Below, in pieces: positions 1-64,000 of a DNA stretch of 64,000 nucleotides. The first letter of the stretch is position 1. The number at the start of each line of letters is the position of its first letter. This stretch comes from a virus. The notes beneath the pieces were generated by a model. That model worked only from the letters and a program-made list of their open reading frames with translations. It searched no databases and was not told the origin of the DNA. The position numbers were made by a program, and so were the translations under genes. The stretch lies in UHGV virus genome UHGV-1375844. One strand, written 5' to 3'.

Positions 1-2225
1 TTGGTCAAAATGCCTATCGCCATGAGATCAATATCACTAAGGTGTTCAATCTCTTTGGCTACAGTGCGCAGGTGCTCGCTGAACCCATCTCCGGCAGCAC
101 ATGGCGCACCGTCACTCATGACCAGCATAATTTTTTTGTCTTCTGTTCGTCCCGAAAAGAGTGAGGCCAGTTGCGCGATACTCTCCCCATCAACGTTGTT
201 GAGTAACGGGAACGTTTCTCCGACGCAACCCATACGAGCGCGGATCTCTGGTGAGTTAGCTTTCTCGTTCCAGTTTTTGATGATAGGCAACATCAGGGCT
301 TCAAAACGCGAAAAACCACGTTTCGACATTGTTCCATGATCAGGGGCGCCGAATGTGGTAAAGCCGGTGATGATATTCGGTACGTTAATACGATCGAGTG
401 CATCAGCGATTGTGTAGGCACTGGCGAGTGCCAGATGAATCTTTCTGCCGCCCATTGAACCTGACAAATCGATTACCTGCTGCACACAGGCGTTAACTGC
501 CTTGTGATCTTCTTTCCGTCGAAATACGCGATCATCCTTCATTGCCAGACGATAAAGACTTGAGCCATGAACACGCCCTCGACGTTGGCCAGGGACAAAC
601 TGCACACGATTACGACTGGCGATCGCCCGTTCCAAATCTTTGGCCAGGGTTGAAGACACTCCGGCTGAAAGGTGTTCTTCAACCTGCAATTCAAACAGTT
701 TTCGTCCCTCTGGAACCATACGATAGCGATCAACAGGAGAGTGCATAGGGATTGCGCCAAAAACCTTTTTGGCCCGCTTGATATGCTCTTCCGCCTCGTC
801 AATTGGGCCGATGAAATCGTAAGAGCGGTCATACGGACGGTAATCAGAAAGAGAGCCGCTCATCAGCTCTTTGCTGATGGTTTCCGACAGCGCATCCTCA
901 GTCATTTCATCGGTACCGTCTTCTATTTCATCAAGCGCCTTCAGTGCATCTTCCAGCGTCATTCCGTCTGTTTCTGCAACGAAGCCTGTGTCACCATCAG
1001 GCGTCTCTTCTGTACCCTCGTCCTTTTCGCTCCCGTAGCTCTCTTCATCTTCTTCGCCGGGCACCCCATCGCCATCGCCAGCTCCACCATGTTCGGCAGT
1101 GTCATCTTCTCCTGACCCATAACCATCGGAATCATCGGCGTCATCTTGAATGCCGTCACCAGGGGCCGGAGACCCATCGCCCTCTGAGCCAGAACCTTCT
1201 TCATTTGCAGAATCCGGTGGTGTGGTGCTGCCGTCTTCGTCGGTATCTGGGTGTTCTCCGTGTTCTTCTTTACCTGTTTCTGAAGAATCATTACTTGTAT
1301 CACTTATGTCTTTATCGTCAGTAGGTAAGTCCTTATCTAATAAATCAGGCGAATCAGAATCACCAGAATCGCGATCTTTGGCTTCTTCTTCTTTGTCTCC
1401 GCCTTCTTCTTTCCGCCCTGGTGTGGCTTCTTCACGGCTGGGTTTTTCTGGCGCTTCAGGTTTATCTCCAGACTCATCATCGCGCTTGGAGGGCTTCTTT
1501 GCAGAAGATTTCATTTCAGGAAGTTTACCTTCTGGTTTTTCCTTCATGTCTTTCATGATCTGCGCAATAGCCGCGGCAACTTTGACGCAGTCTTCAGTAC
1601 TCGACATGTTGCGAACGGCAGCGTCGATACCGTGTTCTTTAAGCAGGGCGACGGGTTTTGAGATGTAATGCCAGTTATCTTCCATAAACTCGACGAAAGG
1701 GCTTTGGCCATCCCAGGCTCTGACTACAGGGCACAGGAAAAACTTCAGAAACAGATCTCGCTGATCCCCGCGACAGATAGATACTGCCTCGACTACTTTC
1801 GTCTTAAAGTATTTGTCGATAATGAGGTTTTGGGTTGCCAGAAGGTTACGACGAGTCCCATTAAAAACCTGCCCCATCCTGCGTTCGATAAAGACATCTT
1901 CCAGGGCATTCCAGAGACCTGTAGATGGCGCTTTTCCTTTCTCGCGCATCTTCATGGCGACCTTCGGATCAGTAAAAAGGATATGGGCTACCTCATGGTC
2001 TAGAAAGCCGCGTACCGCGTTCATCAGCGTAGGTGTTGCATCATCAGGTATGGATGGTATGTTGACCAACACCGGCTCTCCACGCTTGTTGTAGCGTACA
2101 AATGCTTCATTACCACGCTCCGCTACAGGGATGCTTTTTCCGGAAAGCATGGCGACTACTCGTTTAACGCAATCGCGAAAGTCCTGTACCTCTTTCAGTA
2201 CAGCTTTAGAAGATGCTTTAGACAT
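1..2225 (-). CDS. VWA-domain protein, CobT-like; C-terminal end lies beyond the window start
   Basis: Uninterrupted minus-strand frame from ATG at 2225 (MSKASSKAVLKEVQDF...) to the window edge, absent from the ORF track because it has no in-window stop; MIDAS-like DLSGSMGG motif; ~150-aa D/E/G/S-rich acidic linker; AAGGA 8 nt upstream of the ATG. Confidence 0.6.
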   Translation of the reverse strand, partial: MSKASSKAVLKEVQDFRDCVKRVVAMLSGKSIPVAERGNEAFVRYNKRGEPVLVNIPSIPDDATPTLMNAVRGFLDHEVAHILFTDPKVAMKMREKGKAPSTGLWNALEDVFIERRMGQVFNGTRRNLLATQNLIIDKYFKTKVVEAVSICRGDQRDLFLKFFLCPVVRAWDGQSPFVEFMEDNWHYISKPVALLKEHGIDAAVRNMSSTEDCVKVAAAIAQIMKDMKEKPEGKLPEMKSSAKKPSKRDDESGDKPEAPEKPSREEATPGRKEEGGDKEEEAKDRDSGDSDSPDLLDKDLPTDDKDISDTSNDSSETGKEEHGEHPDTDEDGSTTPPDSANEEGSGSEGDGSPAPGDGIQDDADDSDGYGSGEDDTAEHGGAGDGDGVPGEEDEESYGSEKDEGTEETPDGDTGFVAETDGMTLEDALKALDEIEDGTDEMTEDALSETISKELMSGSLSDYRPYDRSYDFIGPIDEAEEHIKRAKKVFGAIPMHSPVDRYRMVPEGRKLFELQVEEHLSAGVSSTLAKDLERAIASRNRVQFVPGQRRGRVHGSSLYRLAMKDDRVFRRKEDHKAVNACVQQVIDLSGSMGGRKIHLALASAYTIADALDRINVPNIITGFTTFGAPDHGTMSKRGFSRFEALMLPIIKNWNEKANSPEIRARMGCVGETFPLLNNVDGESIAQLASLFSGRTEDKKIMLVMSDGAPCAAGDGFSEHLRTVAKEIEHLSDIDLMAIGILT

Positions 2226-2243
2226 TAGAATTTCCTTGTTTTT

Positions 2244-2264
2244 AAAACAATTTGTTTTCTGATG
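2244..2264 (-). promoter_or_regulatory. Conserved promoter-proximal near-palindrome (AAACAATTTGTTTTCT family), copy 1, upstream of the VWA gene
   Basis: Plus-strand aaaacaatttgttttctgatg lies between a GATACA -10-like hexamer and the RBS of the gene starting at 2225; same motif at 8 other gene starts. Confidence 0.45.
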
Positions 2265-2339
2265 TGTGAAATGTATCACTGTACGAACAGGCCGCTAAAC
2301 TGTTCGTACAGGTCAACTTAGGGGATCAGGGAAGGACGT

Positions 2340-2561
2340 TTAGTTCGTTCTGACTGCTAAGGAGCCGCAGCCGGTATTGATGAGTGTGAAGCGCTTATCA
2401 CAAAGTTCGAAGGTAAAGGCGGTGGCGTCACCCATATCGAGGGAAATCTGTTTTGCTGGAAGGTCGGCTAGGATTGCCGCCACCTTTTCCTCGTGCAAAG
2501 AGAAAATATGGCCAACTTCAAGTTTGTTCAAATTACAGGCTATTTTTTCCATTTCATTCAT
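2340..2561 (-). CDS. Hypothetical small protein (73 aa)
   Basis: ORF track; divergent from the HTH gene across an AT-rich intergenic region (2562-2814); followed by a 10-bp-stem hairpin at 2281-2313. Confidence 0.35.
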   Translation of the reverse strand: MNEMEKIACNLNKLEVGHIFSLHEEKVAAILADLPAKQISLDMGDATAFTFELCDKRFTLINTGCGSLAVRTN

Positions 2562-2814
2562 CCAACTACAACGGTTTCTAAACGTTTCTGAATACTACTA
2601 CCTATTGTATCAATAAGGAATATTTTCATATCAGATGTTTCTGCTTGCGTGACAATGAAAATGCAAATCATTATTCGCTTAAGTCTTGCCCTGTCTGGGA
2701 TTTAAGAGCATAATGTGCCGCCAACAAATGATAGATAAGTCTTTACAACCCTGACCTTTGATGTAATATCAGTAAGCACTTACCAGAGACAAATAAAACA
2801 CGCAGGGTTTAATC

Positions 2815-3195
2815 ATGGCTACCAATGAAACAAAACAAGGTCGCTACGCCGCCTATATCGACTCTCTCATCACCATTTCTCCAAAAAGTCAGGCCACTAT
2901 TGCTAAGGAAATTGGGTACAAAAACCCCAATAATCTATCGCTTATCAAAAGTGGCAAAATTCCTCTGCCGGTGGACAAGGTTCGCCCGTTGGCCAACTCT
3001 TTGGATGCTGATCCAGTACGTCTCATGCTCATGGTTCTCGAAGAGCGTCACCCTGAGCTTCTTGAGTTCTTCCGTGATGAAGGCACAGCTCCGCTTTCCC
3101 AAGACGAAAAACAGGTATTGGATGCTTTTCGTAAGCGTTTCGATGGTCAACAAGGTGCTTCAGAACAGGTCGTCGAGGCCATCAAGTCAATGTGA
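2815..3195 (+). CDS. Putative HTH transcriptional regulator (candidate lysogeny-switch protein)
   Basis: N-terminal segment SQATIAKEIGYKNPNNLSLIKSGK resembles an XRE-type helix-turn-helix; divergent promoter region with 2340..2561; convergent with and adjacent to the integrase; variant of the intergenic palindrome (agtaagcacttac, 2771-2783) upstream. Confidence 0.5.
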   Translation: MATNETKQGRYAAYIDSLITISPKSQATIAKEIGYKNPNNLSLIKSGKIPLPVDKVRPLANSLDADPVRLMLMVLEERHPELLEFFRDEGTAPLSQDEKQVLDAFRKRFDGQQGASEQVVEAIKSM

Positions 3196-4293
3196 GAAAT
3201 TTATACGAATAAGCTCTGTCGCTAGACGATCTCCCTTGAAATTATGGTCTATCTCGTCTAAATCTGGTTGTTCTACGATGGATGCGATGTACGCCGAAAA
3301 TTTACATAAGGCGTCTCGCATTTCATCCATATAGTCGTGACGGTCGTAAACCCGATCTATACCTTCAAGGCTATGGTTCATGATTTTACGAGAGACTTCC
3401 TGATTAATACCCAGGGCAGGGAAATAGCTACGCGCAGTTCTTCGCAGATCGCGTGGGGTGAAAACCTCAACCTCCATCAACTCCGGACGTTCCAAAATCC
3501 TCCGGAGCGCCTGTGATATGGCTACTTTAGACATTGGCATGTCCTTATCGCGTTTCTTGTTTGAGGGCACCAGCCACTGGCTGTCTTTCCCATATTTAAA
3601 CAGTTCCTCGACGCACTTCCTCATCAGCGGGCTTAACGGTAGAGCATGTTGCCTGGCCGATTTATTACGTGTGCCTTGATTCCATACATCACGTTGAAGG
3701 TTGAACTCACTCTTCTTGGCCCGGAGCACTTCATCGGGTCGCCTGGCAGCCACGAGACATAATCTGGCCGCCCACTTTGTCCCTTCGCATACGTTGAAAT
3801 AATCCCAGACGTTCCAAAAAACCCAAACTTCGGCGTCCGTTAGCTTCCGTTCCCGGGGCGTAGGTTTGGCGCCACCAGCGACTTTGTTGAGCGACATATC
3901 GTTCAACGGCGACGTTTCGATGACCCCCTGGAAGGCGCACCAGCCCAAAAACTGCTTCATCAGGGAAAACACACGCCTGCCCATGACGATCTTCCCTTCC
4001 AGAATGAGCGGGTTCACCAGCTGGTTGACGAGAACCCTACTAATGTCACTTACTTTTACATCAGAGATAAAAGGTAAAACATGTATCAAAACACAATGGA
4101 CGGCGATCTCCGGTCGGCGTCTTGTTATGAGTAAAGATAAGCGAGTGAATAACAAGAAGGCATCTGAAAACTTCATGTCGCCACTTACCAGAGAGGCTGC
4201 CATCGCATTCATTTGCGAAGCCCGTTCCAGAAACTCAATCGCTTCTCGTGAGGTGTTTTCGGCTGCGCGTGCTCGATCAAACGAATTTTTCAT
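3187..4293 (-). CDS. int: Tyrosine recombinase / phage integrase (P4-like)
   Basis: C-terminal FTPRDLRRTARSY ... NHSLEGIDRVYDRHDY matches the box II / catalytic Tyr region of tyrosine integrases, but with Arg where the first box II His is usual; 368 aa. Confidence 0.75.
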   Translation of the reverse strand: MKNSFDRARAAENTSREAIEFLERASQMNAMAASLVSGDMKFSDAFLLFTRLSLLITRRRPEIAVHCVLIHVLPFISDVKVSDISRVLVNQLVNPLILEGKIVMGRRVFSLMKQFLGWCAFQGVIETSPLNDMSLNKVAGGAKPTPRERKLTDAEVWVFWNVWDYFNVCEGTKWAARLCLVAARRPDEVLRAKKSEFNLQRDVWNQGTRNKSARQHALPLSPLMRKCVEELFKYGKDSQWLVPSNKKRDKDMPMSKVAISQALRRILERPELMEVEVFTPRDLRRTARSYFPALGINQEVSRKIMNHSLEGIDRVYDRHDYMDEMRDALCKFSAYIASIVEQPDLDEIDHNFKGDRLATELIRINFSH

Positions 4294-4559
4294 AGTCCAA
4301 TCACTTAGTTAGCCGTAACACTGTATGTATAAACAGTATATTAGGCATTGTTTCTTATGGGATCAAGCCTAACGTTACAGTGATTTTACCAATGATTCCA
4401 TACTTAATAGGTATGGAATCATTAGAGGGCATTTTTTTGAATTTTTACCAGTATTTGGGGGGAGAGATTATGGAAACAGTGACCAGTTGCAGAAACGATT
4501 AAAAAAGAGTGGCTAAGCGCGGTAAGCCCAAACCGAATGAAGAGTTACCGCGCGAAATT

Positions 4560-5183
4560 TTAAAAATCTTCCGCTTGTTCGTACCAGTCGCGTTCGGTAT
4601 CCGATTCTATGCGAGTAATTTCAAAATCCTCATCAATAAAATTCCACTTTTCATCACGCCATGACAAACGAACTTTGGCCTCTACATCAAACTCTGTACC
4701 GGAATAAACATGGTCAGGCAGCTGATCGCCCAAATAGTTGAATGCCACCTGCATGTCAAGAATACCCTTTGTTTCATCGTAAGCAGTATCGAGTACCGTT
4801 AGATCATCAATGACGAAACCTTCGGCGTTCGTGGTTGCGATATCTGCTGCTAACTCGTCATCCACGGCCATTTCAAGAGAGAGAAAGGGGCCATTATGAT
4901 AGATAGCTTCTTCGAAATTATTGTCACCAAAAGCGGCCATTAACAAACGAGACTCAAGCGGCGTTTCTTTGGAAACCTTAGTAAGCTCATGATAATTAGA
5001 GAAGTTCGAGTTTTTGGCGATGATCTCTAATGCCTGAGAATGCGTGAGAGAAACATCTGAGCGAGCCAGTTTTTTGGCTTTGGTTTTGATGAGTTCAAGA
5101 CAAGAATATTGTGACATGGCCGTTCTCCAAATTTCTGACGCTTTTGGAAACCGATAGCCTGCTAACCGGACTCCGCGCGTCAC
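4560..5183 (-). CDS. Hypothetical acidic protein (likely start at internal Met, MSQYSCLELIKTK)
   Basis: ORF track; no recognisable motif. Confidence 0.45.
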   Translation of the reverse strand: MTRGVRLAGYRFPKASEIWRTAMSQYSCLELIKTKAKKLARSDVSLTHSQALEIIAKNSNFSNYHELTKVSKETPLESRLLMAAFGDNNFEEAIYHNGPFLSLEMAVDDELAADIATTNAEGFVIDDLTVLDTAYDETKGILDMQVAFNYLGDQLPDHVYSGTEFDVEAKVRLSWRDEKWNFIDEDFEITRIESDTERDWYEQAEDF

Positions 5184-5385
5184 AAATGTGGGCGAGCCAA
5201 GTATTTTAAGGGTAAATCATGATGGGCTATTGCTTCGCGAGACAGGCGCCAGGTGACCATCACCACCTGGCGTCATAATGGCAAATTCATCTAATTAAGT
5301 CAAACTGAGCATCTCTGGTGCGGGTTGATCCAAAAAGATTGCCGTATAAATTACTATTACTGAACGTGGCTAATGTGGGCCTTTT

Positions 5386-5634
5386 TCATAGCGTACTCAC
5401 CAGTGCCGCAAATTCTGTATAACCCCCGATAGGCTCACCATTTACGAACACCTGCGGTATGGTTTCCACCGGCTTGCCAACCAGGTCGCTCAACTTCTCT
5501 TTGTCGATCCCGGCCGCCATGATGTCAATGTATTCGTAATCACCAAAGCCGTGGCCCTGCAGCTGCTTCGCCAGCTCGACCGCACGTTTGCAGTATGAGC
5601 AATTATCGCGTCCGTAGATAACGACCTTCATCAC
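5386..5634 (-). CDS. Glutaredoxin (NrdH/Grx-like)
   Basis: 82 aa; VVIYGRDNCSYCKRA CxxC active site and TIPQVFVNGEPIGGYTEF glutaredoxin signature. Confidence 0.8.
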   Translation of the reverse strand: MMKVVIYGRDNCSYCKRAVELAKQLQGHGFGDYEYIDIMAAGIDKEKLSDLVGKPVETIPQVFVNGEPIGGYTEFAALVSTL

Positions 5635-5996
5635 TTCACCTCGTGCAGCTGCTGCTTGAGAAGATAGCCTTCCAGGGGCCAGATTTTGGCAATCGCGTTC
5701 TGGCGTGCAATTTTACGTCCGATCTCCGGATCAAAGTTCTCCGGGCTGGCGCACGCAGACTCGCCAGTTACCGTGTAGCCGTTCTCCAGCACAAGAACGC
5801 AGAAGGTCAGCAGTTCGAGTGATTGCGGGGCCGGCTCAGGCTCTTCCTGCTTCAGCCACAACGGTGAGCTGCGATATCCGTCCGCGCCGGTAAAGTAAAA
5901 CTCGCCTGAGATAACGGCTTCGATGCGTTCCGGGGTAACACGCGCGGCCGTTTTGCCTTTGGCCACGATCTCTTTCTCGATATCCATATCGGTCAT
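5631..5996 (-). CDS. Gp49-like phage protein (PF13876-like)
   Basis: 121 aa; segment VTGESACASPENFDPEIGRKIARQNAIAKIWPLEGY resembles the N4 gp49 / Sf6 gp66 family as I recall it; 4-nt overlap with the glutaredoxin gene. Confidence 0.45.
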   Translation of the reverse strand: MTDMDIEKEIVAKGKTAARVTPERIEAVISGEFYFTGADGYRSSPLWLKQEEPEPAPQSLELLTFCVLVLENGYTVTGESACASPENFDPEIGRKIARQNAIAKIWPLEGYLLKQQLHEVK

Positions 5997-6011
5997 TTTG
6001 GTTTCCTTACG

Positions 6012-6242
6012 TTAAAAACGAGCAATCCGGGTACGAAGAATCAGCTCATAGGCTTTCATCGCGTCCAGCTGCTTAATGAGCATGTTGCGGTCGACATCAG
6101 GGAGACGACTAAAAATCTCGGTGGCTGTGAAGCACTCCAGCTTGAAAATACGGCGCGACAGATCTTCCTGTTCCTCTATCACGCGCTGCTGGTGAGGCAG
6201 ATATTCTTTGGTCACGCTTATCTCCTTATTGGTAGGCTTCAA
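6012..6242 (-). CDS. Hypothetical small protein (76 aa)
   Basis: ORF track; overlaps the end of the PhoH gene by 17 nt. Confidence 0.4.
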   Translation of the reverse strand: MKPTNKEISVTKEYLPHQQRVIEEQEDLSRRIFKLECFTATEIFSRLPDVDRNMLIKQLDAMKAYELILRTRIARF

Positions 6243-6999
6243 GCGCTATTTTGCATAACTCAGACCGTACACAGTCCTCGCTCTCAAACTCAATCCGACC
6301 AACATATTCAGACGGCTTAAAGCGCTCCATAGCGTCTTCCAGCCCGGATTTGACGCTGCCAGGAAGATCGCATTGGGTGATGTCCCCGTTAACGATAACC
6401 GTGACGTTTTCTCCCATACGGGTCAGGAACATTTTCATTTGTGACGCTGTCACGTTTTGAGCTTCATCCAGAATCACCACAGCGTTTTCGAAAGTGCGCC
6501 CACGCATGTAAGCGAAGGGGGCAATCTCCACTTTGGCCACCTCTGGCTTTAAGTAGTATTCGAGAAACGAGCCACCCAGACGCTTCTGTAGCACGTCATA
6601 GACTGGCCGGAAGAACGGAGCGAACTTCTCGCTCATGTCGCCCGGAAGAAAGCCCAGATCTTCGTCTGCTTGCAATACCGGCCGAGTCACGATGATCTTG
6701 TCTACTTCCTTATTAAGTAGACGCTGCGCTGCAACGGCCGCGGCCAGGTACGTTTTACCGCAGCCAGCTTCGCCAGTGGCGAACGTTAGCGTTTTGGTAT
6801 CGAGGGAGATGAGATAGTGGGCCTGGGCCTCGTTTCGCGCTTCGAGAGGAGAGTTGTCGCGCTTCGGTTTCGGAGGCAGAGCAGGGGCGGCAGCCAGTTC
6901 GTCAACAATGATTGTGTCAATTTCATAGCCACGAATACGTGATTTTGACTTCAGCGCCTGGCGAGCTGCGCGACGCGCCTGTTTACGTTTGTTTCCCAT
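6226..6999 (-). CDS. phoH: PhoH-like ATPase
   Basis: Walker A GEAGCGKTYLAAAVAA and downstream PhoH-like motifs; start re-placed at the internal ATG at 6999 (MGNKRKQARR) which has AGGA 6 nt upstream. Confidence 0.85.
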   Translation of the reverse strand: MGNKRKQARRAARQALKSKSRIRGYEIDTIIVDELAAAPALPPKPKRDNSPLEARNEAQAHYLISLDTKTLTFATGEAGCGKTYLAAAVAAQRLLNKEVDKIIVTRPVLQADEDLGFLPGDMSEKFAPFFRPVYDVLQKRLGGSFLEYYLKPEVAKVEIAPFAYMRGRTFENAVVILDEAQNVTASQMKMFLTRMGENVTVIVNGDITQCDLPGSVKSGLEDAMERFKPSEYVGRIEFESEDCVRSELCKIALEAYQ

Positions 7000-7046
7000 G
7001 TTGAGTCCTTTCAAGTGAGTCACCGGCCTGACTATAGCTAAATATG

Positions 7047-7066
7047 ATAAGTAAGTCATTACTTAT
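7047..7066. repeat. Intergenic palindrome family (ATAAGTAAG-n-CTTACTTAT), copy
   Basis: ataagtaagtcattacttat between the PhoH start and the plus-strand moron. Confidence 0.6.
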
Positions 7067-7205
7067 TTATCGTGGCTTTGTGCTAGGTTAAAACAGCTTT
7101 GGGGAGCTGGTGCGCTTAAGGCCTTCCAGAAAACTCAAACTAGCTGAAATAGTAGGGTCAATTAGGTATCATTCCTTTTCAAATTTAACCAAAGACTCTT
7201 ATAAA

Positions 7206-8438
7206 ATGCCTGCTTTGTTAATTCTCATAATTGGGACATTGATGATTATTTTCTGGGATGTGATTAAGGAAAACGTAGAGGTTATAGGTACGCTTGCCAC
7301 TTCACTTGCCTTTTTTGCTACTGCCTGGGCTGCTTACGAGGCAAGGCATAGTGCAAAGGCGGCAATGAAGGCGACCCAGCTGACGGCTGATTCACTTCTT
7401 GAAATGAAAAAAGCCTCTTTTAAGGAGTGGTACGGCATTTTACTTGAACAGCATAATAAATTACTTGAGGATGTTAATAAGACCTTATTGGATGACAATG
7501 AACTTAATACCAGGTTGAATATTAATGTCATAAGAGGTATTTATTATCACGTAACCAAAAATCCTGCTTACATTAAGTATATTAATCACATAATTTTAAT
7601 CCTGAATTATGTAGATAAAGACTTTTATCTGCCGTCCTCGGCGGAAAATGAAAAGAGATCTTATATAGAACAGTTGCGCAACAGCATTAGCCCAAAAGTA
7701 AGCCTGCTGATTGCTATTTTTGGCCTTAATATCGACAATAATAAAACTTATGATGCAAAGAAACTTTACAACCTTCTAAGCAAATATAACTTTTTTGAAA
7801 ATGAGCTATTTTTTGAAGTTGCAATATCAAAAGTTCATTACTTAGACACTTATGTCGCCGAGATATTTGACAAAGAATACCGAAAAGACGTTGAATTTTA
7901 TGTTGATGAAACGGTTTGTGGTCGTGCGCTCTCTTTTATCAATACGACATGCCGACACCATAGGATTACTTTCGCAGTTCAGTGGTCTTACAACAACCCC
8001 TGCCAAAAGCATTTGCTGAAAAGATTCAATGACCTACCTATGCACATGAGAAACGTCATTGGGCTGAACATGGAAAAAGCAGCCGAGAAAGTGGCTACGT
8101 TTAATTCTGAGTTGCCTGGTTTTGTCGGCTGGGAAATTAAGATTGCTAATAATAAGGTGAGAGTAATTAAGGATGAAAAAGAACTGAAAAGGCTAATAAA
8201 GCTTTACTATAAATACCCCTTTGACCCTCGACAAACTGGTATCGTGTTAACCAATGGTTTCACCAATAGATTCGCCGATGAGATTAGGAATAGTATGTCT
8301 AGCTATGCTTTACATAAAGCCTATCTAGAACTCAGCTCTAATCCGAACAAAGATCAGGTAATTGATGAGATTGTGTCAGAGGTTGAAAAAATGGTCGATA
8401 AATTTAAAACAGAACTTAATTCTTTCTGCTTTAACTGA
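7206..8438 (+). CDS. Hypothetical membrane-anchored protein, AT-rich moron
   Basis: Only plus-strand gene in a minus-strand block; markedly AT-rich, K/N/I/Y-rich; N-terminal hydrophobic helix (PALLILIIGTLMIIFW); own terminator; ORF track begins at GTG 7110, first ATG at 7206, no clear SD. Confidence 0.55.
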   Translation: MPALLILIIGTLMIIFWDVIKENVEVIGTLATSLAFFATAWAAYEARHSAKAAMKATQLTADSLLEMKKASFKEWYGILLEQHNKLLEDVNKTLLDDNELNTRLNINVIRGIYYHVTKNPAYIKYINHIILILNYVDKDFYLPSSAENEKRSYIEQLRNSISPKVSLLIAIFGLNIDNNKTYDAKKLYNLLSKYNFFENELFFEVAISKVHYLDTYVAEIFDKEYRKDVEFYVDETVCGRALSFINTTCRHHRITFAVQWSYNNPCQKHLLKRFNDLPMHMRNVIGLNMEKAAEKVATFNSELPGFVGWEIKIANNKVRVIKDEKELKRLIKLYYKYPFDPRQTGIVLTNGFTNRFADEIRNSMSSYALHKAYLELSSNPNKDQVIDEIVSEVEKMVDKFKTELNSFCFN

Positions 8439-8446
8439 CTAAAAGA

Positions 8447-8474
8447 AAAGGGGCCGAAGCCCCTTTGGATTTTG
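8447..8474. terminator. Bidirectional rho-independent terminator
   Basis: ggggc-cgaa-gcccc hairpin flanked by an A-run (8441-8449) and a T-rich run (8464-8473); sits between convergent genes 7206..8438 (+) and 8639..9250 (-). Confidence 0.7.
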
Positions 8475-8638
8475 CGCTGAAAAAAGTCTAACTACGATGC
8501 TAAGAAGCACTATGGTTAAGAACGTCTGCCGTGTCTATCACAGCGTTGAACGGTCTGGGTGACGTTAGCGGAGTCATTTAGTGAATGGAATCCCAAACCG
8601 TTCAGCGATGTGCTGGCCTCCGCAGAGGCCAGTCGGTA

Positions 8639-9250
8639 TTACGATTTGCCGGCGTTAACTACCACGCCCTGGCGACGAGAGTCAGCTTCGGCAATCTTCA
8701 GTCGAGTTTCGCGTTCGGCCTTCAGCTCGCCCTGCAATTGGGCCACCTGCGACTCAAGGAACTCGATACGAGAGTCTTTCGCGGCGCTGGATGCGTTCAG
8801 TTCCGCCATTTCCACACGATGATCAGACTTCAGCTGGTTGACTTCCGCAGTAAATTTGCTGGCAGCTGCGCTATAGCCAGCTTCGCGAGCTGTGTTAACC
8901 GCCTCTTCGTTGTTGTCCAGCGCGTTTTCAAGATCGCGCTTAAGCTGAGTCAGCTCGACGTTGGAAATGCTGGCCAGACCGCGCTTCTTCATCAGATCCG
9001 CAAGTACGCCATCTTCGTTTTCGATTACCTTCAGACGCAGTTCCGCAGCCTTTTCTCGCTCTTTACTTGCGAACTGGCTATCCAGACCAGCCAGCTCAGC
9101 CTGGCGATATTCAATTTCTTCGGCCAACGTAACGCTGGTTTGTGAAAGGGTGTTCAGCTCGGTCGCAACCTTCGCCATATCACCGGCAGCTTTAACCATT
9201 GCTTTGGTGGAACGCTCAGTTAGGGAGATGACTTTCTTAACTTCGGACAT
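8639..9250 (-). CDS. Hypothetical coiled-coil protein
   Basis: 203 aa, heptad-rich (AELAGLDSQFASKEREKAAELRLK..., VAQLQGELKAERETRLK); immediately downstream of the tRNA cluster. Confidence 0.5.
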   Translation of the reverse strand: MSEVKKVISLTERSTKAMVKAAGDMAKVATELNTLSQTSVTLAEEIEYRQAELAGLDSQFASKEREKAAELRLKVIENEDGVLADLMKKRGLASISNVELTQLKRDLENALDNNEEAVNTAREAGYSAAASKFTAEVNQLKSDHRVEMAELNASSAAKDSRIEFLESQVAQLQGELKAERETRLKIAEADSRRQGVVVNAGKS

Positions 9251-9275
9251 GTGTTTTCCTTCGTCGCTTTTATAT

Positions 9276-9362
9276 TGGCGGAAGGTAATGGAATCGAACC
9301 ATCACCGCGCTCGCAGTGGGACGGTTTTCAAGACCGCTTGAGCACCATGCTCCCTACCTTCC
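9276..9362 (-). tRNA. tRNA-Ser: tRNA-Ser (anticodon UGA), class II with long variable arm
   Basis: Reverse complement gives GGAAGGT...GGTCTTGAAAACCG...GGTTCGATTCC...ACCTTCCGCCA; 7-bp acceptor stem, encoded CCA, anticodon loop CTTGAAA. Confidence 0.7.
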
Positions 9363-9604
9363 GTTATTTAGTGTGGTGGCCGGCGCTGATCTCCGGCATA
9401 ACAACCCGACTTAAATTCGCGACTTTAAATCGGTTCCTCCGTTTGTCCACTTTAGCCCGGAGTTAGCAACCTCAGTCACTCACCGATATGCCTATCGGTG
9501 GCGCGCATCAGCCTGCGCATTCACCACAACGGTGAGAGCACTCTTGGCGAACCTGTAGATTGGGCTATGATCCCGTTACAAGCGAATGCTCTTACCTGTT
9601 GTGT

Positions 9605-9737
9605 TGGTGCCGGTTAACGGACTCGAACCGTTGACCTCTGGCCTAACATCGGATCGTTGTCATTGACCAGCCATGCTGTCTACCGAAGTAGAAACGATGC
9701 TTTGGCTCTCGCGCTCTACCAACTGAGCTAAACCGGC
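9605..9737 (-). tRNA. tRNA-like element with a ~58-nt internal insertion (disrupted or intron-bearing tRNA)
   Basis: Reverse complement starts GCCGGTTTAGCTCAGTTGGTAGAGC (acceptor + D arm) and ends AACGGTTCGAGTCCGTTAACCGGCACCA (T arm + acceptor + CCA), but 79 nt separate the D arm from the T arm; the insert contains a UUCG-tetraloop hairpin (tctac-ttcg-gtaga). Confidence 0.35.
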
Positions 9738-9739
9738 AT

Positions 9740-9814
9740 TGGCGATGATGGGTGGATTCGAACCACCGACCAGTTGATTAACAGTCAACCGCTCTACCAC
9801 TGAGCTACACCATC
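9740..9814 (-). tRNA. tRNA-Asn: tRNA-Asn (anticodon GUU)
   Basis: Reverse complement GATGGTGTAGCTCAGTGGTAGAGCGGTTGACTGTTAATCAACTGGTCGGTGGTTCGAATCCACCCATCATCGCCA folds as a canonical cloverleaf; anticodon loop CTGTTAA. Confidence 0.8.
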
Positions 9815-9829
9815 AATTTCGCAGCGGTA

Positions 9830-10530
9830 CTGGCTTCAAAGATGAAGTTTTCCCGCAACTTGCACTTTGCGTTAGTGCCAGACGAGGCTTGCGGCTCGCT
9901 CAAATAGAGCGAAGATCTTAAACACTGCTCGGTGCTTCAGAGAGCGCCGGGGAGTCAGATCTTATTGGATGTATGGAATCATCCGTGTTGTGGCAGCTAC
10001 ATGCTAAAACCAGAGGGTATTACTATTGCCACAACGTTGAGGCCACTAAACCAGTAATGTTTGCCCAACATCTTTGTCAGTCGCTACAGCCTCTGTGGAT
10101 TCACCTGTATGATTGAAAGAAACAGTGGCCTCAACGTTGTGTGCTGGCTAACCAGGCCAGCCGGGTTACGTCGCCGATCTTCTTTAACCCAAGACAAAAC
10201 GACATAAGTAATGGAAATGACGTAACAGGATGAACGGTCGATAACTGAAACCGGGATAGGTGAATGGAATGAGGAAACCAACCGCCCATCCTGTTACTTC
10301 ATCGGAGAGGGCATGGGTGGTGCCGTATCATGCCCTCTCCTGCGTTCTGCAATCACACTCGCTCAGTGTGTCCCATTTCGGTGACGAGGCTGGAAACTGA
10401 CCTCGCTGGTGTTTGGCTTATTATGCTACTGCCAGATACTGATTGTCGTTTGCAGTTATCTTTAAACGTTCAAACAGTCGCGTACTAACGAAAACAAAGC
10501 AATCTTATACATATCATAAAAATAAGTAAA
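9830..10530. other. ORF-poor, highly structured non-coding region (candidate ncRNA or origin)
   Basis: Perfect 17-bp inverted repeat acaacgttgaggccact (10031-10047) / agtggcctcaacgttgt (10124-10140); perfect 12-bp-stem hairpin ggagagggcatg (10304-10315) / catgccctctcc (10329-10340); 11-bp inverted repeat gtaacaggatg / catcctgttac; no convincing ORF. Confidence 0.4.
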
Positions 10531-10537
10531 TACTTAT
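10521..10537. repeat. Intergenic palindrome family, copy
   Basis: aataagtaaatacttat. Confidence 0.5.
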
Positions 10538-10839
10538 CTATCGGTTATGCGTTCAGTTGATAACTTTTTGATCAGAGTCCCCTTCGAAGAGGGGGTTCGT
10601 GAGACAGTGGCGGTAAATCGCTTACCGTGGATAGTAATACTCTCGTGCTCCTTCAGTTCCCCATAGCGGATTTCCAATAGGGCGCCAAGACGCCATAGTC
10701 CATCATCGATACGCTTTTTACTGGCAAACTTTATCAGCAACCATTTCACAATAAATTGGCCTGCAGCGAATGCGCACGCAACGCCAGCTGCCGTAAAGTA
10801 GGCGACCAGCCACCAGTCGAGTGAGGTCAGTTCCGTCAT
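10534..10839 (-). CDS. Hypothetical membrane protein (101 aa)
   Basis: N-terminal hydrophobic helix (WWLVAYFTAAGVACAFAAGQFIV); start overlaps the stop of the upstream small ORF (ATGA). Confidence 0.5.
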   Translation of the reverse strand: MTELTSLDWWLVAYFTAAGVACAFAAGQFIVKWLLIKFASKKRIDDGLWRLGALLEIRYGELKEHESITIHGKRFTATVSRTPSSKGTLIKKLSTERITDR

Positions 10840-10988
10840 TTTGGCGCCCCTGTTTCATGAACTACACGATATACACGCTTGCCTATGCGCATAGATTTTG
10901 TTTTAAGCTGCTGCTTAACCAGATGTCGATGTGCGATGAAGCCGAGGCTCGCGCCAACAATCAAAGCTAATGTGATGTATGGAATCAT
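10836..10988 (-). CDS. Small membrane protein (50 aa), not in ORF track
   Basis: Own translation: MIPYITLALIVGASLGFIAHRHLVKQQLKTKSMRIGKRVYRVVHETGAPK; start/stop overlaps (ATGA) with both neighbours indicate translational coupling. Confidence 0.4.
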   Translation of the reverse strand: MIPYITLALIVGASLGFIAHRHLVKQQLKTKSMRIGKRVYRVVHETGAPK

Positions 10989-11194
10989 GAGTAAGCACCT
11001 GTTTCCGTCAGTTGTTTCAGTAATTCTCGGCCTTTTTTGGTCAACTGATAGTTCTCTGTTTTGCCCTCTGGCTCGACGTTGGCGACAAGGTTCATCCTCT
11101 CAAGTTTGGCACGCGTTTTTGGCTGCCAGTGTGCGTAGAAACACGACCATTTGCTGATTTCTCGAAGGGTGTCTCGTTCCCGCTTACTAAGCAT
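10985..11194 (-). CDS. Hypothetical small protein (start at internal Met, MLSKRERDTL)
   Basis: ORF track 10985..11233; C-terminal segment resembles a winged-helix DNA-binding protein. Confidence 0.4.
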   Translation of the reverse strand: MLSKRERDTLREISKWSCFYAHWQPKTRAKLERMNLVANVEPEGKTENYQLTKKGRELLKQLTETGAYS

Positions 11195-11352
11195 GATCAT
11201 CATTAACCCCCTGCAACTTATCAGTAATATCAATGATGCGATAAATGCGCCCTCTTCTCTGCATGATGCCCTCTTTCACGTAATCATTGAGACAACTACT
11301 CATCACCATGCTGCCGATAACAATCCCCAACCCCAAAAAAGCAATCATCCAG
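11187..11352 (-). CDS. Small membrane protein (~55 aa), not in ORF track
   Basis: Own translation: MMLGWMIAFLGLGIVIGSMVMSSCLNDYVKEGIMQRRGRIYRIIDITDKLQGVNDDHA; AGGAG RBS upstream; directly downstream of the ligase. Confidence 0.35.
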
Positions 11353-11359
11353 CCAAGCA

Positions 11360-12682
11360 TCATTCCTTGTCTCCTATGCGATCTTCCGTATCACGTAAGC
11401 AGCGCGGCCACTTCAATCGAGGGTGACGCAAACTACCGTCTGGCGTTTTCTCGTGACAGTGAACCTCTACAATGCGCCCGCGATACTTCTCCTGATTGTT
11501 CCAAATTTCATCCAGGTAACGGTGCTTTATGCCACTGGCTCGAACGACAACTCCATTCTCCAGCCGGATAACGATTTTCCCCAATGTATGTGCAAAACCA
11601 GAGTCCGGATCGCCTGGCTCGAAGTCGATAATTTCCCCGTCTTCAGAGTCTTCGTCTTTTAGCTTCCACCAGCTGCGGGAGCGCTTAAACTCATAAACAG
11701 AATCCGGATCTTTGCCCATCTCCCCTTCTTCATTGTCATCGAGGCGTTTCATAAAGCGCTCAATGAAGTCTTCATGGCTATGGATTATGTAGAACGGGTG
11801 CAAATGGATGTCCGGTGCATAGTCTTCACCGCGGGTGTTTCTGAACCATGCCACCAGCGAGGACAGGCGTTCTTTCAGCTTCATGCCCGTCTTCGCATAT
11901 TCTTTTGACTTAGCCAGAGAGCGCCATTCCGGCAAGAAGAAGTCAAAAATGTGATAGACCGCGCCGATCGCTTTTACGTTTTTCTTCCGCAGCGCGGAAA
12001 CAGACTGATTGAACGAACCTGCAGTTCCCTCTCCATCAAAGAAAATGTGTTTGTGGCCAGTGAGTCTCCCCAGCTCTAACATGGCCGGCTTTAAGTGATC
12101 GAGCGAAGTGATCGGGTTGCCTGTACGTGAAAGGAAATTAACCTCTTCCTCATCGACAATGACCTCACAAATGACGCGCAGCCCATCCAGCTTGAGGCTG
12201 CCGATCATTGGCCATTTTGCCTTCGGATTTGGCTTGAACGGATATTTGTCGCCTTTCTCCTTATATGCTGTTGCCAGCTGCACCTCGAACTTGGGAATTG
12301 GGGTTTCAAATACCTTGTTGCATAAACTTATGCCAACGCCGGCTTTCGGATCTTTGAGCAGAAAGCGGCGAAAAACATCCTGCCCATCAGCGCACATCGA
12401 GGCCACAATAGACTCAACGGCAGTGATGGCCGCATTACCGGTTAGTTCGCGTGCTGCGAGTTTCTCCAGTAACTCAACTGCCTTTTCATCGCTTGGAACC
12501 GACTGTTCCAGCGGCATGGCCACTTTATATTTCTTTACCCCGAATCGAATAAACGGGTTGAGCATCAGCGAAACCATGCTCTGTTCGAAAGCATCCATGC
12601 TGGCCAATGCCTCTTTTTTGGCATTGGTTCCCATCGTTTTAATGGCATCCAGCTTATGCTTCAAGGCGATCAATTTTTCCAT
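11360..12682 (-). CDS. ATP-dependent DNA ligase
   Basis: 440 aa; adenylation motif I K-x-D-G (SLKLDGLRVICEV). Confidence 0.8.
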   Translation of the reverse strand: MEKLIALKHKLDAIKTMGTNAKKEALASMDAFEQSMVSLMLNPFIRFGVKKYKVAMPLEQSVPSDEKAVELLEKLAARELTGNAAITAVESIVASMCADGQDVFRRFLLKDPKAGVGISLCNKVFETPIPKFEVQLATAYKEKGDKYPFKPNPKAKWPMIGSLKLDGLRVICEVIVDEEEVNFLSRTGNPITSLDHLKPAMLELGRLTGHKHIFFDGEGTAGSFNQSVSALRKKNVKAIGAVYHIFDFFLPEWRSLAKSKEYAKTGMKLKERLSSLVAWFRNTRGEDYAPDIHLHPFYIIHSHEDFIERFMKRLDDNEEGEMGKDPDSVYEFKRSRSWWKLKDEDSEDGEIIDFEPGDPDSGFAHTLGKIVIRLENGVVVRASGIKHRYLDEIWNNQEKYRGRIVEVHCHEKTPDGSLRHPRLKWPRCLRDTEDRIGDKE

Positions 12683-12716
12683 AGCTATTCAACCTCCATC
12701 GGTCGCTCGGGAGTTC

Positions 12717-13184
12717 TCATGTGTTTTCTTTTGTTGCTTCTTCAACAAGTGCCGCGTACACGTCAGTGACGGGCGCCAGTGATTCTTTAGATGTGGTATC
12801 TGGGTTCGCTTTCTTAGTACGCTTGACCAGACTGTTTATGTTTGTGGAATTGCGTTTGCGGTGGTTGGTTGTGGCGTTCCTGTTGCGCTCTTCAACTTCC
12901 TTAATGAGAGCTGCCATATCGACGAAGTAGATGGGTTCCCCTTTGCGGATCTCCTCAACCATCATCTTTACCGCTTTGCATTTGCCAGCGGCAATAGCCG
13001 TGGCGCAGGATGTAAAGGACGTTGCCGGCAAACGCTTCTCTTTGTAAGCGAGTATGGTGTGCTGGCAGACGGTGTAGCTGCAATGCGCATCATCACCGCC
13101 TATCTTCACTTCGGGACAGCGAAGCGAATAGCCGTTGTTTCCGGAGATGGACGGGATTTTAGAAAAATCTGTTCTTGTGGACAT
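12717..13184 (-). CDS. Hypothetical Cys-rich protein (possible zinc-binding)
   Basis: ORF track 12717..13232, start moved to ATG 13184 (MSTRTDFSK); CPEVKIGGDDAHCSYTVCQH ... SCATAIAAGKCK. Confidence 0.45.
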   Translation of the reverse strand: MSTRTDFSKIPSISGNNGYSLRCPEVKIGGDDAHCSYTVCQHTILAYKEKRLPATSFTSCATAIAAGKCKAVKMMVEEIRKGEPIYFVDMAALIKEVEERNRNATTNHRKRNSTNINSLVKRTKKANPDTTSKESLAPVTDVYAALVEEATKENT

Positions 13185-13202
13185 ATAACAAACCGTAGTC
13201 TT

Positions 13203-13220
13203 GTACTTACTTAATAAGTG
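13203..13220. repeat. Intergenic palindrome family, variant copy
   Basis: gtacttacttaataagtg. Confidence 0.35.
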
Positions 13221-13265
13221 GATTCTAAACAAGCCCCATCAGGGGGCTAAGTGTTTAAGTAAGGC

Positions 13266-14060
13266 TTACCAGGTCGCCCAGCCGGTCATCTTGCCTTGTG
13301 CGGCCTCGAATCTAAACGGCTCAAGTAGTTCATTGGCGTGGTGGACGGCATATGATTTGGCCTCCTGCTTAACCATTGGGAGATCATTAGCCAGACGGAC
13401 AACCTGCCCCGCAAAGCTCGCGAGGACGCCATCGCAAGCCTGTCCTGCATCGACAATGATGCGCACCAGGTCAAGGTCGCTATGACACATATCGCAGATG
13501 GTGCCGTATTCAACCTCACGAACACGCTCCACAGCCTTCTTGGTGTCAGCATTTACAACTAAATCCAGCAGACCAGGCGGGGTCTTCAGCTCAGAAGAAC
13601 GTTCCATTACTTCAGGCAATTCGATGATGCTTAAGAATGCGGCGCAGGCTGTGTCCTCTTCCGTTTCCGCTCTGTTTTTGATCGCTCTTAGGGTGATGTC
13701 TACGACACTAAGAAGATCTTCACCATGCAGGCATTGGGCGTAATTTGTGAAGACGATACGGCCGTCGTACCAGGCACCGGTACGTATCTCCATCGCTCCA
13801 TTCTCAGCCTTCTTCATGAAAGCCACCAACGCGGCACGCTTCGGTTTAATGCCCGGTAATTCAGGGGACTCTCCAAAGCGAACCCACACCCGCATGTAAG
13901 AAGAACCTTCAGCAAGCGATACGGTCTTTAGCACCTGTGCAATATGCTTCAACGCCGCATCGATGGCTTCACCAACAATTTTCTGGCGTTCGTCAGCGTC
14001 GATTTCCACGCCCGATTTATCAATCATCTCTGTCACGGATTTTTGAATGTCTTCTTTCAT
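13266..14060 (-). CDS. Hypothetical protein (264 aa)
   Basis: ORF track; between ligase and primase in the replication module; no motif recognised. Confidence 0.5.
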   Translation of the reverse strand: MKEDIQKSVTEMIDKSGVEIDADERQKIVGEAIDAALKHIAQVLKTVSLAEGSSYMRVWVRFGESPELPGIKPKRAALVAFMKKAENGAMEIRTGAWYDGRIVFTNYAQCLHGEDLLSVVDITLRAIKNRAETEEDTACAAFLSIIELPEVMERSSELKTPPGLLDLVVNADTKKAVERVREVEYGTICDMCHSDLDLVRIIVDAGQACDGVLASFAGQVVRLANDLPMVKQEAKSYAVHHANELLEPFRFEAAQGKMTGWATW

Positions 14061-14101
14061 CGGTATTCCTCACTCAACAATGCGCTTATTCTTACAGAAA
14101 T

Positions 14102-14121
14102 ATAAGTAAGCATCTACTTAT
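14102..14121. repeat. Intergenic palindrome family, copy
   Basis: ataagtaagcatctacttat between primase and the 264-aa gene. Confidence 0.6.
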
Positions 14122-14138
14122 CATAAAGGCTATAAAAC

Positions 14139-15254
14139 CTACACGAGAGCTTTGATGCCAAGCACCTTGCTTTGCAGTTCAAGCTGTCTTGTGTAGGGTT
14201 TCGCACGATAATAGGCTTTGAGGATTTGCTCTGGCGTCGCGTCGCCCGGGTCAAGTCCTTCCTCTCCTAAGCAGGCGACTTTAACGTTGATGCCCAGACT
14301 GGCGAGTCGTCTGGCCGCCGACATCGTGTTGCGGATCGCTTGCTTCTCGCTATCCCACATCATAATGACGTTTCGCAGACCACGGGCCTTCAGTGTCAGG
14401 AACGCGCCCAGCTGGTCTTCTGCATCTTCCGTTGTATTTCCGGATAAGTGCATCCCGAACGTACCTATTGGCTCGACGTACTCTCGCAACGTCTCTTCTT
14501 CGAATATGGCGCGCTTAACCCCCATGACATCAAACGCACCTTCACACACGACGACCGTCTGCTTTCCGACCGCGTTATGGCCGTTGTAGAGAAACTTTCC
14601 GGAGGCTGGCAGCTGCATGGGGAAAAGGTAGCGACGTTCTGCTGTGCCGGTGACATCACGCCCCTGGAATGTCTTCATGACACCATCCAGATCGTAAACC
14701 GGTATGAGAATGCGCATGTCAAACACCTGCCCCTTCACCTGGTCGGTGTAGGGATCGACATACGCGTGCTTGCCTTCCACGCAATAACGAAGGTCAAAGT
14801 ATCTGGCCATTTCCGGCGTTATGAGACGCTTAACGAGATAATCAGGAAGTCGCCCATCGATAGGCAGTTCATAGTGGCGCGGAAGAGCAACTGGCCCCTC
14901 AAGCTCAACACCACTGGATAACACCACTTCTTCTTTCTTCGGCGCCCACCCCTGCGAGATTAAGGCATTCTGAACGTATGCCTCGAAATCCCGGCGTGAT
15001 TTGCCACTGTAGTGCTTGAGAAAAACCAGCTTGTTAAACTGAATCTCTTCGGGGTGATCGCCCGCAAAACATTTACCTACGCCATGAGAGAGGTTGAAAT
15101 ACACTTTCCAGTTTGAGCTGCCGCATACCGGACACTCTTTGATGTTAATTTCTCGTCCGCGCGTACTCACTCCGCCGCGACGATAGATAACGCCTTCAGT
15201 ATCGAGCCATTGTTCAAAATCCAGCTCGGTCAGTAACTCTTTCAGGTCGCTCAC
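14139..15254 (-). CDS. DNA primase (zinc-ribbon + TOPRIM-like)
   Basis: CPVCGSSNWKVYF...GVGKCFAGDHP zinc ribbon; VVVCEGAFDVMG TOPRIM-like acidic motif; immediately downstream of the helicase. Confidence 0.75.
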   Translation of the reverse strand: MSDLKELLTELDFEQWLDTEGVIYRRGGVSTRGREINIKECPVCGSSNWKVYFNLSHGVGKCFAGDHPEEIQFNKLVFLKHYSGKSRRDFEAYVQNALISQGWAPKKEEVVLSSGVELEGPVALPRHYELPIDGRLPDYLVKRLITPEMARYFDLRYCVEGKHAYVDPYTDQVKGQVFDMRILIPVYDLDGVMKTFQGRDVTGTAERRYLFPMQLPASGKFLYNGHNAVGKQTVVVCEGAFDVMGVKRAIFEEETLREYVEPIGTFGMHLSGNTTEDAEDQLGAFLTLKARGLRNVIMMWDSEKQAIRNTMSAARRLASLGINVKVACLGEEGLDPGDATPEQILKAYYRAKPYTRQLELQSKVLGIKALV

Positions 15255-15404
15255 GTTTAAACCTACTTTTTTCAGGCAATATTTTGATTACTCTCGGTTT
15301 TTAGTTACCATAGAGGCTCATGTGTTTTTCTTTTGTGGTTTTGGCAAAAGAAAACTTAAATCTCTGATGGATTAAGGCGTGGAGAGACTTTCCACGCCTG
15401 TTTT

Positions 15405-16745
15405 TTATAAAACATCCATGATTCTTTCGATAAACCGCATTTGTTCCAGGTTCTGTTTGACACGGATGCTCACCCCGCCCTTCTGGTTACGTGAACCAGC
15501 AAAGTAGAGTCTTGCCTCGCCTTTTGCTTCTTCCTCTTCCGTTTTGTTGATAGTGATGACCAGGTCAGCGATACGCACCTTCTCGATGTTGTCTGCTGCG
15601 TGCATCATGGTCGCCACTTCCGATGCCCCACCTTCCCTGTTTGTTTGGGATGCGGTGATGCCGGCAACGTTGTGCTTGTCGTACAGCGCACGAAGATCGG
15701 TGTAAATGCTTCGTATGTTTGCCCGGTCATCACGGAGGTCGTAGCTCGGCCGCATCAGATCGGCATAATCGACAACCACCATATCCGGGATCATGCCATT
15801 TGCCTTCATGCCACCCAGCATACGGTCAAGATCTGCAGGCGATACGCTTCCGGATGGCCGCTCAACAATCCACAAGCTCCCAACCCCTTTCGTCGCCCCC
15901 AGCTCCGCCAGTTTGCGGTGGACGTCGTCGCGGCGCTCCACCAGCTTGGACATTTCCGTCTCGGACAGACGGGCGTCGAAACGGTCTGACAGAATAGAGG
16001 TGTGTACTTCCAGCGACAGATACAGGACGTTGTAACCGGCAAGCGTGGCGTTGACAGAGAACTCACCCATCGCCGTCGATTTACCAGACTTCGCGAAGCC
16101 CATGAACAGCACCATTTCACGCTTGGCCCAGCCTTTCTGGTAAAGCAGTTTATCGAGCAGGGGGAGACCCGTTGTGATGCTGTTTGGCACGTAATCGTCA
16201 GATGCCTCGTACTCACGCGTCTTGTAACGCTCTGCTGACTCAGAGAAGTAATCGTAGATGCCGGTCGCTTCGTTAGAGCCGATTTGCTGGACTTTGGCCA
16301 TGATTGCCATCGCGCCCTGGAAATCGCCCTTCTCCTTCATCTCAGCCGCTTTGATTAGCGCGTCGTCGAACGCCACGCTTTTGGCGAACGTCGCGACCTG
16401 GTCGACCATGTACGCCGTGTCTGACAGCTTCTCAGCGAGAATCCGCTTAAACGCCTCAACAACATCGGGGAACAGCTCTTCGCGGATCGTCTTATCGCGT
16501 TTGGCGCGTTTGAGCATGTCGAGGATGGCCGACGACGAAGGTGCGCTTTTGTACATTCTGTAATAGCCAGACACCATATTCACCAGCAGGGCATTGGCCG
16601 CGTTGGAGAACTGGTTAGGTGCAACCAAATCGCCTGCACGAGTCAGAAACTCATGGTCGCGACAGAAATAGGCTGCGAGCCGGTTCTGGAAGTCGTCATC
16701 GAACTCTTCTGACAACCCTCGTCCTGTGTGGCAAAGTTCGGTCAT
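15405..16745 (-). CDS. Replicative DNA helicase, DnaB-like
   Basis: 446 aa; Walker A GFAKSGKSTAMGEF; RecA-like C-terminal domain; adjacent primase. Confidence 0.8.
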   Translation of the reverse strand: MTELCHTGRGLSEEFDDDFQNRLAAYFCRDHEFLTRAGDLVAPNQFSNAANALLVNMVSGYYRMYKSAPSSSAILDMLKRAKRDKTIREELFPDVVEAFKRILAEKLSDTAYMVDQVATFAKSVAFDDALIKAAEMKEKGDFQGAMAIMAKVQQIGSNEATGIYDYFSESAERYKTREYEASDDYVPNSITTGLPLLDKLLYQKGWAKREMVLFMGFAKSGKSTAMGEFSVNATLAGYNVLYLSLEVHTSILSDRFDARLSETEMSKLVERRDDVHRKLAELGATKGVGSLWIVERPSGSVSPADLDRMLGGMKANGMIPDMVVVDYADLMRPSYDLRDDRANIRSIYTDLRALYDKHNVAGITASQTNREGGASEVATMMHAADNIEKVRIADLVITINKTEEEEAKGEARLYFAGSRNQKGGVSIRVKQNLEQMRFIERIMDVL

Positions 16746-16763
16746 GTGCTTTCCTTTAGTTCT

Positions 16764-16784
16764 TAAACAAATTGTTTTCTAATG
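16764..16784 (-). promoter_or_regulatory. Conserved promoter-proximal near-palindrome, copy 2, upstream of the helicase
   Basis: taaacaaattgttttctaatg, 19 nt upstream of the helicase start. Confidence 0.45.
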
Positions 16785-16805
16785 CTAAAAAAGCCAGATA
16801 GGGGA

Positions 16806-17531
16806 TCAACAGAAACGCCGCGCTTCTTCCAGCTCTTCCGGAAAGTGGGCGTAGATAACTCGCTCAGGCACAACTTCCATGAGCCAGATGGCAGAAAAAA
16901 TTATGCGTATGCGCTTATCCCGGGTGATGCCACGTAAACGCTCCAGAACCCACTCAAAATAGCTTTCCTGAATCGGGTCGTGCTGCATGTCTCCCATATG
17001 CTTAAAACTCACCAGAGAGTCATCCAGACGGGTTACAGCGCGTTTAGCTAACTTCTCTTCGAATATCTCGATTAGCTCTGGCTGCCAGAGATGTTGTGGG
17101 CGAGGTAATTTGTCCCACAACCGGCGTGCAGCTGCGGAGAGAACGGTGGAGATGAAGTAGTCATAAGAGCAGCAATAACGATCTGCGAACTGCCTGGCTT
17201 TCCAGAGAGAAGTCTTATTGGCTGTGGATAGCTCCTGATATGGCAAACGCTTCAGGCCAGTTGTAAACGGTGCTGTCTCGAAGTGTTCACGTCCATGCGA
17301 CAGCATGATGTAGGAGTACTGCCGCTTGTATGCTTCGGTGAACAGACATGTCGCCATTAGCGGGTGCATATCGCGGTAGTCGAACCACTTGGAGTCATAC
17401 AACTCGGCCTCATCCTTACAGCGCGAAAGACCGATGTTTTCGGCCACCCACTTGTCCATGACAGCGGTGTCCCACTCCTTCATGAAGGCGTACTGGTCGT
17501 TGTCGATAGTGTTGAAGAAAATCTGGCTCAT
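16806..17531 (-). CDS. Hypothetical protein (241 aa)
   Basis: ORF track; no motif recognised. Confidence 0.5.
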   Translation of the reverse strand: MSQIFFNTIDNDQYAFMKEWDTAVMDKWVAENIGLSRCKDEAELYDSKWFDYRDMHPLMATCLFTEAYKRQYSYIMLSHGREHFETAPFTTGLKRLPYQELSTANKTSLWKARQFADRYCCSYDYFISTVLSAAARRLWDKLPRPQHLWQPELIEIFEEKLAKRAVTRLDDSLVSFKHMGDMQHDPIQESYFEWVLERLRGITRDKRIRIIFSAIWLMEVVPERVIYAHFPEELEEARRFC

Positions 17532-17544
17532 GTGATCCGCTATG

Positions 17545-17563
17545 GTAGGTAGTTACTTACTTA
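17545..17563. repeat. Intergenic palindrome family, copy
   Basis: taggtagttacttacttat. Confidence 0.5.
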
Positions 17564-17649
17564 TCAAAGTGAGCGAATCATAACGACTGGAGACAGCTTT
17601 TGGAAGTGGCAACTGAAGGGAATGTGTCTGGGAAGCTCGTTGTGAAAAG

Positions 17650-17706
17650 ACCTGCTTCCGTATAAATAATAATAAGTAACTTAGTATTTATATACAGAAG
17701 CAGGTT
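17650..17706. repeat. Long palindrome A (CCTGCTTCCGTATA - AT-rich centre - TATACGGAAGCAGG family)
   Basis: acctgcttccgtata ... tatacagaagcaggt, 14 of 15 arm positions paired, ~27-nt AT-rich centre; second copy at 51708-51765. Confidence 0.6.
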
Positions 17707-17720
17707 ATAAAATCCTTTAT

Positions 17721-18131
17721 CTATTTTTCGATAACTCTTTGTTCAACTTCTTGCATCTGCTTTTCAGTGAGACTAGAAATGTGTTGATTCAGCAACAGAT
17801 TGCGGTAGAAACTTTTTTGAGCCTCCGATAAATCCTGTCGCTTATCAATGTTTCTCAAAGCATTGCCGTAACTCTCGCTGATCGCATCACCATTGAATGC
17901 CTCAATAATGGTTTTCACATTCATAGCCAAGACGCCAAAGATAAAACAACCAGTGTTGTATACCCAGTCTACAACAAACCCTTTGGCGTACAAGAAAGGG
18001 GTTAAAATGTGAAGAATAACCCAAAGCAAAGCGCCAATTATTATTCCAAAAGCAGTTCTAAGCGGATAGCCCAAAAACAGAATATCTATTGCCCGATTTA
18101 AATTCCGACTAAAGAAATCATGATCTGGCAT
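17721..18131 (-). CDS. Hypothetical membrane protein (136 aa), AT-rich
   Basis: Two predicted TM helices; last gene of the ParA operon; start overlaps upstream gene. Confidence 0.5.
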   Translation of the reverse strand: MPDHDFFSRNLNRAIDILFLGYPLRTAFGIIIGALLWVILHILTPFLYAKGFVVDWVYNTGCFIFGVLAMNVKTIIEAFNGDAISESYGNALRNIDKRQDLSEAQKSFYRNLLLNQHISSLTEKQMQEVEQRVIEK

Positions 18132-18762
18132 CTAAAACCCCCTTTCCCAATTCTTCCCCTGGAATTTCTTCCGAGGCAGGGGTATTAAATATTTTACGCC
18201 TTCTGCCGCTTCCACCATCATCGATCTTGTCGATATTATTTTCGATGAACTTTAAAAGCTGTATAGCCTCTGTACTATTGTTGCCGTAAAACCCTTTGGA
18301 AATACGATATGTCAGAACGCGCTCTTTCAGCTCAAGTAAAACAAAGACAACAATCCCGATAATAGTTACAATGGGGCTAAAGCCCCAAAAGTAACCCATT
18401 GAAGCACCAAGAAAAATCATCAGCACCGATAAAAACTTAACCTTAAGGAAGGTTTTTTTCTCATATAAAAGATAAAGCTCGGAAATAGTTTTCCTTTTCA
18501 AAAACTCTTGCTCTTTCTTTAAATTGTCCTCATGTTTTGCTTTTATCTCTTGTAATTTTATTCTGTACTCTTCTGATTTTATATAACTCAATGTATTACG
18601 ATACAAGAAACTACATACCATACCTATCATTGAGCCAATAACAGAAATGACACCTTGGTTTGAAATTCCCAACAACCCCATAACCTTTCCAAAGATCACG
18701 GCGGCTATAATGGCTAACATTAGACCTACGAACCATCCGAAATGTCTATTCAGGAATTTCAT
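18118..18762 (-). CDS. Hypothetical multi-pass membrane protein (214 aa), AT-rich
   Basis: Several hydrophobic helices; K/E-rich coiled segment; composition clearly more AT-rich than flanking genes. Confidence 0.5.
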   Translation of the reverse strand: MKFLNRHFGWFVGLMLAIIAAVIFGKVMGLLGISNQGVISVIGSMIGMVCSFLYRNTLSYIKSEEYRIKLQEIKAKHEDNLKKEQEFLKRKTISELYLLYEKKTFLKVKFLSVLMIFLGASMGYFWGFSPIVTIIGIVVFVLLELKERVLTYRISKGFYGNNSTEAIQLLKFIENNIDKIDDGGSGRRRKIFNTPASEEIPGEELGKGVLDARS

Positions 18763-18766
18763 TATA

Positions 18767-19126
18767 TTAGCCTTTCTTCATCAGCTCGCGCTTGATCTCG
18801 TCTGTGCGCATCGTGACGTCAGCAGCGGTGATCGCCTCGTTCAGTTTCACAATGTCCTCGATTTCCTGCGGCGACTTCTCTGCCAGATGGTAAATGGCTG
18901 CACGAATCACGTCAGAACGGGTGAACTTCTCAAAGCGAGGGATGAATTTCATCATCTCCAGCAGATCGAAGTATTCGTCCTCCAGCGACATGGTACGGCT
19001 CTTTATTTTCTCTTTCCCACGAGTCGGGCGGCCCTGTGGTCTGACTGGCTGGCGCAACGGCGTGCTGTTTTTGGCCGGAGCATCCGGTTCTTTGCGCTTG
19101 GCAAGGTCTCCCATCTTCATGGACAT
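18767..19126 (-). CDS. Small basic protein, candidate ParA partner (centromere-binding, ParG/ParB-like role)
   Basis: 119 aa, basic N-terminus; start/stop junction with parA. Confidence 0.4.
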   Translation of the reverse strand: MSMKMGDLAKRKEPDAPAKNSTPLRQPVRPQGRPTRGKEKIKSRTMSLEDEYFDLLEMMKFIPRFEKFTRSDVIRAAIYHLAEKSPQEIEDIVKLNEAITAADVTMRTDEIKRELMKKG

Positions 19127-19791
19127 TACTCTTCCTCCAGACTCAAGATATAATCAACAAACTGTTCAAACTCGGCTTCTGCCTTCTTGTCGCGTTCGGC
19201 GCCAGTCATTTCAAAGATAGAGCGACCAGCCTCTTCTGCATCATCGTAAACGTTACGGTTGTACAAATTGACCGGTGCAGCTTCGATACCAAACGTCTCA
19301 ACGATTTCTTTGGCGGCCAGAATACGCGACACCTGGGAAGGTAGTGACGGGCACTGGTTGATAACGGCACGTATTTTCACCTTCTCGTTCACATTGCGTA
19401 CATTGTCGATAATCGGGTCGATGTCGCGCAGCGATTTCAGGTCACGACGTTTAGGGCGCAGCGGTATGACGATAACATCAGCCATCAGCATAGCTTGTCG
19501 CTGGATTTCGGAGTCGAAGCCCCCTGCGTCTACAACCACGTAATCGAAGCGCCCCTGAAGCGATTTGAGATGCTTAACGACGTCTTCCTGAACGTAAGCG
19601 AAAGGAATGAGATCGAGATCTTCATTCTGTCGACGGTCTTCGCACCAGCTGGTAGTGGTGCGCTGGATGTCGATGTCGGTAACTTGGATTTTCTTTTTCT
19701 TTTTGACTTTCAGGCAAACCGCTATTTGCTGGGCAACGGTCGATTTACCCGGGCCACCCTTCGTGCCGCCAACCACAATGATCCTAGTCAT
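19126..19791 (-). CDS. parA: ParA/MinD-family partition ATPase
   Basis: Deviant Walker A GGTKGGPGKST at the N-terminus; 221 aa; unusual KKKKKI insertion encoded by an A-rich tract (19681-19700). Confidence 0.75.
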   Translation of the reverse strand: MTRIIVVGGTKGGPGKSTVAQQIAVCLKVKKKKKIQVTDIDIQRTTTSWCEDRRQNEDLDLIPFAYVQEDVVKHLKSLQGRFDYVVVDAGGFDSEIQRQAMLMADVIVIPLRPKRRDLKSLRDIDPIIDNVRNVNEKVKIRAVINQCPSLPSQVSRILAAKEIVETFGIEAAPVNLYNRNVYDDAEEAGRSIFEMTGAERDKKAEAEFEQFVDYILSLEEE

Positions 19792-19825
19792 TGAATAGTT
19801 CCCTTTGCGTGAATTATTGTCGTAT

Positions 19826-19845
19826 GAAACAACTTGTTTTCTTAT
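19826..19845 (-). promoter_or_regulatory. Conserved promoter-proximal near-palindrome, copy 3, upstream of parA
   Basis: gaaacaacttgttttcttat, 35 nt upstream of the parA start. Confidence 0.4.
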
Positions 19846-19986
19846 ATGCGATATAGCCTAAATGCCTACGGCTGCGGTGTAAAGGTGAAATGGTAGGTAT
19901 TATCGAGATAGAGAGGGTCTTGAGATTAAGAATGAGAAGAGGTAAACAACTTTTGGCGAGAAGGCGGCACATAGCCGCCAGACTGT

Positions 19987-20736
19987 TTATTTAGTGTATA
20001 GGCCGACAGGTGCTCTTGAGCAACGAGAGATGATTAGAACAATGAACTTCTGTACATTGACCTGAACTTTGTTAGGCAGCCATGAACTGAGTTCGGGATC
20101 GAGCAGTAACCCACGATTCCAAGGTAAAAAACCCGTGTTCTTGCCCATGCCGTATTCACCCAGCACGTCCTCGAACGTTTCTGTTTTGGCATTGTATATA
20201 CGCACATCGCCGGTACGCATGAGAGGGCCAGCCCAGATCTTAGCGCCAGGAATGGTTTGTTTATCGTCGCAGACTAAATGCTCGTACCAATGAAGAAGGA
20301 AAAGATAGGTACGGTGACACAATCCTCGCTGACGAAGCGCTCTGACGGTTTCGACCCCTGCTACCTGGTAACAGTCAATCTCGTTGCCGTCTTCAATAAA
20401 ACTATATCCACGCAGAGCTATCCTGCCGGCGATCGTGTTTTTGCTTTCGTCCAGCAGTCCGGACTGGAGCGCCTCTTTGATGATCTCTTCTTCAGGGGCA
20501 TCTTCATCAGCTCGATCTAAGATAAATTCACTCAGGTCGCCCTGGTCGTGCGCGCCGACTCGCTCCATAGAGACATACAGGCAAATGTCATCTTCTGGCT
20601 CGATGATTTCAATTTCTGAGATTTTATAGAGGGAGGCTTCGTTGATGAGAAAGCCAAAACGAGCAACACGAGTCTCCCCTTGATGAGGAAACTCGCTTAG
20701 ATCTTTTGAATATGCGGTATCTAGTGTAGGAGCCAT
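19987..20736 (-). CDS. Hypothetical protein (249 aa)
   Basis: ORF track; acidic; no motif recognised. Confidence 0.45.
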   Translation of the reverse strand: MAPTLDTAYSKDLSEFPHQGETRVARFGFLINEASLYKISEIEIIEPEDDICLYVSMERVGAHDQGDLSEFILDRADEDAPEEEIIKEALQSGLLDESKNTIAGRIALRGYSFIEDGNEIDCYQVAGVETVRALRQRGLCHRTYLFLLHWYEHLVCDDKQTIPGAKIWAGPLMRTGDVRIYNAKTETFEDVLGEYGMGKNTGFLPWNRGLLLDPELSSWLPNKVQVNVQKFIVLIISRCSRAPVGLYTK

Positions 20737-21104
20737 CTTGTAGCAGAGTCATCAGCCTTAACCGTACTGACAATGCTACCATGATTACGTAAGAAGCGGC
20801 GAATAGAATGTTCAATAACCTCCGAAAAAGCCTCGATAAAACGAGACAGCTCAGGGTACTGTTTGGCTGGCTTCACTACAAAACGAACACGACCATTCAG
20901 GTAAATTGCTTCAGCCAACGGTTTCACGCTTGCACCGGCGCGCTCGACATCGTCTTTAAAGGTAACGATGAAGCGTGAGTCTTCAGGTTCAATAGCGTCG
21001 TTATTGAGCTTACGTACTTCGAGCTTGTGCTGATGCAGCACATGAGTCTCGATAATACTCGTGCAATCGCGAATAGTTTGTATAGAACGTTTCTCGTTCA
21101 GCAT
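20721..21104 (-). CDS. Hypothetical protein (127 aa)
   Basis: ORF track. Confidence 0.45.
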   Translation of the reverse strand: MLNEKRSIQTIRDCTSIIETHVLHQHKLEVRKLNNDAIEPEDSRFIVTFKDDVERAGASVKPLAEAIYLNGRVRFVVKPAKQYPELSRFIEAFSEVIEHSIRRFLRNHGSIVSTVKADDSATRWLLH

Positions 21105-21346
21105 GTGTCCACCTTAGCCGTTAACACAAGTGTCATTGCGGCACCCCTTCCGGGGTTAAAGGCTACGAGTATGCGTAGCTTGTATGTGTCCCACTTACGT
21201 GGATGCCTAATAAATCTACATCAAATTGCTAAATGGTTCAACATGAGGTTGCGTGAACAGGCGTGTATACGGGTGAAGATGCCATCTTTAGGATAAAAGG
21301 TAAATTGGAGGCGCCACATAATTTCTGGCGCCCATAAATCACCAAC

Positions 21347-21574
21347 TCAGCTCCGGTGCTCCCACTTACACAACCTTTCACCTATCGTATTGTGGATAAG
21401 CAGCTGTCGCTCTGTTTCCTCGGTCATAAAATCCTCTCTACTCACATAGATAGGATTTGCGGCATCGCAGAATTGTACGCCCAAGGTCTGGGGTTTAATC
21501 ACGCATCCACTTATCGCGAAGCTCGCGATGAATGGCAGAAGCATCCTTAGCCCTGACTTCATTAATCGTTTCAT
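21347..21574 (-). CDS. Rz1-like o-spanin lipoprotein
   Basis: Signal peptide + lipobox (LLPFIASFAISGC); 75 aa; 80 nt of its 5' end overlap the 3' end of the Rz-like gene in another frame. Confidence 0.5.
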   Translation of the reverse strand: MKRLMKSGLRMLLPFIASFAISGCVIKPQTLGVQFCDAANPIYVSREDFMTEETERQLLIHNTIGERLCKWEHRS

Positions 21575-21746
21575 TTTTCACATCCACTGTGTTCTGAAGC
21601 CGTTTCCTGTCGTCTTGCCGCGCCTTTTCTTCCATTGCTTGCCGCGCCGCACGACCACCCATCGTATAGGCGCCTGCAAGCACTAAAAGAACGGCAGCCG
21701 CGGTAATCAGAGCAATCTTTAGCTTCGAAAATAGGCTGCCGAACAT
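21495..21746 (-). CDS. Rz-like i-spanin
   Basis: Internal ATG at 21746 with AAAGGA RBS (MFGSLFSKLKIALITAAAVLLVLAGA...); N-terminal TM helix then charged coiled-coil; the longer ORF-track frame (to 21944) overlaps the upstream gene and is taken as spurious. Confidence 0.5.
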   Translation of the reverse strand: MFGSLFSKLKIALITAAAVLLVLAGAYTMGGRAARQAMEEKARQDDRKRLQNTVDVKNETINEVRAKDASAIHRELRDKWMRD

Positions 21747-21747
21747 A

Positions 21748-22440
21748 TCAGACGATTCCTTTCTGATGCTTTCTGACCTGCGACCAGGCAATGAAGCCGG
21801 CCACGACGATAGTTGCGATCCCGAAGACGATGCGGATCGTGTCACCGCTGGTAATGTGGCCCTGTGCCTTGTCCATTGCCACCGATACCTGTGGCATGAC
21901 ATCGGCCAGCTGCGCCAGGCCAATACCTGCCGTAACGGTCGCACCGGCAGTCTCTTTGGTAACGGGAACAGCTTTTACAGTCTTTACCGGTTTGACAATG
22001 CCGGCACGTCGCAGACCTTCTTCGATAAGCTCGGATGCATACCAGGTATTTGGTGTTTTCAGCGGACCTCGACCATTTTCGTGTCTGATGATCGCCTCTA
22101 CCAGCGGTCTTAGGGTCTCGTAGTCATGTAAATCGATCACCATGTCCGGCGTGACACCAACAGCTTTGGCCACCTCATTCACGTAAGCCACAGTGTTGTT
22201 CTCATGTGGAGGCGCCCAGCGCTCAATAACTTCGCGGATCGTGTCGATGCTTGAGCCGTCTTTGGCTCGACGTTTGTCATGGTAGGTGATGAGCGTAACT
22301 GCCAATGCGCGAATCCCCCATACGGGATCTTTGAAAGTGCAGAAGCGCGGTTCTGAAGGGTTGTCGACTAAGCCCTGCCACGGCGAACCTTTATCAAGAT
22401 TGCCAGGGTTGTTGTTGCGAATACCTCTTGGAGTTTTCAT
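21748..22440 (-). CDS. Putative endolysin / peptidoglycan hydrolase-like protein with C-terminal TM helix
   Basis: Position between holin candidate and Rz/Rz1; N-terminal RGIRNNNPGNL motif that I associate with phage lysozyme-like proteins (recall only); C-terminal hydrophobic helix IVFGIATIVVAGFIAW. Confidence 0.4.
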   Translation of the reverse strand: MKTPRGIRNNNPGNLDKGSPWQGLVDNPSEPRFCTFKDPVWGIRALAVTLITYHDKRRAKDGSSIDTIREVIERWAPPHENNTVAYVNEVAKAVGVTPDMVIDLHDYETLRPLVEAIIRHENGRGPLKTPNTWYASELIEEGLRRAGIVKPVKTVKAVPVTKETAGATVTAGIGLAQLADVMPQVSVAMDKAQGHITSGDTIRIVFGIATIVVAGFIAWSQVRKHQKGIV

Positions 22441-22451
22441 CCTTGATCTCC

Positions 22452-22787
22452 TTATTGCAGTCCATTTTTAACGCCGTAAGCGGCCAGCCCCAACAGCAGT
22501 ACGGTAATCAGGAACGACGTAATCTTTGAGACAATGCCGCCAAAAAACCCGCTGGAGATGGAGTCGAGCCGATTAAGAAGTTTGTCCAGATTTGAATGCT
22601 GGATGCTGTGTTGTGCCGGGGTCATATCGCCAAAGTAGGTCTTGAGCTGATCGTTAACTTCCTGACCAATCTCCTCGCGCAGTTCTTTGCCCAATTTGCC
22701 GACTACCTCGCGGGCAACAATCGCGGCAATGCGCTCTACCTGCTCTGGCGTTACGCCTGCCATCTCGTTCGACATTATTTCCTCCAT
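22452..22787 (-). CDS. Putative holin (position-based), C-terminally anchored membrane protein
   Basis: 111 aa; single C-terminal TM (ITSFLITVLLLGLAAYGV); first gene of the lysis cassette. Confidence 0.35.
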   Translation of the reverse strand: MEEIMSNEMAGVTPEQVERIAAIVAREVVGKLGKELREEIGQEVNDQLKTYFGDMTPAQHSIQHSNLDKLLNRLDSISSGFFGGIVSKITSFLITVLLLGLAAYGVKNGLQ

Positions 22788-22838
22788 GAAAAGTCAAATC
22801 GGGATGGCAGGGTTATAACACATTAGCAAACAATTTTG

Positions 22839-22857
22839 TAGGTAAGCACTTACTTAT
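22839..22857. repeat. Intergenic palindrome family, copy
   Basis: taggtaagcacttacttat. Confidence 0.6.
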
Positions 22858-22865
22858 TAATGCAT

Positions 22866-23690
22866 TTAAACACGGGTGCCATGAATTGTGCCAACCGTCA
22901 CCCACGTTGGGGCATTACCATTAACAGCAGCGCCACCAGCCCCACCTGCATACGGGGTGATATTCTTCCCCCCTCCAGACTGCGAAGCAGCTGCACCAGC
23001 GGAACCCAAGTCACCACCTTTCCCGCCAACAGATGTTCCAAGGCTTGTGGAGGTATTCCCTGCACCTGGAGCCGTAAGCGAAGCATTGCTGCCGTTGCCA
23101 CCGCCGCCGCTGGGGTAGGTTTTTGTACCACCGACGCCAAATGGTCGCCCGCCGCCGCCGCCTGAATAAGTTGGTTTATTATTACCAGCCCCAACAGCGC
23201 CGCCGCCTCCACCACCGCCTCCAATAATGCCGTTATTTTGGATGCGCAGTTTGCTTCCGATGGCATTGGTGATCGCAGGACCGCCCGGCTTACCTTTGTT
23301 GGCATCGCCGTTTCCTCCACCGCCGCCATTTCCCCCACGGCCAAGCACCATTTGTCCCGAGTTAATCACAAGCAAGATATAAGCGCAGCTGGCAAGCTCG
23401 CTTGTAAAATTGAGACAGGGCGCACTGGCAGAACTCGACACAATGGTACCGGTGATGTTGACTCTGATGGCGTTGTCCTTCACGCCTAAAGACTTAATCT
23501 GATTGACTAGAGTAGACCAGGAATAGTTGTTGTTCGCTGAAACATTGATGACCTGCTCTCTGGACTTGCCTACCAGGGTTTTCATCCAGAAAGGGGCGCC
23601 AACCCGTACAGATCTGCCGGCAGCTGACATCCATCGTTGCCCAGTCTCACTTACTGCGGAGGAGCCAACCCATCCGGAGTTGATGGTCAT
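22866..23690 (-). CDS. Tail fibre / receptor-binding protein 2, glycine-rich C-terminal domain
   Basis: Start re-placed at ATG 23690 (MTINSGWVGSSAVSETGQRWMSAAG...); N-terminal ~40 aa paralogous to 25124..25681; long poly-Gly runs (GGGGGGGG). Confidence 0.6.
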   Translation of the reverse strand: MTINSGWVGSSAVSETGQRWMSAAGRSVRVGAPFWMKTLVGKSREQVINVSANNNYSWSTLVNQIKSLGVKDNAIRVNITGTIVSSSASAPCLNFTSELASCAYILLVINSGQMVLGRGGNGGGGGNGDANKGKPGGPAITNAIGSKLRIQNNGIIGGGGGGGGAVGAGNNKPTYSGGGGGRPFGVGGTKTYPSGGGGNGSNASLTAPGAGNTSTSLGTSVGGKGGDLGSAGAAASQSGGGKNITPYAGGAGGAAVNGNAPTWVTVGTIHGTRV

Positions 23691-23694
23691 TTTC

Positions 23695-23840
23695 TCATCT
23701 CCTTGAGTTCCATAACCTCTTTTTCGACGCTTTAACAGCTTCGACCATAATCCCAATGATACCGTTACATTTCAGACGAAGGCGTTCTTCTCCTGAATGG
23801 TCGTTTTTATCGGCTGTAACCAGCTCTGGTTGCAACTTTT
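23695..23840 (-). pseudogene. Remnant of a tail-fibre C-terminal intramolecular-chaperone domain
   Basis: Start-less frame KLQPELVTADKNDHSGEERLRLKCNGIIGIMVEAVKASKKRLWNSRR aligns with the C-terminus of the L-shaped fibre (KVQPELVTVDKNDQSGEERLRLNYNGVIGLLVEAVKELRDEI); DNA homology to 25681-25840. Confidence 0.6.
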
Positions 23841-23941
23841 ACATCTCGGGCGGTCAAGCTACCCGCCATCTTGCCCGACATCATTTCCTTAATGAAAGTC
23901 AGTTCAGATGGCAGGTAATACTATACTTTTTTTACCGGTCT

Positions 23942-23961
23942 ATAGGTAAGCACTTACCTAT
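23942..23961. repeat. Intergenic palindrome family, copy
   Basis: ataggtaagcacttacctat. Confidence 0.6.
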
Positions 23962-23975
23962 ATAACAAGCTAATT

Positions 23976-24221
23976 TTAGGATTTTGGGCAGTTGATGGAG
24001 GTGAACGCCCCTTGCCCCACCCAACGCCAGTTAAAAATACTCCCGGCCCGATAAAGCGTATACTTACCTTCTTTCTTGATCGCATAAATTGGCACACTCG
24101 TTGACGAACCGCCAACCATTGCCTTCCCATAGCAAACAGGCTCTGGTAATTTTTGACAGGCGCTCAATGTAAGTGTTACGCCTAGTAATAAAACTAATTT
24201 CTTCATTTTATATTCCATCAT
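23976..24221 (-). CDS. Small lipoprotein (candidate Cor/Llp-like superinfection-exclusion protein)
   Basis: Signal peptide with lipobox (MKKLVLLLGVTLTLSAC); ~60-aa mature part; sits inside the receptor-binding gene cluster. Confidence 0.5.
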   Translation of the reverse strand: MMEYKMKKLVLLLGVTLTLSACQKLPEPVCYGKAMVGGSSTSVPIYAIKKEGKYTLYRAGSIFNWRWVGQGAFTSINCPKS

Positions 24222-24826
24222 CCGTAGAGATTTCTGTTTAAGACTGGAACTCGGTTGTTGATAGCAAGGCTCGCCCCTCCATTAATTTCATTAACAAGGA
24301 TAGAACTCACGGTATTTCCGTAGCATGTGTAGCCGTAAACCAGCGTCTTAGCGCCACCCGGCATTGGAATAGCAAAGGCGTTAGCGTAAGTTGGCACAAC
24401 CGCTACCGGATAATTGAATACGTGCTTATCATTACTGTTCCAGCTATTATTATCAAGAAATGTGAAAGACAGTGGGATATTTGCCGTGTTATAGATCTCA
24501 ACCCCTGAAGAATTGAAAAAACTCATTCCCCATTTTTCTTTTCTGGTTATGCCCGTAGCGAAAACATACACAGTTACGTTTGAATCACTCCCACGTCCAC
24601 CGAAGCTGTAAATAACCTGGTTATTGCGAACTATACGATTCGCAAGCAGTGAAACAGCTTTTGTATACGCCACGAAGACCATAGGGGACCGATCAGGAGA
24701 TAGTCCCGTATTGAACTCGCTCCCCCCTTTCAGTGAGACAACATGTTTGCTCTGGAAAACCAGAGGCGTAAGGCTTGGAGACATCCAGACCTTTCCATCA
24801 GATCGAACGATTTTGCTTCCGTACAT
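24218..24826 (-). CDS. Hypothetical protein (202 aa), tail-fibre locus
   Basis: ORF track; start overlaps the upstream stop (TAATG). Confidence 0.45.
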   Translation of the reverse strand: MYGSKIVRSDGKVWMSPSLTPLVFQSKHVVSLKGGSEFNTGLSPDRSPMVFVAYTKAVSLLANRIVRNNQVIYSFGGRGSDSNVTVYVFATGITRKEKWGMSFFNSSGVEIYNTANIPLSFTFLDNNSWNSNDKHVFNYPVAVVPTYANAFAIPMPGGAKTLVYGYTCYGNTVSSILVNEINGGASLAINNRVPVLNRNLYG

Positions 24827-25080
24827 TATTTCTGAAACACCATTAGGTAGATGGTTCCGTATGCATTTGTCCAGTTAATCTGGTTTCCTGAAATGGTTAC
24901 ACTGCCAATGTTGCCATTCAGTGTTTCCATAATGTAGTAATCAAGAGACATCCCCGACTCGACAGCATACCTTCTGCTGCCGCTACCGGTTGGCTGAAAA
25001 TAATCCAGATAATAAATTGGCGCTAAGGCGTCGACCATTTCCTGTCTGCTCGGCGACCAAATTTTTGCTCCATAACTCAT
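24826..25080 (-). CDS. Hypothetical protein (84 aa), tail-fibre locus
   Basis: ORF track. Confidence 0.4.
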   Translation of the reverse strand: MSYGAKIWSPSRQEMVDALAPIYYLDYFQPTGSGSRRYAVESGMSLDYYIMETLNGNIGSVTISGNQINWTNAYGTIYLMVFQK

Positions 25081-25123
25081 ATATCATCCTTGATTATGTA
25101 AGGCGCTTGTGGGCGCCTTCTAA

Positions 25124-25681
25124 TTAAATTTTAGTTACGGCAATCGTTTTGCCATTTTGATTGTAAAGCCAGCCTCCTGCTGTACTCGCTCTATAATGCC
25201 TGGTGTTATATGCAAAGTGGCTCGGAGTGAAGGTAAAATTAGTTCCACCAAAAGAAAGCGTGAAATTTTGGTTCGGCCCATTAGTTAAACCTATATACAT
25301 GGTTGTCGCATTTTGAACCTGGGAAACATGCGTAATAGCACACCCCAATAATGTTCCACTAACAGAGCCTGTTGCGTTAATCGAGAGCGGTTGTTGCGCA
25401 CCGCTTACGACTGTTGCAGCAATGGCTCCTGTTTGAACGGAGTTATTTGAAAAACCACCATACGAGGATGTCCCTTGAATGAATTGACCGTTCGAAATCT
25501 GCGCTCTGAAAGCGTATGTGTTCCGGCCAACCACCACCGTGAAGTCCTGCATCGCTTTTCCAACCAGAGAACTCATCCAAAACGGAGTGCCAACCTTAAC
25601 TTTGGAGCCAGCGGCAGACATCCACCGCTGGCCAGTAGTTGATACGGCTGACGACCCGACCCATCCTGAGCCAATCGCCAT
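25124..25681 (-). CDS. Tail fibre / receptor-binding protein 1
   Basis: N-terminus MAIGSGWVGSSAVSTTGQRWMSAAG... paralogous to 22866..23690; start overlaps the stop of the L-shaped fibre (TAATG). Confidence 0.6.
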   Translation of the reverse strand: MAIGSGWVGSSAVSTTGQRWMSAAGSKVKVGTPFWMSSLVGKAMQDFTVVVGRNTYAFRAQISNGQFIQGTSSYGGFSNNSVQTGAIAATVVSGAQQPLSINATGSVSGTLLGCAITHVSQVQNATTMYIGLTNGPNQNFTLSFGGTNFTFTPSHFAYNTRHYRASTAGGWLYNQNGKTIAVTKI

Positions 25682-28600
25682 TATCTGTTCTCCTTGATTT
25701 CACGGATTTCGTCACGCAGCTCTTTCACCGCTTCGACCAGCAGTCCAATGACGCCGTTATAGTTCAGACGCAGACGCTCTTCCCCGGATTGGTCATTTTT
25801 ATCAACCGTTACCAGTTCTGGCTGTACCTTCTGAACATCCTGAGCGATCAGGCCACCAGACTGCTCGTATCGATCATGTACCTGAATCTCATACAGAACC
25901 CCTTCAATCTGCCCCAGCTTGTCGAGTGCGCTCTCGATTTTGCGGATATTCCGCTTACTTCTACGGTCAGAACGGATATATACGTCGTTGAAGCTACCAT
26001 TACCGCCACATACCCAAGTGCCATCGTTTTGCAGATATGCCTGGGCATCCGTACCGTTGGCCGTCCGTGAGTTGTTGATCATGTAAAAACCAAACTGGCT
26101 GTTACCCAGACCGCCGACGAAAAACTTACGATCGGCATGATCTTGTCTCAACAACGCTTGGGCCGAGCTGGTTGACACGGCATTCCGTCCAAAAATAACG
26201 TTCTGATCACGCATGTTAATCCACGAGCCAGAGCCGCTATTGATGGCGAAGCGACCTGCGTAGACCCACGCACTTGAAGTAATGTCTCCTGACACAGAAA
26301 GGGGCTTATTGCTTTGCAACGTCCCGTTGACGAATCGGAACACATGAGCGCTATTGGCGTAGACATCCAGTACGCCATCCCCATTTTGCTTAAACCCGGT
26401 ATCGTTATCTCCCAGAACAATAGAGTTCCCACCTAATCCATTCGTTACGCCTAAACCGAGGCTGCCGGCAATAGTTGCGCCACCAGCGATATCAAGGCCG
26501 TTAGCCATCGACGCACGACCAGAAGTGTTGTTAATGGTCAGCGGTCGAAGGCCGTTCCATCCACCAAACTTGTCGCCTGATGCCGTTAAAAGGAAATAGG
26601 TGCTGCTGCCATCGTTTCGGATGAAGAAGCCAAAGTTACCGTAAGCAGCTCGCAGAGCATTGGCGCTTAATGAGGTGATCTCATTTCTTGCACGAACACC
26701 ATATCCAGTGTTGATAATGAGTTCCTCTTGCGCGTCAGTATTCCCTGTCGCCCAACGGATAGTTCCACCCTGAACCGTCTCGTGCCAGATTGTGTCGCTA
26801 CTTCCCCCGCGGTATTTGCGGAGATATTTCTTACCCCCTGTCGTGCCTCCACATAAAGCGGTGGCCATGTACGTGCCCTGGGCGCCGCCATCCTGATTAA
26901 TGGTTCCGGTAACTGCTCCACCGCCTGTAGGGAGTGCCCCAACCTCAGCGGCGCTCGGTTTGTTAGCCGTGGTGTAGATCTGCGCCCAACCAGACCAATT
27001 GGCGTCAGTGGTATCACGACGAGAGCGGATGTAAGCTGGGGCATGGCCACCGCTGGTGCCACTCCAGCCGAGTAACAACTCGCCTTCGCCTGCAGCAGAC
27101 CCTCCTTTAAAATGAAGAACGTTGCCGTAAGTTGTTGGATAGCCGTTGTTGTAGGCTTCATACATCTGGATACCCGGCATGGCCCCCTGCGTACTTCCGG
27201 CCAGCGCGGTAACGCGACCGCGAGATACCAGAGTAGGGATGCTGATATTCGCGGTACCATCAAAAGCGACATTGTTGATCGATCTTGCCGTCTGCAATTT
27301 GCTCGCTGAGACCGCATTAGCACCTGAAGCAAGAGCGCCAATATCGGCAGGCGTTGGCTTATTACGGGTGTTATATAAGCGACGCCAGCCTGGTCCATAG
27401 CCGTCACCATTATTTACGTAAATAAACTCGGCGTTAGTTACCCCACCATGACCTGTCGTCGTTGGTGTGGTAATGCGGATCGTGTAGTTACCTGAGTTTC
27501 CATTGCTGAAAACTTCAATAACTGAACCAGAGAGATCAATCCTGCCGCATCCAGTGTCGTCAATGTAGTTATTGCTGGCGTAAGACCATGAGCAACGCGC
27601 GATCCAACATTTATACCCAAAAGCACCTTGTTCATTAAGCCAGGTAACAAACTGAGCTGTGGTAAAGGCCGCACCACTGCCACTATTCAGCCAACCACTA
27701 ACTGCTGCCGCAGCATTGATGTTTGCCGGGCTAATGTTAATGTCAGAAGAACCGTCGAAGTTTACACCTGCGATTTTACGTGCGGTTTGTAGCTTAGTTG
27801 CAGTCGCTGCGTTGCCTGTCGTGCTTTGATTTCCCTGGGTGTTAACACCAGGCAAGTTGATATCGGCGGAACCGTCAAAATTCACCCCACCAATTTTTCG
27901 GGGCGTCCTGAGCTTGCTGGCCGTACCCGCATTCCCTGATGTTGACTGGTTCCCCTCGGCATTCACACCCGGAAGATTGATGTCCTGGCTGCCATCGAAC
28001 AGCACCCCACCAATACGACGTCCCGTCTGGAGTACCGTCGCAGTACTCGCATTGCCCACCAGTGAGCCTGTAATAGCACCATTGATGTCTGAAAGTACTC
28101 GATGATATACCGTTCCCTCTACGGCGCCTTCAGGCAACGAGTCAACCGATTCGATCACTTCCAGCGATTCAACCGCGGCGCCGGAGAATTGCAGGTTCAC
28201 AATTAACTTTTGAGCGCCCGCGCCCACGCGAAGGTAGATGTCGTAATTTTCTTCGTCGGTATTAACGGTGGCCACGCTATTTACAGCGGAGTCCTGCGTT
28301 AAATAGGCAACAGCATTGAGACCTTTGGGATCGCCCCCCGCTGTGCGAAGAACAATGTCAGCCATCGCAGCCTGGCCTGGGCTATCGGTATCATAGCCAG
28401 CGCCACCGATCACTTCGATGTAGACAGTGCTGGTCGCTTGCGGCATACGCGCACGCGAGACTTTTACCCACTTGGGCGTATCAGAGGTCAAGTCCAGTTC
28501 GGCGGACGTACCTTTCCATTTCACGCTGGCGATACTGGACTGCGCATTCTGCGCATATTCGTATGCCTTGTCCTCAGACGCTTTCGCTTTCGTCTGGGAT

Positions 28601-29880
28601 GCTTTGGCCTCAGCTGCCGAAGTCGAGGCCTCGGACGCTTTTGCTGTCGCGAGTGTGGCCGACTCAGCGGCTTCTGTTGCCTTTGCTTCAATACCTGCCA
28701 GCGCGTCAGTTGCGGTGGTCGCAGATGCGGCTGCGCTTGCCTCAGACTTCTTCGCTTCGCCAGCACTTGATGCAGCTGCATCTTTGCTGGCCTCTGCCGC
28801 ATCAGCATATTCGCCAGCTGTAGTGGCGCTCCCCGCCGCCGCGTCAGCGCTTAAACCGGCAGCCACTTTACTCGCGGCGGCGGCTGTTTCCGAGGCGGCA
28901 GCGTTGGTTTCAGACACTTTAGCCGCGGCAGCGCTGGCGGCCGACCCGTCGGCGCTCTGCGCCGCGTTTGTTTCAGATGTTTTGGCTGCGTTCTGAGATG
29001 CAAGTGCGGCAGCTGCACTACCCGCTGCTGCGTTTTCCGATGCGGCGGCATTGCTCTCAGAAACTTCAGCAGCCGCAGCGGAATTAGATGCTGCGGTCGC
29101 AGAATCCGCAGCAGAGACAGCGCTGCCAGCAGCGTTAGTTTCTGAGGCTTTCGCGGCATTTTTGGACGCTGCGGCACTCGAAGCAGATGCCCCTGCTTCG
29201 GCGGCTTTCTCCGTTGCGGTGGCAGCTGAAGCTACAGCAGTCTCTTTATAGCTTTCTGCATTCGTTTCGGAGGTCTTTGCACCCTTAGCGGCTTCGCTGG
29301 CAACGCTTTCGGATGCAGCAGCTGCGGCAGCACTTTTACTGGCCTCAGTCGCCTTTGTTCCGGCAGTGCTTGCGCTATTGGCAGCTGCTGCTGCGCTGGC
29401 GGCTGCCTGTTTAGCTTTGTCACCCGCGGCATCGATTGCATCCGTATTGTCTCTGTACCATTGCTGGTTGGCATTGTGCTCATTGACGATTTGGGTGAGC
29501 GATTTGACTGTCACCTCAGTGCCGTCCTCGCGTTCGAGTGTCACTTCATCAATGGCAGTTAACCAGCTTCGCATTGTCTTCGAGTCGGCTGACATTCGAG
29601 TCATCAATGCCGTGAAGCGAGCACTGAACTGTGTCAGATCGCCTTCATAGGTAGTGATGATGCGGCATGGGACATCATTCTGGGTCTCACCCGAGTACTG
29701 CTCCATAAGTGTCAGGCGGGTGTCATTTAGCACACGCTTAATTTCGTACAGCTTGTTATCGGGGCCGATGACAATCATGCCCGGCAACACGCCATTGGCA
29801 GTGACGTTCCAAAACGTGCCAGTGCCCTCAAGCGTGTCACTTCCCTGTGTAAATGTGATAGTACCTTCCCTGTACCACAT
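25681..29880 (-). CDS. L-shaped tail fibre-like protein with C-terminal intramolecular chaperone (peptidase S74-like)
   Basis: 1399 aa; ~290-aa Ala/Ser-rich low-complexity repeat region; C-terminus ...IRSDRRSKRNIRKIESALDKLGQIEGVLYEI... resembles the self-cleaving chaperone domain of T5 pb1 and endosialidases. Confidence 0.75.
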   Translation of the reverse strand: MWYREGTITFTQGSDTLEGTGTFWNVTANGVLPGMIVIGPDNKLYEIKRVLNDTRLTLMEQYSGETQNDVPCRIITTYEGDLTQFSARFTALMTRMSADSKTMRSWLTAIDEVTLEREDGTEVTVKSLTQIVNEHNANQQWYRDNTDAIDAAGDKAKQAAASAAAAANSASTAGTKATEASKSAAAAAASESVASEAAKGAKTSETNAESYKETAVASAATATEKAAEAGASASSAAASKNAAKASETNAAGSAVSAADSATAASNSAAAAEVSESNAAASENAAAGSAAAALASQNAAKTSETNAAQSADGSAASAAAAKVSETNAAASETAAAASKVAAGLSADAAAGSATTAGEYADAAEASKDAAASSAGEAKKSEASAAASATTATDALAGIEAKATEAAESATLATAKASEASTSAAEAKASQTKAKASEDKAYEYAQNAQSSIASVKWKGTSAELDLTSDTPKWVKVSRARMPQATSTVYIEVIGGAGYDTDSPGQAAMADIVLRTAGGDPKGLNAVAYLTQDSAVNSVATVNTDEENYDIYLRVGAGAQKLIVNLQFSGAAVESLEVIESVDSLPEGAVEGTVYHRVLSDINGAITGSLVGNASTATVLQTGRRIGGVLFDGSQDINLPGVNAEGNQSTSGNAGTASKLRTPRKIGGVNFDGSADINLPGVNTQGNQSTTGNAATATKLQTARKIAGVNFDGSSDINISPANINAAAAVSGWLNSGSGAAFTTAQFVTWLNEQGAFGYKCWIARCSWSYASNNYIDDTGCGRIDLSGSVIEVFSNGNSGNYTIRITTPTTTGHGGVTNAEFIYVNNGDGYGPGWRRLYNTRNKPTPADIGALASGANAVSASKLQTARSINNVAFDGTANISIPTLVSRGRVTALAGSTQGAMPGIQMYEAYNNGYPTTYGNVLHFKGGSAAGEGELLLGWSGTSGGHAPAYIRSRRDTTDANWSGWAQIYTTANKPSAAEVGALPTGGGAVTGTINQDGGAQGTYMATALCGGTTGGKKYLRKYRGGSSDTIWHETVQGGTIRWATGNTDAQEELIINTGYGVRARNEITSLSANALRAAYGNFGFFIRNDGSSTYFLLTASGDKFGGWNGLRPLTINNTSGRASMANGLDIAGGATIAGSLGLGVTNGLGGNSIVLGDNDTGFKQNGDGVLDVYANSAHVFRFVNGTLQSNKPLSVSGDITSSAWVYAGRFAINSGSGSWINMRDQNVIFGRNAVSTSSAQALLRQDHADRKFFVGGLGNSQFGFYMINNSRTANGTDAQAYLQNDGTWVCGGNGSFNDVYIRSDRRSKRNIRKIESALDKLGQIEGVLYEIQVHDRYEQSGGLIAQDVQKVQPELVTVDKNDQSGEERLRLNYNGVIGLLVEAVKELRDEIREIKENR
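28560..29430. repeat. Low-complexity Ala-rich repeat-coding DNA within the L-shaped fibre gene
   Basis: Reiterated A-S-E-T-N-A-A-like units; produces spurious long ORFs on the opposite strand. Confidence 0.6.
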
Positions 29881-29917
29881 ATTCGCTCCTTGAAAGGACG
29901 GGCATCCTTGCCCGTCA

Positions 29918-29937
29918 TTAAGTAAGTACCTACTTAT
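29918..29937. repeat. Intergenic palindrome family, copy
   Basis: ttaagtaagtacctacttat; adjacent 7-bp-stem hairpin gacgggc-atcctt-gcccgtc (29896-29916). Confidence 0.6.
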
Positions 29938-29967
29938 TTTTACCGATATAAAGAAATATTTCTACTA

Positions 29968-32900
29968 TCAAAGCAAGCCAATGCGCACCCGGAGAACATT
30001 GTTGTCATCATAAACATCAATGCGCTGACCATTAATGACCAAACGACCGTTGCCACCGCTGTTGCCGTTAATCTCCAGAACTCCGTTTTTGCCAAACCGC
30101 CACCCAGAGCGCCCGGAAACAAAATTCGTAGACTGGAGATCGCCCACTTTGGCATTGGTAATCGTGCCATCCTTGATATAGGCGCCATTCATGTAAGCAA
30201 TGCTGTTTTCAACCACGAACGGCGTTGTAACCTTCCCGTTCACTGAGTTCACCAATCCAAAACGGTCGGCTTGAACAAGGAATTGAGACAGGCCAGTGCT
30301 GTCGATCCCCAGCGCGATGCCGGCAACATACTTCTGCCCGCCGCTGGTGGATGTCTCCATCTTAAGTGTCCAAGCTGTAGAGACCTTTTTATTGGTATCT
30401 GCAATAGCTGTCGCCTGTTGCCTAATCGTTGCAGAGTTACCGTCAACAGAGGCTTTTAGCGTGTCGATACGTGACCCCAACGCCCCATCAGCATTAGCCC
30501 TGGCGTTCGCCTCGGACGTAATCGCTGCATTAATGTCCTTGCCAGTCTGGGCTTTCAGGCTTGTGATCTGCCCGGCCAGCGCCGAATCGGCATCAGTACG
30601 AGCTTTAGTCTCAGTAGCAACCGCTGCTTTGATGTCCTGTGCAGTCTGGGCCTTTAACGTGCTGATCTGGGTTGCCAGTGCGCTATCCGCGTCAGTACGC
30701 GCTTTCGTTTCACTGGCAACTGCCGCCTTAATATCCTCCCCCGTCTGAGCCTTGAGGCTGGTAATTTGTTTGGATAATGCCTCATCCCCTGAAGCTCGTG
30801 CGGTCTGCTCTTCCGTAAGAGCCGCACTAATGTCACCTTCTACCTTCGCCTGCAGTGACGTAATCTGCCTGGAAAGCGATTCATCCGCAGTCGCTCGGGC
30901 CTCCTGCTCAGAAACAATGGCCGCAGAAATATCATCATTGATCTGGGCTTCCAGCTTGGTGATTTGTGTTGCGATCGCCTTATCAGCTTCAACACGAGCT
31001 GTCGTCTCTTCGGTAATAGATGCCCGGATGTCCTCACCAATCTCTGCGCGGATCTCTTCCACTTTGGAGGCCATCGCAGACATATCGTCAGCAAAGGTCT
31101 TTTGAGTGGTGGCGATCTTCGCATTATTGACCATCTGCTTATGCTGGTCTTCGTCCTGTCGCAGTGCGAGGTCGATGTTGGTTTTGGCCAATGCCTCGAT
31201 ATTAGTCGTCACTTCCGCGCTGGCACGTTCGACTTCGGCAACGGTCTTTTTCATCTCTTCGACAGCGGCTACGCTATCATCGACAGAAGACTTAATCGCC
31301 TCGATCTGTTTGGCGTTCGCCTTGTCACCCTCTACTCTGGCCTCTCGCTCTTCAGCAATTAAGGCAGATGAATTGTCCAGGGCCGCTTGAGCCGCTTCAA
31401 CCGCGCCGGCCACTGCTTTGCCCTGTTCAGACACAGTCTCCTGCAATTCAACCAGGGCGGCGTTTGAGTCTTCGACTTGACTCAGCGCCTCGTTAACCTT
31501 ATCGAGCGTGCCAGACACCTCTGTTTTCAGGTCATTCTGGGCCTGCTCAAGTCTGTCGCTGGTCTCTGACAGCTTCCCGTCCAGATCGGAAACAGACTGG
31601 TCGAGTTCTTTGAGGCTTTCCTCCATCTGCTTATTGATAGCGTCAACGGCTTCTTGAGAGGCTTTGGTGTCAATTTCCTCCAACAGTTCCTGCCCCAGCT
31701 CAGAAGACGTGATCTTACCTGTCAGGAAAGAAAGCACGTCTTTCGTCATAGCCTCTGTACCCAGATTAGAGTTAGGCGGACTTAACATGCCTCGTTTATT
31801 GGCTGCACGTACCCAATAGAACCAGGTCTCGCTATCCCCTAAACCCGCATGGGTAAAGGTCGTGCTGGCCGACTCAGCGATCAGCTTGGCTGTGTCCAGA
31901 TTGTTAGTCTGGGATGCATATACGTTGATATGGTCGAGGTCGATTGAGTCTGGGTTTACCCAATTCAAAATCACATTTCGGTAGTCGCCAACGGCCGTCA
32001 AAGCAGTCGGGGCGTCAGGCGGAGTCATCGTTCCCTGCACTTTGTATACGGTGCTGATAATCTCCGTCTTCTTACCGCTAAACGACACTGCGTACAGCTG
32101 GATGTCGTACTGCCCGTTTTCAGCAATATTGATGATCTCATATTGCTCTTCCGTTACGCGTGCCGACTGCCAGTTAGAAACGTTGTTAGCATCAGAACGT
32201 CGCCAGCTGATCCAGTATTCAGCAGATTTACCTTCCCACGTAGCAATGAGCTTGATTGAAAGGTTGCCCGGGCTGGAAATATACGTCCCTTCCGTAACCT
32301 GCAAATTTGTCGGCTTCGAGAAAGTCGGGTCAAGAACAGTATTGTTTTCCGGAATCAACGTCGCCCCGTTGTCGATGGCTTCGTATTTCGATGGGTTGTT
32401 CTGGACAACCGTAACATCGAAAGATCCCTGGGCATCACCTTGCGCAACGTTAATAACACGCACACGCATTGGCTCCAGATCTGGCTCGGTGATAGTCCAG
32501 ACGCCGTTCAACACAGGCATATCGCCTGACGACAGCGATTTTGAGAAGGTAACTTTGGTAAGGTTCTCACCGGTCTCAAGAATGTCTCTCTCGACGATTT
32601 TACCTTCCTGATTCATGACACGGATGTAGCTGCCGCCTTTCTTCAGCGTTACCGGCGCATCGAGCGTGATGCTGTTCTTGTTGAACGCCATAATGCGCCC
32701 GGAATTGCGTTTGCCGGCGCGATATTTGTTCTGAATCAGAACAGTCTCGCCAGGCATTAAGAAAGAGGCATCCAGACCTGCAGTAAAGGTGATTACGTCA
32801 GATTCCATGCGAGCGGTATACAGGAGCCACAGCCCGACTCGATGCGCCTGGCCACGACTGGTGCAGCCAAACGCCACGACTTCAGTTTTGCGCTCGCCAT

Positions 32901-34251
32901 AGCGACGCATCGCCTCCTGGTCTTCAACGTATTCGATGTTCTGCTTATAGCCATCTTCCTTGTTGTTGTAGGTTACAAGTGCAACGGAAGGACGGTCTTT
33001 GCGAGCAGATCCTTTGTAGCTGAATAAACCATCTTTGACGTTGGCATTAGTGAACATCATTACCGGATCAGATGGGCTATCCTGCATGACATTAACCATA
33101 CCACCAGCCCAGAAAACCATACCGCGGAACGCTCCAGCGATGTCCTGAATCAGTCGGTAAGCGTCCTGTCGGCTCGTGATCTGAGTGTTGATAGCGAAGC
33201 GTTTTTCTTTACCGCCGAAACCATCGTCGATCTCTTCATCGCAATAGCGGCCAATTTGGTAGAGCTGCCCCAGGTCGATCATGGATTCGGAAACGAACTG
33301 CCCGAGGCCGTAACGTGCGTTTGTCAGTACGTCGAAAAGAATCCACGCCGGGTTCGAAGATGACAACAGCTTAAAGGTGCCATCCCAGATGCCTTCATAG
33401 GTGTTAGTTTTTTCGTTGTAGTTTGACGGCACACGAATTTTTAAACCGCGAACCAGATACGAACGAGAAGGCATAGAACTACCAAACTGCTCGGAGTTAA
33501 CCTTAAGCCCCACCAGAGCGGAGTTCGGGTAGTTCATTGGCGTATCAACGATCTCACCGATCGAGTCAACCCAGGTGTCGTTATACAGATACTGAGTTTT
33601 ACTGTCGTCAGTAAGCCGGATGACGCGAACCTTATATGCCCGGCCAGGTTTCGGCAGCTTCAGCTCATAGCTGCGGTAGTAAACGCCTGTTTTCTTCGCT
33701 GTCAGCGCGATCTCAACGTTTTTCTCTCCTTCGGCAACCACGTCAGAGAATGTTCCGTCGCCGTTGGCGATCTGAAACTTGTACTGGACGGTCGTACCAT
33801 TGGTATCCCCGGATTTTTTATCCACGCTACGCAATGAAGGAAACTTGAGGATGACGCGAACGCGATCGGCTTCGTCGTTGTCGATGGAGACCGTAACGTC
33901 ATGCGTTTTTTTCAACTGAATGTTGATGGACTTCGGCGTCTCGACGAAATCAAAACCGGCCATAGGCGTCTGGTCTTGCGAGCCATCGCGAAAATCCCAT
34001 GTAATGCCGCTGTAGTTTGCAGAGCCGTCTTCGTTGAGGATCGGCAGATCGTCGATAAAAATCGACTTCGCGCCATCTACCAAGCCACCAATAACACCTT
34101 CCCCGAGCAGATCGAGGATGGATGCCATAGCACGCGAGTTAACGGTATCATCCGCTTCAACCGGTGTGCGGCTTGAGCCACTGCTTTTCTTACCGCCTGC
34201 ACCTGCGATCAGGAGAGGAAGTCTTTTCTTCTTGAACTGTTCCATGTTCAA
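29968..34251 (-). CDS. Central tail fibre / host-specificity protein, lambda J-like
   Basis: 1427 aa; follows the I-like gene in lambda order; C-terminal tandem ~32-aa coiled repeats. Confidence 0.75.
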   Translation of the reverse strand: MNMEQFKKKRLPLLIAGAGGKKSSGSSRTPVEADDTVNSRAMASILDLLGEGVIGGLVDGAKSIFIDDLPILNEDGSANYSGITWDFRDGSQDQTPMAGFDFVETPKSINIQLKKTHDVTVSIDNDEADRVRVILKFPSLRSVDKKSGDTNGTTVQYKFQIANGDGTFSDVVAEGEKNVEIALTAKKTGVYYRSYELKLPKPGRAYKVRVIRLTDDSKTQYLYNDTWVDSIGEIVDTPMNYPNSALVGLKVNSEQFGSSMPSRSYLVRGLKIRVPSNYNEKTNTYEGIWDGTFKLLSSSNPAWILFDVLTNARYGLGQFVSESMIDLGQLYQIGRYCDEEIDDGFGGKEKRFAINTQITSRQDAYRLIQDIAGAFRGMVFWAGGMVNVMQDSPSDPVMMFTNANVKDGLFSYKGSARKDRPSVALVTYNNKEDGYKQNIEYVEDQEAMRRYGERKTEVVAFGCTSRGQAHRVGLWLLYTARMESDVITFTAGLDASFLMPGETVLIQNKYRAGKRNSGRIMAFNKNSITLDAPVTLKKGGSYIRVMNQEGKIVERDILETGENLTKVTFSKSLSSGDMPVLNGVWTITEPDLEPMRVRVINVAQGDAQGSFDVTVVQNNPSKYEAIDNGATLIPENNTVLDPTFSKPTNLQVTEGTYISSPGNLSIKLIATWEGKSAEYWISWRRSDANNVSNWQSARVTEEQYEIINIAENGQYDIQLYAVSFSGKKTEIISTVYKVQGTMTPPDAPTALTAVGDYRNVILNWVNPDSIDLDHINVYASQTNNLDTAKLIAESASTTFTHAGLGDSETWFYWVRAANKRGMLSPPNSNLGTEAMTKDVLSFLTGKITSSELGQELLEEIDTKASQEAVDAINKQMEESLKELDQSVSDLDGKLSETSDRLEQAQNDLKTEVSGTLDKVNEALSQVEDSNAALVELQETVSEQGKAVAGAVEAAQAALDNSSALIAEEREARVEGDKANAKQIEAIKSSVDDSVAAVEEMKKTVAEVERASAEVTTNIEALAKTNIDLALRQDEDQHKQMVNNAKIATTQKTFADDMSAMASKVEEIRAEIGEDIRASITEETTARVEADKAIATQITKLEAQINDDISAAIVSEQEARATADESLSRQITSLQAKVEGDISAALTEEQTARASGDEALSKQITSLKAQTGEDIKAAVASETKARTDADSALATQISTLKAQTAQDIKAAVATETKARTDADSALAGQITSLKAQTGKDINAAITSEANARANADGALGSRIDTLKASVDGNSATIRQQATAIADTNKKVSTAWTLKMETSTSGGQKYVAGIALGIDSTGLSQFLVQADRFGLVNSVNGKVTTPFVVENSIAYMNGAYIKDGTITNAKVGDLQSTNFVSGRSGWRFGKNGVLEINGNSGGNGRLVINGQRIDVYDDNNVLRVRIGLL
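30260..31000. repeat. Tandem ~96-bp coding repeats in the J-like gene
   Basis: Protein units of type ITSLKAQTGEDIKAAVASETKARTDADSALATQ repeated at least 4 times. Confidence 0.6.
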
Positions 34252-34261
34252 AAATCCCTTA

Positions 34262-34852
34262 TTACATAAGCTGGTCGATAGTGATTGAAGAACTCACAAC
34301 CTGCGAACCAACCAAAATTTCTTCTCCGTAGATGAGCTGCACCGGATTGCCCTGATTGGTGGTGTTTTGCGGCCCATCGAAATAAAACGAGTTGGAATTG
34401 TCTGCCTGCCGAACGCTATCGTTCGTAGCCTGTGGGGAGATCAGCTGCGCCACCCCCCCCATCATCAGAGACAATCCCAACGGTGCTAGGGCGGGAACCC
34501 AGATTGAGGCAACTAGCAGGACTGCGCCGACAACGGTCTGAAACCACCCAAATGCAGAGCCGCCGCTACCGCGAGGAACTGGCGTGATGCGGATCTTCGC
34601 GATGTTTTCAGACTGCCCCATCATCTGGTACTCACCTTCGTCGACAGACCATTTGTGGCCTTGTTTGTTGGTGATCTGGATGTGGTAACTGTCATATCGT
34701 TTAATGTTGCGCTTCATCCAGGCTTTAAATCCCGGTCGGTTTGCGTCGATTAAATCCAGCGCCTGCTTGGTATTACGCACCTTCAAATGCCAGTGGCGGC
34801 CAAAGTGTTTGGCCATCGGGCCGCCAAGTTGAACATGAACTAACTCAGACAC
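34262..34852 (-). CDS. Tail assembly protein, lambda I-like
   Basis: C-terminal GGSAFGWFQTVVGAVLLVASIWVPALAPLGLSLMMGG hydrophobic segment; lambda gene order. Confidence 0.65.
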   Translation of the reverse strand: MSELVHVQLGGPMAKHFGRHWHLKVRNTKQALDLIDANRPGFKAWMKRNIKRYDSYHIQITNKQGHKWSVDEGEYQMMGQSENIAKIRITPVPRGSGGSAFGWFQTVVGAVLLVASIWVPALAPLGLSLMMGGVAQLISPQATNDSVRQADNSNSFYFDGPQNTTNQGNPVQLIYGEEILVGSQVVSSSITIDQLM

Positions 34853-35637
34853 GTCTCATCTCCCTTGAGTAAGTCTCTATGACGCAGGTGATGCGTCGTA
34901 TGTTTCTGGTACATTCCTCCGTAATAAGCCCGGCAGCTAAGACGGTCGATTTGGTGATGGAGAATCATTCCCTCTCCGATATAGACCGCGCAGTGATCAG
35001 GCATCTTCCCGTACTGGATGAAGAAGATGTCTCCTGGCTGTGGTTCCGTCCCTGGTGCCAGGCGCACTAACCCTTCTTTGCGATAGTTCTGATCAAGAAT
35101 GTCGTTGTCGCCCGTGTACCACGATGGAATGTGCAAATGAGCATTGGGGTTAAGGTCGACGCCGAACTCGCGCTTAAGGTAGTCGCGGCACAACATCCAG
35201 CAATCGAAAACGCCAAACACATACGGCCGGCCTACATAGGGCATTTCGAAGCCATCCGGGGTGATCACGTTCATCTCGCTAAAGTGGAAAGAAGCATCCC
35301 CCTCAACATTCTTGCGAACAGCCAGAATCATCCACGGTACCTCCGTGGCTTCGCAGCCTGCACGATCGGCATCTGACGCTTCCGCAGACTCATCAGTATG
35401 TGAATGCCAGATAGCAATCACCTCGCCTGCATCTTCTGCGGCCATGATGTCGTCGACGTGCATAACGAAAGTGTTTTGCGGGTTTTCCGACACGTTCCGA
35501 GCTTCCATAAAGCGATATTTATCGCCATGAGTACGCACCAGAAAGCCACACGCTTCGTTAGGGTAGCGATTGATGGCGCAGAGATAGATTTGCTGCATAA
35601 CGTCCGAACCAAGTTCAGGGAGCGCTTTATTACCCAT
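34840..35637 (-). CDS. Tail tip protein, lambda K-like (MPN/JAB + NlpC/P60-like)
   Basis: AIWHSHTDESAEASDAD JAB-type metal site; Cys-containing FDCWMLCRDY segment; lambda gene order. Confidence 0.7.
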   Translation of the reverse strand: MGNKALPELGSDVMQQIYLCAINRYPNEACGFLVRTHGDKYRFMEARNVSENPQNTFVMHVDDIMAAEDAGEVIAIWHSHTDESAEASDADRAGCEATEVPWMILAVRKNVEGDASFHFSEMNVITPDGFEMPYVGRPYVFGVFDCWMLCRDYLKREFGVDLNPNAHLHIPSWYTGDNDILDQNYRKEGLVRLAPGTEPQPGDIFFIQYGKMPDHCAVYIGEGMILHHQIDRLSCRAYYGGMYQKHTTHHLRHRDLLKGDETCLS

Positions 35638-36361
35638 AACGCGTTGCTCCTATAAACCCGCCAAAATGGATAACGCCATTGGCGAAGAAATTTCGACGAG
35701 CGTTGCATGAGTCGTAGCGTTTCGTGCAGTAATCCGCGCCTGACATCGTGGTTTGCTGGTTGTTCTTGTCGAAGTACGGACCGGTGTAGCCGCATTCGGG
35801 GCCACGGTACTTCCACGGACAGGTATTTTTGATAATCTGGCGATACGGCAGCTGCACGCCCATTAGATCGAACACACTGGACAACTCGAACTCGACAACC
35901 TCATGTGTTTCGAGAGTTTTTTGTTCGATAAACCACATTTCATCCGGGAAATGCTGGTTTGGATCGGCGGTGGGATTGCCGTCTTTGAAGTTGGCCGCAT
36001 CGAGGAAACGGGCCAGCGTCATCTTGCGAATTACACGACACCCAACCAGATCATCATTGGCCTGGACTTCAGCCGAGACGGTTCCTGCAAAGTTGGAAAC
36101 CTGAATTTTTGGACGCGGCAAAGTACCCTGACCAGTCTTATCAAAGCCTGATGCTTTGATTGGCCACGGTTCATAGGTCACCCCCTGCCAAACGACTGGC
36201 TCCATCAGTTCGTTCGTGCCGGCGTGAAAATACAGCTTGCCCCCAGAAGTGGTGTTCGACATATCCAGCTCGAACAGCTCAATGAGCGCGGAGGGTGACA
36301 AGCTTTGAATATCAGCTTTAATACCCATTGTTTCATCCTTGAAATTAACAGGCGCCAACAT
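35630..36361 (-). CDS. Minor tail protein, lambda L-like
   Basis: C-terminal Cys cluster (CPWKYRGPECGYTG...CTKRYDSCNARRNFFANGVIHFGGF); lambda gene order. Confidence 0.7.
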   Translation of the reverse strand: MLAPVNFKDETMGIKADIQSLSPSALIELFELDMSNTTSGGKLYFHAGTNELMEPVVWQGVTYEPWPIKASGFDKTGQGTLPRPKIQVSNFAGTVSAEVQANDDLVGCRVIRKMTLARFLDAANFKDGNPTADPNQHFPDEMWFIEQKTLETHEVVEFELSSVFDLMGVQLPYRQIIKNTCPWKYRGPECGYTGPYFDKNNQQTTMSGADYCTKRYDSCNARRNFFANGVIHFGGFIGATRYG

Positions 36362-36387
36362 CCTGTCAGCGCCTACAAATAATAGTA

Positions 36388-36403
36388 AATAAGCACTTAC
36401 TTA
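36388..36403. repeat. Intergenic palindrome family, copy
   Basis: aaataagcacttacttat between the M-like and L-like genes. Confidence 0.55.
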
Positions 36404-36417
36404 TCCAGTAGGATAAA

Positions 36418-36753
36418 TCAACCCTCAAACACTTGTCTGAACGTAGCTGTGAGTAAGAGATGCCCCTGATAGCGTTTCACCGTGTGGCTGTCGCACACCA
36501 CAATGATTTTCTTGCCTCTCGGGTTCGTCCAATAAAATGACTCGACCGCGGCCCGCTCTGTCAGGAAATCGTCAATGGCGTTAATCACATCATGTGTTCT
36601 TGTGAAGGTTAGAGACCACTCTTCTTTAATGCGATTAAGCCCTTTGCTCTGGCGCTGCTCATAATCGTCGCCAAAATTTAAAACTGTCACATTCGGTTTG
36701 ACGGTTTTTTCAGACTCGTAATCCGGGTACCAAGTGAAGGTTTTTCTTTCCAT
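36418..36753 (-). CDS. Minor tail protein, lambda M-like
   Basis: Start at internal ATG 36753 (MERKTFTWYPDY...); several segments align by eye with lambda gpM (KTF.W, FGDGY.QR, GLN, F.WT.P). Confidence 0.65.
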   Translation of the reverse strand: MERKTFTWYPDYESEKTVKPNVTVLNFGDDYEQRQSKGLNRIKEEWSLTFTRTHDVINAIDDFLTERAAVESFYWTNPRGKKIIVVCDSHTVKRYQGHLLLTATFRQVFEG

Positions 36754-36793
36754 TTCACGTCCTTGTGATGCTGCCCGCCAGGGCAGCAATTGG

Positions 36794-39700
36794 TTAGTTA
36801 CGTTTCGAGTTCGGGTTAAGTGATCCGCCAGGTCTCTTTTCCTGAGCGATGGTTTCGAGTGCGATCGCTTTCATTCGCTGTGCGGCATTGTTCCATGCAC
36901 TCTCTGTGTTAGCGCTCTCTGTTGTGCTTCCATCGCTGTTGACGTTGATCGCAATGGAAACCGGGGACACAACGCTTCCACCACCTTTAAACCCATCGGT
37001 GTTAAGCGTAACCGGAATGGTTCGTCCATCAGGCAGAGGTACGTATGCTTCGTTCATATCCCCTTCGCCAAACAGCGCAAGCTGCGGTGAATTGGCAATC
37101 CCGCCGTTCCGATATGCGCGAAGCGGAACAACGCCGTCCTTGCCGAAAATGCCACCGTTAGCGAACTTAGGAATATCAGGAATACCACTCGTTCCATCCG
37201 CGGCTGAACCGGTCAGGTTGTTAAAACCTGATGTTGAGCTGGATGAGCCAGAAGATGTGCTGTCAAACCCACCTCCTGCCCAGGCAGACGCCAGCCCAGA
37301 GGCGATGGTCATACCAAAGCCCAACCACTTGTTACCTGAACCCGATGCATTCGCGCCCAGCATGGCAAATGCGGCAGAAAGAGCGCCGGTTACAGAACTG
37401 AGGTTTTGCATAGAGAAGATGGAAGTCTTCACCGCTTTGGTTTCGGCATCTTTGGCCTCAGTACTGGTGAACAATCCATTTACCCAGCTGCCGATCGCGT
37501 TCGTTGCCGAGCCGATCGCATTTGCTGTCTCCTGGGTCGTCTGCCCCAGACCGGACACAGAGCTGGAGGTCTCCTTCGTTGCTTCACCTACAGATTTGTC
37601 ACCATTGACAGCGTTCATACGGACGCCCTGGTTCGCGACGGCTGAAGATACGCCTGTCAGCAGGTTTCCGCTTTGAGAGCTGCCGGGCGCCGTCGTCCCC
37701 ATGCCCAGCATGTTCATAAGCGGCAGAGTGATCTGCGTCTTAATAACCATGTTGGTGATGTCACGGAGAATGGATTCGGCCAGGCTGGAGAAATCCATTT
37801 TCCCCTTCATGACAAAGTCGGTGAGCGTGTCTGTCAGGCTACTGAAGAGATTGCTCCAGCTGCTTTCCAGCTGCTCGGCCAGGTTCTCATATTCAAGCGC
37901 CAGCTTTTGTGTAGCAGTCCCGGTCTCTTTAATGAGCGCGGTATTACCAGCGGCAACAAGCTGGTTGATCTGCTTCGTATACAGGGCCACGATTTTCGGG
38001 TCGGAAGCCTGTTCGCGCAGATCCATCAGAGCTTTCAGATTACGATTGTAGGTGTCGTTGAAATCAGCCACCTTCTCTTCACGAGACTTCGTATACCCTG
38101 CGCTAATGATGGAGTCGGACTCCGGCGCCCAGGTAGAGATCATCTGCTCGACGTTGCGGCGATTGAACATCTCACGATAGTCGTCGCTCGCATTCGCCAG
38201 ATCAGCCAGGCGAGATTTTGCCTTGTCGATCATCTCCTGAGTGATGAACTCGTTCGGAACAGCGTTAGCAAGGTCAGTCAGTGATTTTGTGGTATTTCGA
38301 AGAGACTGATCAAACGACACGGTCGCTTTAGAGCTTTCACCCATTTGCCCCATCAGCTGATCGGCTTTATCCAATGCTTTCTGGTAGCCGGCCGCCAGTT
38401 TACGCTGCGCACTCTCTTCTTTCTTCGCTGCACGCTGGGCAGCGTTTGCTGTACGCTGGCCCGCTTTTTCTGCTGCTGCTGCGTCCTGCTCACGCGCTTT
38501 GGTAAGAGCGGCAATAGCTGCGGTTCGCTCCTCATCGCTCATTTTCTCCAGAGAACTGGCACTTGAGGCTTTTTGCAGGTTCAGCTGAGTCTTGAGCTGC
38601 TTAGGCCCAATAATCGGCTTACCCTCAAAGTCCATCATCGGTGTGCCGTCTGGCAAGGTTCGCTGGTACGTTCCAGAATCCATCTGGTTGCGCATAAACT
38701 GAGCCACAGCTTTCTGAGCAGCTTTATCGGTCGTCCCCAGGCCCAGAACCGTCCCCTGGTTGGAAAGGACGCCCTTACCAGTTTTGGCCGCATTATCACG
38801 CTCAAACTCTGCCTGAGTCAGTTCCTGAGCAACCGCCTCCAGATGCTCCTGATAGCCGCGAATACTCCCTTGCAGCTTCTGTACCTGCTCGGTATTACCC
38901 TCCTTTTTGGCTTTCTCCAGCAGGTCGCTAAAATGTGCAATCTGCTTTTCGGTAGCAGTCTTACGTGATGACAAAGAGTCGACCAGCTTTTGTGCTGGTT
39001 CCAGATAGGACTTGTTTACCGTTTCGCGAAGCGGTTTGAGCAGGTTGTTCTTCTCTTCGTCAGAGAGAGATTTGTCGTCATTGATTTTCTGGATCTGTTC
39101 CAGTGCATCCTGACGCGCCTTCACGAATGTCGCGGAAAATACCTGGTTATCCGCACGGATTTTTTCAATCTGGGATTCGGCAGCCTCTTTTGCCAGACGC
39201 TTCGCTACAGCGCCATCCCCAAGCGCGATCGTGCCGGTGAGCGTTTTGTACTCTTCCTGATTCTTTTTCAGGCGAGCCTCAATATCAGCCTTCGACTCAG
39301 TAACGGTCACAGCACCGACAGTGCGAGAGACATAGTTCAGCCCTTGCCCTGTTTTCAGGGCTTGCTGGTCTGCCTGAATTTCTTTTTCAAGTTTGCCTGC
39401 ACGTTCTGCCATCTGCGCACGTTTGGCCGCCGTCATCGCTTCCGGGATCTTGCGAATCTCGTCCACAACTTTTGACGTTTCGCTGCGGAGCATGGTCATA
39501 TACGTGATCAGCCCGGCAACAGCTACGGTAGCAACGGTAAAAGCTGCACCAATGGGGTTGGCTGCGATGAACGCAGTCAGTCCGGCGAAAGCTCCCTGCA
39601 GACCCGTAATCGCACCACGAATGGCAAAAATGAGTGATGGGATCGGGGCCAGGCCCAACCGAGCTGCGCGGTTGAATCGGGTAATGGCCGTCGCGCCAAG

Positions 39701-41395
39701 ATTGAACGGCGCCTGGAGAACAGTCGACATCGTCGCGAACGTATTCACCATCTGTCCGGCTGTGCCGATCACGCCCATGATGCCGGCTCGCATCAGTTTG
39801 AAAGCCACCATCGCGGCCACAACCTTACCGAGATTGATGATCAGTTCCTGATTCTTCGCCAACCACTGAGCCAGCTCTCTCAGGGCGTCAATAGCAGTGG
39901 AAAGACCAGCTCCCAGAGAATTAGCAAAGGAAATGCCTTCTGCGCTGTTCATGATGGAAGCCAGCTCTTTCATCCCCTTGGAAAGAGAATCCAGATAGCC
40001 CGCCTGACCGATGCGATCAGCAAACAACGTGAAGGAGGTTTGCAGCTGCGCCAGCGCACCGGTGTAGGTTTGCATCATGTCTTTGGCCGCGTTTTCGTTT
40101 TCAGCACGCAGCCCAACAAACATCAGCGATAGCGCCTGTTTCGCTTCCACTGTACCGGTGGAAACTGCTTTGGTCAGTTCCCCCATAGTGATACCGGCAG
40201 CGTCTGCCATCGCTTTCATCGCGTTAGGAACGGCTTCACCCAATTGCTGACGCAGTTCTTCCATCGACACGACGCCCTTACCGGACATCTGCTGGACAGC
40301 TACGGCTGCACGTTTAAGTAGTTCACTGTCCCCGCCAAAACGTGCGACCGAGTCCACCAGCGCTTTCAAAGAGCCGTCAGTAGGATCAAGACCAGCCGAA
40401 CGGAATTTGACGAAGGAGTCGGTCAGCGCCTGCATAGCGAACGGGGCATTTTGTGCCATATTGACGATGTACTGCATATCGTCAGCGGCCGCCTGGCCAG
40501 GGTTGGCCTTGTCCTTATTCAGACCGCGCAGCATGACGCGCATACGCTCCATCTCGGCAGCGGCTTCAATAATCGGCTTCTGCCAACCGAAAAGAATGTC
40601 GGTTACTGTTCGGGCCGCATCACCGATCTCACCCAACAGAAAAATGTTACCGCGCAGCCCGGAGAACATGCCTCCTTCATAGCTTCTGCCGCCATGACCG
40701 GAAGACCAGCCGCGGCGACCATTTCCGCCATAACCAGAGCCATTCCCATCGCCCGTCGCCCGGACACGTACCGGTTTGCTAATGAGCTGCTGGCGACTGA
40801 TAACCGCATCCATCTGATCGCGGACCTTTTTAAGCCCTTCGGCAGCCTGGTTGGTCGTGACGCCCCAATTACTTAATCGCTTAGTTGTGGTGTTAAGGCG
40901 TGTATTCATGCCGCTGACGGATGCAGAGGCTTCCTTTACCTCCGTACCAAAGCGGCCAGCGCTTTTGCTCGCAAACGTTGCCCAATCTGAAAACTCATTG
41001 AGTTCAGACTGAACCTTTCGCAGCGAGGAAGTCAGTTTGTTGACGGATGAGATTGTGTGGTCGACTCTTTCAACCAGGGTTTTTAAGCCTGAGTTGAGAC
41101 TGGTGATGTTGCTACGCGTTTTACGAGAAGCATCAGAAACAAGCTCGAAGCCGGCAGCTACGTCCTGTAGTTTGTCTGCCGTGGCATCGAGCTTAGATTC
41201 AAGAACGCCGATGATGCGGGAGACCGAACCCAGCGAGCGTTCCAGACTATTAATTTTTTGAGCTGGCTTAGTGGCCTGCTCTCCGAATCTGGTAAGTAGC
41301 TTACCCGCCCGGTCAATTGACGCTGTAAACTGTTTGTCTTCCAGCGACAGGATAAACTCTACGTTTTGTGACATTCCCTTGTCATCCTCTGCCAA
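36794..41395 (-). CDS. Tail tape measure protein
   Basis: 1533 aa, largely helical, directly downstream of the G/GT chaperone genes. Confidence 0.85.
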   Translation of the reverse strand: MAEDDKGMSQNVEFILSLEDKQFTASIDRAGKLLTRFGEQATKPAQKINSLERSLGSVSRIIGVLESKLDATADKLQDVAAGFELVSDASRKTRSNITSLNSGLKTLVERVDHTISSVNKLTSSLRKVQSELNEFSDWATFASKSAGRFGTEVKEASASVSGMNTRLNTTTKRLSNWGVTTNQAAEGLKKVRDQMDAVISRQQLISKPVRVRATGDGNGSGYGGNGRRGWSSGHGGRSYEGGMFSGLRGNIFLLGEIGDAARTVTDILFGWQKPIIEAAAEMERMRVMLRGLNKDKANPGQAAADDMQYIVNMAQNAPFAMQALTDSFVKFRSAGLDPTDGSLKALVDSVARFGGDSELLKRAAVAVQQMSGKGVVSMEELRQQLGEAVPNAMKAMADAAGITMGELTKAVSTGTVEAKQALSLMFVGLRAENENAAKDMMQTYTGALAQLQTSFTLFADRIGQAGYLDSLSKGMKELASIMNSAEGISFANSLGAGLSTAIDALRELAQWLAKNQELIINLGKVVAAMVAFKLMRAGIMGVIGTAGQMVNTFATMSTVLQAPFNLGATAITRFNRAARLGLAPIPSLIFAIRGAITGLQGAFAGLTAFIAANPIGAAFTVATVAVAGLITYMTMLRSETSKVVDEIRKIPEAMTAAKRAQMAERAGKLEKEIQADQQALKTGQGLNYVSRTVGAVTVTESKADIEARLKKNQEEYKTLTGTIALGDGAVAKRLAKEAAESQIEKIRADNQVFSATFVKARQDALEQIQKINDDKSLSDEEKNNLLKPLRETVNKSYLEPAQKLVDSLSSRKTATEKQIAHFSDLLEKAKKEGNTEQVQKLQGSIRGYQEHLEAVAQELTQAEFERDNAAKTGKGVLSNQGTVLGLGTTDKAAQKAVAQFMRNQMDSGTYQRTLPDGTPMMDFEGKPIIGPKQLKTQLNLQKASSASSLEKMSDEERTAAIAALTKAREQDAAAAEKAGQRTANAAQRAAKKEESAQRKLAAGYQKALDKADQLMGQMGESSKATVSFDQSLRNTTKSLTDLANAVPNEFITQEMIDKAKSRLADLANASDDYREMFNRRNVEQMISTWAPESDSIISAGYTKSREEKVADFNDTYNRNLKALMDLREQASDPKIVALYTKQINQLVAAGNTALIKETGTATQKLALEYENLAEQLESSWSNLFSSLTDTLTDFVMKGKMDFSSLAESILRDITNMVIKTQITLPLMNMLGMGTTAPGSSQSGNLLTGVSSAVANQGVRMNAVNGDKSVGEATKETSSSVSGLGQTTQETANAIGSATNAIGSWVNGLFTSTEAKDAETKAVKTSIFSMQNLSSVTGALSAAFAMLGANASGSGNKWLGFGMTIASGLASAWAGGGFDSTSSGSSSSTSGFNNLTGSAADGTSGIPDIPKFANGGIFGKDGVVPLRAYRNGGIANSPQLALFGEGDMNEAYVPLPDGRTIPVTLNTDGFKGGGSVVSPVSIAINVNSDGSTTESANTESAWNNAAQRMKAIALETIAQEKRPGGSLNPNSKRN

Positions 41396-41744
41396 AAATT
41401 TGCATCAGTTGCTCTTTGGCGTCAGGGTCTGCCTTATCCTTACGTGGATCGTAGACTTTATCGGTAACGACTGGTCTTCCAATCCTGAGTTGCAAACCCT
41501 CCATGAACGCCTTCACGCCCTCGCCATCTGCCTGGGCAGCGCGAGCGACTTGTAGGTTGCGGACATCCTCTTCCGCACGTAGACGGTCGATGTTGCGACT
41601 GAGCATCCAGAACATCGTGAGAGGGACGCCCAGCAGCTCTATTGGCGACACGGCGTAGTGAGCAACTACACGACTGAAATAGAACCCGAGATCTATCGAG
41701 ACGGTCTTTATCCCGGATTCATCGCGGGAAACTACTTTGCCCCT
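41382..41744 (-). other. Candidate -1 frameshift extension of the tail assembly chaperone (GT fusion segment)
   Basis: Frame -1 relative to G is open from 41744 to the stop at 41382 and overlaps the G stop; proposed slip on A-AAG with TAG in the A site (caAAGTAG, 41732-41739). Confidence 0.4.
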
Positions 41745-42049
41745 TCACCAGCCGCTTTTTCGTTCTCTTCATCAATCACTTCCATAGCGAAGGTGAAGAT
41801 CTGCTGAAGCTGCGGAACAGTTAGTTTTTCCAGCACTGCATCAGGTACGGATGGGATGACCTTGCGCACAAGATCGGCATAGGCAGTAACCTGCTCTACC
41901 GGGGACATGTTCTGAAGGTCTTTCCCTTCCATTTGTTTGATGGAAACGAACAGGCCAACAGTCATTTCAACGATGGGGTATTCCTGACCGCCGAATTTGA
42001 TGCTTTTCTTCGGAGGCAGAATGGAGTCGAGATCGAGTAATTTGGTCAT
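41732..42049 (-). CDS. Tail assembly chaperone, lambda G-like
   Basis: 105 aa acidic protein between the major tail and tape measure genes. Confidence 0.6.
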   Translation of the reverse strand: MTKLLDLDSILPPKKSIKFGGQEYPIVEMTVGLFVSIKQMEGKDLQNMSPVEQVTAYADLVRKVIPSVPDAVLEKLTVPQLQQIFTFAMEVIDEENEKAAGEGAK

Positions 42050-42109
42050 TGGTTAAAATCCTTTTTGAAGAGAGGCTCTTCCTGAGCCTCTGCTTAATTA
42101 ACACCACGA

Positions 42110-42856
42110 TTAACTGGCAGCAGTCACCGTTACAGATTTGGTGGCCTTCTTGCCGCCGCTATTAGCAGTAAACGAAATGTTGACTGCGCCTTCTGCAACA
42201 CCGCGAACCAGTCCGGACTGGTCTACGGTTGCTTTTTGTGGATCTTCTGATGCCCAGACACCGGTTTTGTCTGCAACATCATCTGGTTGAACTTGCGCCG
42301 AAAGTTGAACCGTAGCCCCTACTTTGCAGGTCGGTGAACCCGGAGAGATGGTTACGGTTTTAACCGGCTTTGGGCCGCTCATTTTCCCCAGAACGCCGTT
42401 GTCATCCGGATATGCGGTGAACTGAACGGAGAAAACGCGAACATCATCAGACTGGTAGGTCATGGTGAAGTTGCCTGCGGTTGCGGCTTTCGGGATTGTC
42501 AGAACGTAGTCGGTCGTATCCTGCGGGGTCAGAATCAACTCTTTAGCAACGTCGATCAGGTTGACGCCCTGGGCAGAGGTAATGGTCACAGAATTGTCTT
42601 CTTCGCTCATGGTTGAACCAGGCATAAGATCGACCATGTTCTGCAACACGGACTCGGCCAGCGGCGCAGTGATGGTAATGTTACGACCCTGTACCAATTC
42701 TGAGATGGTGGTCTGCCCCAACTGGTCGACGGTCACTTTGAGGGTCTCTGTCGCAACTTCGACCTGAACGCCGCCTTTGGTGTAACCCAGATCCACGCCA
42801 CCAAACGACACTTTACAAGCGCCAAGTTTGATGTTTTTTACATGGGTATTGGACAT
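42110..42856 (-). CDS. Major tail protein with C-terminal Ig-like (Big_2-like) domain
   Basis: Start re-placed at ATG 42856 (MSNTHVKNIKL) with AAGGAG RBS; C-terminal TVTISPGSPTCKVGATVQLSAQV Ig-like segment. Confidence 0.7.
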   Translation of the reverse strand: MSNTHVKNIKLGACKVSFGGVDLGYTKGGVQVEVATETLKVTVDQLGQTTISELVQGRNITITAPLAESVLQNMVDLMPGSTMSEEDNSVTITSAQGVNLIDVAKELILTPQDTTDYVLTIPKAATAGNFTMTYQSDDVRVFSVQFTAYPDDNGVLGKMSGPKPVKTVTISPGSPTCKVGATVQLSAQVQPDDVADKTGVWASEDPQKATVDQSGLVRGVAEGAVNISFTANSGGKKATKSVTVTAAS

Positions 42857-42905
42857 TGTTGGAAAACTCCTTTTTCCGTTAATCGGCACCGTCATCGTGC
42901 CAATG

Positions 42906-42925
42906 ATAAGTATATACTTACTTAT
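42906..42925. repeat. Intergenic palindrome family, copy
   Basis: ataagtatatacttacttat. Confidence 0.6.
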
Positions 42926-42929
42926 TTTA

Positions 42930-43286
42930 TTAATTCAACAAATAGCCAGCAAATTCAACGGGGATGCCGGCTTCAATTAGCGCCCCATCGTTTTTGGGAT
43001 AGGTTATTGGCATCGTCATTGGGCGCACCAACCGAAAATGAACGCCTTCCGACTCAGTTTCCTCTACGGGCAGCATGGCCATAATTTTATTGGCCTTTTC
43101 CATAGTCTTTGTGATCGTCGCGTTTCTCACAATGATGGTAAAAGACTCATAGAAGAAACCCTGTAACTCGTGGTCAATACCAATGCCGCTGTTGGGGTTG
43201 ATCAGCAGAACGCCTGACTTCACATTGGCCGGCATAAAATGACAAAAAATGTCTGTTCCTACTTTCCCGATCTTCGCCTTTTGCAT
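42930..43286 (-). CDS. Putative tail terminator (lambda U position)
   Basis: Position only; start set at internal ATG 43286 to avoid a 65-nt overlap with the upstream gene. Confidence 0.35.
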   Translation of the reverse strand: MQKAKIGKVGTDIFCHFMPANVKSGVLLINPNSGIGIDHELQGFFYESFTIIVRNATITKTMEKANKIMAMLPVEETESEGVHFRLVRPMTMPITYPKNDGALIEAGIPVEFAGYLLN

Positions 43287-43314
43287 CAGGCTCGCAAATG
43301 CTTCAATAAACACA

Positions 43315-43788
43315 TTAACCTCTCGTAAAACCGGCTTTCCTTGCCGCGTCTGCAATTGTCTGCGAGAAACGCTTCTCACTAATCAACGCTGCCCTTTCGA
43401 GGAAGAAAGGCCCAACACGAGGCTGCACGCCAGCTACGGGCGGGTTGGTAACACTTTTCATGCGGGAAAGGTACCCGAGACGATATTTACCCAGCTCCAT
43501 ATATTCTGCGTAGTCGCCCACTTCCACGCCCGGGTGCCCCTCACGCGACTTTGCCCCTGAAACAGACAGCTCGATCCGCAACCCTGAATATCCCTCTTTA
43601 ACAACGCGAGCAAATATGGCGCTTTCCAACGAACCGGTCTCGATCGGTGCCATAGCACGCGCCAGACGCTCGACAAGCCTGGCCAGTTTCTCCATATCGC
43701 GGATCAAATAGCGTTTGAAGGCTTTTTGACTGTTGTTAAGTCGCTCACCAGCGCGTTTAAACTGGTGTGCGTCATAGCTTAAACCCAT
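43315..43788 (-). CDS. Putative tail completion / head-tail joining protein (lambda Z position)
   Basis: Position only. Confidence 0.35.
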   Translation of the reverse strand: MGLSYDAHQFKRAGERLNNSQKAFKRYLIRDMEKLARLVERLARAMAPIETGSLESAIFARVVKEGYSGLRIELSVSGAKSREGHPGVEVGDYAEYMELGKYRLGYLSRMKSVTNPPVAGVQPRVGPFFLERAALISEKRFSQTIADAARKAGFTRG

Positions 43789-44237
43789 ACGTTTGCCCCC
43801 ACTTCAAAATGCCCTGGGCGCTCACGGAGTCCCCAGCGGCGATGCACGCTTGATACTTTCAACTTTTGCCCTTCAAGTATCAGTACATCATCCAGCTGAA
43901 CAGTGGCTTCAAGAGGTAGTACCAAGACCGCATCGAACAATTCCAGATTCGCTTTGCCGCGGCTGCCTGAGCTATCGGCACGCACTGATGACTTCTCGTT
44001 GCTCTGCTCAAACTTAACAATACCGGCGCTCGTCTTTCTGACGAACTGCAACTGTGCCTCGCCGTAGACGTTTTTTGCACCGAAACGGTAGATTGCTAAT
44101 TCAGCTTGCCATGAAATATTCATCCACTCTCCCTCGTGATGATCGCCACACTCAAAACCAGGCGAAGGCGCGATTCCTCGTCTTAAGCCTTTCGACCAGA
44201 AGTAGATCATGCGGCGAGCGTTACGCACGGCGTACAA
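43779..44237 (-). CDS. Putative head-tail connector protein (lambda FII position); likely start at internal Met MNISWQAE
   Basis: Position only. Confidence 0.35.
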   Translation of the reverse strand: MYAVRNARRMIYFWSKGLRRGIAPSPGFECGDHHEGEWMNISWQAELAIYRFGAKNVYGEAQLQFVRKTSAGIVKFEQSNEKSSVRADSSGSRGKANLELFDAVLVLPLEATVQLDDVLILEGQKLKVSSVHRRWGLRERPGHFEVGANVWV

Positions 44238-45054
44238 TCATTCGATTGTTAATGTAACTGGTCAGCAGCCGCCAGGTACTGCGTGCCACTCGTACATTTG
44301 CCGCTTTACCGGTTCGATACATATTGGTGGTTTCACCAATAGACTCAGACAAGATGCCGTCCTCGCGGGCTGCCGCCACGTCATTACCGTTAGCGATCTC
44401 GCAGGCTTCATTTACCACGGCCAGCATCAGTGCCTCTTTGAAGTAGTCCGGTAACTCATCAAATTTTTCCTGTGTCATTCGCTCCCAATCGACAATATCG
44501 TGACGGTATACACCGTCAGCGCCCCACGGAATGTCATAGACGTTCAGCATATTCTGGGGTCGATCGTAACGGTCAAAGTCGATGCGCAGAATCTTGCGAA
44601 TGGAGAACGGGAGCGTTTTGACTCGCCTGGTGGCCTCGATGAGCCGTTTGCGCATTAGTCCTTCGCCATCGGCCAGCAAAGTGTCGCCATTCAGCATATC
44701 AATGGCTTGCATCTGAGCATCAGCCACTGTTGCGAATGACTGATCGGGAATAGCCAGCTCGAAACTGTTCAGGAGAACGTACATCTGTCGCTCTTCATGC
44801 GTCAGCCCTGCAGCAGTAGCTTTGACGATGACATAGCGCAAATCTCGCTCTTTATCGATCAGCTGGTTGTGCTCGGCCGACACGACAACCGGAATGGACA
44901 TCTGGCCTTCACTAATTTCGATTGGCTCGCCATCAACGAGGGTAGTCCCAGAGCTGTCTTTGACGGTGAAAGTGGCCGACTGAATATCGAGCACATTAAA
45001 CGCAAACGACAGTGAAACAGGTTCACCACTACGGTACGTGTCGATCTGAGCCAT
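44221..45054 (-). CDS. Hypothetical structural protein (277 aa)
   Basis: ORF track; within the head-tail joining block. Confidence 0.4.
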   Translation of the reverse strand: MAQIDTYRSGEPVSLSFAFNVLDIQSATFTVKDSSGTTLVDGEPIEISEGQMSIPVVVSAEHNQLIDKERDLRYVIVKATAAGLTHEERQMYVLLNSFELAIPDQSFATVADAQMQAIDMLNGDTLLADGEGLMRKRLIEATRRVKTLPFSIRKILRIDFDRYDRPQNMLNVYDIPWGADGVYRHDIVDWERMTQEKFDELPDYFKEALMLAVVNEACEIANGNDVAAAREDGILSESIGETTNMYRTGKAANVRVARSTWRLLTSYINNRMIVRRA

Positions 45055-45485
45055 TATTCACCGCCTTGCGCTTTAAGAATGCCTTCGATCATTTCGACAA
45101 TGCCTTTGGCTTTCACACCAATGGAGTTCCCAATCTGGCGAAGACCGGCGATACCTTCGCAGTCTGCAATGGACTCCAGCTCTTCCCGGGTAAACCGTTG
45201 CATTGGCTTGGCAACCTCTTCAGAGCCGCGTTTCAACGGGACAATATCAGGGGCAGTCTGCTCGACAATCTGATCGGCCACCAATTCATTACGGCGACTG
45301 TATGCGGCAGAGGGGGAAACGTTCGTCCCTTCTACGGTAGAGGCGCGCATAGACGCACAAATTCGTTGCTGATCTACGAATGGCAGTTCAGACACCGATA
45401 CGCCCTCCACGAACTGAACGCCGCATAAAATGCCCGTATAGCCTACGAATTGGGGTTCTAATAAACGAATTTTTGCTGGTTTCAT
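45054..45485 (-). CDS. Hypothetical structural protein (143 aa)
   Basis: ORF track. Confidence 0.4.
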   Translation of the reverse strand: MKPAKIRLLEPQFVGYTGILCGVQFVEGVSVSELPFVDQQRICASMRASTVEGTNVSPSAAYSRRNELVADQIVEQTAPDIVPLKRGSEEVAKPMQRFTREELESIADCEGIAGLRQIGNSIGVKAKGIVEMIEGILKAQGGE

Positions 45486-45524
45486 AATTTCTCACTTATG
45501 GGCGGCCTGGCCGCCCATGTGTTG

Positions 45525-46187
45525 TTACGCGTCTGGAGATTCGGTCACTTGCAAAGATGCAGTGGCCTTATGGCTTCCGTCTTCTGAGACGATTTCAATG
45601 GTTGCAACACCAGCTGCGACACCCGTTGCCAAGCCTGACTGATCGATGGTTGCGAACTCTGGATTCTTCGAAGCCCAGGTCACTTTTTTATTCGATGCAT
45701 TGGCTGGCAGGACATTAGCGGCCAGTCTTACGGTCGCGCCTTTCTCCACTGTGGCGGAATCCGGTTTAATGGATACCGACTCAACGGAAACAGGTTTCAC
45801 GGTTAACTCAACTGTCGCTGATAGATTCGTTTCCGAATCCGTCGCGGTGATCTGCACTTTCCCTGCCGCTACGCCTGTCACCAAGCCAGCGGTATTAACG
45901 GTAGCAATCGCGTTGTCGGCGCTTTTCCATGTAAATGAACCCGCACCTTCGCTCATAGTGATAGCTGCACGTAGCTGTACAGTTTTCCCTACCAAAACAG
46001 AGGGCGAAGCCGGTGTGATTGACACGGTCTGACTGAATGGAACGGCCTGGAGACAAGCGGCAAGATGGCCCTGCTGACGCTCACTTAAAGGCTCGTTGGA
46101 AATGGAGTTAGTGAATCCGGCTCGGCACATATGGCCAGTAAAATCCGAAAACGCCTCTTCCATAATTTTCATCTTTTGCTCTGGCAT
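45525..46187 (-). CDS. Ig-like (Big_2-like) domain protein, candidate capsid decoration protein
   Basis: Two tandem Ig-like segments (VSITPASPSVLVGKTVQLRA...; VSIKPDSATVEKGATVRLAA...); immediately downstream of the major capsid gene. Confidence 0.6.
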   Translation of the reverse strand: MPEQKMKIMEEAFSDFTGHMCRAGFTNSISNEPLSERQQGHLAACLQAVPFSQTVSITPASPSVLVGKTVQLRAAITMSEGAGSFTWKSADNAIATVNTAGLVTGVAAGKVQITATDSETNLSATVELTVKPVSVESVSIKPDSATVEKGATVRLAANVLPANASNKKVTWASKNPEFATIDQSGLATGVAAGVATIEIVSEDGSHKATASLQVTESPDA

Positions 46188-46204
46188 TCTTCTGCTCCTA
46201 CAAA

Positions 46205-46229
46205 AAGGGTGGGCGTATAGCCCACCCTT
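46205..46229 (-). terminator. Rho-independent terminator / attenuator after the major capsid gene
   Basis: aagggtgggc-tata-gcccaccctt hairpin followed by TTTTTG on the minus strand. Confidence 0.6.
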
Positions 46230-46233
46230 AACA

Positions 46234-46253
46234 GTAGATAACTACTTACCTAC
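46234..46253. repeat. Intergenic palindrome family, copy
   Basis: gtagataactacttacctac. Confidence 0.5.
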
Positions 46254-46261
46254 TACACTGA

Positions 46262-47143
46262 TCAAATTTTGACGTTTTTCAGTGCCGCGATAGCTTTATC
46301 GTGCTTATTCGCCAGCGAGCAGTACCATTTAACACGGGTACGAACTGCGTCTTTGTTCTGAACAGTGCCGATATTTTCCACAACGATACCGGCATTCTCG
46401 CCACCGTACAGGCCAGTCACACCGTTTTCTTCAGACAGATGCAGACAGTAAATGTCAGCCGCATCATTCTCTTCAGTTTTAGGAATGAAGTCGTTGATGA
46501 TGAACGGAATACCGTTGTGGCACAGCATCGGGCGACCGAAGTTTTCCAGCATAATTTCGGACGGACCGACATTTACGGTACGCAGCAGTGCTCGGTATGC
46601 ACGCAGGTGCTCAGAACGCATCATGATGCAGTCAGCGCCCAGATCCTTCACTGCGTCGACCAGCTCATCGAACATAGAGAAGGTCATGGAAGCCTTCGCA
46701 ATGTCAATTTTCTGATCGTCGTGCATCAGCTTAGGAATGCCGTCGAACGCTTTGGTGTTCTCGGTAGAGTTACCAAGAATCAGGTTACGACGGAAAGCAC
46801 GCGCCAGGCCTTTTACCTTCTGACGAACCTGAATTGCGAGCTGGCTGTTGGTGTCAGACATAGTGGTCGCCAGGAATTTGTCGACGTCTACGTCGCCTGC
46901 CAGAATACGCAGCTTCGCCACATGCTCGGTGAAGGTTGCCGCGCCTTCGGAGATGGTGTCGTTCACATCAATGAAGGTCGCTTCGCTCAGGGTAGCTTCA
47001 CGGTTGTAAAGGTACGCTTTGGAGTCGATCTTCATGAACGGCAGAATGGCGAACAGATCATCGCGGTCAATAATAGTTTCGATCACGCCCTGTTCGAGTT
47101 CGTTGTTAGACAGCTTTTCAGCTTCTTCACGCAGTAATGGCAT
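46262..47143 (-). CDS. Major capsid protein (lambda E-like by position and local similarity)
   Basis: 293 aa between scaffold and decoration genes; GLYGGENAGIVVENIGTVQNKD resembles lambda gpE GMYGDVAIVVYSGQYVENGVKK; followed by an attenuator. Confidence 0.65.
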   Translation of the reverse strand: MPLLREEAEKLSNNELEQGVIETIIDRDDLFAILPFMKIDSKAYLYNREATLSEATFIDVNDTISEGAATFTEHVAKLRILAGDVDVDKFLATTMSDTNSQLAIQVRQKVKGLARAFRRNLILGNSTENTKAFDGIPKLMHDDQKIDIAKASMTFSMFDELVDAVKDLGADCIMMRSEHLRAYRALLRTVNVGPSEIMLENFGRPMLCHNGIPFIINDFIPKTEENDAADIYCLHLSEENGVTGLYGGENAGIVVENIGTVQNKDAVRTRVKWYCSLANKHDKAIAALKNVKI

Positions 47144-47168
47144 CTTTCATTTCCCTATGATTAAGATG

Positions 47169-48065
47169 TTACTTGAGTCCGATTTTCCCCAGACCGGAAG
47201 TCAACTTATCCATTGTCGACCTGTTCTTCGGCTGGTTAACTTTATGGGTCGGTTTGCTGTTTGAACCGGCACCCTGCTTGGCTTCGCTGCGCATCAATGC
47301 GTCAGCCTCCGGATCAGCACGCAGAATGCGCTCAATCGCGGATTCGAACGGTAACGGCTTACCTTCGCCGTCAACCAGAACTGCACGTTCCTTCTGACCG
47401 GCCGGCTTGTCATAGCCAACAACGCTACCGTCTTCACCCACTTCAAAATGAGAGCCGTAGATAACGCGTGCTTTTGCCGGTGTCATCAGAACCTTTTCAC
47501 GCAGGAAGGTAGAGCCGCTGAATGACGCGCCGACAGTCATTTCGACCAGCTGGGCTTTTAAGGCGGCGTTTTCACTCTCCAAAGCGGAGAATCGTTCGTC
47601 ACGCTGTGCCAGCTCATGCTGATGCGCTTCGATCATCTGCTTTTTGACAGCGTCGAACTCGCCTCGGCGTTCCAGTTCAGCTTGCTCCGCCTCACGGCGT
47701 GCATTTTCTGCGGCTTGTTCAGCTTCCAGAAGCTGACGAGCACGCGCCGGGTCAATGTCACCGTACTGAGCAAGCTGATCGGATAAAGAGCGCTCTTTTT
47801 CCTTGCGCTTCATATTCTCTTTCAGCAGGTCAGCGCCAGCTTTCTTAGACTTACGCAGTTCGGCCAGCAACTCTTCAGGAGTCAAACCAGCTAAATCGTC
47901 GTCTTCACCCTTCGGCTGCTCTTTTTGCTCACCCTGTTTGCCTGGGTCTTGAGTACCCTGCTCGTTATCACCAGCAGGAGCACCAGCACCTGCGCCGCCA
48001 CGCTCATGCGATTCGGCTACATCCATCAGGCCACGACGGGCCATAAGCATTTGCCACAGATTCAT
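47169..48065 (-). CDS. Scaffolding protein (possibly with protease function)
   Basis: 298 aa; highly charged coiled-coil core (EQAAENARREAEQAELERRG...); between portal and capsid. Confidence 0.6.
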   Translation of the reverse strand: MNLWQMLMARRGLMDVAESHERGGAGAGAPAGDNEQGTQDPGKQGEQKEQPKGEDDDLAGLTPEELLAELRKSKKAGADLLKENMKRKEKERSLSDQLAQYGDIDPARARQLLEAEQAAENARREAEQAELERRGEFDAVKKQMIEAHQHELAQRDERFSALESENAALKAQLVEMTVGASFSGSTFLREKVLMTPAKARVIYGSHFEVGEDGSVVGYDKPAGQKERAVLVDGEGKPLPFESAIERILRADPEADALMRSEAKQGAGSNSKPTHKVNQPKNRSTMDKLTSGLGKIGLK

Positions 48066-48086
48066 AGAAATTCCTTTTGTTACTTA

Positions 48087-49661
48087 TCACTCGGTCTCTT
48101 GAGTAGATGAGTCCCCATTCCCTCGGGGTTGATCTTGCCCGCTCTCTTGGGCTGCATCTCGATCATAAGTAAGTACTGACTTATTTTCAAGGGTGTTTAG
48201 ATCATTTTTTAGAGGAAATTTCAAGAGGTCTTTATCAAATTCCTTTTTCATCGCTTCGGAAATGTTAGGGAAGACTTTCTCGATAAGCATTTCCATCTGG
48301 TGCCGACGAACAGAATCTGGCGCCTGCAGCAATGCGAGTTTCTCAGCAACAGCAAATTCGTCAGTCAGCCCGCGAATATCGAAACTCTCCGGGTAAGCAA
48401 TTAAAGAGTGGTCTTCGTCCAGTTCGACACCCATCCACTTCGCGGCCAGCATCATCATTTGGCGCTCGGCTCTTTCGAGACGTTCAGCCTTTGTCACCAG
48501 CAGACTGTTAACTCTCTGGAAGTCGTACATTTTGGCTGCGCCTGATGAGTTATCGATACCCTGCGCGTTATCCTGCTTGGTTCGCTCTCCTGCAACACCA
48601 ACGGAGTGGTAGATCTCATTAATCACGGTCTTAATCGTGGTAATGATCATCTGCGCTTGTTTTGGGTCAGGCGAAAGGTAAAACGGCTGGTTCCCGCCCT
48701 CGGAATCGTAGGTGAAAACACGCTTCGTCCCCATCTCCAGCACCTTGTCGTGATTTTCATCGCCCGGCAGTAGAGACTGAACAGGGATAGCAAGCTGGCT
48801 AAATGTCTGATCCTGAATGATGGCGTCCAGGTTCGAGAGATAGTTAGCGACGGCCCGATCGAGATAGGCAATATCATCAATGAGTGACGGGCTGAAATAA
48901 GGTGATTCACTTTCCCCGATGCAATCTACCGGGAATACCGGTACCGCGCCCAACTTGTGCTCACCGTAGTCCTCCAGCACGACTTTTGCCTGCCTGCGAC
49001 CTGCGCCACCGGAACTCTTTTTCACCTCTTCACGGAAGAGATACCATTCATTTTGTGTCCATAGACGATAACGCTGGTATTCCTGACCAGTTGAGGTGAA
49101 AGGGTCCGTATCGTCACGCGCAATTTCTACGATCAGCGCCCACAGCATATTGCCATCTTCGTCCCAGGCCACATCAAGCAGCTGCTGCGGCGAAATCCAG
49201 TAGGCATAGGCTCGCGCCCCCTTCTGTTTCTCGTCAGCAACGGACTCAACGTCACCGTTCATTGTGCTATCGACCACAACCCAGATGCGGCCGTAAATAG
49301 ACGACTGAAGATCGATTGCCGCCATGAACGCATCAATGGAAGCATTCTGCCGTGTGGCTCGTTTCCAGAAATTGCGGATCTGCTCGGGCGCCTCTTCGAT
49401 ATTGCGATGAATATCCTCTTTGAAGAGATATTTGTTGATCAGGTTTACCACTTCGCGAGTGTGGTTAAAGCGATACGCTCGCTCAAGGCGCTCCTTGAAC
49501 TCCTGATCACCCTCTTTGAAGTAACGAAAGATATTTTCGCTGAACCAGGCTCGCCCGCCAGCGTAAGTGCTGGCGAGAAAATCCCAATGTTCTTTTTTCT
49601 TCTCATATTCGGGGTGGCGCCGGGCCACCAGATCTTTGATTTGCTTATCAGTCAATTCCAT
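48087..49661 (-). CDS. Portal protein
   Basis: 524 aa directly downstream of the large terminase; AGGAG RBS; a palindrome copy (48165-48184) lies inside its 3' end. Confidence 0.7.
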   Translation of the reverse strand: MELTDKQIKDLVARRHPEYEKKKEHWDFLASTYAGGRAWFSENIFRYFKEGDQEFKERLERAYRFNHTREVVNLINKYLFKEDIHRNIEEAPEQIRNFWKRATRQNASIDAFMAAIDLQSSIYGRIWVVVDSTMNGDVESVADEKQKGARAYAYWISPQQLLDVAWDEDGNMLWALIVEIARDDTDPFTSTGQEYQRYRLWTQNEWYLFREEVKKSSGGAGRRQAKVVLEDYGEHKLGAVPVFPVDCIGESESPYFSPSLIDDIAYLDRAVANYLSNLDAIIQDQTFSQLAIPVQSLLPGDENHDKVLEMGTKRVFTYDSEGGNQPFYLSPDPKQAQMIITTIKTVINEIYHSVGVAGERTKQDNAQGIDNSSGAAKMYDFQRVNSLLVTKAERLERAERQMMMLAAKWMGVELDEDHSLIAYPESFDIRGLTDEFAVAEKLALLQAPDSVRRHQMEMLIEKVFPNISEAMKKEFDKDLLKFPLKNDLNTLENKSVLTYDRDAAQESGQDQPRGNGDSSTQETE

Positions 49662-49677
49662 TTGCTTTACTCTCCTG

Positions 49678-49697
49678 ATAGGTAAGCACTTACTTAT
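49678..49697. repeat. Intergenic palindrome family, copy
   Basis: ataggtaagcacttacttat between terL and portal. Confidence 0.6.
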
Positions 49698-50956
49698 CTT
49701 GATCCGCCAAGAATAACACGATTTTTAACCGGATACCTACGATGAACTGGATAACCTAATGCATCCGCGCTGTGCTCAATGCCACCACTCTTATCCATAT
49801 CCCGTGAGCCAGGTTTATAAATTACTTTTTCAAGCGAATCGATAAGGTGTTTGCATTTCGGGTCGATATAAAGCCGCGTTTCGCCAGATGCGCTTAACAG
49901 CATACGGTTTACGGCATTCACACGATCCGCTATTGGCGGGTGCTTCTTCGGAAAATCAACCCGTAGAAAACCCTTTTCCTTAAAAATGTCTACGTCTGAC
50001 TCACCACGAGCGTGCTGACGATACGCGCCGGCAGGGTCGGGGAAAATGGTCACATGTGATTTCCATCGCCAGTAACGGCGCTCCAGCTCATCACACACTT
50101 CTGCCGTGTTGGATGAGAAAAGCACCAACTCGTCAACCGCCCACAACTCGCCATTTGGCTGTGGCTGGAGAATGACAGAAGACATCGGATCGATGTTGAA
50201 GTCCTGACCAACCCAGATCGGCAGCTTTGGATTGAACTGCAACGGCTTCACATGCACGCTTCGGTCGAAAGGATAGTAAACACGACCGGACATGTTTTCG
50301 AAGCTGGCCAGGTACTCCTGAGCGAACGACTTAGGGTCCATATCATTCTTCGCGGCTTCGATTTCAGCGGTCGGAACAAACGGAGAGTCAGCAGTAACAA
50401 ACTGCCAGCTCTTCCACTGGCCTTTACGCTGTAGCTCTTTGTTCTGGCCGATCGTCCACAGCTTATGGAACTCAGAGAAGCCTTTCGGCGTACCGATGAT
50501 CAGCGCCCCGCCCCGGGTGGATGACAACGTCGGTCGAAGAACCTTATACCAGGTGTCCGGCTTCATATCCTGAAACTCGTCGAGTACCACGAAGTGAAGC
50601 GCAACACCACGGAGCGTATCGGGCTTATCGGCGCCTTTGAGCGCGATCTCAGAGCCGTTCTTCAGCACGATTGTCATCGTGGTATCGTTTTTCTTACGAA
50701 TCCATTTCCGGGGTAAAACTTCCTGCAGGTCATCCCACAAAATCTGGCGTGCCATCTGATAAGTCGGCGCGACATACCAGACACGTTGTTTTTTCTCTTT
50801 GGCCGCGGCTCGGATAATGGTGGAAATCGACAACCGGGATTTACCCCAGCGTCGACCCGCACATACCACCTTGAATCGATGTGGCGACTGGAAGACTTTC
50901 ATCTGTCCAGAATGCAGCTGTACGAGACTCAGAGACGACGGGATGCTCATAATCAA
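49694..50956 (-). CDS. terL: Terminase large subunit
   Basis: Walker A VVCAGRRWGKS, Walker B-like VVLDEFQDM; 420 aa; overlaps terS by 4 nt. Confidence 0.8.
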   Translation of the reverse strand: MIMSIPSSLSLVQLHSGQMKVFQSPHRFKVVCAGRRWGKSRLSISTIIRAAAKEKKQRVWYVAPTYQMARQILWDDLQEVLPRKWIRKKNDTTMTIVLKNGSEIALKGADKPDTLRGVALHFVVLDEFQDMKPDTWYKVLRPTLSSTRGGALIIGTPKGFSEFHKLWTIGQNKELQRKGQWKSWQFVTADSPFVPTAEIEAAKNDMDPKSFAQEYLASFENMSGRVYYPFDRSVHVKPLQFNPKLPIWVGQDFNIDPMSSVILQPQPNGELWAVDELVLFSSNTAEVCDELERRYWRWKSHVTIFPDPAGAYRQHARGESDVDIFKEKGFLRVDFPKKHPPIADRVNAVNRMLLSASGETRLYIDPKCKHLIDSLEKVIYKPGSRDMDKSGGIEHSADALGYPVHRRYPVKNRVILGGSR

Positions 50957-51594
50957 ACACTCCCATCACTTTCATCGTCCGACGCGTCAGAATCGATTTC
51001 AGCTTCGCTCAGCGCTTCCTCTTCCAGCGACTCAAGCAGTTCATCATCGATCAACTCAGGCTCATCGTCTTCCTTACGCAGCTGCGCAACCTGTGAAGGT
51101 GTAAGTTCGCCAAACACCAGGTTCGGAATTTCATCTTCCTCATTTTCGGCGCGATCCATGCCGAGCGCTTTCGAAGAGATTTCGAAGCACTTGGCCAGTG
51201 TGCCGCTGGCTCGCTGGAGACTTTTAAGGTCATCTTCTATAGCTGCGAGAGGTCTGCCATCCTTTTTGGCAGTGGCAACTTCGTGCATGACCATGCGCCC
51301 GAGTGCAAACGCCCAATCGTCGTAGCGAGTACGCCGCTCTTCAATTTTGTCTGCTCTCGCTTTGGCACGAAGCTCCGCATCGGATTTGAGCGATTCGCGA
51401 ACCATCTTTCCAACAGAGTCAGCGCCCTTCTCTAATCCACGCTTTTTGAAATGTCTGGAGAGCGTTTCACGACGAATGCCGTACTCTTCCTCCAGTTTTG
51501 AGAGCGTATACTCGCCTGAAGTCCACTTCGCTTCGGCTTCTGCCCACTCAGCTGGCGTCAGGCGAGTTTTGGTCTCGTCTTTTTCTACCGTCAT
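50953..51594 (-). CDS. terS: Terminase small subunit
   Basis: 213 aa; N-terminal HTH-like segment, acidic C-terminus; immediately upstream of terL. Confidence 0.6.
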   Translation of the reverse strand: MTVEKDETKTRLTPAEWAEAEAKWTSGEYTLSKLEEEYGIRRETLSRHFKKRGLEKGADSVGKMVRESLKSDAELRAKARADKIEERRTRYDDWAFALGRMVMHEVATAKKDGRPLAAIEDDLKSLQRASGTLAKCFEISSKALGMDRAENEEDEIPNLVFGELTPSQVAQLRKEDDEPELIDDELLESLEEEALSEAEIDSDASDDESDGSV

Positions 51595-51634
51595 AGATCC
51601 CTCTAAAACACGCAGAGCGCATCCTTGCGCCCTC

Positions 51635-51682
51635 TAAACAATTTGTTTAAATCTCTGTCTAACCAATTTGTTTTCTGGGTGG
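51635..51682 (-). promoter_or_regulatory. Conserved promoter-proximal near-palindrome, copies 4 and 5 (tandem), upstream of terS
   Basis: taaacaatttgtttaaatc (51635-51653) and accaatttgttttctgggtgg (51662-51682). Confidence 0.45.
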
Positions 51683-51707
51683 TTTATCAAAACTTGAGAG
51701 TTGCAGA

Positions 51708-51765
51708 ACCTGCTTCCGTATATAATTAATAAGTGACTTAATATTTATTTATACGGAAGCAGGCT
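51708..51765. repeat. Long palindrome B (same family as 17650-17706)
   Basis: cctgcttccgtatata - AT-rich centre - tatacggaagcagg, perfect arms. Confidence 0.65.
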
Positions 51766-51788
51766 CCACATCTGACTCCCAGACCTGC

Positions 51789-52055
51789 TTACATCACCAG
51801 TAACTTGGCCCTTGCTCGACCCAATGCAGTCAGCCCCAGCGTGCGGCGGTGATAGCCTGAATCCCCGCGCTGCCGACACATTCCCTTCTCCACCAGCCCC
51901 TTTTTCACCAGTGCGCGGATAGAGAACTGCATACTCTGCTTGGTCGTTTTGTACGGCAGGACTTCAAGCAGCTCGTCCAGATCAAGCAGATTCCCTCGCT
52001 CGTGCCCTAAATTGATGGTTTTAATGATGTCTTTCTGTTTGTCGGTCAAAGTCAT
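51789..52055 (-). CDS. Putative winged-helix DNA-binding protein (88 aa)
   Basis: Basic C-terminal half; last gene of the ParB-ATPase-GNAT operon. Confidence 0.4.
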   Translation of the reverse strand: MTLTDKQKDIIKTINLGHERGNLLDLDELLEVLPYKTTKQSMQFSIRALVKKGLVEKGMCRQRGDSGYHRRTLGLTALGRARAKLLVM

Positions 52056-52064
52056 GGCAAATCC

Positions 52065-52964
52065 TTATGCCGGTAAAGCAATTTCAAGTGGTTTATCCAA
52101 AGGCTGTTTGTCGAACGCCAGCAGCGGCAGAGTTTCTGGCAACGAGCGACCAAAATCCGGGTTGCGGTACACCCCATATAACGGTGAGGTGAAGCTCAGG
52201 TTATGAATATCTTTGAGTAGCTTCACGATGCTGGCTTCATCCACCAGGCTGTCGGCAATATCCTGAATGGTAGTGCCTCGGTTACGCCCGGCTTTGGCCA
52301 GTGAACTGTTCTTGTGGTAGTCGGCAACCAGATCACGCAGCGCACGACGACGGCGAGATTCGCTCATGGCGAACAGCTCTTTGACGATCGCTTCGTTGTC
52401 GCCAGGGTCGGAACGAAAATGACGCTGGAAGACGCGCAGCGCACTCTCATAGCTCTTCGGACGCTCCGGACGGATGAACTGGAACCCTGCTTTCATGGCG
52501 AACGGGTTGTATTTGCTCATCGATGACTGGATCTCGATGATTGGCCGGTCATGCATCCTGCTAACCAGGTTAATCATTCGATAGGAGACGCCGACACCGC
52601 GATACTGCGTATCCACTACAGAACGGCTGATCACTGCAAAGTTATTGTTCACGTACCGGCCCCAATACTGGTTGGCCACAGTGGTATTGGTCGTTGGCTT
52701 CAGCTTAGGAAACATGCGATGGCGAGGTGCCAGTAGAAGTTTCGGATAGGCCATGACCACGACGCCCACCAGCCGGCCGTCCAGCTCGCAGCGATAATAC
52801 GTGGGCGCGAACGGTTTACCGTCCGTCTTGTAGTGCAGCGACTTCAGCGCGTGCCAGTCTTCAACAGTGCCTTTGGATACGGTCATTCGTTCCAGAAAGT
52901 CCAGATGCCGCGGGAACTCTTCCGGACGGTAGCGTTTGATGATGATGTCTGCCATGTCGATCAC
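52065..52964 (-). CDS. GNAT-fold acyltransferase-like protein (299 aa)
   Basis: VVDTQYRGVGVSYRMINLV matches GNAT motif A (R-x-x-G-x-G/S); SKYNPFAMKAGFQF matches motif B. Confidence 0.5.
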   Translation of the reverse strand: MIDMADIIIKRYRPEEFPRHLDFLERMTVSKGTVEDWHALKSLHYKTDGKPFAPTYYRCELDGRLVGVVVMAYPKLLLAPRHRMFPKLKPTTNTTVANQYWGRYVNNNFAVISRSVVDTQYRGVGVSYRMINLVSRMHDRPIIEIQSSMSKYNPFAMKAGFQFIRPERPKSYESALRVFQRHFRSDPGDNEAIVKELFAMSESRRRRALRDLVADYHKNSSLAKAGRNRGTTIQDIADSLVDEASIVKLLKDIHNLSFTSPLYGVYRNPDFGRSLPETLPLLAFDKQPLDKPLEIALPA

Positions 52965-53215
52965 CTGCGCTCGATATTGGCATTAATGAAATCCAGGCGA
53001 AGAGATTCCATCGCTCCCACCATGACATACGGGCGCCCGCCGTTATGCCAGCAATCAAGAACACTGCCGTCATTGTTGATCATCAGCAGCGCCAGGCTCT
53101 GGCTTTTGCCTTCTCTGGCGTACTGAAGTGCTTCTTCCAGCAGGCGGATGACTTCAACGTTATTGTTGTCAGCCTCTTTCGATGGCTTCAGCTCTACGAT
53201 CTTCAAATCAGGCAT
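52961..53215 (-). CDS. Hypothetical protein (84 aa)
   Basis: ORF track; start/stop overlaps with both neighbours. Confidence 0.4.
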   Translation of the reverse strand: MPDLKIVELKPSKEADNNNVEVIRLLEEALQYAREGKSQSLALLMINNDGSVLDCWHNGGRPYVMVGAMESLRLDFINANIERR

Positions 53216-53846
53216 ATTCCACCTTCACGCGTTCTTTGTAGTGCTTGGTGATCTGCATATCCGGCCGCAGGGCGTTCTTCAGATCTTCGTGTGTCGTCGC
53301 CACCATTACCGTCGCGCCAACCTTACGAGCGGCACGCTGGAGGTTCGACGCAACAACCTGAGCGGTTACACGGTCGAGTACGGCACCAAATTCGTCGGCC
53401 GCCCACACTTTCGCGCCGGACTCGATTAGCTTGGCGATTTTGAGACGGTATTTCTGGCCGTCAGACATTTCGGATGGCTTGCGCACAAAGAGATAGGCGT
53501 CATTCAATCCGGCCATAGACAACAGCCCCAGCGCTTCGCTGGTGGTTTTGCCCAGCTGGTCGATGACGTTAACCTCATTGTCGAAAGCAAAATCATCGAT
53601 TGAGGCCACAGAAAGACCTTCATCCTTCATCTGGCGTTGCAGCTCGCGCAGCACAACGGATTTGCCTGAACCGGATTGTCCGGTGATGTACACAACATCA
53701 CCCTGCTTCACTTCCAGCTCCAGATTGTCGTAAAGCGTCCACTCTTTTTCGTCCAGACCAAGACCGAACGATTCGGCAATTTCCAGCGTTCGCGTGGTTT
53801 TGTTCACGCGGGTCTGGAACGACACGTTGATGGTGTACTTACTCAT
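53208..53846 (-). CDS. ABC-type ATPase (stand-alone nucleotide-binding domain, 212 aa)
   Basis: Walker A GQSGSGKS, signature-like MSDGQKYR, Walker B VWAADEFGA, H-loop-like VATTHEDL. Confidence 0.65.
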   Translation of the reverse strand: MSKYTINVSFQTRVNKTTRTLEIAESFGLGLDEKEWTLYDNLELEVKQGDVVYITGQSGSGKSVVLRELQRQMKDEGLSVASIDDFAFDNEVNVIDQLGKTTSEALGLLSMAGLNDAYLFVRKPSEMSDGQKYRLKIAKLIESGAKVWAADEFGAVLDRVTAQVVASNLQRAARKVGATVMVATTHEDLKNALRPDMQITKHYKERVKVEYA

Positions 53847-54511
53847 GCAGCCAGCTCCCCGGAGGACACTTTCTCCGCATACGCCACGAAAGCGTTCACC
53901 CCGCGCTCTCCCGTGATTTCTTCCATGTGGGCGAGCAAATCCCCAACCACAATGGCAGAGCCAGCAGGAAGCGTTTTAAAGCCCAATACGTCGATGACAC
54001 GGACTTCTTCAGCGGCCACTTCGCGACTGATCTCGGTGTGCTCTTCTTTCTGGCGTTCCGTCTCTTCGCCCAGATCGAGCACCAGAGAGCCGGTTTCCAT
54101 CTCTTCGGTCATGCTGCCGACAAGCACATTCAGTTCACGCTCTTCAAAACCGAAGACCTCGACGTCGCCCAGCACCAGGGATTCCAGTTCCTGCTGCAAT
54201 TTGATGGCGTCGTAATCGATACTGGCAAGGCGGTTGTCTTCCAGACGCTTCGCCTTCACCTCTTCTTCATTCAGATCGTCGCGAACAATGACCGGCACAC
54301 GCTCCAGACCAGCCAGAAGCGCCGCCTCGCGACGACCATGACCAGTAATGATGACGCCGTTCTTGTCGATCGTGATCGGCTGGTCAAAACCGCGCTTTTT
54401 GATGGCGGCAGCCAGATCGCGGATCTGCTGTTCATCATGTTTTTTGGCGTTCATCTCATACGGGATGAGTTCAGCCGGGTTTCGATAGACGATTTCAAAG
54501 TTCTTGGTCAT
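53843..54511 (-). CDS. ParB/Srx-like N-terminal domain protein 2
   Basis: Start at ATG 54511 overlapping the upstream stop (TAATG); GVIITGHGRREAALLAG resembles the ParB arginine-patch motif; acidic C-terminus. Confidence 0.6.
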   Translation of the reverse strand: MTKNFEIVYRNPAELIPYEMNAKKHDEQQIRDLAAAIKKRGFDQPITIDKNGVIITGHGRREAALLAGLERVPVIVRDDLNEEEVKAKRLEDNRLASIDYDAIKLQQELESLVLGDVEVFGFEERELNVLVGSMTEEMETGSLVLDLGEETERQKEEHTEISREVAAEEVRVIDVLGFKTLPAGSAIVVGDLLAHMEEITGERGVNAFVAYAEKVSSGELAA

Positions 54512-55209
54512 TACATACGCTCCTTGTAGTAGTCGACCAGCCACACCAGGGCTTCCCCGGCGTTCTCCATTTCGTTACCGGTGTTGATCCCCTGCTCTTT
54601 GATGATGGTTTTGATGGTGTCGGCGACGCGATCTGACGCATCAAACGTCACTTTGAAGCGCATCGTCTGGTGTTCTGCGCCAACACGCTCCGTTTTCTCG
54701 CGGCGATCGTCGTCAGCTGGCTCATCATCGCCGCGGGAAAGCGCTTCCAGCGCTTCGAGATCAATGGCAGAGGCTTTGGCAAGGGTGGCCGCCATTTCAT
54801 CGTCATAGGGGGCAATATCGGAAAGCCGGTAGTCGATTTCAGACTGGATTTCTTCGATCAGTCGCTGCAAAGCGATCTGATCGTCTTCGCCGTAACGTTC
54901 GTTATCGACAAGTGACATCTGCTTGGCCACCAGGTCGTTGATTTTGCCAACCGAGATGACAGGAACAGTCGAAATTCCCTGCTCTATCGCAGCCCGCCAG
55001 CGATGTTCGCCGCCGAGGATCTGGAAAGTGCCACCGTCCAGCTCACGGGCCAAAATTGGCTTAAAAAAGCCCAGCTTCTCGATAGAACCTTTCAGTTTTT
55101 CGAAGTTTTGCGCCCCCACCGAGTTGGTGTTCCAGGGATTCGGACACAGTTTCGCAACTTCAACCTGCAAAATCGTAATTTTCACATCCATTTTCTTGAT
55201 ACAATCCAT
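54511..55209 (-). CDS. ParB/Srx-like N-terminal domain protein 1
   Basis: FQILGGEHRWRAAIEQG ParB-box-like motif; acidic C-terminus; palindrome copy immediately upstream of the ATG in place of a classical SD. Confidence 0.6.
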   Translation of the reverse strand: MDCIKKMDVKITILQVEVAKLCPNPWNTNSVGAQNFEKLKGSIEKLGFFKPILARELDGGTFQILGGEHRWRAAIEQGISTVPVISVGKINDLVAKQMSLVDNERYGEDDQIALQRLIEEIQSEIDYRLSDIAPYDDEMAATLAKASAIDLEALEALSRGDDEPADDDRREKTERVGAEHQTMRFKVTFDASDRVADTIKTIIKEQGINTGNEMENAGEALVWLVDYYKERM

Positions 55210-55212
55210 TGT

Positions 55213-55229
55213 ATAAGTACTTACTTATT
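55213..55229. repeat. Intergenic palindrome family, copy, in the divergent region between the ParB operon and the helicase
   Basis: tataagtacttacttat. Confidence 0.6.
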
Positions 55230-55273
55230 ATAATAGCCAATTAACACACAAAAGGCACGAAGGAAAGAGGTTT

Positions 55274-56833
55274 ATGACAGTTCGTATTGTATCGAATGCC
55301 GTCAATGCACTTATTTCGGGTGCAGATGACAATGTAAAAAGGCTCGTTCAGGAAATGTTGAGCTACGAAGTAGAGGCTGGTGACTGGAAAGGCACCAGCA
55401 CGATGTTCAACTGGAGCAAAAATGCGTTCCCGGCCGGCTTCGCCAAGCCAGTGGCAGCCAACCTTCTCAAAGCGGGCATCAAATGCGTCCACGTTCGTAA
55501 GGATAAAGCGACGCCGCTTGGCAAGCCTAATCCAGTCGTTAATCCGTTTCCGTACAACCCAGACTATGCCTATCAAGATCAGACTGTCGAAACGCTCGTT
55601 CGCGAGGGGATGATGATCGCGCAAATTGCGACAGGGGGCGGGAAGTCTAACGTAGCGTGTAAAGCAGCAGCACGTATTGGGCGAATGACGTTGTTTTTAA
55701 CCACGCGTTCTGTTTTGATGTTCCAGATGGCTGAAAATTTCCAAAAATCTATCGATTATCGAGCTGAAAACGGAGAACCGTGGCTTAAAGGCCAGAAGGT
55801 GGGCGTAATAGGATCTGGTCAGTGTCAGGTTTCACGCCATATCAACGTCGCAACGGTGCAAACCCTGGCCAGCTTCCTTGAAGAACCGCCACGCGATGCT
55901 TCACCGGAAAAGAGGAATCACCACCTTAGACGTCAGGGGCTTGTTAAGCGGTTCCTTTCCAGCGTTTCCCTCCTGATTCTGGAAGAAGCCCACGAATCAT
56001 CAGGCTCCAATTTCTACGATATAGCGCGGTTATGCATTAATGCTGATTATCGACTGGCTCTGACAGCTACACCGTTCATGAAGGATTCGACGGAAGCGAA
56101 CATGCGTCTCATGGCAGTGGCCGGGCGAATTGAGATCAAAGTCACCGAAAAATACTTGATCGACCGAGGTATTTTAGCAAAGCCCTACTTTCTTTATCAT
56201 AAGATCTCGTACACTCCGGATGAGGTACGAATCCGGGCCGAACTAGCTTCAAAACATCTCAATTTCAGGGTCGGAATGAGCACTGCGTATCAGAAAGCCT
56301 ATCAATTAGGTATTGTCTACAATCTGGCTCGCAACGAAGCCATTGTGCGTGAGGCGCTCATGTACAAAAGCCACGGCCTGAACTGTATGACACTGGTGCG
56401 TCTGAAAAGGCATGGACAGATCCTGATGGAAATGATGAGAGAGAGCGGCCTTAACGTCGACTTTATCTATGGGGAGTCAAATCAGTCTACCCGGCAAGCC
56501 AAACTGAGCAGCTTAGCGGCAGGCAAGATAGACGTTTTGATTGGCTCAACCATACTGGATGTAGGCGTCGACGTTCCTAGCGTCGGGGCGGTAATTCTGG
56601 GTGGTGGAGGAAAGGCCGAAGTTGAAATGCGTCAGCGCGTAGGACGTGGCCTTCGAGCCAAAAAAAATCAGGCGAATGTGTGTTTTGTTACCGACTTCAT
56701 CGATGTGAGCAACAAATATCTCATGTCGCACTCATATGAACGGAAAAACATCATCGACACTACGCCTGGGTTTGCCGAGGGCGTATTGCCAGTGGGTAGC
56801 ACCTTCGATTTTACTGTTTTAAATAGAGAGTAA
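55274..56833 (+). CDS. Superfamily 2 helicase (DEAH-like)
   Basis: Motif I ATGGGKSN, motif II LILEEAHES, motif VI QRVGRGLR; AAGGAAAGAGG RBS; 519 aa. Confidence 0.75.
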   Translation: MTVRIVSNAVNALISGADDNVKRLVQEMLSYEVEAGDWKGTSTMFNWSKNAFPAGFAKPVAANLLKAGIKCVHVRKDKATPLGKPNPVVNPFPYNPDYAYQDQTVETLVREGMMIAQIATGGGKSNVACKAAARIGRMTLFLTTRSVLMFQMAENFQKSIDYRAENGEPWLKGQKVGVIGSGQCQVSRHINVATVQTLASFLEEPPRDASPEKRNHHLRRQGLVKRFLSSVSLLILEEAHESSGSNFYDIARLCINADYRLALTATPFMKDSTEANMRLMAVAGRIEIKVTEKYLIDRGILAKPYFLYHKISYTPDEVRIRAELASKHLNFRVGMSTAYQKAYQLGIVYNLARNEAIVREALMYKSHGLNCMTLVRLKRHGQILMEMMRESGLNVDFIYGESNQSTRQAKLSSLAAGKIDVLIGSTILDVGVDVPSVGAVILGGGGKAEVEMRQRVGRGLRAKKNQANVCFVTDFIDVSNKYLMSHSYERKNIIDTTPGFAEGVLPVGSTFDFTVLNRE

Positions 56834-56835
56834 TA

Positions 56836-57114
56836 ATGAGCGATAAACGCGCTATACATTGCCAGGTGCAACTGACCGAGAAGGCCAACGACAAGCTGGA
56901 AAACTTTCAAAATCGTCTTCGTGAACGCAACATTAAGTTGTCAAAGGCAGACATCATCAATCTGGTGCTGGCCAACATGACAGTTGCCGATTTTGATAAG
57001 GCAGCGACATCTCTGGAGGCGTCAGCGAAAGCTCGTGAAAAAGTCATGAAAATTTACGAGAACTCGGGGATGACCAAAGAAGATTTGGCCGATATTCTAA
57101 AACGTCTCGACTGA
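56836..57114 (+). CDS. Hypothetical small protein (92 aa)
   Basis: ORF track; followed by terminator hairpin atggcgcc-ttta-ggcgccat + GTTTT (57121-57145). Confidence 0.45.
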   Translation: MSDKRAIHCQVQLTEKANDKLENFQNRLRERNIKLSKADIINLVLANMTVADFDKAATSLEASAKAREKVMKIYENSGMTKEDLADILKRLD

Positions 57115-57120
57115 ATCAAG

Positions 57121-57145
57121 ATGGCGCCTTTAGGCGCCATGTTTT
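57121..57145 (+). terminator. Rho-independent terminator
   Basis: Perfect 8-bp stem, 4-nt loop, T-rich tail. Confidence 0.6.
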
Positions 57146-57176
57146 AATGAACTGATAAGGACTTTGTTCAGGTACG

Positions 57177-57599
57177 ATGAAATACGTAATAATTCCACTA
57201 ATCACCACCTCTGCTTTACTTCTTTCCGCATGTCAGTCCCGTCCTGTTTCTGTTTCTGATGCAAAACCCGCGCCGCAGGCCAGAGTATTCAAATATCAGA
57301 CTCCAGAAGCCTCCACCCTGGTGGTCTTACGTGATAAAGGCATGGTCGGCTCTGGATGTGACGCTTCCATCTTCATCAATGGGGAAACCGTCGCAAAACT
57401 GGAGACAGGTGAAAAAGCCACTTTCCATCTTGCAGCTGGAGAATGGATCGTCGGAGCCTCGCTTGAAGGTTCCGGACTGTGCGCACTTAACCCGGCACGA
57501 CAGGAGCGTGAAACAATTACCAAAGCCGGTGACACGAAAGTGTTCAGGGTGTTTACCAGCAATGCTGGTGACATAGATATTCTTCCAACGACGCTGTAA
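57177..57599 (+). CDS. Lipoprotein (140 aa)
   Basis: Signal peptide and lipobox (IIPLITTSALLLSAC). Confidence 0.55.
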   Translation: MKYVIIPLITTSALLLSACQSRPVSVSDAKPAPQARVFKYQTPEASTLVVLRDKGMVGSGCDASIFINGETVAKLETGEKATFHLAAGEWIVGASLEGSGLCALNPARQERETITKAGDTKVFRVFTSNAGDIDILPTTL

Positions 57600-57603
57600 T
57601 GAC

Positions 57604-58131
57604 ATGACGAACATAACTGACATCACCTACGGTATACCTGCAGAAGTCTGGCCGCGGGATTATTCTAACGTCGAGAAGGCACTCATGTTCTGGCGTAAAT
57701 CCCTCATTCCTGTAAGGGTCACGATGGAGGATGGTCAGGTGTTCTGCATGTATGTGCAGGGTCTCATGTCATCCCGCAATAAGGTTGATCTTTGCTCTGC
57801 CCCGTTCGACAAAGAAAATCGTATAAGGCTCCCACTTGAGCGGATCAGCACGATTGAGTCGGGTGTGACAGAAAGTATTGGACACGACTTCAAGGGGCGA
57901 ATCACGATTAACCCCGAATATGTTGATAATCGGCCATCTCGCCGGGACTTCTTCAAAATCTGTCGGCAGGCTCATGCGTCTCAGAAGTCTATAAGGGTGT
58001 ACATGGCGGATGGCCGTGAAATTGAAGGTGTGTCATTAGGCGTTGACGCTTGCCAGGTCACGATCGGCATTGGTGAAGGTCGCAAGATGGTGGTCTTGTT
58101 CGATTGGGTCGAAAGGATTATACCGTTTTAA
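57604..58131 (+). CDS. Hypothetical protein (175 aa)
   Basis: ORF track; 4 nt after the lipoprotein gene. Confidence 0.45.
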   Translation: MTNITDITYGIPAEVWPRDYSNVEKALMFWRKSLIPVRVTMEDGQVFCMYVQGLMSSRNKVDLCSAPFDKENRIRLPLERISTIESGVTESIGHDFKGRITINPEYVDNRPSRRDFFKICRQAHASQKSIRVYMADGREIEGVSLGVDACQVTIGIGEGRKMVVLFDWVERIIPF

Positions 58132-58452
58132 ATCTATAAGGGTAATAACCGGCTAAGTCCGGTTATTATTTTATGGGTCACTTCTTCACTATATATTCCT
58201 TACAGCCAATTCCCGCCAATAATATATAAGGGCAATCTCACAATTGCGTTATTTATTTAGGGAACACCTTCAAGAAAAACGGATTTATTTCTAAGACTTT
58301 GATTTTTATTGAATAAAATTTTTTCCTGCTACCTTACAAAAAATACTTGCTTTTAAAATTCATATAGCGATAATTACACACATCGAAAGCGAACACGCTA
58401 ACGATAAATAAAAAACAAATTAATTTTCAATATTACATAAGGATTAAATATT

Positions 58453-59100
58453 ATGTCTAACGTTATCTCTAAAAAAGCTATCATCGACGCTGCTGTAGTT
58501 ATCACTGAAGAGCTTCAGATCAAAGCAAATGAAGCAAGCCAGACACGCGAACAACGCGCTAAAAATGGAACTGCTACCAAAGCAGATAAAGCTAACGAGC
58601 TTGCAGCCACTACTAAACTTGCATACTTCACTAACAACGTATTAAACGCGCTTAAAGATGAAAAATTAGCTGGTGTCTTTTACTACGCGATTAAAGCCAG
58701 CAAGCAAGATCCAGAAGTATTTTTCCGTGAAGCGATGACTAATAGCTACTCTCTCGAAAAGCTGGTTTATCTGGTGAAGTCTATTAAGTCTGGCAAATGT
58801 GTTTATTCAGTCGCTGATATGTCAGGATCTCGCGTATTCGCATTAATCGAAATGATTAATGATGAAATGGAAACTTTTACTAATGGCGCTGTATTCGATT
58901 TAATGAATGAAGCTAAAAAAGCATGTGAGATTAAATTAGACGCTGGCTACACTCAAGCCAATCAGCTTATCAATTTGTGTGAACGTCTGGGACTGGTCGA
59001 GAAGATCAAAGGAATGGGCGCTGCTAAAAACGGATCTCAGCAATATCGCTTTATCAAGAATGATTTTTATAACTATCTGGCTGAAGCGTTCAAAGCGTAA
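58453..59100 (+). CDS. Hypothetical protein (215 aa), AT-rich moron-like gene
   Basis: Preceded by a ~300-bp very AT-rich promoter-like region (58140-58450); followed by a strong terminator. Confidence 0.5.
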   Translation: MSNVISKKAIIDAAVVITEELQIKANEASQTREQRAKNGTATKADKANELAATTKLAYFTNNVLNALKDEKLAGVFYYAIKASKQDPEVFFREAMTNSYSLEKLVYLVKSIKSGKCVYSVADMSGSRVFALIEMINDEMETFTNGAVFDLMNEAKKACEIKLDAGYTQANQLINLCERLGLVEKIKGMGAAKNGSQQYRFIKNDFYNYLAEAFKA

Positions 59101-59112
59101 TTAGATGGATAT

Positions 59113-59138
59113 AGCGCCCACTATGGGCGCTAGTTTTA
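59113..59138 (+). terminator. Rho-independent terminator (agcgccca-ctat-gggcgct + T-run)
   Basis: Hairpin followed by agtttt. Confidence 0.6.
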
Positions 59139-59150
59139 AGGATAAAAATC

Positions 59151-59354
59151 ATGACAAGCTATGACCAGATCCTCGCGGAGTATCGCGCAAAATATCGCGC
59201 TTATAAACTTGAATTAATCGACGATCTAAAAGCGCAACGCGATAAACTAAATTTTACTTTTGCTGATTTGCTTAACAGTAAAAGAGACTGTAAACGCAAG
59301 CGTGAATATTTGCGCTTGTCTGAAATGATCGGAAAACTGCAAAACAGCATTTAA
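59151..59354 (+). CDS. Hypothetical small basic protein (67 aa)
   Basis: ORF track; AGGA RBS; flanked by two near-identical terminator hairpins. Confidence 0.45.
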   Translation: MTSYDQILAEYRAKYRAYKLELIDDLKAQRDKLNFTFADLLNSKRDCKRKREYLRLSEMIGKLQNSI

Positions 59355-59356
59355 AC

Positions 59357-59430
59357 AAAAGCGCCCACTATGGGCGCTTTTTTCGTTTCAGGATCTCCAC
59401 CATAACGCGCCAACAATGGCGCGTTTTCTT
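59357..59430 (+). terminator. Tandem rho-independent terminators
   Basis: aaagcgccca-ctat-gggcgcttttttcg (59357-59382) and aacgcgcc-aacaat-ggcgcgttttctttt (59404-59430). Confidence 0.65.
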
Positions 59431-59859
59431 TTGTCTGGCGTTCACTCATTCACAACAAAAATAAGCTCCATAAAAACGCCACTGCGACGCGTTTTAACGT
59501 GTGGCAATACGTACCCATAGCTAAAACAAAAAAGCGCTCAGAATGCGAGGTGTGGCGTTTTAGTGTATGGCTTATTTTATGCTGTCGTGGGCGTGATCGT
59601 CTGGCGTTATCTGGCGACGTGATCCGCGCCATCCTTCGGGACGTGTCGGCAATAATGGCGTGATCCGTGGGCGCTCGCGTATAGTCTCCACGTTGGCGCA
59701 ACGTGTACGCGCTTACAGTCTCGTTTATTCAGTGATTCATAATCACATAGCGAAAGCTATCCGGATGGCTCAGGGGCTGAAAAGCCCACCAGCACCACCC
59801 CAGCGCCTCTGTGCATTTTCTGGTGTGATTCTGAGCGTCTCCCGCTCGGTTTCTACATA

Positions 59860-59990
59860 GAGGCAAACCCAGCCGTTTCCCGAAAATTCCCTGGCCGTTT
59901 CCCTACGGCTGCCCGAATCGCTCTCTGGCCGTTCCTGAAGTTTTCCCCTGCGGCAGCGGGCGTCCAAAAAGAAAGGGCCGTTTCCAGCCC
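59860..59990. repeat. Iteron-like array 1 (GCCGTTTCC motif, 4 copies)
   Basis: cagccgtttccc, ggccgtttccct, ggccgttcctg (variant), gggccgtttccag at irregular 25-40-bp spacing. Confidence 0.55.
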
Positions 59991-59998
59991 CTCCCCTC

Positions 59999-60481
59999 TC
60001 ACACGCCAGGCAGGATATGAATGCGGTTGCTGACATACATCTCTTTCACGAAGTCCCCGCATGTGACTTTCCATTCACTGACACCGGCTTCATAAACCAC
60101 GTTTTTGCATTTAAGTGCATTGTCAGCGATACGCACACCCTGCGCTGTTGCTTCCTGGTCGGTGAAGTCGAACCCGGATTCAGTTTTGACCCACACGGCA
60201 ATTTGTGTTGCCAGCTCGATGAGTTTTGACTGGCAGAAGCGACCGCGTCGTACCGGGAAGATAAATACCCCGAACCCCGCGGTGGTAACGTAGGCTTTTT
60301 CGAATACGCGTTTATGTCGACGGTTACAGATAATGTTGCTGGCGATCTGCTGCTTCTCTTTCCCTGACAACTCAATGGTCTCATTGCCACGCCAGGCGCC
60401 CAGCACGCTTTTTTCAATGTCAGAGTAAGTCACGGAGATCGTGCCATGCTCGGGAGTGTTCACAGTAGCGATATAGTTCAT
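59999..60481 (-). CDS. Hypothetical early protein (160 aa)
   Basis: ORF track; own promoter-proximal motif upstream. Confidence 0.5.
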   Translation of the reverse strand: MNYIATVNTPEHGTISVTYSDIEKSVLGAWRGNETIELSGKEKQQIASNIICNRRHKRVFEKAYVTTAGFGVFIFPVRRGRFCQSKLIELATQIAVWVKTESGFDFTDQEATAQGVRIADNALKCKNVVYEAGVSEWKVTCGDFVKEMYVSNRIHILPGV

Positions 60482-60493
60482 CGAGATAATCCT

Positions 60494-60517
60494 TTAAACA
60501 ATTTGTTTTCTTGATGG
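60494..60517 (-). promoter_or_regulatory. Conserved promoter-proximal near-palindrome, copy 6
   Basis: ttaaacaatttgttttcttgatgg; on the minus strand follows GATAAT (-10-like) with a TTGGAC -35-like box 16 nt upstream. Confidence 0.5.
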
Positions 60518-60704
60518 TTTAATTATCGCTACGCGTATCAGGCGTCCAAGCGCTCTATTCCGGCATCTGTTTGCCTGAAGGGAGTCAGAGGGTCGTTCGG
60601 TAGCCTGGCGGTAAGAGGTGGGTGTTTTGCCTGATGTGATGAGGTTGGTATATCTGGCGGGCAAGCGGTGCTATCTTGGCCGCAGGTAACTCAGGAGACT
60701 CAAG

Positions 60705-60893
60705 ATGTTAGATAAACTGGATAATCTGCAATTAAGCGAAGAAGAGGCAACGGCTCTGGCCCAGCTCGTCAAACGACTCACCTGGACTGATATGCGAGGC
60801 TGTGCCGTTGACGATGATGAGGCGTATACCATCAGTGATGCGGTCGCCAAATTGCAGAAGAGTCTCGCTGAAGCAGGCTTCGCTCCGCGATAG
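60705..60893 (+). CDS. Hypothetical small protein (62 aa)
   Basis: ORF track; AGGAG RBS. Confidence 0.35.
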   Translation: MLDKLDNLQLSEEEATALAQLVKRLTWTDMRGCAVDDDEAYTISDAVAKLQKSLAEAGFAPR

Positions 60894-60920
60894 GCCACCA
60901 GCAAGGGTGGCCCCGTTCTC

Positions 60921-61202
60921 TTAGTGGAGCAGACCGACGTCGATGGTGTCGCCGGAGTCTGTGATGCGGATCATCAGCATGGCGAAGGCATTTAACGGAT
61001 AGCCTGCGTGCCACTCCGGGAAACGATCGTCTCGCATGAAATCGGCAATGTCATACACGCTGTCCTGAAAACGGAAGAAGCGGGTGGCGCTCTGCTCGTC
61101 GTATTCAACATGATCCATCTCCTGCTGTTCTGCCGGCGACAGGTCCAGCCAGGACTCCAGGTAAACATTTTCAGCTTTAGGGGTAATTGTAAAATCGGTC
61201 AT
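60921..61202 (-). CDS. Hypothetical early acidic protein (93 aa)
   Basis: ORF track; own promoter-proximal motif. Confidence 0.45.
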   Translation of the reverse strand: MTDFTITPKAENVYLESWLDLSPAEQQEMDHVEYDEQSATRFFRFQDSVYDIADFMRDDRFPEWHAGYPLNAFAMLMIRITDSGDTIDVGLLH

Positions 61203-61220
61203 GTGCTTAATCCTCAGTGC

Positions 61221-61244
61221 GTAAACAATTTGTTTTCTTGTTGG
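61221..61244 (-). promoter_or_regulatory. Conserved promoter-proximal near-palindrome, copy 7
   Basis: gtaaacaatttgttttcttgttgg followed by taattatcgc (GATAAT on the minus strand). Confidence 0.5.
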
Positions 61245-61329
61245 TGTAATTATCGCAGTGTGAATAAGGCAGAAAACATTTTGTTATCGGGGGCAAGTAA
61301 GTGGCGCGGGATTCGCGCCACTGGCGGGA

Positions 61330-61722
61330 TTAGGCGAACACGCTTTCAGGGATGTAATCATCAATGAGTGCGCCGGAGTTAATGCGCAAACCGTACTGAC
61401 CCATCCAGGTGCTGTTAGGGTTAAGATCTGAGGTGAACAGCGCGTTCACTTTCGTCATAAGCGATTCGAACATCGTACTATCGACGGTGCGGAAGTAGGC
61501 TTCCAGTTTGAGCAGTAGCGGATCTGATGCGTCGCTAATGTTCTGGTAGCCAATGGCGTATGTGCTCTTATCAGTACCCTTACGCACTAAGGTGCTGGTA
61601 TGTACCTCAGTTCCGGTGGTGTTATCACGCACAACAACGGTCAGTTTGGCAGTGGCTTCGCCGGAGGTGGTCTCAGATGCATAATGCAGATCGAGTACCA
61701 GATTTTCACGTAAAACAGTCAT
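61330..61722 (-). CDS. Hypothetical early protein (130 aa)
   Basis: ORF track. Confidence 0.45.
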   Translation of the reverse strand: MTVLRENLVLDLHYASETTSGEATAKLTVVVRDNTTGTEVHTSTLVRKGTDKSTYAIGYQNISDASDPLLLKLEAYFRTVDSTMFESLMTKVNALFTSDLNPNSTWMGQYGLRINSGALIDDYIPESVFA

Positions 61723-61762
61723 TATCTTCTCCCTGTGTTAGACCCCTTTTATATTATTGTCA

Positions 61763-61778
61763 TAAGTAACTACTTACA
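61763..61778. repeat. Intergenic palindrome family, copy
   Basis: ataagtaactacttac. Confidence 0.45.
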
Positions 61779-61852
61779 ATACAGAGTAGCCAAAAAAGCC
61801 CCGAAGGATGGACGGGGCTGTCGTAAATTCGACTAAACGCTTTTGCACATGG

Positions 61853-62164
61853 TCAGGCTGTGGCTTGAAGAGAGACGCGCTGTATTTCCTGCTGGGCTGC
61901 TTTATTGGCTTCAAGTAATGCCAGCTCAAGCTCCCCTTCTGGCCATATCATTTGTTTGGACACCCATCCTGTTTTCCCCTGGCGTCTGACACTCATCACA
62001 TAGCGCGAGCGGGCGCCATTTTCGAACGTGACAAGTGTCTCCTTGAAGAGCCTGATGGATGTACCGTTTGCGATAACATCAAGGAGAGTCAGTTGCTTCA
62101 GTATTGTTGGCTTGGCCTTTTTTGGCTGCCCAACACTCAGTCTGGAAATCATCCCGATATTCAT
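61853..62164 (-). CDS. Hypothetical early protein (start at internal Met, MNIGMISRLSVGQ)
   Basis: ORF-track frame extends through the promoter motif; ATG at 62164 lies just downstream of motif copy 8. Confidence 0.45.
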   Translation of the reverse strand: MNIGMISRLSVGQPKKAKPTILKQLTLLDVIANGTSIRLFKETLVTFENGARSRYVMSVRRQGKTGWVSKQMIWPEGELELALLEANKAAQQEIQRVSLQATA

Positions 62165-62175
62165 ACACAACTCCG

Positions 62176-62199
62176 TAAACAATTTGTTTTCTTGATGGC
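62176..62199 (-). promoter_or_regulatory. Conserved promoter-proximal near-palindrome, copy 8
   Basis: gtaaacaatttgttttcttgatgg; TATTAT -10-like hexamer on the minus strand. Confidence 0.5.
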
Positions 62200-62304
62200 G
62201 TAAATAATACCAGTGTGAAAACGGTGACAAAGCGTGTCGTTACGGCGCTGCGCTGCCCCGGAGGTGGCAAACAACAAAAAGCCACCGTGCTGGTGGCCTC
62301 ACTC

Positions 62305-62523
62305 TTAATCTTCTTCGTCCGGGAACTCGCTGTGTACCGCGTCCACCAGCTGCCGCTTTTCATCTTCACTCAGCAGGTGCCAGATATCCTTCCCTTTGGG
62401 CGATTCCCCTTCTGCCGGGACGAACGACCATAGCTTGCGGTGCAGTTCCGGCCCTACAGCATCCAGACATTCGGCCAGCGAATCCACACTCCACACCTCA
62501 ACCAGCACAGGCATCTTAATCAT
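62305..62523 (-). CDS. Hypothetical early acidic protein (start at internal Met, MIKMPVLVEVW)
   Basis: ORF track 62305..62601; internal ATG 62523 has a GAGGG RBS. Confidence 0.4.
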   Translation of the reverse strand: MIKMPVLVEVWSVDSLAECLDAVGPELHRKLWSFVPAEGESPKGKDIWHLLSEDEKRQLVDAVHSEFPDEED

Positions 62524-62533
62524 CTCTTCGCCC

Positions 62534-62752
62534 TCACTTCGTTTCTGACGTTGTGCAGTTCCACGCGACGGACATTGGGCTGTCCTCGATATGGAAATCA
62601 AACGTCCCTTCTCTGTACCCTTCAGAGATAAGCGTCGCTACGCGAGTAGTGACATCCTGGGAACGGATAACGTCATCGAGGGAGATCTGGAGTTCGTCAG
62701 TGCATGTCTCTTCTCCGCAAAGGGTGATGCTGATATTAAGATGCTTGTACAT
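62534..62752 (-). CDS. Hypothetical early protein (72 aa)
   Basis: ORF track; promoter-proximal motif upstream. Confidence 0.45.
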   Translation of the reverse strand: MYKHLNISITLCGEETCTDELQISLDDVIRSQDVTTRVATLISEGYREGTFDFHIEDSPMSVAWNCTTSETK

Positions 62753-62767
62753 GTGTTTCTCCTTTGT

Positions 62768-62790
62768 CTAAACACGTTGTTTTCTTATTG
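62768..62790 (-). promoter_or_regulatory. Conserved promoter-proximal near-palindrome, copy 9 (variant AAACACGTTGTTTTCT)
   Basis: ctaaacacgttgttttcttattgg followed by ttattatcgc. Confidence 0.45.
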
Positions 62791-62897
62791 GTGTTATTAT
62801 CGCAATAAGAAAACGGGGAAAAAGCATTCATTAAAGGCTGATGTGTTTGTGTCGATTTATTGCTATGTATGTATCTGGCTAACTCAGAGGGAATGTG

Positions 62898-63140
62898 ATG
62901 AGCACTAACAACTACACAGACGGCTACTTCAGCATCGATGTCGAGAGAGGCGAACTGCTACATGGCGGCGCCTCTGTTGGACGCATTATTCTGGTCAACG
63001 GCCAGATTTACACAGAGCTGGACGATAGCAGTGCAGACACACCTGTCGTCTCCGGTCCCTTCGGGACAAGAGAGGAGGCGTTAGATGATTTGTGGGACAA
63101 CAGGGATGATGCAAATCAGGGCAGCGAGATTTTCGAATAA
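62898..63140 (+). CDS. Hypothetical acidic protein (80 aa)
   Basis: ORF track starts at GTG 62895; ATG at 62898 with GAGGGA RBS. Confidence 0.4.
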   Translation: MSTNNYTDGYFSIDVERGELLHGGASVGRIILVNGQIYTELDDSSADTPVVSGPFGTREEALDDLWDNRDDANQGSEIFE

Positions 63141-63289
63141 ACGTCCTCGGCAATTTCGCCACCAAAACCCTTAACCCTTTACACTAGCTCTGGCTTCCCG
63201 ACATGAGCGTGCGAAGCTAGTCTGGTCTCAACACTCAATTGCGGGACTCACAAGTTCCCGCAATATTCAGGTTAACGAGAAGCAAGACA

Positions 63290-63450
63290 CACTCCCGCAG
63301 CGCTCCCTCGCTCTTTACCGGGATGCATCCGTTTCCTGACCTGAAGCCAGCCTTTTCCCGGTTCGCATGACGGGATTCTCCCCGTTTCCCTGAAAAACCC
63401 AGCCGTTTCCCTGCGGCGATGCTCCCGTTTTCCAGTAGGGATGCAGCCTT
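63290..63450. repeat. Iteron-like array 2 (CCGTTTCC motif, 5-6 copies)
   Basis: atccgtttcctg, agccttttcccgg, ccccgtttccctg, agccgtttccctg, cccgttttccag, agccttttctctg. Confidence 0.55.
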
Positions 63451-63499
63451 TTCTCTGGATGGCCCGCAGGTTGACCGTAGGGGTGGGGAGGGACGTTAC

Positions 63500-64000
63500 G
63501 GGAGATAAAATCATGGCTTGAATAAATACGGGAAAAGTAGCGATCCCCCTCTTCCCCTTCCCACTTATACCTCCAGTTAAATCTCTGCGTTCCTCTCTCC
63601 TTTAATCGAATCTGTCTTCCCTCCGATAAGGCTCAATACGATGACTACCTCTGTACGTGAAATGGGTGGTTCGTACTCTCTGCCGGCATATGTCTTTTTG
63701 CGCTTCTTGAGGCTGTTCTTCTATGCGTTTTCTTCTGGGTTGTTTTCGTCTCTTTGGGTGTTCTTCTTCTCTGGGTATTGAGTAATGGCAGGTGTGCTTT
63801 CCTCTTCGTTTACTTGCTGAGAAGGAAGTGTGGGGAATGGCAGTAGGGCGCTTTAGTTGTTCTCTGCATATCAAGTAATAGCGTTCCCTGCTTTTCAGGA
63901 CTTTGCGCTCTCTTCAGGGGTAATGGTGGGTAAGTAAGATTGCAACGGCTCCTGTTCTGGTCTGGGTTTGCCCGGGGTTGCATTCTGAGCGCTGTTCTCT
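63500..64000. other. ORF-free pyrimidine-rich (T/C-skewed) region at the window end
   Basis: Strong T+C excess on the plus strand; no RBS-supported ORF; follows iteron array 2. Confidence 0.4.

What the first reader, a model, noticed from the sequence alone, without database searches (positions are those of the whole stretch)
7047..61778. Genome-wide family of ~20-bp intergenic palindromes (consensus ATAAGTAAG-n-CTTACTTAT), at least 16 copies
Near-identical palindromes occur at gene junctions across the early, replication, lysis and structural modules: 7047, 10521, 13203, 14102, 17545, 22839, 23942, 29918, 36388, 42906, 46234, 48165, 49678, 55213 and 61763, with a weaker variant at 2771. The arms are conserved while the central 2-6 nt vary, which fits an RNA or ssDNA hairpin better than a rigid dimeric protein site. 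Several copies sit immediately upstream of start codons, in one case replacing a Shine-Dalgarno sequence (55213). I am not aware of an element of this exact form having been characterised. They may be RNA processing or stability elements, translational coupling elements, or operator sites for a phage regulator.
Basis: seen in the sequence. Interest (0 to 1): 0.65.

Follow-up and report, generated by a model that had tools for sequence, protein, structure and literature searches.

The report
Dispersed 20-bp operator of phage-plasmid
A 20-bp DNA palindrome repeated about 30 times between the genes of an SSU5-like phage-plasmid is real and family-specific, and it looks like the docking site of a phage-encoded repressor that keeps the lytic genes silent, not like an RNA hairpin.

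Summary
The window is 99.7% identical to Salmonella plasmid pSA20094620.2, an SSU5-like phage-plasmid. It holds 14 copies within 4 mismatches of ATAAGTAAGT|ACTTACTTAT, against 0.005 in shuffles. The whole plasmid has about 28 copies, and 26 of 27 are intergenic.

- The element has a fixed 20-bp length; half-site spacers are only 0, 4 or 8.
- It folds weakly (-4 to -10 kcal/mol).
- Pairing equals the shuffled control (82.9% vs 82.9%).
- G·U and A·C mismatches are equally frequent on both strands.

It therefore behaves as two independent half-sites on double-stranded DNA. The outer arms ATARGTA/TACYTAT persist from Salmonella to Xenorhabdus and Morganella relatives; the inner bases are clade-specific.

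Several copies overlap core promoter elements in different registers, for example TTGAAA-[motif]-TATGAT inside the portal gene. In the published Cyrano lysogen RNA-seq, such near-consensus promoters are silent.

The best candidate binder is the XRE-family repressor (2815-3195). It is expressed in lysogens and core to about 860 related plasmids. It is missing from the SSU5 virion isolate, and the motif's inner 14 bp lie at +1 of its own promoter. Binding is inferred, not shown.

Verdict: a new variant of dispersed repressor operators (P1 C1 / L5 stoperator type), of moderate interest.

The parts
2768..2787 (.). Partial operator ATCAGTAAGCACTTACCAGA at the promoter of the XRE repressor gene. It is the inner 14 bp of the motif and covers about -2 to +18 of the promoter.
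   Evidence: The core GGTAAG(C/T)ACTTACC is conserved in window, Cyrano and a Klebsiella plasmid although the flanks diverge.
2742..2769 (+). Sigma-70-like promoter TTTACA-16-TAATAT of the XRE gene. Its last two bases are motif positions 1-2.
   Evidence: consensus scan; conserved in three lineages.
2815..3195 (+). XRE-family HTH protein (126 aa), next to a site-specific integrase. Best candidate for the protein that binds the motif.
   Evidence: PHROG transcriptional regulator. Present in ~860 SSU5-like plasmids with the same host distribution as the structural genes. Absent from phage SSU5. The Cyrano orthologue is expressed at 10x background in lysogens.
7047..7066 (.). Motif copy ATAAGTAAGTCATTACTTAT (2 mismatches), upstream of the PhoH-like operon in a divergent intergenic region.
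10522..10541 (.). Motif copy ATAAGTAAATACTTATCTAT (3 mismatches), overlapping the stop codon of ORF 10534-10839(-).
13195..13214 (.). Degenerate copy with only the right half-site ACTTACTTAA, in the intergenic region between two hypothetical genes.
14102..14121 (.). Motif copy (3 mismatches) between the primase gene and ORF 13266-14060(-). An extended -10-like TGTAAGAAT lies 6 nt downstream.
   Evidence: At the Cyrano orthologous junction RNA steps up +2.4 log2.
17545..17564 (.). Motif copy (4 mismatches), 13 nt upstream of ORF 16806-17531(-), downstream of the ParA-like operon.
   Evidence: Cyrano RNA drops about 9-fold across this junction.
17650..17705 (.). ~56-bp super-palindrome ACCTGCTTC(C/T)GTAT...ATACGGAAGCAGGT with a motif-like core (TAAGTTACTTA). 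A related but distinct element.
   Evidence: RNA fold -23.6 kcal/mol, z -7.2.
22838..22857 (.). Motif copy GTAGGTAAGCACTTACTTAT (3 mismatches), 62 nt upstream of the holin gene.
23942..23961 (.). Motif copy ATAGGTAAGCACTTACCTAT (3 mismatches to the consensus; both arms carry the G/C variant, so the arms still match each other).
29918..29937 (.). Motif copy (2 mismatches) between the tail J-like gene and the tail fibre gene. A GC-rich hairpin follows it.
36385..36404 (.). Motif copy (3 mismatches) between the minor tail genes M and L. A GC-rich hairpin follows it.
42906..42925 (.). Motif copy (2 mismatches) upstream of the major tail (Ig-domain) gene. It overlaps the promoter-like TTGAAT-18-TATACT at 42938-42909(-).
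   Evidence: At the Cyrano orthologous junction RNA steps up +2.5 log2.
46234..46253 (.). Weak copy (6 mismatches) after the major capsid gene. A terminator-like hairpin at 46227-46211(-) follows it directly.
   Evidence: Cyrano RNA drops 2.96 log2 across this junction.
48162..48190 (-). Best sigma-70-like promoter in window 40001-60000: TTGAAA-17-TATGAT. The motif copy at 48165-48184 (1 mismatch) forms the spacer and part of the -10. It is embedded in the portal ORF, 99 nt upstream of the scaffold-like and capsid genes.
   Evidence: 10/12 match. Conserved in all clades, with clade-specific inner bases. Silent in the Cyrano LB lysogen.
49678..49697 (.). Motif copy (2 mismatches) overlapping the stop codon of the terminase large-subunit gene, 16 nt upstream of the portal ATG.
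51705..51767 (.). Second super-palindrome (core TAAGTCACTTA), between the winged-helix gene and the TerS-like gene.
   Evidence: -31.3 kcal/mol, z -7.4.
51789..52055 (-). 88-aa MarR/PadR-like winged-helix protein. Alternative candidate binder or activator.
   Evidence: The recognition helix is invariant in all clades. The Cyrano orthologue is not expressed in the lysogen.
55209..55228 (.). Degenerate copy (one 4-bp unit missing) in the 64-bp divergent control region. It lies between the ParB-like/late operon (ATG at 55209, - strand) and the UvsW-like helicase operon (+ strand). TATAAT hexamers abut it on both strands.
   Evidence: the copy is present at this position in all clades.
61762..61781 (.). 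Weak copy (5 mismatches), preceded in the direction of transcription by an intrinsic terminator.
1321..1340 (.). Weak match (6 mismatches) inside the CobT-like gene. Possibly chance or a decayed copy.

Best explanation
The element is a 20-bp dyad-symmetric operator on double-stranded DNA. It is bound by a dimer of a regulator encoded by the phage-plasmid.

The regulator is most likely the prophage repressor, and the XRE-family HTH protein at 2815-3195 is the best candidate. About 30 copies sit along the long one-directional array of lytic genes (replication, nucleotide metabolism, lysis, head, tail).

At many sites the operator overlaps core elements of sigma-70 promoters: the spacer plus -10, the -10 itself, the +1 region, or the -35. 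A bound repressor would therefore occlude RNA polymerase. At sites squeezed between a stop codon and the next start codon it may act only as a roadblock to read-through from genes expressed in the plasmid state.

A weaker partial site at +1 of the repressor's own promoter would give negative autoregulation.

Shown:
- the motif, its rigidity and its lack of hairpin signature;
- its overlap with promoter-like hexamers;
- its family-wide conservation;
- expression of the XRE gene, and silence of the lytic genes, in a related lysogen.

Inferred:
- that a protein binds the motif;
- that the protein is XRE;
- that binding represses transcription.
For: 1. It behaves as a dsDNA dimer site.
- Fixed length, with half-site spacers only 0, 4 or 8.
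- Pairing equals the shuffled control, 82.9% vs 82.9%.
- G·U and A·C mismatches are equally frequent on both strands, 63 vs 56.
- The arm sequence ATARGTA/TACYTAT is conserved from Salmonella to Xenorhabdus, Morganella and Moellerella.

2. It belongs to this phage family.
- All 39 loci with the exact consensus among 2.9 million viral contigs are SSU5-like.

3. It overlaps promoters in variable registers.
- TTGAAA-17-TATGAT at 48190-48162, with the motif as spacer.
- The same architecture, TTGAAA-[motif]-TATCAT, directly after a terminator at plasmid 4640 and Cyrano 57446.
- The -10 lies inside the motif at 42906 and at Cyrano 59399.
- The -10 ends at motif position 2 at the XRE promoter and at the late-operon promoter.

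4. Published RNA-seq of the Cyrano lysogen (PMC9928086, supplementary file 2).
- These near-consensus promoters are at background in LB.
- RNA steps up exactly at motif junctions after 6 h in macrophages, a condition I read as partial derepression: +3.6, +3.65, +2.5 and +2.4 log2.
- RNA falls 9-fold and 4-fold across motif sites downstream of expressed plasmid-state genes.

5. Evidence for XRE as the binder.
- It is the only DNA-binding candidate expressed in the lysogen: 95.8 against a background of 9.8. The winged-helix protein (7.8), the ParB-like proteins (5.0 and 9.5) and CYRAN_37 (6.4) are at background.
- It is present with the same host distribution as the structural genes in ~860 plasmids.
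- It is absent from the SSU5 virion isolate, which lacks ~7.4 kb here.
- Its promoter carries the motif's inner 14 bp at +1 in three lineages.
- Its recognition helix differs in the clade whose motif has different inner bases: NNLSLIKSGK against NNLSNIKTGR in pCP102.
Against: - No binding data exist.
- Most copies lack a recognisable -35. The sense-strand -35 score is only weakly above background (p=0.03). Many sites are therefore not obviously promoters.
- Across all Cyrano gene junctions, motif-bearing ones show no systematic step up or down (p=0.85).
- The gene downstream of one good copy (CYRAN_34) is expressed at 4.5x background in the lysogen.
- The helicase operon, whose -10 abuts the degenerate copy at 55209, is also expressed in the lysogen.
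- In pCP102 and Moellerella the XRE promoter does not carry the core at +1. A motif copy lies further upstream instead.
- The covariation between the XRE helix and the motif rests on three clades, and any diverging protein would show some.
- SSU5 keeps about 20 intact copies without the XRE gene.
Confidence: 0.55

Rival explanations
1. The palindrome is the binding site of a phage-encoded activator that replaces the -35 element. All lytic promoters would then depend on one activator, as P1 late promoters depend on Lpa. The 88-aa MarR-like winged-helix protein encoded just upstream of the terminase genes would be the activator.
For: - Annotated P1 late promoters are AAGTKACTT-N4-TAnnnT. The motif is built from the same AAGT/ACTT half-sites.
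- About half the copies are followed by a -10-like TATNNT starting at motif position 18.
- Most copies lack a -35.
- The winged-helix gene sits directly upstream of TerS, as lpa sits upstream of pacA.
- Its fold is MarR/PadR-like. Its recognition helix is invariant, as are the motif arms.
- It is silent in the lysogen and rises after 6 h in macrophages.
Against: - The distance between the palindrome and the -10-like hexamers is not fixed. An activator that contacts RNA polymerase needs fixed geometry.
- The -10-like hexamer is equally frequent on the antisense side, 15 against 14. It is therefore part of the symmetric site.
- Some copies lie in near-consensus promoters that need no activator yet are silent in lysogens.
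- The motif precedes early and late genes alike.
- A partial site sits at +1 of the repressor promoter.
- No Lpa homologue was found.
Confidence: 0.2
2. The element acts as an RNA (or single-stranded DNA) hairpin. Possible roles are a processing or stability signal, a translational coupling element, or a weak terminator.
For: - It is palindromic, and it sits close after stop codons: median 17 nt after the stop, 49 nt before the next start.
- A few copies fold better than shuffles, z -2 to -3.5.
- T-rich tracts follow some copies on the + strand.
Against: - No covariation beyond shuffles.
- No G·U preference over A·C on either strand.
- Low stability, -4 to -5 kcal/mol for most copies.
- The arm sequence is conserved, not just the pairing.
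- Several copies lie directly downstream of intrinsic terminators, where little upstream RNA would reach them.
- No T-run follows the motif in the direction of transcription.
- No Rfam family matches.
Confidence: 0.04
3. The palindromes are loading or binding sites for the two ParB-N-domain proteins (53843-55209). These would act like KorB of plasmid RK2 or like parS/ParB, in silencing or in DNA organisation.
For: - Two ParB_N proteins are conserved in all clades.
- One motif copy abuts the start codon of the first ParB-like gene.
- From my own knowledge: ParB-family proteins bind palindromes, and KorB has 12 dispersed operators.
Against: - The ParB-like genes are at background in the Cyrano lysogen, 5.0 and 9.5 against 9.8. 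They cannot maintain silencing there.
- The first ParB-like protein diverges to 44-50% identity while the arms stay unchanged.
- The motif does not resemble known parS or OB sites (own knowledge).
Confidence: 0.07
4. The motif is recognised by a conserved host protein of Enterobacterales, such as a nucleoid or global regulator. From memory, the arms fit the NarL heptamer TACYYMT, and the centre GTAAGTACTTAC resembles the SlmA site GTGAGTACTCAC.
For: - The arms are invariant across phage lineages that infect different genera.
- The resemblances to host-factor sites are recalled from memory and were not tested.
Against: - The inner bases are clade-specific and evolve in concert within each phage lineage.
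- The arrangement and spacing differ from NarL 7-2-7 sites.
- The SlmA-like centre is not conserved in types B and C.
- The exact consensus occurs only in SSU5-like contigs.
Confidence: 0.05

Closest known systems
Dispersed C1 repressor operators of phage-plasmid P1
   Same: - Both belong to a plasmid prophage.
- One repressor has many operators scattered over a ~100-kb genome.
- The operators overlap sigma-70 promoters in various registers.
- The annotated P1 record shows Oref, Omat, Ossb, Oc4, OrepL and Olpa.
   Different: - P1 operators are 17-bp asymmetric sites (ATTGCTCTAATAAATTT, own knowledge) that control early genes and lpa. Late genes use a separate activator.
- Here the site is a 20-bp perfect dyad.
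- It is found before early, lysis, head and tail genes alike.
- The candidate repressor is an XRE-type HTH protein, not a C1 homologue.
Stoperators of mycobacteriophage L5 (repressor gp71; Brown et al. 1997, from own knowledge)
   Same: - About 24-30 repressor sites lie in short intergenic spaces throughout both early and late regions of a prophage.
- They are proposed to silence the whole genome and to stop read-through.
- Two expression drops across motif sites in Cyrano fit this.
   Different: - L5 sites are 13-bp, asymmetric and orientation-dependent.
- The present sites are symmetric, and several clearly overlap promoter hexamers.
- A block to elongation was not tested here.
P1 late promoters with the Lpa '-22 box'
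   Same: - Same half-site letters (AAGT/ACTT).
- A palindrome lies close upstream of a -10-like hexamer.
- There are many copies across structural genes.
   Different: - The P1 box is 9 bp (AAGTKACTT), lies at a fixed 4-nt distance from the -10, and occurs at late genes only.
- Here the element is 20 bp with spacers 0/4/8, in variable register, before early and late genes.
- No Lpa homologue was found.
Arc/Mnt operators of phage P22 and other operators placed between -35 and -10
   Same: A dyad operator occupies the promoter spacer. I also recall some sequence resemblance to the Arc operator ATAGTAGAGTGCTTCTATCAT (from memory, untested).
   Different: - P22 has single sites in one immunity region, bound by ribbon-helix-helix proteins.
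- No such protein was identified here.

Membership tests
RNA/ssDNA hairpin element (REP-like, processing site, stabiliser) | Base pairing maintained by compensatory or G·U changes | tested here: not met
   82.9% of cells paired, against 82.9% in shuffles; covariation score 0.137 vs 0.139. G·U 63 vs A·C 56.
RNA/ssDNA hairpin element (REP-like, processing site, stabiliser) | Thermodynamically stable stem relative to shuffled sequence | tested here: inconclusive
   the consensus folds at -4.9 kcal/mol; copies fold at -4 to -10; z-scores run from -0.6 to -3.5.
Intrinsic terminator | GC-rich stem followed by a T-run in the direction of transcription | tested here: not met
   the stem is AT-rich and no T-run follows on the sense strand. 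Separate GC-rich hairpins lie beside some copies.
P1 Lpa-type late promoter | 9-bp box AAGTNACTT at a fixed 4-nt distance from a TAnnnT -10 | tested here: not met
   the spacer-1 arrangement occurs only inside the super-palindromes. The 20-bp motif uses spacers 0/4/8, and its register to -10-like hexamers varies.
P1 Lpa-type late promoter | An Lpa homologue is encoded by the element | tested here: not met
   tblastn of P1 Lpa finds nothing below E=0.9. BLASTP against the 88-aa protein gives E=8.3. Only P1 Lpa itself hits PHROG 1704.
P1 Lpa-type late promoter | Restricted to late (morphogenesis and lysis) operons | tested here: not met
   copies also precede nrdA, thyA, dam, RNase H, primase, SSB-like and recombinase genes.
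Dispersed prophage-repressor operator (P1 C1 / lambda type) | Conserved dsDNA site overlapping core promoter elements | tested here: met
   for at least six sites. Many other sites have no recognisable promoter.
Dispersed prophage-repressor operator (P1 C1 / lambda type) | A repressor made in the lysogen, with a site at its own promoter | tested here: inconclusive
   The XRE orthologue is at 10x background in the Cyrano lysogen. The motif core lies at +1 of its promoter in type-A lineages, but not in pCP102 or Moellerella.
Dispersed prophage-repressor operator (P1 C1 / lambda type) | Direct, sequence-specific binding and repression | not testable with these tools
   Needs EMSA or footprinting, ChIP, and reporter assays.
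L5-type stoperator | Asymmetric site whose orientation follows the direction of transcription | tested here: not met
   The site is a dyad. Its flanks are near-symmetric too (A at -3, T at +23).
L5-type stoperator | Sites in short intergenic spaces throughout early and late regions, absent from prophage-expressed regions | tested here: met
   There are no copies in Cyrano 85-105 kb, where the lysogen-expressed accessory genes lie.
L5-type stoperator | Blocks elongating RNA polymerase | not testable with these tools
   The only hints are the expression drops 30->31 and 64->65. The first junction also holds a -24 kcal/mol super-palindrome.
ParB/KorB-type site | Cognate ParB-family protein present and expressed in the plasmid state | tested here: not met
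   The genes are present but at background in the lysogen.

The most novel reading that the evidence does not exclude
SSU5-like phage-plasmids include S. Typhi pHCM2-type, Y. pestis pMT1-type and resistance-carrying Klebsiella and E. coli elements. In this reading they have no classical early/late cascade. Instead, each of about 30 lytic transcription units carries its own sigma-70 promoter or junction, gated by one dyad operator of a single XRE-type repressor. This would be a Gram-negative, symmetric counterpart of mycobacteriophage 'stoperator' silencing, and the same protein may activate or spare a few promoters (CYRAN_34, the helicase operon). The operator even evolves inside the portal coding sequence, in step with the repressor's specificity.
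Probability: 0.3. Interest if true: 0.65.

Novelty: new variant of a known kind. Interest (0 to 1): 0.5.

Why it matters
SSU5-like phage-plasmids are very common in clinical Enterobacterales: 824 PLSDB plasmids match this structural region. I found no published account of how they control lysis versus lysogeny, although the search was limited.

A single, easily recognised operator would help in three ways:
- It gives a direct handle on that switch, because it names the likely repressor, its regulon and its autoregulatory site.
- It lets transcription units be predicted in hundreds of related plasmids.
- It offers a portable set of about 30 natural operator variants with graded match to the consensus, for quantitative studies.

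It also warns against reading intergenic palindromes as hairpins without a covariation test.

Tried and rejected
- **Exact-consensus search with a variable gap:** no match. This led to the realignment as a fixed 20-mer.
- **Hairpin hypothesis:** rejected by the covariation, G·U/A·C and energy tests.
- **Terminator hypothesis:** no sense-strand T-run.
- **General sigma-70 promoter model with -10 at motif positions 18-23.**
  - The hexamer is equally present on both sides.
  - The -35 is only weakly enriched (p=0.03).
  - It therefore does not describe all copies.
- **FljA-like protein (57604-58131, Pfam PF03614) as binder.**
  - I considered it because FljA binds a 5'-UTR hairpin.
  - I rejected it because it is absent from Xenorhabdus, Morganella and Moellerella relatives that keep the motif.
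- **P1 Lpa homology:** none detected.
- **Homologue search for the winged-helix protein:** only SSU5-like contigs are returned and no Pfam domain is found. No out-group co-occurrence test was possible.
- **More distant relatives:** a portal-based scan of 185,579 genomes found none beyond Xenorhabdus and Morganella.
- **Sequence match of XRE to solved structures:** nothing.
- **Global test of RNA-seq steps at motif junctions:** no overall effect; only individual junctions are informative.
- **Literature:** searches for the motif sequence and for SSU5 regulation found no prior description. One 2026 preprint could not be opened.

Full report
**What the window is.** The window is 99.7% identical to Salmonella enterica plasmid pSA20094620.2 (NZ_CP030187.1, 106,569 bp, IncFIB). 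It is about 82% identical to Salmonella phage SSU5. It is therefore an SSU5-like phage-plasmid. Nearly all genes lie on the - strand. They include tail, head, lysis and replication genes and T4-like recombination genes (annotation of SSU5 and Cyrano).

**Check of the observation.**
- Every listed coordinate carries the motif, give or take 1-4 nt.
- Realigned, the copies form a fixed 20-bp palindrome, ATAAGTAAGT|ACTTACTTAT. A/G is allowed at position 4 and T/C at position 17.
- The window has 10 hits at <=3 mismatches, 14 at <=4 and 18 at <=5. The means in 200 dinucleotide shuffles are 0, 0.005 and 0.09.
- At <=4 mismatches the whole plasmid has 28 copies and SSU5 has 18. A looser scan that allows the position-4/17 variants finds about 21 in Cyrano.
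- 26 of 27 copies are intergenic in a genome that is 86% coding (p~1e-21).
- The strongest columns are TA steps every 4 bp (T2A3, T6, T10A11, T14A15, T18A19), plus G5 and C16.
- TARGT...ACYTA pairs occur only with spacers 0, 4 or 8.
- 13203 is only a half-site. 46234, 61762 and 2768 are weak. 48165 lies inside the portal ORF.

**Hairpin or double-stranded site?**
- On 27 paralogous copies, an 8-bp stem is 82.9% paired, exactly as in column shuffles. The covariation score is 0.137 against 0.139.
- Over 70 copies in three genomes, non-Watson-Crick cells split evenly. There are 63 G·U pairs on the mRNA strand and 56 A·C pairs, which would be G·U on the other strand.
- Sense and antisense folding energies do not differ: -4.10 vs -4.03 kcal/mol.
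- The perfect consensus folds at only -4.9 kcal/mol. Individual copies fold at -4 to -10, with z-scores of -0.6 to -3.5.
- No Rfam family matches.
- The pairing is thus fully explained by each arm matching its own consensus. This is what two half-sites of a dimeric DNA-binding protein would give.

**Conservation across the family.**
- The outer arms ATARGTA-N6-TACYTAT are kept in E. coli (Cyrano), Klebsiella, Enterobacter and Y. pestis elements. They are also kept in Xenorhabdus, Morganella and Moellerella relatives whose portal is only 68-79% identical.
- The inner bases are clade-specific and shared by the paralogues within a genome:
  - type A, ..GTAAGT|ACTTAC.. (window, SSU5, Cyrano);
  - type B, ..GTAGCT|AACTAC.. 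(pCP102 and the L053 clade);
  - type C, right half ..AATACYTAT (Morganellaceae).
- The copy embedded in the portal C-terminus changes its inner bases, and with them the encoded residues, along with the clade. It keeps TTGAAA/TTGATA upstream and TATGAT downstream.
- The exact consensus occurs in 39 loci among 2.9 million viral contigs. All 39 are SSU5-like.

**Relation to genes and promoters.**
- In the direction of transcription, copies lie a median 17 nt after the upstream stop codon (range down to -8, that is, overlapping it). They lie a median 49 nt before the next start codon.
- Some copies directly follow an intrinsic terminator (plasmid 4640 and 76051 = window 61762). Others are followed by a GC-rich hairpin (window 46234, 29918, 36385, 42906).
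- Several copies overlap promoter hexamers, in different registers:
  - The best sigma-70-like site in window 40001-60000 is TTGAAA-17-TATGAT at 48190-48162. The motif forms the spacer and part of the -10.
  - Plasmid 4640 and Cyrano 57446 are TTGAAA-[motif]-TATCAT, immediately after a terminator.
  - At 42906 and at Cyrano 59399 the -10 lies inside the motif.
  - At the XRE promoter (TTTACA-16-TAATAT, 2742-2769) and at the late-operon promoter (TATAAT at 55232-55227, - strand) the -10 ends at motif position 2. The site then covers +1.
- A -10-like TATNNT starting at motif position 18 is present in about half the copies. It is equally frequent in both orientations, 15 vs 14. It therefore belongs to the symmetric site.
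- -35 hexamers are only weakly enriched (p=0.03).
- A variable register fits a repressor operator. It does not fit an activator that must contact RNA polymerase from a fixed position.

**Experimental data from a relative.** The supplementary RNA-seq table for the E. coli LF82 phage-plasmid Cyrano (PMC9928086) gives the following.
- In LB lysogens nearly all lytic genes are at background (median 9.8). This includes those behind the near-consensus motif promoters.
- The XRE gene CYRAN_45 reads 95.8.
- The winged-helix protein (7.8), both ParB-like proteins (5.0 and 9.5) and the 71-aa regulator (6.4) are at background.
- Expression falls from 50-89 (ParA operon) to 6.2 across the super-palindrome plus motif junction. 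It falls from 31.5 to 7.5 across another motif.
- After 6 h in macrophages, which I read as partial derepression, RNA steps up at motif junctions:
  - 59->60, +3.65 log2;
  - 55->56, +3.6;
  - 11->12, +2.5;
  - 33->34, +2.4;
  - 3->4->5, +1.2 then +1.6.
- Over all junctions there is no systematic effect (p=0.85). These data support individual promoters, not a uniform role.

**Who binds?**
- The FljA-like protein (57604-58131, PF03614) is excluded. It is missing in type-C relatives that keep the motif.
- No Lpa homologue exists.
- The XRE-family protein at 2815-3195 is the best candidate:
  - It is expressed in lysogens.
  - It occurs in ~860 plasmids with the same genus counts as the structural region.
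  - It is missing from the SSU5 virion isolate. SSU5 has only ~165 bp where the window has ~7.4 kb, from 2229 to 9739.
  - Its promoter carries GGTAAG(C/T)ACTTACC, the motif's inner 14 bp, at +1 in window, Cyrano and a Klebsiella plasmid, despite 65-67% protein identity.
  - Its recognition helix is NNLSLIKSGK in type A. It is NNLSNIKTGR in type-B pCP102 and NNISMIKSGK in type-C Moellerella.
- The 88-aa protein at 51789-52055 is a confident MarR/PadR-like winged helix (pLDDT 84; Foldseek E~3e-4). Its recognition helix is invariant. It remains the candidate for the activator rival.

**Comparison with known systems.**
- The closest concepts are the dispersed C1 operators of P1 and the stoperators of mycobacteriophage L5 (own knowledge).
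- P1 late promoters (AAGTKACTT-N4-TAnnnT) share half-site letters with the motif. They differ in geometry, in gene class and in having Lpa.
- I found no description of this motif.

**Verdict.** The hairpin interpretation is not supported. The most likely function is a dispersed operator of the prophage repressor (confidence 0.55 for repression; about 0.8 that it is a dsDNA site for a phage-encoded dimer). It is a new variant of a known kind, of moderate interest (0.5).

Noticed in passing
window 17650-17705 and 51705-51767 (third copy at plasmid NZ_CP030187 89570-89627, outside the window): A separate family of ~56-bp 'super-palindromes': ACCTGCTTCCGTATA..AT-rich core..TATACGGAAGCAGGT. They fold at -24 to -31 kcal/mol (z about -7). 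Their cores contain AAGTTACTT or AAGTCACTT, identical to the P1 late-promoter -22 box. One sits between the winged-helix gene and TerS; another sits at the end of the ParA-like operon, where Cyrano RNA drops 9-fold. They could be terminators, processing sites or cruciforms.
   Followed up: partly
window 57604-58131 (+): A full-length FljA homologue (Pfam Flag1_repress, E 2.7e-89), the repressor of phase-1 flagellin. It lies in the helicase operon. It is present in Salmonella, E. coli and Yersinia-type elements and absent in Xenorhabdus and Morganella relatives. It is probably a lysogenic-conversion gene that shuts off host flagellin.
   Followed up: partly
window ~2229-9739: Phage SSU5 (the virion isolate) lacks this ~7.4-kb segment: the XRE repressor, the integrase, the homologue of CYRAN_43, glutaredoxin and PhoH. 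SSU5 may be a repressor-less lytic derivative of a plasmid prophage.
   Followed up: partly
window 4560-5183 (-): This is the likely counterpart, by conserved gene order, of Cyrano CYRAN_43. That gene is by far the most highly expressed gene of the lysogen (7084 against a background of 9.8 in PMC9928086, supplementary file 2). tblastn of the window protein found no hit in Cyrano. Its function is unknown.
   Followed up: no
window 48087-48200 (portal C-terminus): A regulatory site and promoter are embedded in coding sequence. The residues encoded by the motif's inner bases (KSVL / SLST / RYVN) change between clades together with the clade's operator type. The flanking L-E/D-N and T-Y-D codons, which form the -35 and -10, stay fixed.
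   Followed up: partly
window 9276-9814 (-): tRNA-Ser(tga) and tRNA-Asn(gtt) genes. The segment is ~88% identical to the tRNA cluster of P1-like phages P7 and D6. Rfam also reports a 130-nt tRNA match at 9608-9737 that ARAGORN does not call.
   Followed up: no
window 40001-60000: Sigma-70 consensus matches are depleted in the structural region: 8 found against 17.4 +/- 4.3 in shuffles. The single best one is the motif-containing site.
   Followed up: no
window 55196-55274: A 64-bp divergent control region with overlapping back-to-back TATAAT hexamers. The ParB-like gene starts at the edge of the motif with no Shine-Dalgarno sequence, so its mRNA may be leaderless. In type-C relatives a GGAAAG Shine-Dalgarno sequence is present there instead.
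   Followed up: partly
plasmids of Acinetobacter baumannii (~110 kb; e.g. NZ_CP087333.1): 154 Acinetobacter plasmids encode a distant homologue (35-37% identity) of the XRE protein. I did not check whether they carry an analogous dispersed palindrome.
   Followed up: no

What the first reader, a model, noticed from the sequence alone, without database searches (positions are those of the whole stretch)
7110..8474. AT-rich, opposite-strand moron encoding a 410-aa membrane-anchored protein with its own bidirectional terminator
This is the only plus-strand gene in a long minus-strand block. Its base composition is far more AT-rich than the flanking genes, it has an N-terminal transmembrane helix and a large K/N/Y-rich domain with no motif I recognise, and it ends in a textbook hairpin terminator. 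In a phage that also encodes an integrase, this pattern is typical of horizontally acquired abortive-infection, superinfection-exclusion or lysogenic-conversion genes.
Basis: partly seen in the sequence, partly recalled or inferred. Interest (0 to 1): 0.6.

Follow-up and report, generated by a model that had tools for sequence, protein, structure and literature searches.

The report
AbiC-like defence moron in phage-plasmid
The gene is a real, AT-rich, horizontally acquired add-on in a Salmonella SSU5-like phage-plasmid; it encodes a membrane-anchored, distant and untested relative of the lactococcal AbiC/AbiP anti-phage proteins and sits in a swap-in slot that holds other defence genes (such as AbiH) in sister plasmids, so it is a plausible but fairly ordinary new anti-phage gene.

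Summary
The window is an SSU5-like phage-plasmid, 99.8% identical to Salmonella pSA20094620.2. The ORF at 7206-8438 (+, 410 aa) is the only plus-strand gene among 57 annotated genes between 3187 and 54600. It has the lowest GC of 73 annotated genes (36.8% against a mean of 49.8%).

Correction 1: two N-terminal transmembrane helices are predicted, not one. Correction 2: the hairpin at 8447-8466 is not the gene's own. It is invariant backbone, present in sister plasmids whatever fills the slot, including an empty slot.

The gene is under purifying selection (dN/dS 0.15-0.30). It falls below the Pfam cut-off for putAbiC (PF16872) and gets no PADLOC hit. However, a profile of its homologues retrieves proteins of which 40/45 match putAbiC and some match PADLOC AbiC or AbiP.

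The slot between the phoH promoter and the hairpin holds different cargo in different plasmids. I found this gene, a 39%-identical allele, AbiH, a HEPN-like pair, unrelated 529-aa and 302-aa genes, or nothing. Homologues also occur as AT-rich lone genes in a lambdoid prophage, an integrative island and other plasmids.

Best reading: a single-gene, inner-membrane-tethered, Abi-like anti-phage cargo gene. The function is inferred, not shown. It is a new member of a known kind and of moderate interest.

The parts
7031..7067 (-). Backbone: promoter-like site of the phoH-grxA operon (-35 ATGACT, 17 nt, -10 TATAGT). It overlaps a near-palindromic motif TAAGTAAGTCATTACTTA at 7048-7065. This marks the left boundary of the cargo slot.
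   Evidence: Promoter scan. The motif occurs 12 times in the window against 0.02 expected. Homology with sister plasmids ends at about 7066-7074.
7075..7205 (+). Cargo-specific upstream region. The stretch 7075-7139 is poorly conserved (23% invariant columns) and has an indel at about 7133. The stretch 7140-7205 is conserved (77% invariant) and holds a candidate sigma-70 promoter at 7144-7172 (CTGAAA, 17 nt, TATCAT) plus a short A/T-rich leader with no obvious Shine-Dalgarno sequence.
   Evidence: Promoter activity is inferred, not shown.
7206..8438 (+). CDS of the 410-aa AbiC/AbiP-like (putAbiC-related) membrane-anchored protein.
   Evidence: ORF. 74 homologue clusters. dN/dS is 0.15-0.30, and variable columns are biased to the third codon position at 127:95:241. 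PHROG 18168 at 5e-153. AF2 model with pLDDT 84.6 and pTM 0.73.
7212..7337 (+). Predicted membrane hairpin: TM1 at residues 3-17 and TM2 at residues 26-44. They are joined by an acidic 8-residue loop (DVIKENVE) and followed by a basic juxtamembrane helix (six K/R in residues 45-75). By the positive-inside rule this implies N-in/C-in topology, with the 365-aa C-terminal domain in the cytoplasm.
   Evidence: Kyte-Doolittle 17-residue means reach 2.68 and 1.57. AF2 helices span 2-15 and 24-96. TM2 and the juxtamembrane helix form the most conserved block of the close family. Topology is inferred.
7440..7802 (+). Conserved core shared with the putAbiC family. The LLEQHN motif covers residues 79-84 and the Pfam PF16872-aligned segment covers residues 124-199. 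H83, Y125, R158 and F196-F197-E198 are retained. The near-invariant N172, Y187 and H199 of the wider family are F, L and N here.
8447..8466 (.). Backbone hairpin terminator GGGGCC-GAAG-GGCCCC with flanking A/T runs. This marks the right boundary of the cargo slot. It is bidirectional in form, and its loop is C(UUCG)G on the minus strand.
   Evidence: It is invariant in six plasmids with different or no cargo.
8467..8638 (-). Conserved non-coding backbone segment between the stop of the 203-aa gene and the hairpin. It may be a structured 3' UTR or a small RNA. It is not part of the cargo.
   Evidence: Alignment A3. RNA fold z=-5.5. No Rfam family matched.

Best explanation
The segment at about 7075-8445 is a single-gene cargo cassette (a moron). 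It sits in an inter-operon gap of an SSU5-like phage-plasmid, between the backbone terminator of the upstream minus-strand unit and the promoter of the phoH operon. It encodes a 410-aa inner-membrane-tethered protein. This protein has a two-helix hairpin and a large, mostly helical cytoplasmic domain, and it is a divergent member of the putAbiC (AbiC/AbiP) family.

The most likely role is a single-gene, Abi-like anti-phage protein. It would be expressed from its own promoter while the element is carried as a plasmid. On infection by another phage, its cytoplasmic domain would sense or bind a phage product or nucleic acid at the membrane. It would then block a middle or late step of phage development. 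In lactococci, AbiC lowers major-capsid-protein production, and AbiP binds RNA/ssDNA and blocks the early-to-middle switch. This would protect the plasmid-bearing population.

Shown here: gene reality, composition, strand, presence/absence, slot boundaries, alternative cargo and family-level homology. Inferred: expression in the carrier state, topology, anti-phage activity, and the step that is blocked.
For: 1. The gene is real and selected. There are 74 homologue clusters of conserved length. dN/dS is 0.15-0.30, against 0.05-0.10 for the adjacent phoH.
2. It looks foreign. It has the lowest GC of 73 genes and is the only + gene among 57. In 16 further loci the homologue has 31-39% GC against flanks of 44-58%, and the nearest predicted ORFs are mostly on the opposite strand.
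3. It is accessory. tblastn finds it in no phage record, SSU5 included, even though the window's structural module is 86.9% identical to SSU5. The full gene is in 37/421 plasmid hits and in 9 of 5426 complete E. coli genomes, always on plasmids.
4. The slot has fixed boundaries at about 7066-7074 and 8446. Its alternative contents are: empty (L007); AbiH, with Pfam 2.6e-62 and PADLOC 2.3e-27 (L010); two genes, one with a weak HEPN-like hit (L009); a 529-aa + strand gene (L008, L012); a 302-aa + strand gene (L014); and a 39%-identical allele beside an 89%-identical PhoH (L013).
5. Homology supports the family assignment. Pfam putAbiC scores E=0.0031 over residues 124-199, and 8/24 close homologues hit putAbiC, the best at 3.1e-7. 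The family profile finds 137 relatives among 1.84 billion representatives, many aligned over nearly the full length. Of 45 sampled (44 relatives plus the window protein itself), 40 match putAbiC at or below 1e-3, 7 match PADLOC AbiC and 5 match AbiP. H83, Y125, R158 and the LLEQHN and FFE motifs are retained.
6. The architecture matches AbiC, which has two N-terminal TM helices plus an extramembrane domain (review PMC13064643).
7. Homologues sit in other mobile elements. These are a lambdoid prophage between the lambda-P-like gene and the RusA/Q region, a CP4-like island next to CbtA/CbeA, and an IncFII-type plasmid contig.
Against: - The protein itself is below Pfam's gathering score (18.4 against 22 bits) and gets no PADLOC hit at E<=1.
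- Three near-invariant polar residues of the wider family are replaced: N172 to F, Y187 to L and H199 to N.
- No member of this subfamily has been tested. A lactococcal AbiC-like protein with 38% identity to AbiC gave no resistance in a recent screen (PMC11381338).
- The mechanism of AbiC itself is unknown.
- There is no structural match in PDB or BFVD that would suggest an activity.
- The promoter rests on a consensus-level match plus conservation only, and no Shine-Dalgarno sequence is evident.
- A DefenseFinder survey of SSU5-group phage-plasmids lists AbiH and other systems but not AbiC (preprint 10.1101/2025.09.12.675607). This fits a gene missed by current models, but it does not support the claim.
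Confidence: 0.6

Rival explanations
1. It is a superinfection-exclusion or other membrane-level barrier. In this reading the protein blocks DNA entry or an envelope step of incoming phages or plasmids, rather than acting after infection like an Abi protein.
For: The membrane anchor, TM2 and the juxtamembrane helix form the most conserved block of the close family. TM2 is rich in small residues spaced 3-4 apart, which suits helix packing. An SSU5-like Klebsiella plasmid reduced both phage plating and plasmid uptake, although the responsible gene was not identified (PMC8969562).
Against: Most of the protein is predicted to be cytoplasmic (about 365 aa) and the predicted periplasmic loop is only 8 residues. 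The only detectable homology is to the Abi-type AbiC/AbiP family.
Confidence: 0.15
2. It is a mobile accessory gene with a role other than phage defence. Possibilities are lysogenic conversion, membrane stress or fitness effects, competition with other plasmids, or counter-defence.
For: No function has been shown for any close relative. The slot also holds genes with no defence annotation. The same element carries another conversion-type gene, an FljA-like flagellin repressor.
Against: Family-level homology points to Abi proteins. A bona fide AbiH occupies the same slot. There is no signal peptide or sizeable exposed domain of the kind expected for surface modification.
Confidence: 0.12
3. It is a decaying or inactive relic of an AbiC-like gene that persists by hitch-hiking.
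For: Three near-invariant polar residues of the wider family are lost. A 38%-identical AbiC-like protein was inactive in a lactococcal screen.
Against: dN/dS is 0.15-0.30 across alleles with dS up to 0.9. The reading frame is intact in all full-length alleles sampled. The substitutions are shared by the whole subfamily, which points to divergence rather than decay.
Confidence: 0.08
4. It is a core phage-plasmid function, for example lysis control, replication anchoring or morphogenesis, that simply happens to be AT-rich.
For: The gene sits among replication and nucleotide-metabolism genes (phoH, grxA, ligase, helicase).
Against: It is absent from SSU5 and from most related plasmids. The slot is empty in E. 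cloacae P2 and holds unrelated genes elsewhere. Homologues occur in unrelated elements and as chromosomal islets.
Confidence: 0.03

Closest known systems
Lactococcal AbiC (Prf, plasmid pTN20), and Pfam PF16872 putAbiC
   Same: It is a single gene carried on a mobile element. It has two N-terminal transmembrane helices followed by a helical extramembrane domain. The core motifs LLEQHN, Y125, R158 and FFE are shared. Relatives retrieved with the family profile match putAbiC (40/45) and PADLOC AbiC (7/45).
   Different: The direct score is below the Pfam cut-off and PADLOC gives no hit. The protein is longer than AbiC. It lives in an enterobacterial phage-plasmid rather than a Gram-positive plasmid. 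Three near-invariant polar residues are replaced. No phenotype is known.
Lactococcal AbiP
   Same: The review PMC13064643 groups AbiP with AbiC as AbiC/P. AbiP is membrane-anchored with a cytoplasmic nucleic-acid-binding domain. Five of 45 relatives hit the PADLOC AbiP model.
   Different: AbiP has one TM helix and is shorter. Its RNA/ssDNA binding and its block of the early-to-middle switch have not been tested here and cannot be read from this sequence.
AbiH in K. pneumoniae pB16KP0177-3, the occupant of the same slot
   Same: It occupies the identical position between the phoH promoter and the conserved hairpin. It is a low-GC (38%) single-gene cargo.
   Different: It is an unrelated protein family, lies on the minus strand, and has no membrane anchor detected.
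Phage morons and defence hotspots of temperate phages and satellites (lambdoid morons; P2/P4 hotspots)
   Same: An AT-rich, independently oriented gene lies between conserved backbone genes. The boundaries are fixed and the content is exchangeable.
   Different: The terminator belongs to the backbone, not the cassette. The host element is an SSU5-like phage-plasmid. I found no description of this particular slot in the papers I searched.

Membership tests
Pfam PF16872 putAbiC | The protein scores at or above the curated gathering threshold (22 bits) | tested here: not met
   It scores 18.4 bits, E=0.0031, over residues 124-199 against model positions 8-74 of 80.
Pfam PF16872 putAbiC | Family-level (profile) homology to proteins that do pass the model | tested here: met
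   The profile of 24 close homologues finds 137 relatives. Of 45 sampled (44 relatives plus the window protein itself), 40 match putAbiC at E<=1e-3, the best at 1.2e-13. Eight of 24 close homologues match at E<=0.1, the best at 3.1e-7.
Pfam PF16872 putAbiC | Retention of the near-invariant core residues | tested here: inconclusive
   F72, L79, L80, Q82, H83, Y125, L133, R158, I161 and F196-F197-E198 are kept. N172, Y187 and H199 are F, L and N in this protein.
AbiC/AbiP group (lactococcal Abi systems) | N-terminal transmembrane anchor (two helices in AbiC, one in AbiP) plus an extramembrane domain | tested here: met
   Hydropathy peaks lie at residues 1-22 and 24-44. AF2 helices span 2-15 and 24-96. 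The family description comes from PMC13064643. This is a prediction only.
AbiC/AbiP group (lactococcal Abi systems) | Direct sequence match to AbiC or AbiP models | tested here: not met
   PADLOC gives no family at E<=1. The link is indirect only: 7 of 45 relatives hit AbiC and 5 of 45 hit AbiP.
AbiC/AbiP group (lactococcal Abi systems) | Structural superposition on the AbiC/AbiP extramembrane domain | not testable with these tools
   The AlphaFold database library was unavailable. PDB and BFVD hold no relative.
AbiC/AbiP group (lactococcal Abi systems) | Abortive-infection or anti-phage phenotype | not testable with these tools
   This needs phage-challenge experiments. No tested close relative turned up in the literature searches.
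Moron (independent cassette in a phage genome) | Present in some and absent from other closely related genomes, at a defined site | tested here: met
Moron (independent cassette in a phage genome) | Nucleotide composition differs from the backbone | tested here: met
Moron (independent cassette in a phage genome) | Own promoter | tested here: inconclusive
   There is a consensus-level site at 7144-7172 inside a conserved 66-nt upstream block. No transcript data are available.
Moron (independent cassette in a phage genome) | Own terminator | tested here: not met
   The hairpin at 8447-8466 is backbone. It is invariant in plasmids with empty or different slots.
Defence hotspot of a mobile element | The same site carries recognised defence genes in related elements | tested here: met
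   AbiH is found in CP052527.1 (Pfam 2.6e-62, PADLOC 2.3e-27). There is a weak HEPN-like hit in NZ_CP115617.1. Only about 9 slots were inspected, so this is not a census.

The most novel reading that the evidence does not exclude
The terminator-bounded gap next to phoH could be a dedicated single-gene defence hotspot of SSU5-like phage-plasmids. Its unannotated occupants would then be new anti-phage genes. These are this 410-aa protein, the 529-aa and 302-aa + strand genes, and the 184-aa plus 242-aa pair.

Within that reading, this subfamily would act differently from classical AbiC. It has replaced three near-invariant polar residues of the putAbiC core while keeping an almost invariant TM2 and juxtamembrane helix. 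One possibility is infection-triggered membrane permeabilisation through oligomerising TM hairpins.
Probability: 0.25. Interest if true: 0.5.

Novelty: new member of a known kind. Interest (0 to 1): 0.38.

Why it matters
SSU5-like phage-plasmids are common in clinical Salmonella, Shigella, E. coli, Klebsiella and Enterobacter. Their cargo can shape which therapeutic or environmental phages can infect these hosts.

This gene family is PHROG 18168, annotated 'unknown function'. PADLOC does not detect it, and it falls below the Pfam cut-off. A DefenseFinder survey of SSU5-group elements did not list AbiC. Current defence annotation therefore probably undercounts it.

Recognising the slot and its fixed boundaries gives a cheap way to harvest candidate defence genes from hundreds of sequenced plasmids. 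A tractable enterobacterial AbiC/AbiP relative could also help explain a lactococcal Abi family whose mechanism has stayed unknown since the 1990s.

Tried and rejected
- PADLOC on the protein gave no hit at E<=1.
- tblastn against 50,697 phage records gave no match.
- The afdb50 library was unavailable, so I could not compare the model with AbiC/AbiP models.
- A profile search of PDB sequences found nothing below E=0.17.
- NCBIfam gave no informative family for the relatives.
- hhalign of the family profile against the 529-aa and 302-aa slot occupants showed they are unrelated, with probability below 3%.
- Rfam found no family for the conserved non-coding segment at 8467-8638.
- The search for related loci with the distant alignment A2 failed because it had no conserved stretch. 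With A1 it found only two species-representative genomes.
- A literature search for 'putAbiC' and 'PF16872' returned no papers.
- I rejected the 442-aa GTG-7110 start. The region 7075-7139 has 23% invariant columns, an indel and no third-position bias, and stop codons occur there in other alleles.
- I rejected the hairpin as 'its own terminator'.
- My RSCU-distance measure did not single the gene out, so I rely on GC and GC3 only.
Full report
**What the window is.** The 1.6 kb around the finding is 99.8% identical to Salmonella enterica plasmid pSA20094620.2 (NZ_CP030187.1, 106.6 kb, IncFIB-typed, non-mobilizable). The capsid-portal-terminase module is 86.9% identical to Salmonella phage SSU5. 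The element is therefore an SSU5-like phage-plasmid. The 'integrase' at 3187-4293 belongs to an element that is maintained as a plasmid.

**Checking the observation.**
- An ORF runs on the + strand to a stop at 8436-8438. With ATG 7206 it encodes 410 aa, identical to a GenBank protein of that length (P0001).
- In the RefSeq annotation of the near-identical plasmid it is the only + strand gene among 57 genes between window 3187 and 54600.
- Its GC is 36.8% against 50.0% for the window. It lies in the lowest 0.16% of same-size windows and is the lowest of 73 annotated genes (mean 0.498, sd 0.044). GC3 is 0.39 against a mean of 0.55.
- A crude RSCU distance did not single it out.
- The gene is real. 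There are 74 homologue clusters of conserved length. Third-position bias of variable columns is 127:95:241. dN/dS is 0.15-0.30 against alleles with dS of 0.5-0.9, which is three to four times the ratio of the neighbouring phoH (0.05-0.10).

**The start codon.** ATG 7206 is favoured because the hydrophobic MPxxxILI start is conserved in homologues down to about 35% identity from unrelated contexts. The GTG-7110 extension is unlikely. The region 7075-7139 has 23% invariant columns and an indel, and other alleles have stop codons there. PGAP's ATG 7242 (398 aa) would delete the first hydrophobic helix.

1. There are two predicted membrane helices, at residues 3-17 and 26-44. They are joined by an acidic 8-residue loop and followed by a basic helix. 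By the positive-inside rule this places the 365-aa C-terminal domain in the cytoplasm. This topology is an inference.
2. The hairpin at 8447-8466 is real, but it is not the gene's own. Homology with sister plasmids resumes exactly at 8446. The hairpin and about 170 nt to its right are conserved in six plasmids whatever lies to its left, including an empty site and minus-strand cargo. On the minus strand the loop is a C(UUCG)G tetraloop followed by UUUUCUUUU. It therefore looks primarily like the terminator of the upstream minus-strand unit, which the cargo gene shares.

**Anatomy of the slot.** The left boundary is at about 7066-7074, immediately upstream of the phoH-operon promoter-like site. 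A near-palindromic motif TAAGTAAGTCATTACTTA lies there, and it recurs upstream of many minus-strand genes (12 matches against 0.02 expected). The right boundary is the hairpin. The cassette at about 7075-8445 therefore lies in a terminator-to-promoter gap.

Contents of this gap found in related plasmids:
- nothing, in E. cloacae OW849358.1;
- AbiH, in K. pneumoniae CP052527.1, with Pfam 2.6e-62 and PADLOC 2.3e-27;
- two minus-strand genes, one with a weak HEPN-like hit, in C. freundii;
- an unrelated 529-aa + strand gene, in K. pneumoniae and E. hormaechei;
- an unrelated 302-aa + strand gene, in E. coli;
- alleles of the present gene at about 73-81% amino-acid identity (about 79-85% nucleotide identity);
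- an allele at only 39-40% amino-acid identity next to a PhoH that is 89% identical.

Only 37 of 421 matching plasmids and 9 of 5426 complete E. coli genomes carry most of the gene, always on plasmids. No phage record carries it.

**What the protein is.**
- Pfam gives one sub-threshold hit: putAbiC (PF16872), E=0.0031, 18.4 bits against a cut-off of 22, over residues 124-199.
- PADLOC gives nothing.
- PHROGs places it in phrog_18168, of unknown function.
- Eight of 24 close homologues hit putAbiC, the best at 3.1e-7.
- A profile of the close family, searched against 1.84 billion representatives, finds 137 relatives. Many are 420-490 aa long and align over almost the whole length. I sampled 45 sequences (44 relatives plus the window protein itself). 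Of these, 40 match putAbiC at or below 1e-3 (best 1.2e-13), 7 match PADLOC AbiC and 5 match AbiP.
- The conserved core (F72, LLEQHN 79-84, Y125, L133, R158, I161, FFE 196-198) is retained. Three near-invariant polar positions of the wider family are replaced in this subfamily: N172 to F, Y187 to L and H199 to N.
- A recent review describes AbiC as two transmembrane helices plus an extramembrane domain and groups it with AbiP. AbiC lowers major-capsid-protein production. AbiP is membrane-anchored and binds RNA/ssDNA. The molecular mechanism is unknown (PMC13064643).
- The AF2 model is confident (pLDDT 84.6, pTM 0.73) and mostly helical with a small beta element. It has no meaningful match in BFVD or PDB. 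The AlphaFold database library was unavailable.

**Wider context.** Homologues behave as mobile cargo elsewhere.
- In Cedecea neteri a 45%-identical copy is a lone opposite-strand gene in a lambdoid prophage. It lies between the lambda-P-like replication gene and the RusA/Q region.
- In Serratia fonticola a copy sits at the end of a CP4-like island, beside CbtA/CbeA.
- Another copy is on an IncFII-type plasmid contig.
- Others are chromosomal islets with large intergenic flanks.
- In 16 further loci from genomes and viral contigs the gene has 31-39% GC against flanks of 44-58%. By a crude ORF call, its nearest neighbours are mostly on the opposite strand.

**Interpretation.** The most likely reading is a single-gene, inner-membrane-tethered, Abi-like anti-phage cargo gene of the AbiC/AbiP kind. 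It would be expressed from its own promoter in the plasmid state and would protect the carrier population from other phages. Confidence is about 0.6.

The promoter candidate lies at 7144-7172 within a conserved 66-nt block, but this rests on consensus and conservation only. The step that is blocked and the trigger are inferred from AbiC and AbiP. They cannot be read from this sequence.

Rivals are a superinfection-exclusion-type barrier (0.15), a non-defence accessory role (0.12), an inactive relic (0.08) and a core phage function (0.03). The last is largely refuted by the presence/absence pattern.

Cautions:
- The protein fails the Pfam and PADLOC thresholds on its own.
- Three conserved residues are substituted.
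- A 38%-identical AbiC-like protein was inactive in a lactococcal screen (PMC11381338).
- A DefenseFinder survey of SSU5-group elements reported AbiH and others but not AbiC.

**Verdict.** This is a new, currently unannotated member of a known kind: an AbiC/AbiP-like defence gene in a mobile-element hotspot. Interest is moderate (0.38). Its value lies mainly in the clearly bounded slot as a source of candidate defence genes, and in offering an enterobacterial handle on the poorly understood AbiC/P family.

Noticed in passing
window 8467-8638 (minus strand): This is a non-coding segment of about 170 nt between the stop of the 203-aa gene and the hairpin. It is conserved in all SSU5-like plasmids compared, regardless of cargo, with long invariant blocks. 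It folds well (z=-5.5) and matches no Rfam family. In E. coli p1585m1_B it directly abuts tRNA-Asn. It could be a small RNA, a structured 3' UTR or a tRNA-operon trailer.
   Followed up: partly
window 7048, 17546, 22839, 29919, 36386, 42907, 48166, 49679: The near-palindromic motif TAAGTAAGTnnnTACyTA gives 12 matches at up to 3 mismatches, against 0.02 expected. Almost all copies lie in short gaps just upstream of minus-strand genes or operons (phoH, tail fibre, portal and others). It is a candidate phage promoter or operator element.
   Followed up: partly
window 57604-58131 (+): This gene encodes an FljA-like 'repressor of phase-1 flagellin' (Pfam PF03614, E=2.7e-89). That is a possible lysogenic-conversion function (flagellar phase control) carried by a Salmonella phage-plasmid. 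Low-GC genes of unknown function lie next to it at 58453-59100 and 59151-59354.
   Followed up: no
window 17721-18762 (minus): This is a second low-GC island (37-39% GC) with two overlapping genes of 136 aa and 214 aa. Neither has a Pfam or PADLOC match. It may be another cargo slot.
   Followed up: partly
window 9608-9737 (minus): Rfam reports a tRNA match of 46.7 bits spanning 130 nt, between tRNA-Ser (9276-9362) and tRNA-Asn (9740-9814). ARAGORN did not call it. It may be a tRNA with an insertion, or a pseudo-tRNA.
   Followed up: no
L008 2431-4020, L012 1315-2904, L014 3095-4003, L009 2411-3772: Other occupants of the same slot in sister plasmids have no annotation. These are a 529-aa + strand gene (37% GC), a 302-aa + strand gene, and a pair of 184 aa and 242 aa whose larger member has a weak HEPN-like PADLOC hit (E=4.6e-4). 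All are candidate new defence genes.
   Followed up: partly
window 8639-9362 (minus): The 203-aa coiled-coil-like gene and tRNA-Ser are themselves variable. They are absent from E. coli p1585m1_B, where the conserved segment is followed directly by tRNA-Asn. The region between the integrase and phoH also varies: it holds a YafO-family toxin in some plasmids and a 207-aa unknown gene here.
   Followed up: no

What the first reader, a model, noticed from the sequence alone, without database searches (positions are those of the whole stretch)
9605..9737. tRNA-like gene interrupted by a ~58-nt insertion between two canonical tRNAs
The element has a perfect 7-bp acceptor stem, a canonical D arm and a T arm with encoded CCA, but 79 nt lie where about 22 are expected. 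The insert contains a UUCG-tetraloop hairpin. It sits 2 nt from tRNA-Asn in the same orientation. It may be an intron-bearing or permuted tRNA, a tRNA pseudogene, or a tRNA-derived structured RNA.
Basis: seen in the sequence. Interest (0 to 1): 0.5.

Follow-up and report, generated by a model that had tools for sequence, protein, structure and literature searches.

The report
Phage tRNA-shaped RNA carrying a folded domain
This is not a broken or intron-split tRNA: it belongs to a conserved family of phage RNAs that keep a tRNA body but carry a small, highly conserved four-helix domain in place of the anticodon arm, so it cannot read codons and must do something else, which is still unknown.

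Summary
On the minus strand, 9737..9605 encodes a 133-nt RNA. It has a perfect 7-bp acceptor stem, canonical D and T arms and an encoded ACCA. It lies 2 nt after tRNA-Asn. Where the 17-nt anticodon stem-loop should be, there are 74 nt.

It is neither junk nor an intron. I found 20 distinct variants in P1-like and SSU5-like phage-plasmids, N4-like phages of E. coli and Pseudomonas, Yersinia-type prophages, jumbo-phage contigs and MAGs. Most sit inside same-strand tRNA arrays.

Covariation supports this architecture: acceptor, D arm, an irregular P1 stalk, P2, three abutting hairpins (P3, P4, P5), then the T arm. In the alignment 98.7% of cells are paired, against 30-49% in slid controls, and 21 of 38 pairs show compensatory changes.

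The inserted core is better conserved than the acceptor stems (82% versus 44% mean identity). No conserved anticodon loop can be recovered by removing it. Rfam has no family for it, and RefSeq labels it only "tRNA-OTHER".

In enterobacterial elements it occupies the slot of P1 tRNA-Thr(UGU), with a 95% identical body.

Best reading: a non-decoding RNA matured like a tRNA, whose four-way-junction domain is a binding (or catalytic) module acting in trans. The molecular function is not established.

The parts
9605..9737 (-). Whole element: 133-nt tRNA-shaped RNA (tRNA body plus 74-nt domain replacing the anticodon stem-loop)
   Evidence: Rfam tRNA model 46.7 bits, full length, with a 72-nt insertion. 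Own covariance model R1 scores 147.6 bits here, against 55 bits or less for ordinary tRNAs.
9731..9737 (-). Acceptor stem, 5' strand (GCCGGUU)
   Evidence: 7 of 7 pairs with 9609-9615. All 7 pairs show compensatory changes across the family.
9713..9728 (-). D arm (GCUC-AGUUGGUA-GAGC)
   Evidence: Mean pairwise identity in the family is 86%.
9704..9711 (-). P1 5' strand (CGAGAGCC): irregular stalk at the position of the anticodon stem. Pairs with 9638-9643 (GGCCAG).
   Evidence: All five pairs show compensatory changes (GCC/GGC to GGG/CCC to CGGC/GCCG). The conserved motif is C-R-A-G-N-G on one strand and C-A-G on the other.
9695..9699 (-). P2 5' strand (CAUCG). Pairs with 9647-9651 (CGAUG).
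   Evidence: The closing pair covaries: GC 11, CG 5, GU 2, AU 1, UA 1. U-A changes to U-G in 3 variants. RNAalifold predicts the helix de novo.
9679..9692 (-). P3 hairpin UCUAC-UUCG-GUAGA, preceded by the invariant UU at 9693-9694
   Evidence: The stem is invariant in all 20 variants, including those found with patterns that did not specify it. The loop varies: UUCG, GUAA, UCCG, UUAG, CUCG.
9668..9678 (-). P4 hairpin CAGC-AUG-GCUG
   Evidence: 3 of 4 pairs covary (CAGC/GCUG, CGC/GCG, CCC/GGG, CAC/GUG, CUGC/GCAG).
9659..9667 (-). P5 hairpin GUC-AAU-GAC
   Evidence: GUC/GAC changes to GGC/GCC in three variants.
9652..9658 (-). J5/2, the near-invariant unpaired junction strand AACGAUY
   Evidence: AACGA is invariant. 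It can alternatively pair with AUCGUU (9693-9698) to give a perfect four-way junction. Evaluated energies are -35.5 kcal/mol for that state and -41.5 for the P2 state.
9633..9637 (-). Variable loop AGGUC
9616..9632 (-). T arm AACGG-UUCGAGU-CCGUU
   Evidence: Three of five stem pairs covary.
9605..9615 (-). Acceptor stem 3' strand (AACCGGC), discriminator A and encoded CCA
   Evidence: The CCA is encoded in only some family members.
9740..9814 (-). tRNA-Asn(GUU), immediately upstream in the same presumed transcript (context, not part of the element)
   Evidence: ARAGORN; Rfam 75.5 bits.

Best explanation
The element is a gene for a non-decoding, tRNA-shaped non-coding RNA. It is one member of a conserved phage family.

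**Shown.** The RNA keeps a complete tRNA body: acceptor stem, D arm, variable loop and T arm, and therefore the elbow. The anticodon stem-loop is replaced by an irregular stalk (P1, then P2). The stalk ends in three abutting hairpins (P3, P4, P5), with invariant junction nucleotides GUU and AACGAU. The gene lies inside same-strand tRNA arrays.

**Inferred.**
- It is co-transcribed with the neighbouring tRNAs.
- It is cut out by RNase P and the tRNA 3'-end machinery, with CCA either encoded or added.
- It is stabilised by its tRNA fold, as RNAs are in the engineered 'tRNA scaffold'.
- It cannot decode, because no anticodon loop exists.
- The compact four-way-junction domain is the functional part. 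It acts in trans as a specific binding surface for a conserved cellular or phage factor, or possibly for a small ligand.
- My preferred but unproven version is a stable decoy or sponge presented on a tRNA body.

In the enterobacterial phage-plasmids this RNA arose by, or is maintained as, an exact replacement of the anticodon arm of the P1-type tRNA-Thr(UGU) gene.
For: **A conserved family.**
- 20 distinct variants score 103-159 bits with model R1. The best ordinary tRNA scores 55 bits.
- They come from P1-like IncY plasmids, SSU5-like plasmids, N4-like phages Jgk1 and Littlefix, Yersinia-type prophages, 130-340 kb phage contigs and MAGs.

**Structure.**
- 98.7% of cells are paired, against 30-49% in slid controls.
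- 21 of 38 pairs have compensatory changes, and 0 of 500 shuffles reach the observed values.
- RNAalifold recovers the same architecture de novo.
- The payload alone folds to P2-P5 as its minimum-free-energy structure.
- G-U pairs occur on the tRNA-sense strand, so the RNA is read in that sense.

**The payload is the selected part.** Mean pairwise identity is 82% for the core, 44% for the acceptor stem and 67% for the T stem.

**No decoding.**
- No member has a 7-nt anticodon-type loop.
- Intron-mode calls are inconsistent between homologues.
- P1 and P2 are continuous in L008 and L012.

**Context.** The element lies in same-strand tRNA arrays in most loci.

**Allelic replacement.** The body is 95% identical to P1 trnT, in the same slot after tRNA-Asn.
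Against: - No expression, processing or binding data are available, so the transcript and its ends are inferred only from tRNA-likeness and context.
- No universally co-occurring protein partner was found in the flanks held.
- A few members lack flanking tRNAs (L008, L012, L147, L174, L182).
- In L147 and L182 the leader and trailer extend the acceptor helix to 11-14 bp. This is not an ideal RNase P/CCA substrate.
- Part of the core's sequence invariance comes from how members were found, by exact patterns within the core. The BLAST-found members (Jgk1, Littlefix) show the same trend.
- The alignment used for pair counts was fitted to the model.
Confidence: 0.6

Rival explanations
1. Decoy or inhibitor of tRNA-directed defence nucleases. 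The RNA presents a tRNA-Thr-like body with an uncleavable, reinforced 'anticodon arm'. In doing so it titrates Toprim tRNases such as PARIS AriB or P2 OLD, or another anticodon-arm nuclease. This is a specific version of the best explanation.
For: - In enterobacterial elements the body is 95% identical to P1 tRNA-Thr(UGU), and the gene sits beside tRNA-Asn(GUU).
- tRNA-Thr(UGU) is the main target of P2 OLD. That enzyme cuts paired CNG motifs at positions 28-30 and 40-42 of the anticodon stem (PMC12445682).
- The conserved P1 (C-R-A-G on one strand, C-A-G on the other) sits at that place and looks like a disrupted CNG pair.
- The D loop keeps U16 U17, which the AriB model contacts.
Against: - Outside Enterobacteriaceae the bodies are not Thr-like, and the acceptor stems differ freely.
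- The AriB site UAAUC|A is absent.
- Phage tRNA-Thr rescues OLD toxicity by replacing the host tRNA, not by competitive inhibition.
- The hypothesis does not explain why a specific, invariant four-way junction is needed.
Confidence: 0.12
2. The inserted domain is a small ribozyme or a ligand-binding aptamer (for example a sponge for a signalling nucleotide) displayed on a tRNA body.
For: About ten invariant unpaired junction nucleotides and an invariant helix lie next to the junction, while the hairpin loops are free to vary. That pattern is typical of catalytic cores and binding pockets. Two mutually exclusive conserved helices (P2 and P2alt) suggest a switch.
Against: No match to any Rfam ribozyme or riboswitch, even at E up to 10 on the payload alone. 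The domain is only about 53 nt, with 3-5 bp hairpins. No expression platform or obvious cleavage-site logic is visible.
Confidence: 0.1
3. A cis-acting element of the tRNA operon transcript, with no function in trans. It could be a processing, stability or decay signal, or a spacer, that affects maturation or expression of the neighbouring tRNAs.
For: It nearly always lies within tRNA arrays on the same strand.
Against: A full tRNA body with a covarying acceptor stem means the element is excised as its own molecule. Some members have no neighbouring tRNA. Neighbouring tRNA identities differ between lineages.
Confidence: 0.07
4. An RNA anti-CRISPR-like mimic. The P3 hairpin imitates the Cas12a (type V-A) repeat handle and traps the effector.
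For: P3 with its 5' flank, CGUUUCUAC-N4-GUAGAC, shares the entire stem and the preceding UU(U) with AAUUUCUACUGUUGUAGAU, 13 of 19 positions. The repeat sequence was seen in the supplement of PMC10651486. The stem is invariant while the loop varies, as in Cas12a repeats. V-A Racrs exist.
Against: - Known Racrs are near full-length copies of host repeats, 36 of 36 for RacrVA1. Here only the hairpin matches.
- The AA of the handle and the 3' U differ.
- The hairpin is buried in a junction.
- The identified hosts (Salmonella, E. coli, Pseudomonas, Yersinia-type) are not typical Cas12a carriers (own knowledge).
- The resemblance rests on a 5-bp stem.
Confidence: 0.04
5. A functional tRNA interrupted by an intron that is spliced out to give a decoding tRNA.
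For: The tRNA body is perfect. ARAGORN with introns allowed can force a tRNA-Val(GAC) model with a 42-nt intron.
Against: - That model has a mismatched anticodon stem and a non-canonical intron site.
- It changes to Ser, Arg, Lys, Ile, His or no call in homologues.
- No group I intron signature is present.
- L008 and L012 leave no loop after excision.
- The conserved parts are inside the 'intron', not at its junctions.
Confidence: 0.03
6. A dead tRNA-Thr gene disrupted by an insertion (pseudogene).
For: It replaces tRNA-Thr in the P1-type slot. Gene finders either miss it or call it tRNA-OTHER.
Against: Insert and body are conserved by compensatory substitutions in 20 variants from unrelated phages.
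Confidence: 0.03

Closest known systems
Bacteriophage T4 species 1 and species 2 stable RNAs (rnaC, rnaD)
   Same: They are encoded in a phage tRNA cluster on the same strand as the tRNAs. rnaC has a tRNA-type T arm and a paired 5'/3' end. They are 119-139 nt long. Their function is still unknown (own knowledge).
   Different: No sequence or structural homology: model R1 finds only the true tRNAs in the T4 region. rnaC lacks a normal D arm and the P2-P5 domain.
P1 trnT, tRNA-Thr(UGU) of phage P1
   Same: Same genomic slot, 2 nt after tRNA-Asn. The acceptor stem, D arm and T arm are 95% identical.
   Different: P1 trnT has a normal 17-nt anticodon stem-loop with UGU. Here positions 28-43 are replaced by 73 nt, and the variable loop is the family type, AGGUC rather than AUGUC.
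Engineered 'tRNA scaffold' for recombinant RNA (anticodon arm replaced by an RNA of interest)
   Same: Identical design principle. The cargo RNA is inserted in place of the anticodon stem-loop, so the chimera is processed and stabilised like a tRNA. The method papers appeared in the search (for example PMC3753655); the design details are from my own knowledge.
   Different: That system is man-made. This is a natural, evolutionarily conserved example with its own dedicated cargo.
YrlA / bacterial Y RNA-like RNAs (Rfam RF02553)
   Same: Non-coding RNAs containing a tRNA-like module with T and D arms.
   Different: In YrlA the 5'/3' ends form the Ro-binding stem and the 'acceptor' is closed, so the topology is opposite (own knowledge). 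The Rfam hit here is 24 bits against a gathering score of 69, and it spans two adjacent genes. No rsr gene was seen nearby.
P1/P7 C4 antisense RNA, herpesvirus tRNA-miRNA chimeras and MALAT1 mascRNA
   Same: Regulatory or non-coding RNAs that use a tRNA-like fold to be processed by RNase P or RNase Z (own knowledge).
   Different: Different sequences and architectures. C4 acts through antisense loops, whereas the loops here are free to vary.
RNA anti-CRISPRs (Racrs), type V-A
   Same: Small phage RNAs that act as decoys. The P3 stem equals the Cas12a repeat stem.
   Different: Racrs are solitary, near full-length CRISPR repeats. This element is a tRNA-embedded junction sharing only a 5-bp hairpin.

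Membership tests
Canonical decoding tRNA (Rfam RF00005) | 7-bp acceptor stem, D arm, T arm with GTTCRA loop, discriminator (and CCA) | tested here: met
   Full-length RF00005 match at 46.7 bits. All three features can be read directly in the sequence.
Canonical decoding tRNA (Rfam RF00005) | 5-bp anticodon stem and 7-nt loop with U33 and an anticodon | tested here: not met
   74 nt replace it. Only one pair of the anticodon stem aligns. No 7-nt loop is present in any of the 20 variants.
tRNA with a self-splicing group I intron (the bacterial/phage type) | Intron of about 200 nt or more with the group I core, inserted in the anticodon loop | tested here: not met
   The insert is 57 nt net. No Intron_gpI or other Rfam hit, even at E up to 10.
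tRNA with a short protein-spliced intron (archaeal/eukaryal type) | A conserved exon junction that restores an anticodon stem-loop of one isotype | tested here: not met
   ARAGORN intron mode gives Val, Ser, Arg, Lys, Ile, His or no call, with different intron sites, across homologues. L008 and L012 have no residual loop. Bacteria lack the splicing endonuclease (own knowledge).
Permuted tRNA | 3' half encoded upstream of the 5' half | tested here: not met
   Collinear match to model positions 1-71.
tRNA pseudogene | Neutral decay: stems broken, insert not conserved | tested here: not met
   98.7% of cells paired, 21 pairs with compensatory changes, and the insert core 82% identical across unrelated phages.
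tmRNA | tRNA-like domain without a D stem, plus a tag-peptide reading frame and pseudoknots | tested here: not met
   ARAGORN finds no tmRNA. A D stem is present. The insert is too short for a tag ORF.
YrlA / Y RNA-like (RF02553) | Score at or above the gathering threshold, with the Ro-binding stem formed by the RNA's own ends | tested here: not met
   24.2 bits against 69. The match straddles the tRNA-Asn T arm and the next gene's D arm.
Phage tRNA-cluster stable RNAs (T4 rnaC/rnaD type; a functional class, not a homology family) | Encoded within a phage tRNA cluster on the same strand, with tRNA-like ends | tested here: met
   context; tRNA-like ends; T4 layout.
Phage tRNA-cluster stable RNAs (T4 rnaC/rnaD type) | Accumulates as a stable RNA processed by RNase P | not testable with these tools
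   Needs Northern or RNA-seq data and RNase P assays.
Phage tRNA-cluster stable RNAs (T4 rnaC/rnaD type) | Sequence or structure homology to rnaC or rnaD | tested here: not met
   Model R1 gives no hit on T4 70908-71171 at E up to 1.
RNA anti-CRISPR (Racr) | Near full-length similarity to a CRISPR repeat | tested here: not met
   Only 13 of 19 positions of the V-A handle match (stem plus UUU). Nothing of the 5' half of the repeat is present.
RNA anti-CRISPR (Racr) | The matching CRISPR-Cas type is present in the host, and the RNA inhibits it | not tested
   Host CRISPR content was not examined.
Known self-cleaving ribozyme and riboswitch classes (Rfam 15) | Match to a curated covariance model | tested here: not met
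   Nothing on the payload except a 13-bit chrB-a chance hit.

The most novel reading that the evidence does not exclude
The 53-nt four-way-junction domain is a new functional RNA fold: a protein-trapping decoy, a ligand sponge or a small ribozyme. Many unrelated phages deliver it disguised as a tRNA, so that the host's own tRNA machinery matures and stabilises it. It would be one example of a broader, unrecognised class of 'cargo-carrying tRNA-likes' in phage tRNA arrays, alongside T4 rnaC/rnaD and the other insert-bearing tRNA-likes seen next to it in jumbo-phage and N4-like arrays. These would act in counter-defence or host takeover.
Probability: 0.2. Interest if true: 0.85.

Novelty: new variant of a known kind. 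Interest (0 to 1): 0.62.

Why it matters
Phage tRNA genes are currently explained by codon usage or by replacement of tRNAs that defence nucleases destroy. This element shows that some 'tRNA genes' in those arrays cannot decode at all. Instead they carry a conserved structured cargo.

If the cargo proves to be a decoy, sponge or catalyst, it would be a natural counterpart of the engineered tRNA scaffold. It would also give a handle on the 50-year-old puzzle of the T4 species 1 and 2 RNAs.

In practical terms, these genes are missed or labelled 'tRNA-OTHER' in annotation. The covariance model built here, or one like it, would allow systematic annotation.

Tried and rejected
- **Intron models.** ARAGORN with introns allowed gives inconsistent calls between homologues.
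- **Rfam.** Searches at gathering and permissive thresholds, on the region and on the payload alone, returned nothing but tRNA. The only other hits were a spurious YrlA match and a 13-bit chrB-a match.
- **Homology to T4 rnaC/rnaD.** None found.
- **Conserved neighbouring protein.**
  - All-against-all comparison of ORFs in 21 loci found no universal partner.
  - A PF13876 (N4 gp49 / Sf6 gene 66) protein is nearby in four lineages. It is the only clear protein shared between the window and the whole Jgk1 genome.
  - It is also present in N4-like phages that lack the element, such as Moo19. It is absent from the flanks I hold for the other loci.
  - PADLOC gives no hit.
- **Payload spreading by recombination into resident tRNA genes.** Supported only for the P1/SSU5 lineage (95% to P1 trnT). 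In other arrays the body is not close to any neighbouring tRNA.
- **Antisense targets.** No sites complementary to the conserved junction strand occur in the window.
- **5S rRNA loop E resemblance (GCGAGAG / CGAUG).** Considered by eye and dropped. Only the first two pairs would correspond, and the motif is not conserved as such in the family.
- **K-turn and hammerhead cores.** Checked by eye; not present.
- **Literature.** Ten searches, including exact sequence strings, found no description of this RNA.
- **Extra pattern scans meant to find members with a different P3.** None found.

Full report
**Observation.** Read on the minus strand, window 9737..9605 is:

GCCGGUU-UA-GCUC-AGUUGGUA-GAGC-G-[74 nt]-AGGUC-AACGG-UUCGAGU-CCGUU-AACCGGC-A-CCA.

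The acceptor stem pairs 7 of 7, the D and T arms are canonical, ACCA is encoded, and there is a cUUCGg hairpin.
- tRNA-Asn(GUU) lies 2 nt upstream at 9740-9814. tRNA-Ser(UGA) lies 242 nt downstream at 9276-9362.
- Default ARAGORN does not call the element.
- The Rfam tRNA model matches it end to end at 46.7 bits (gathering score 29, E = 8e-7 for the window), with a 72-nt insertion where the anticodon arm should be.

**Source.**
- The window is an SSU5-like phage-plasmid of Salmonella.
- The element with tRNA-Asn is 99-100% identical to pSTM_Phi and to two other Salmonella plasmids.
- The surrounding DNA is only 80-95% identical to pSTM_Phi and carries a different segment at 7024-9274.
- About 1.3 kb around the tRNAs (9251-10533) has no credible ORF.

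**A family, not an accident.** BLAST and four exact-pattern scans of viral, genome and metagenome collections gave 20 distinct variants of the whole element.

- Three E. albertii IncY P1-like plasmids carry it, as do E. coli IncFIB SSU5-like plasmids.
- So do the G7C/N4-like E. coli phage Jgk1, a related 70-kb contig, and the N4-like Pseudomonas phage Littlefix.
- Prophage-like contigs related to Yersinia myoviruses carry it.
- Phage contigs of 135-341 kb carry it, as does an Orrella MAG.
- It is rare in enterobacteria: 11 of 725 matching PLSDB plasmids carry the full element, while the rest have a normal P1-type tRNA-Thr. It occurs in 6 of 5,426 complete E. coli genomes, always on plasmids.
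- RefSeq annotates those copies as 133-nt 'tRNA-OTHER'.
- Phage SSU5 itself lacks the element.

**Structure.**
- A covariance model built from the 20 variants scores them at 103-159 bits. The best ordinary tRNAs reach 55 bits; these are T4 and P1 tRNA-Thr.
- On the members-only alignment, 98.7% of cells form standard pairs, against 30-49% when partners are slid by 1-3 columns. 21 of 38 pairs show changes on both sides, and none of 500 column shuffles reaches the observed values.
- RNAalifold, run without my structure, returns the same helices.

The architecture has these parts:
- **tRNA body.** Acceptor stem (all 7 pairs covary), D arm and T arm (3 of 5 stem pairs covary).
- **P1.** An irregular stalk at the place of the anticodon stem, with consensus 5'-C-R-A-G-N-G.../...C-A-G-3'. 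All five pairs covary, for example GCC/GGC to GGG/CCC.
- **Linker.** Variable in length and sequence.
- **P2.** (S)AUCG/CGAU(S). The closing pair is seen as G-C, C-G, G-U, A-U and U-A.
- **Three hairpins that abut with no linker.**
  - P3 is UCUAC-N4-GUAGA. The stem is invariant. The loop is UUCG, GUAA, UCCG, UUAG or CUCG.
  - P4 is CAGC/GCUG, also seen as CGC/GCG, CCC/GGG, CAC/GUG and CUGC/GCAG.
  - P5 is GUC/GAC, also seen as GGC/GCC.
- **Junction strands.** UU, and the near-invariant AACGAUY.

Further points on the structure:
- P3 stays invariant in members retrieved with patterns that did not include it.
- G-U pairs occur on the tRNA-sense strand. This argues for an RNA read in that sense rather than a DNA-level signal.
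- The covariation-supported fold evaluates at -41.5 kcal/mol, against an MFE of -44.0 kcal/mol. The payload alone folds into P2-P5 as its MFE structure.
- An unexplained detail: AUCGUU can also pair with the invariant AACGAU. That would give a perfect four-way junction with no unpaired junction nucleotides, at -35.5 kcal/mol. It may be a folding intermediate or a switch.

**What it is not.**
- *Not an intron-containing tRNA.* No group I or other Rfam family matches the insert. The linker between P1 and P2, where a residual anticodon loop would have to be, is not conserved. In L008 and L012 the two helices are continuous. ARAGORN with introns allowed produces a strained tRNA-Val(GAC) here, but Ser, Arg, Lys, Ile, His or nothing in the homologues, each with a different intron site.
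- *Not permuted*.
- *Not a pseudogene*, given the compensatory changes.
- *Not tmRNA or YrlA.* The YrlA hit of 24 bits (threshold 69) straddles two adjacent genes.

**Relation to tRNA-Thr.**
- The enterobacterial copies have an acceptor stem, D arm and T arm 95% identical to P1 trnT, tRNA-Thr(UGU). They occupy its slot directly after tRNA-Asn.
- The difference is an exact replacement of positions 28-43, together with the family-type variable loop.
- Other members have unrelated acceptor stems, such as GGUUUUU, GUUCACU and GGGGAAG, and are not close to any neighbouring tRNA.
- Mean pairwise identity is 82% for the payload core and 86% for the D arm, but only 44% for the acceptor stem and 67% for the T stem. 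Part of the core's invariance comes from searching with exact patterns. The BLAST-found members show the same trend.
- Selection therefore acts on the tRNA shape and on the sequence of the payload.

**Context and inferred biogenesis.**
- In most loci the element lies within same-strand tRNA arrays of varied composition.
- From established tRNA biology I infer co-transcription, 5' cleavage by RNase P, 3' trimming with CCA encoded or added, and stabilisation by the tRNA fold. None of this is shown here.
- Exceptions are worth noting. Five lineages have no tRNA in the flanks held. In L147 and L182 the leader and trailer extend the acceptor helix to 11-14 bp.

**Function.**
- No protein is universally linked to the element.
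- A PF13876 (N4 gp49 / Sf6 gene 66) protein lies nearby in four lineages.
  - It is the only clear protein shared between this window and the whole Jgk1 genome.
  - It also occurs in relatives without the element.
- The best-supported statement is general. This is a non-decoding RNA matured like a tRNA, whose compact junction domain is the functional module acting in trans.
- Its wide host range and integral tRNA body point to a universal partner or to an intrinsic activity.

I considered four specific versions:
- **(a) Decoy for anticodon-arm nucleases.**
[quoted passage not shown] The conserved P1 sits there and resembles a disrupted CNG pair.
  - Against: the Thr-like body is lineage-specific, the AriB site is absent, and phage tRNA-Thr was shown not to act by competition.
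- **(b) Ribozyme or aptamer.** The conservation pattern fits, but there is no match to known classes.
- **(c) Cis-acting operon element.** Unlikely, given a complete excisable body.
- **(d) Cas12a-repeat mimic.** P3 equals the V-A handle stem, 13 of 19 positions. However, Racrs are full-length repeats and these hosts are not typical Cas12a carriers.

None of these can be decided computationally.

**Comparison and novelty.**
- The closest known things are the T4 species 1 and 2 RNAs. They share the genomic logic and tRNA-like ends but show no homology.
- In design, the closest is the engineered tRNA scaffold.
- No Rfam family covers the domain. Ten literature searches, including exact sequence strings, found no description of it.
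- I therefore rate it a new variant of a known kind: a new, well-supported family of phage tRNA-like non-coding RNAs.
- The same arrays contain further unannotated tRNA-likes with other insertions. The phenomenon may therefore be broader.

**Limits.**
- There are no expression or biochemical data.
- Members were collected partly with exact patterns inside the core.
- The pair counts used a model-fitted alignment, although RNAalifold agrees.
- Flanks are short for many metagenomic loci.

Noticed in passing
L029 1779-1887 and 1893-2001; L020 677-785 and 792-894; L153 1846-1952 and 1960-2068; L001 (Jgk1) 2585-2713; L002 (Littlefix) 2919-2990: Other unannotated tRNA-like RNAs with different large insertions (103-129 nt), or with a miniature 'anticodon' arm (72 nt), sit next to the element in the same phage tRNA arrays. 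This suggests a wider class of cargo-carrying or non-decoding tRNA-likes.
   Followed up: partly
window 5634-6011 (-): A 126-aa PF13876 protein (N4 gp49 / Sf6 gene 66 family, function unknown). It is the only clear protein shared between this 64-kb window and the whole N4-like phage Jgk1 genome (57% identity). It also lies near the element in L005 and L165 and is present in Littlefix as gp04. One related phage record labels its homologue 'anti-CRISPR protein'.
   Followed up: partly
window 7024-9274: This segment is absent from pSTM_Phi at this position. It holds a 442-aa plus-strand ORF (7110-8438) with only a sub-threshold putAbiC (abortive infection) Pfam hit, and a 203-aa minus-strand ORF (8639-9250) of phrog_9325 with unknown function. 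PADLOC gives no hit.
   Followed up: partly
window 9363-9604 and 9815-10533: These ORF-free stretches flank the tRNAs and contain several GC-rich hairpins, for example GCCGGAGAUCAGCGCCGGC and CACCGAUAGGCAUAUCGGUG. No Rfam family matches them. In P1 the corresponding upstream region is annotated as dicF-like. Further small RNAs may be encoded here.
   Followed up: partly
window 9652-9658 with 9693-9698 (-): The invariant junction strand AACGAU is complementary to the invariant AUCGUU, which also forms P2. The alternative pairing would give a perfect four-way junction with no unpaired junction nucleotides. It could be a conformational switch or a co-transcriptional folding intermediate.
   Followed up: partly
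window 9276-9362 (-): ARAGORN calls tRNA-Ser(UGA) here. At gathering thresholds Rfam does not list it. It appears only as a sub-threshold tRNA-Sec match (45 bits against 47), because overlapping matches within a clan are reduced to the best one.
   Followed up: no
L147 2043-2179 and L182 1827-1967: In these two variants the 5' leader and 3' trailer are complementary and extend the acceptor helix to 11-14 bp (CACAAGGUGUU/AACACCUUGUG). Neither has an encoded CCA. This hints at a different maturation route or a longer functional RNA.
   Followed up: no
window 9688-9795 (-): An Rfam YrlA (Y RNA-like) match of 24 bits arises because the T arm of tRNA-Asn followed by the D arm of the next tRNA-like gene imitates the permuted tRNA-like module of YrlA. 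It is an artefact to watch for in tRNA arrays.
   Followed up: yes
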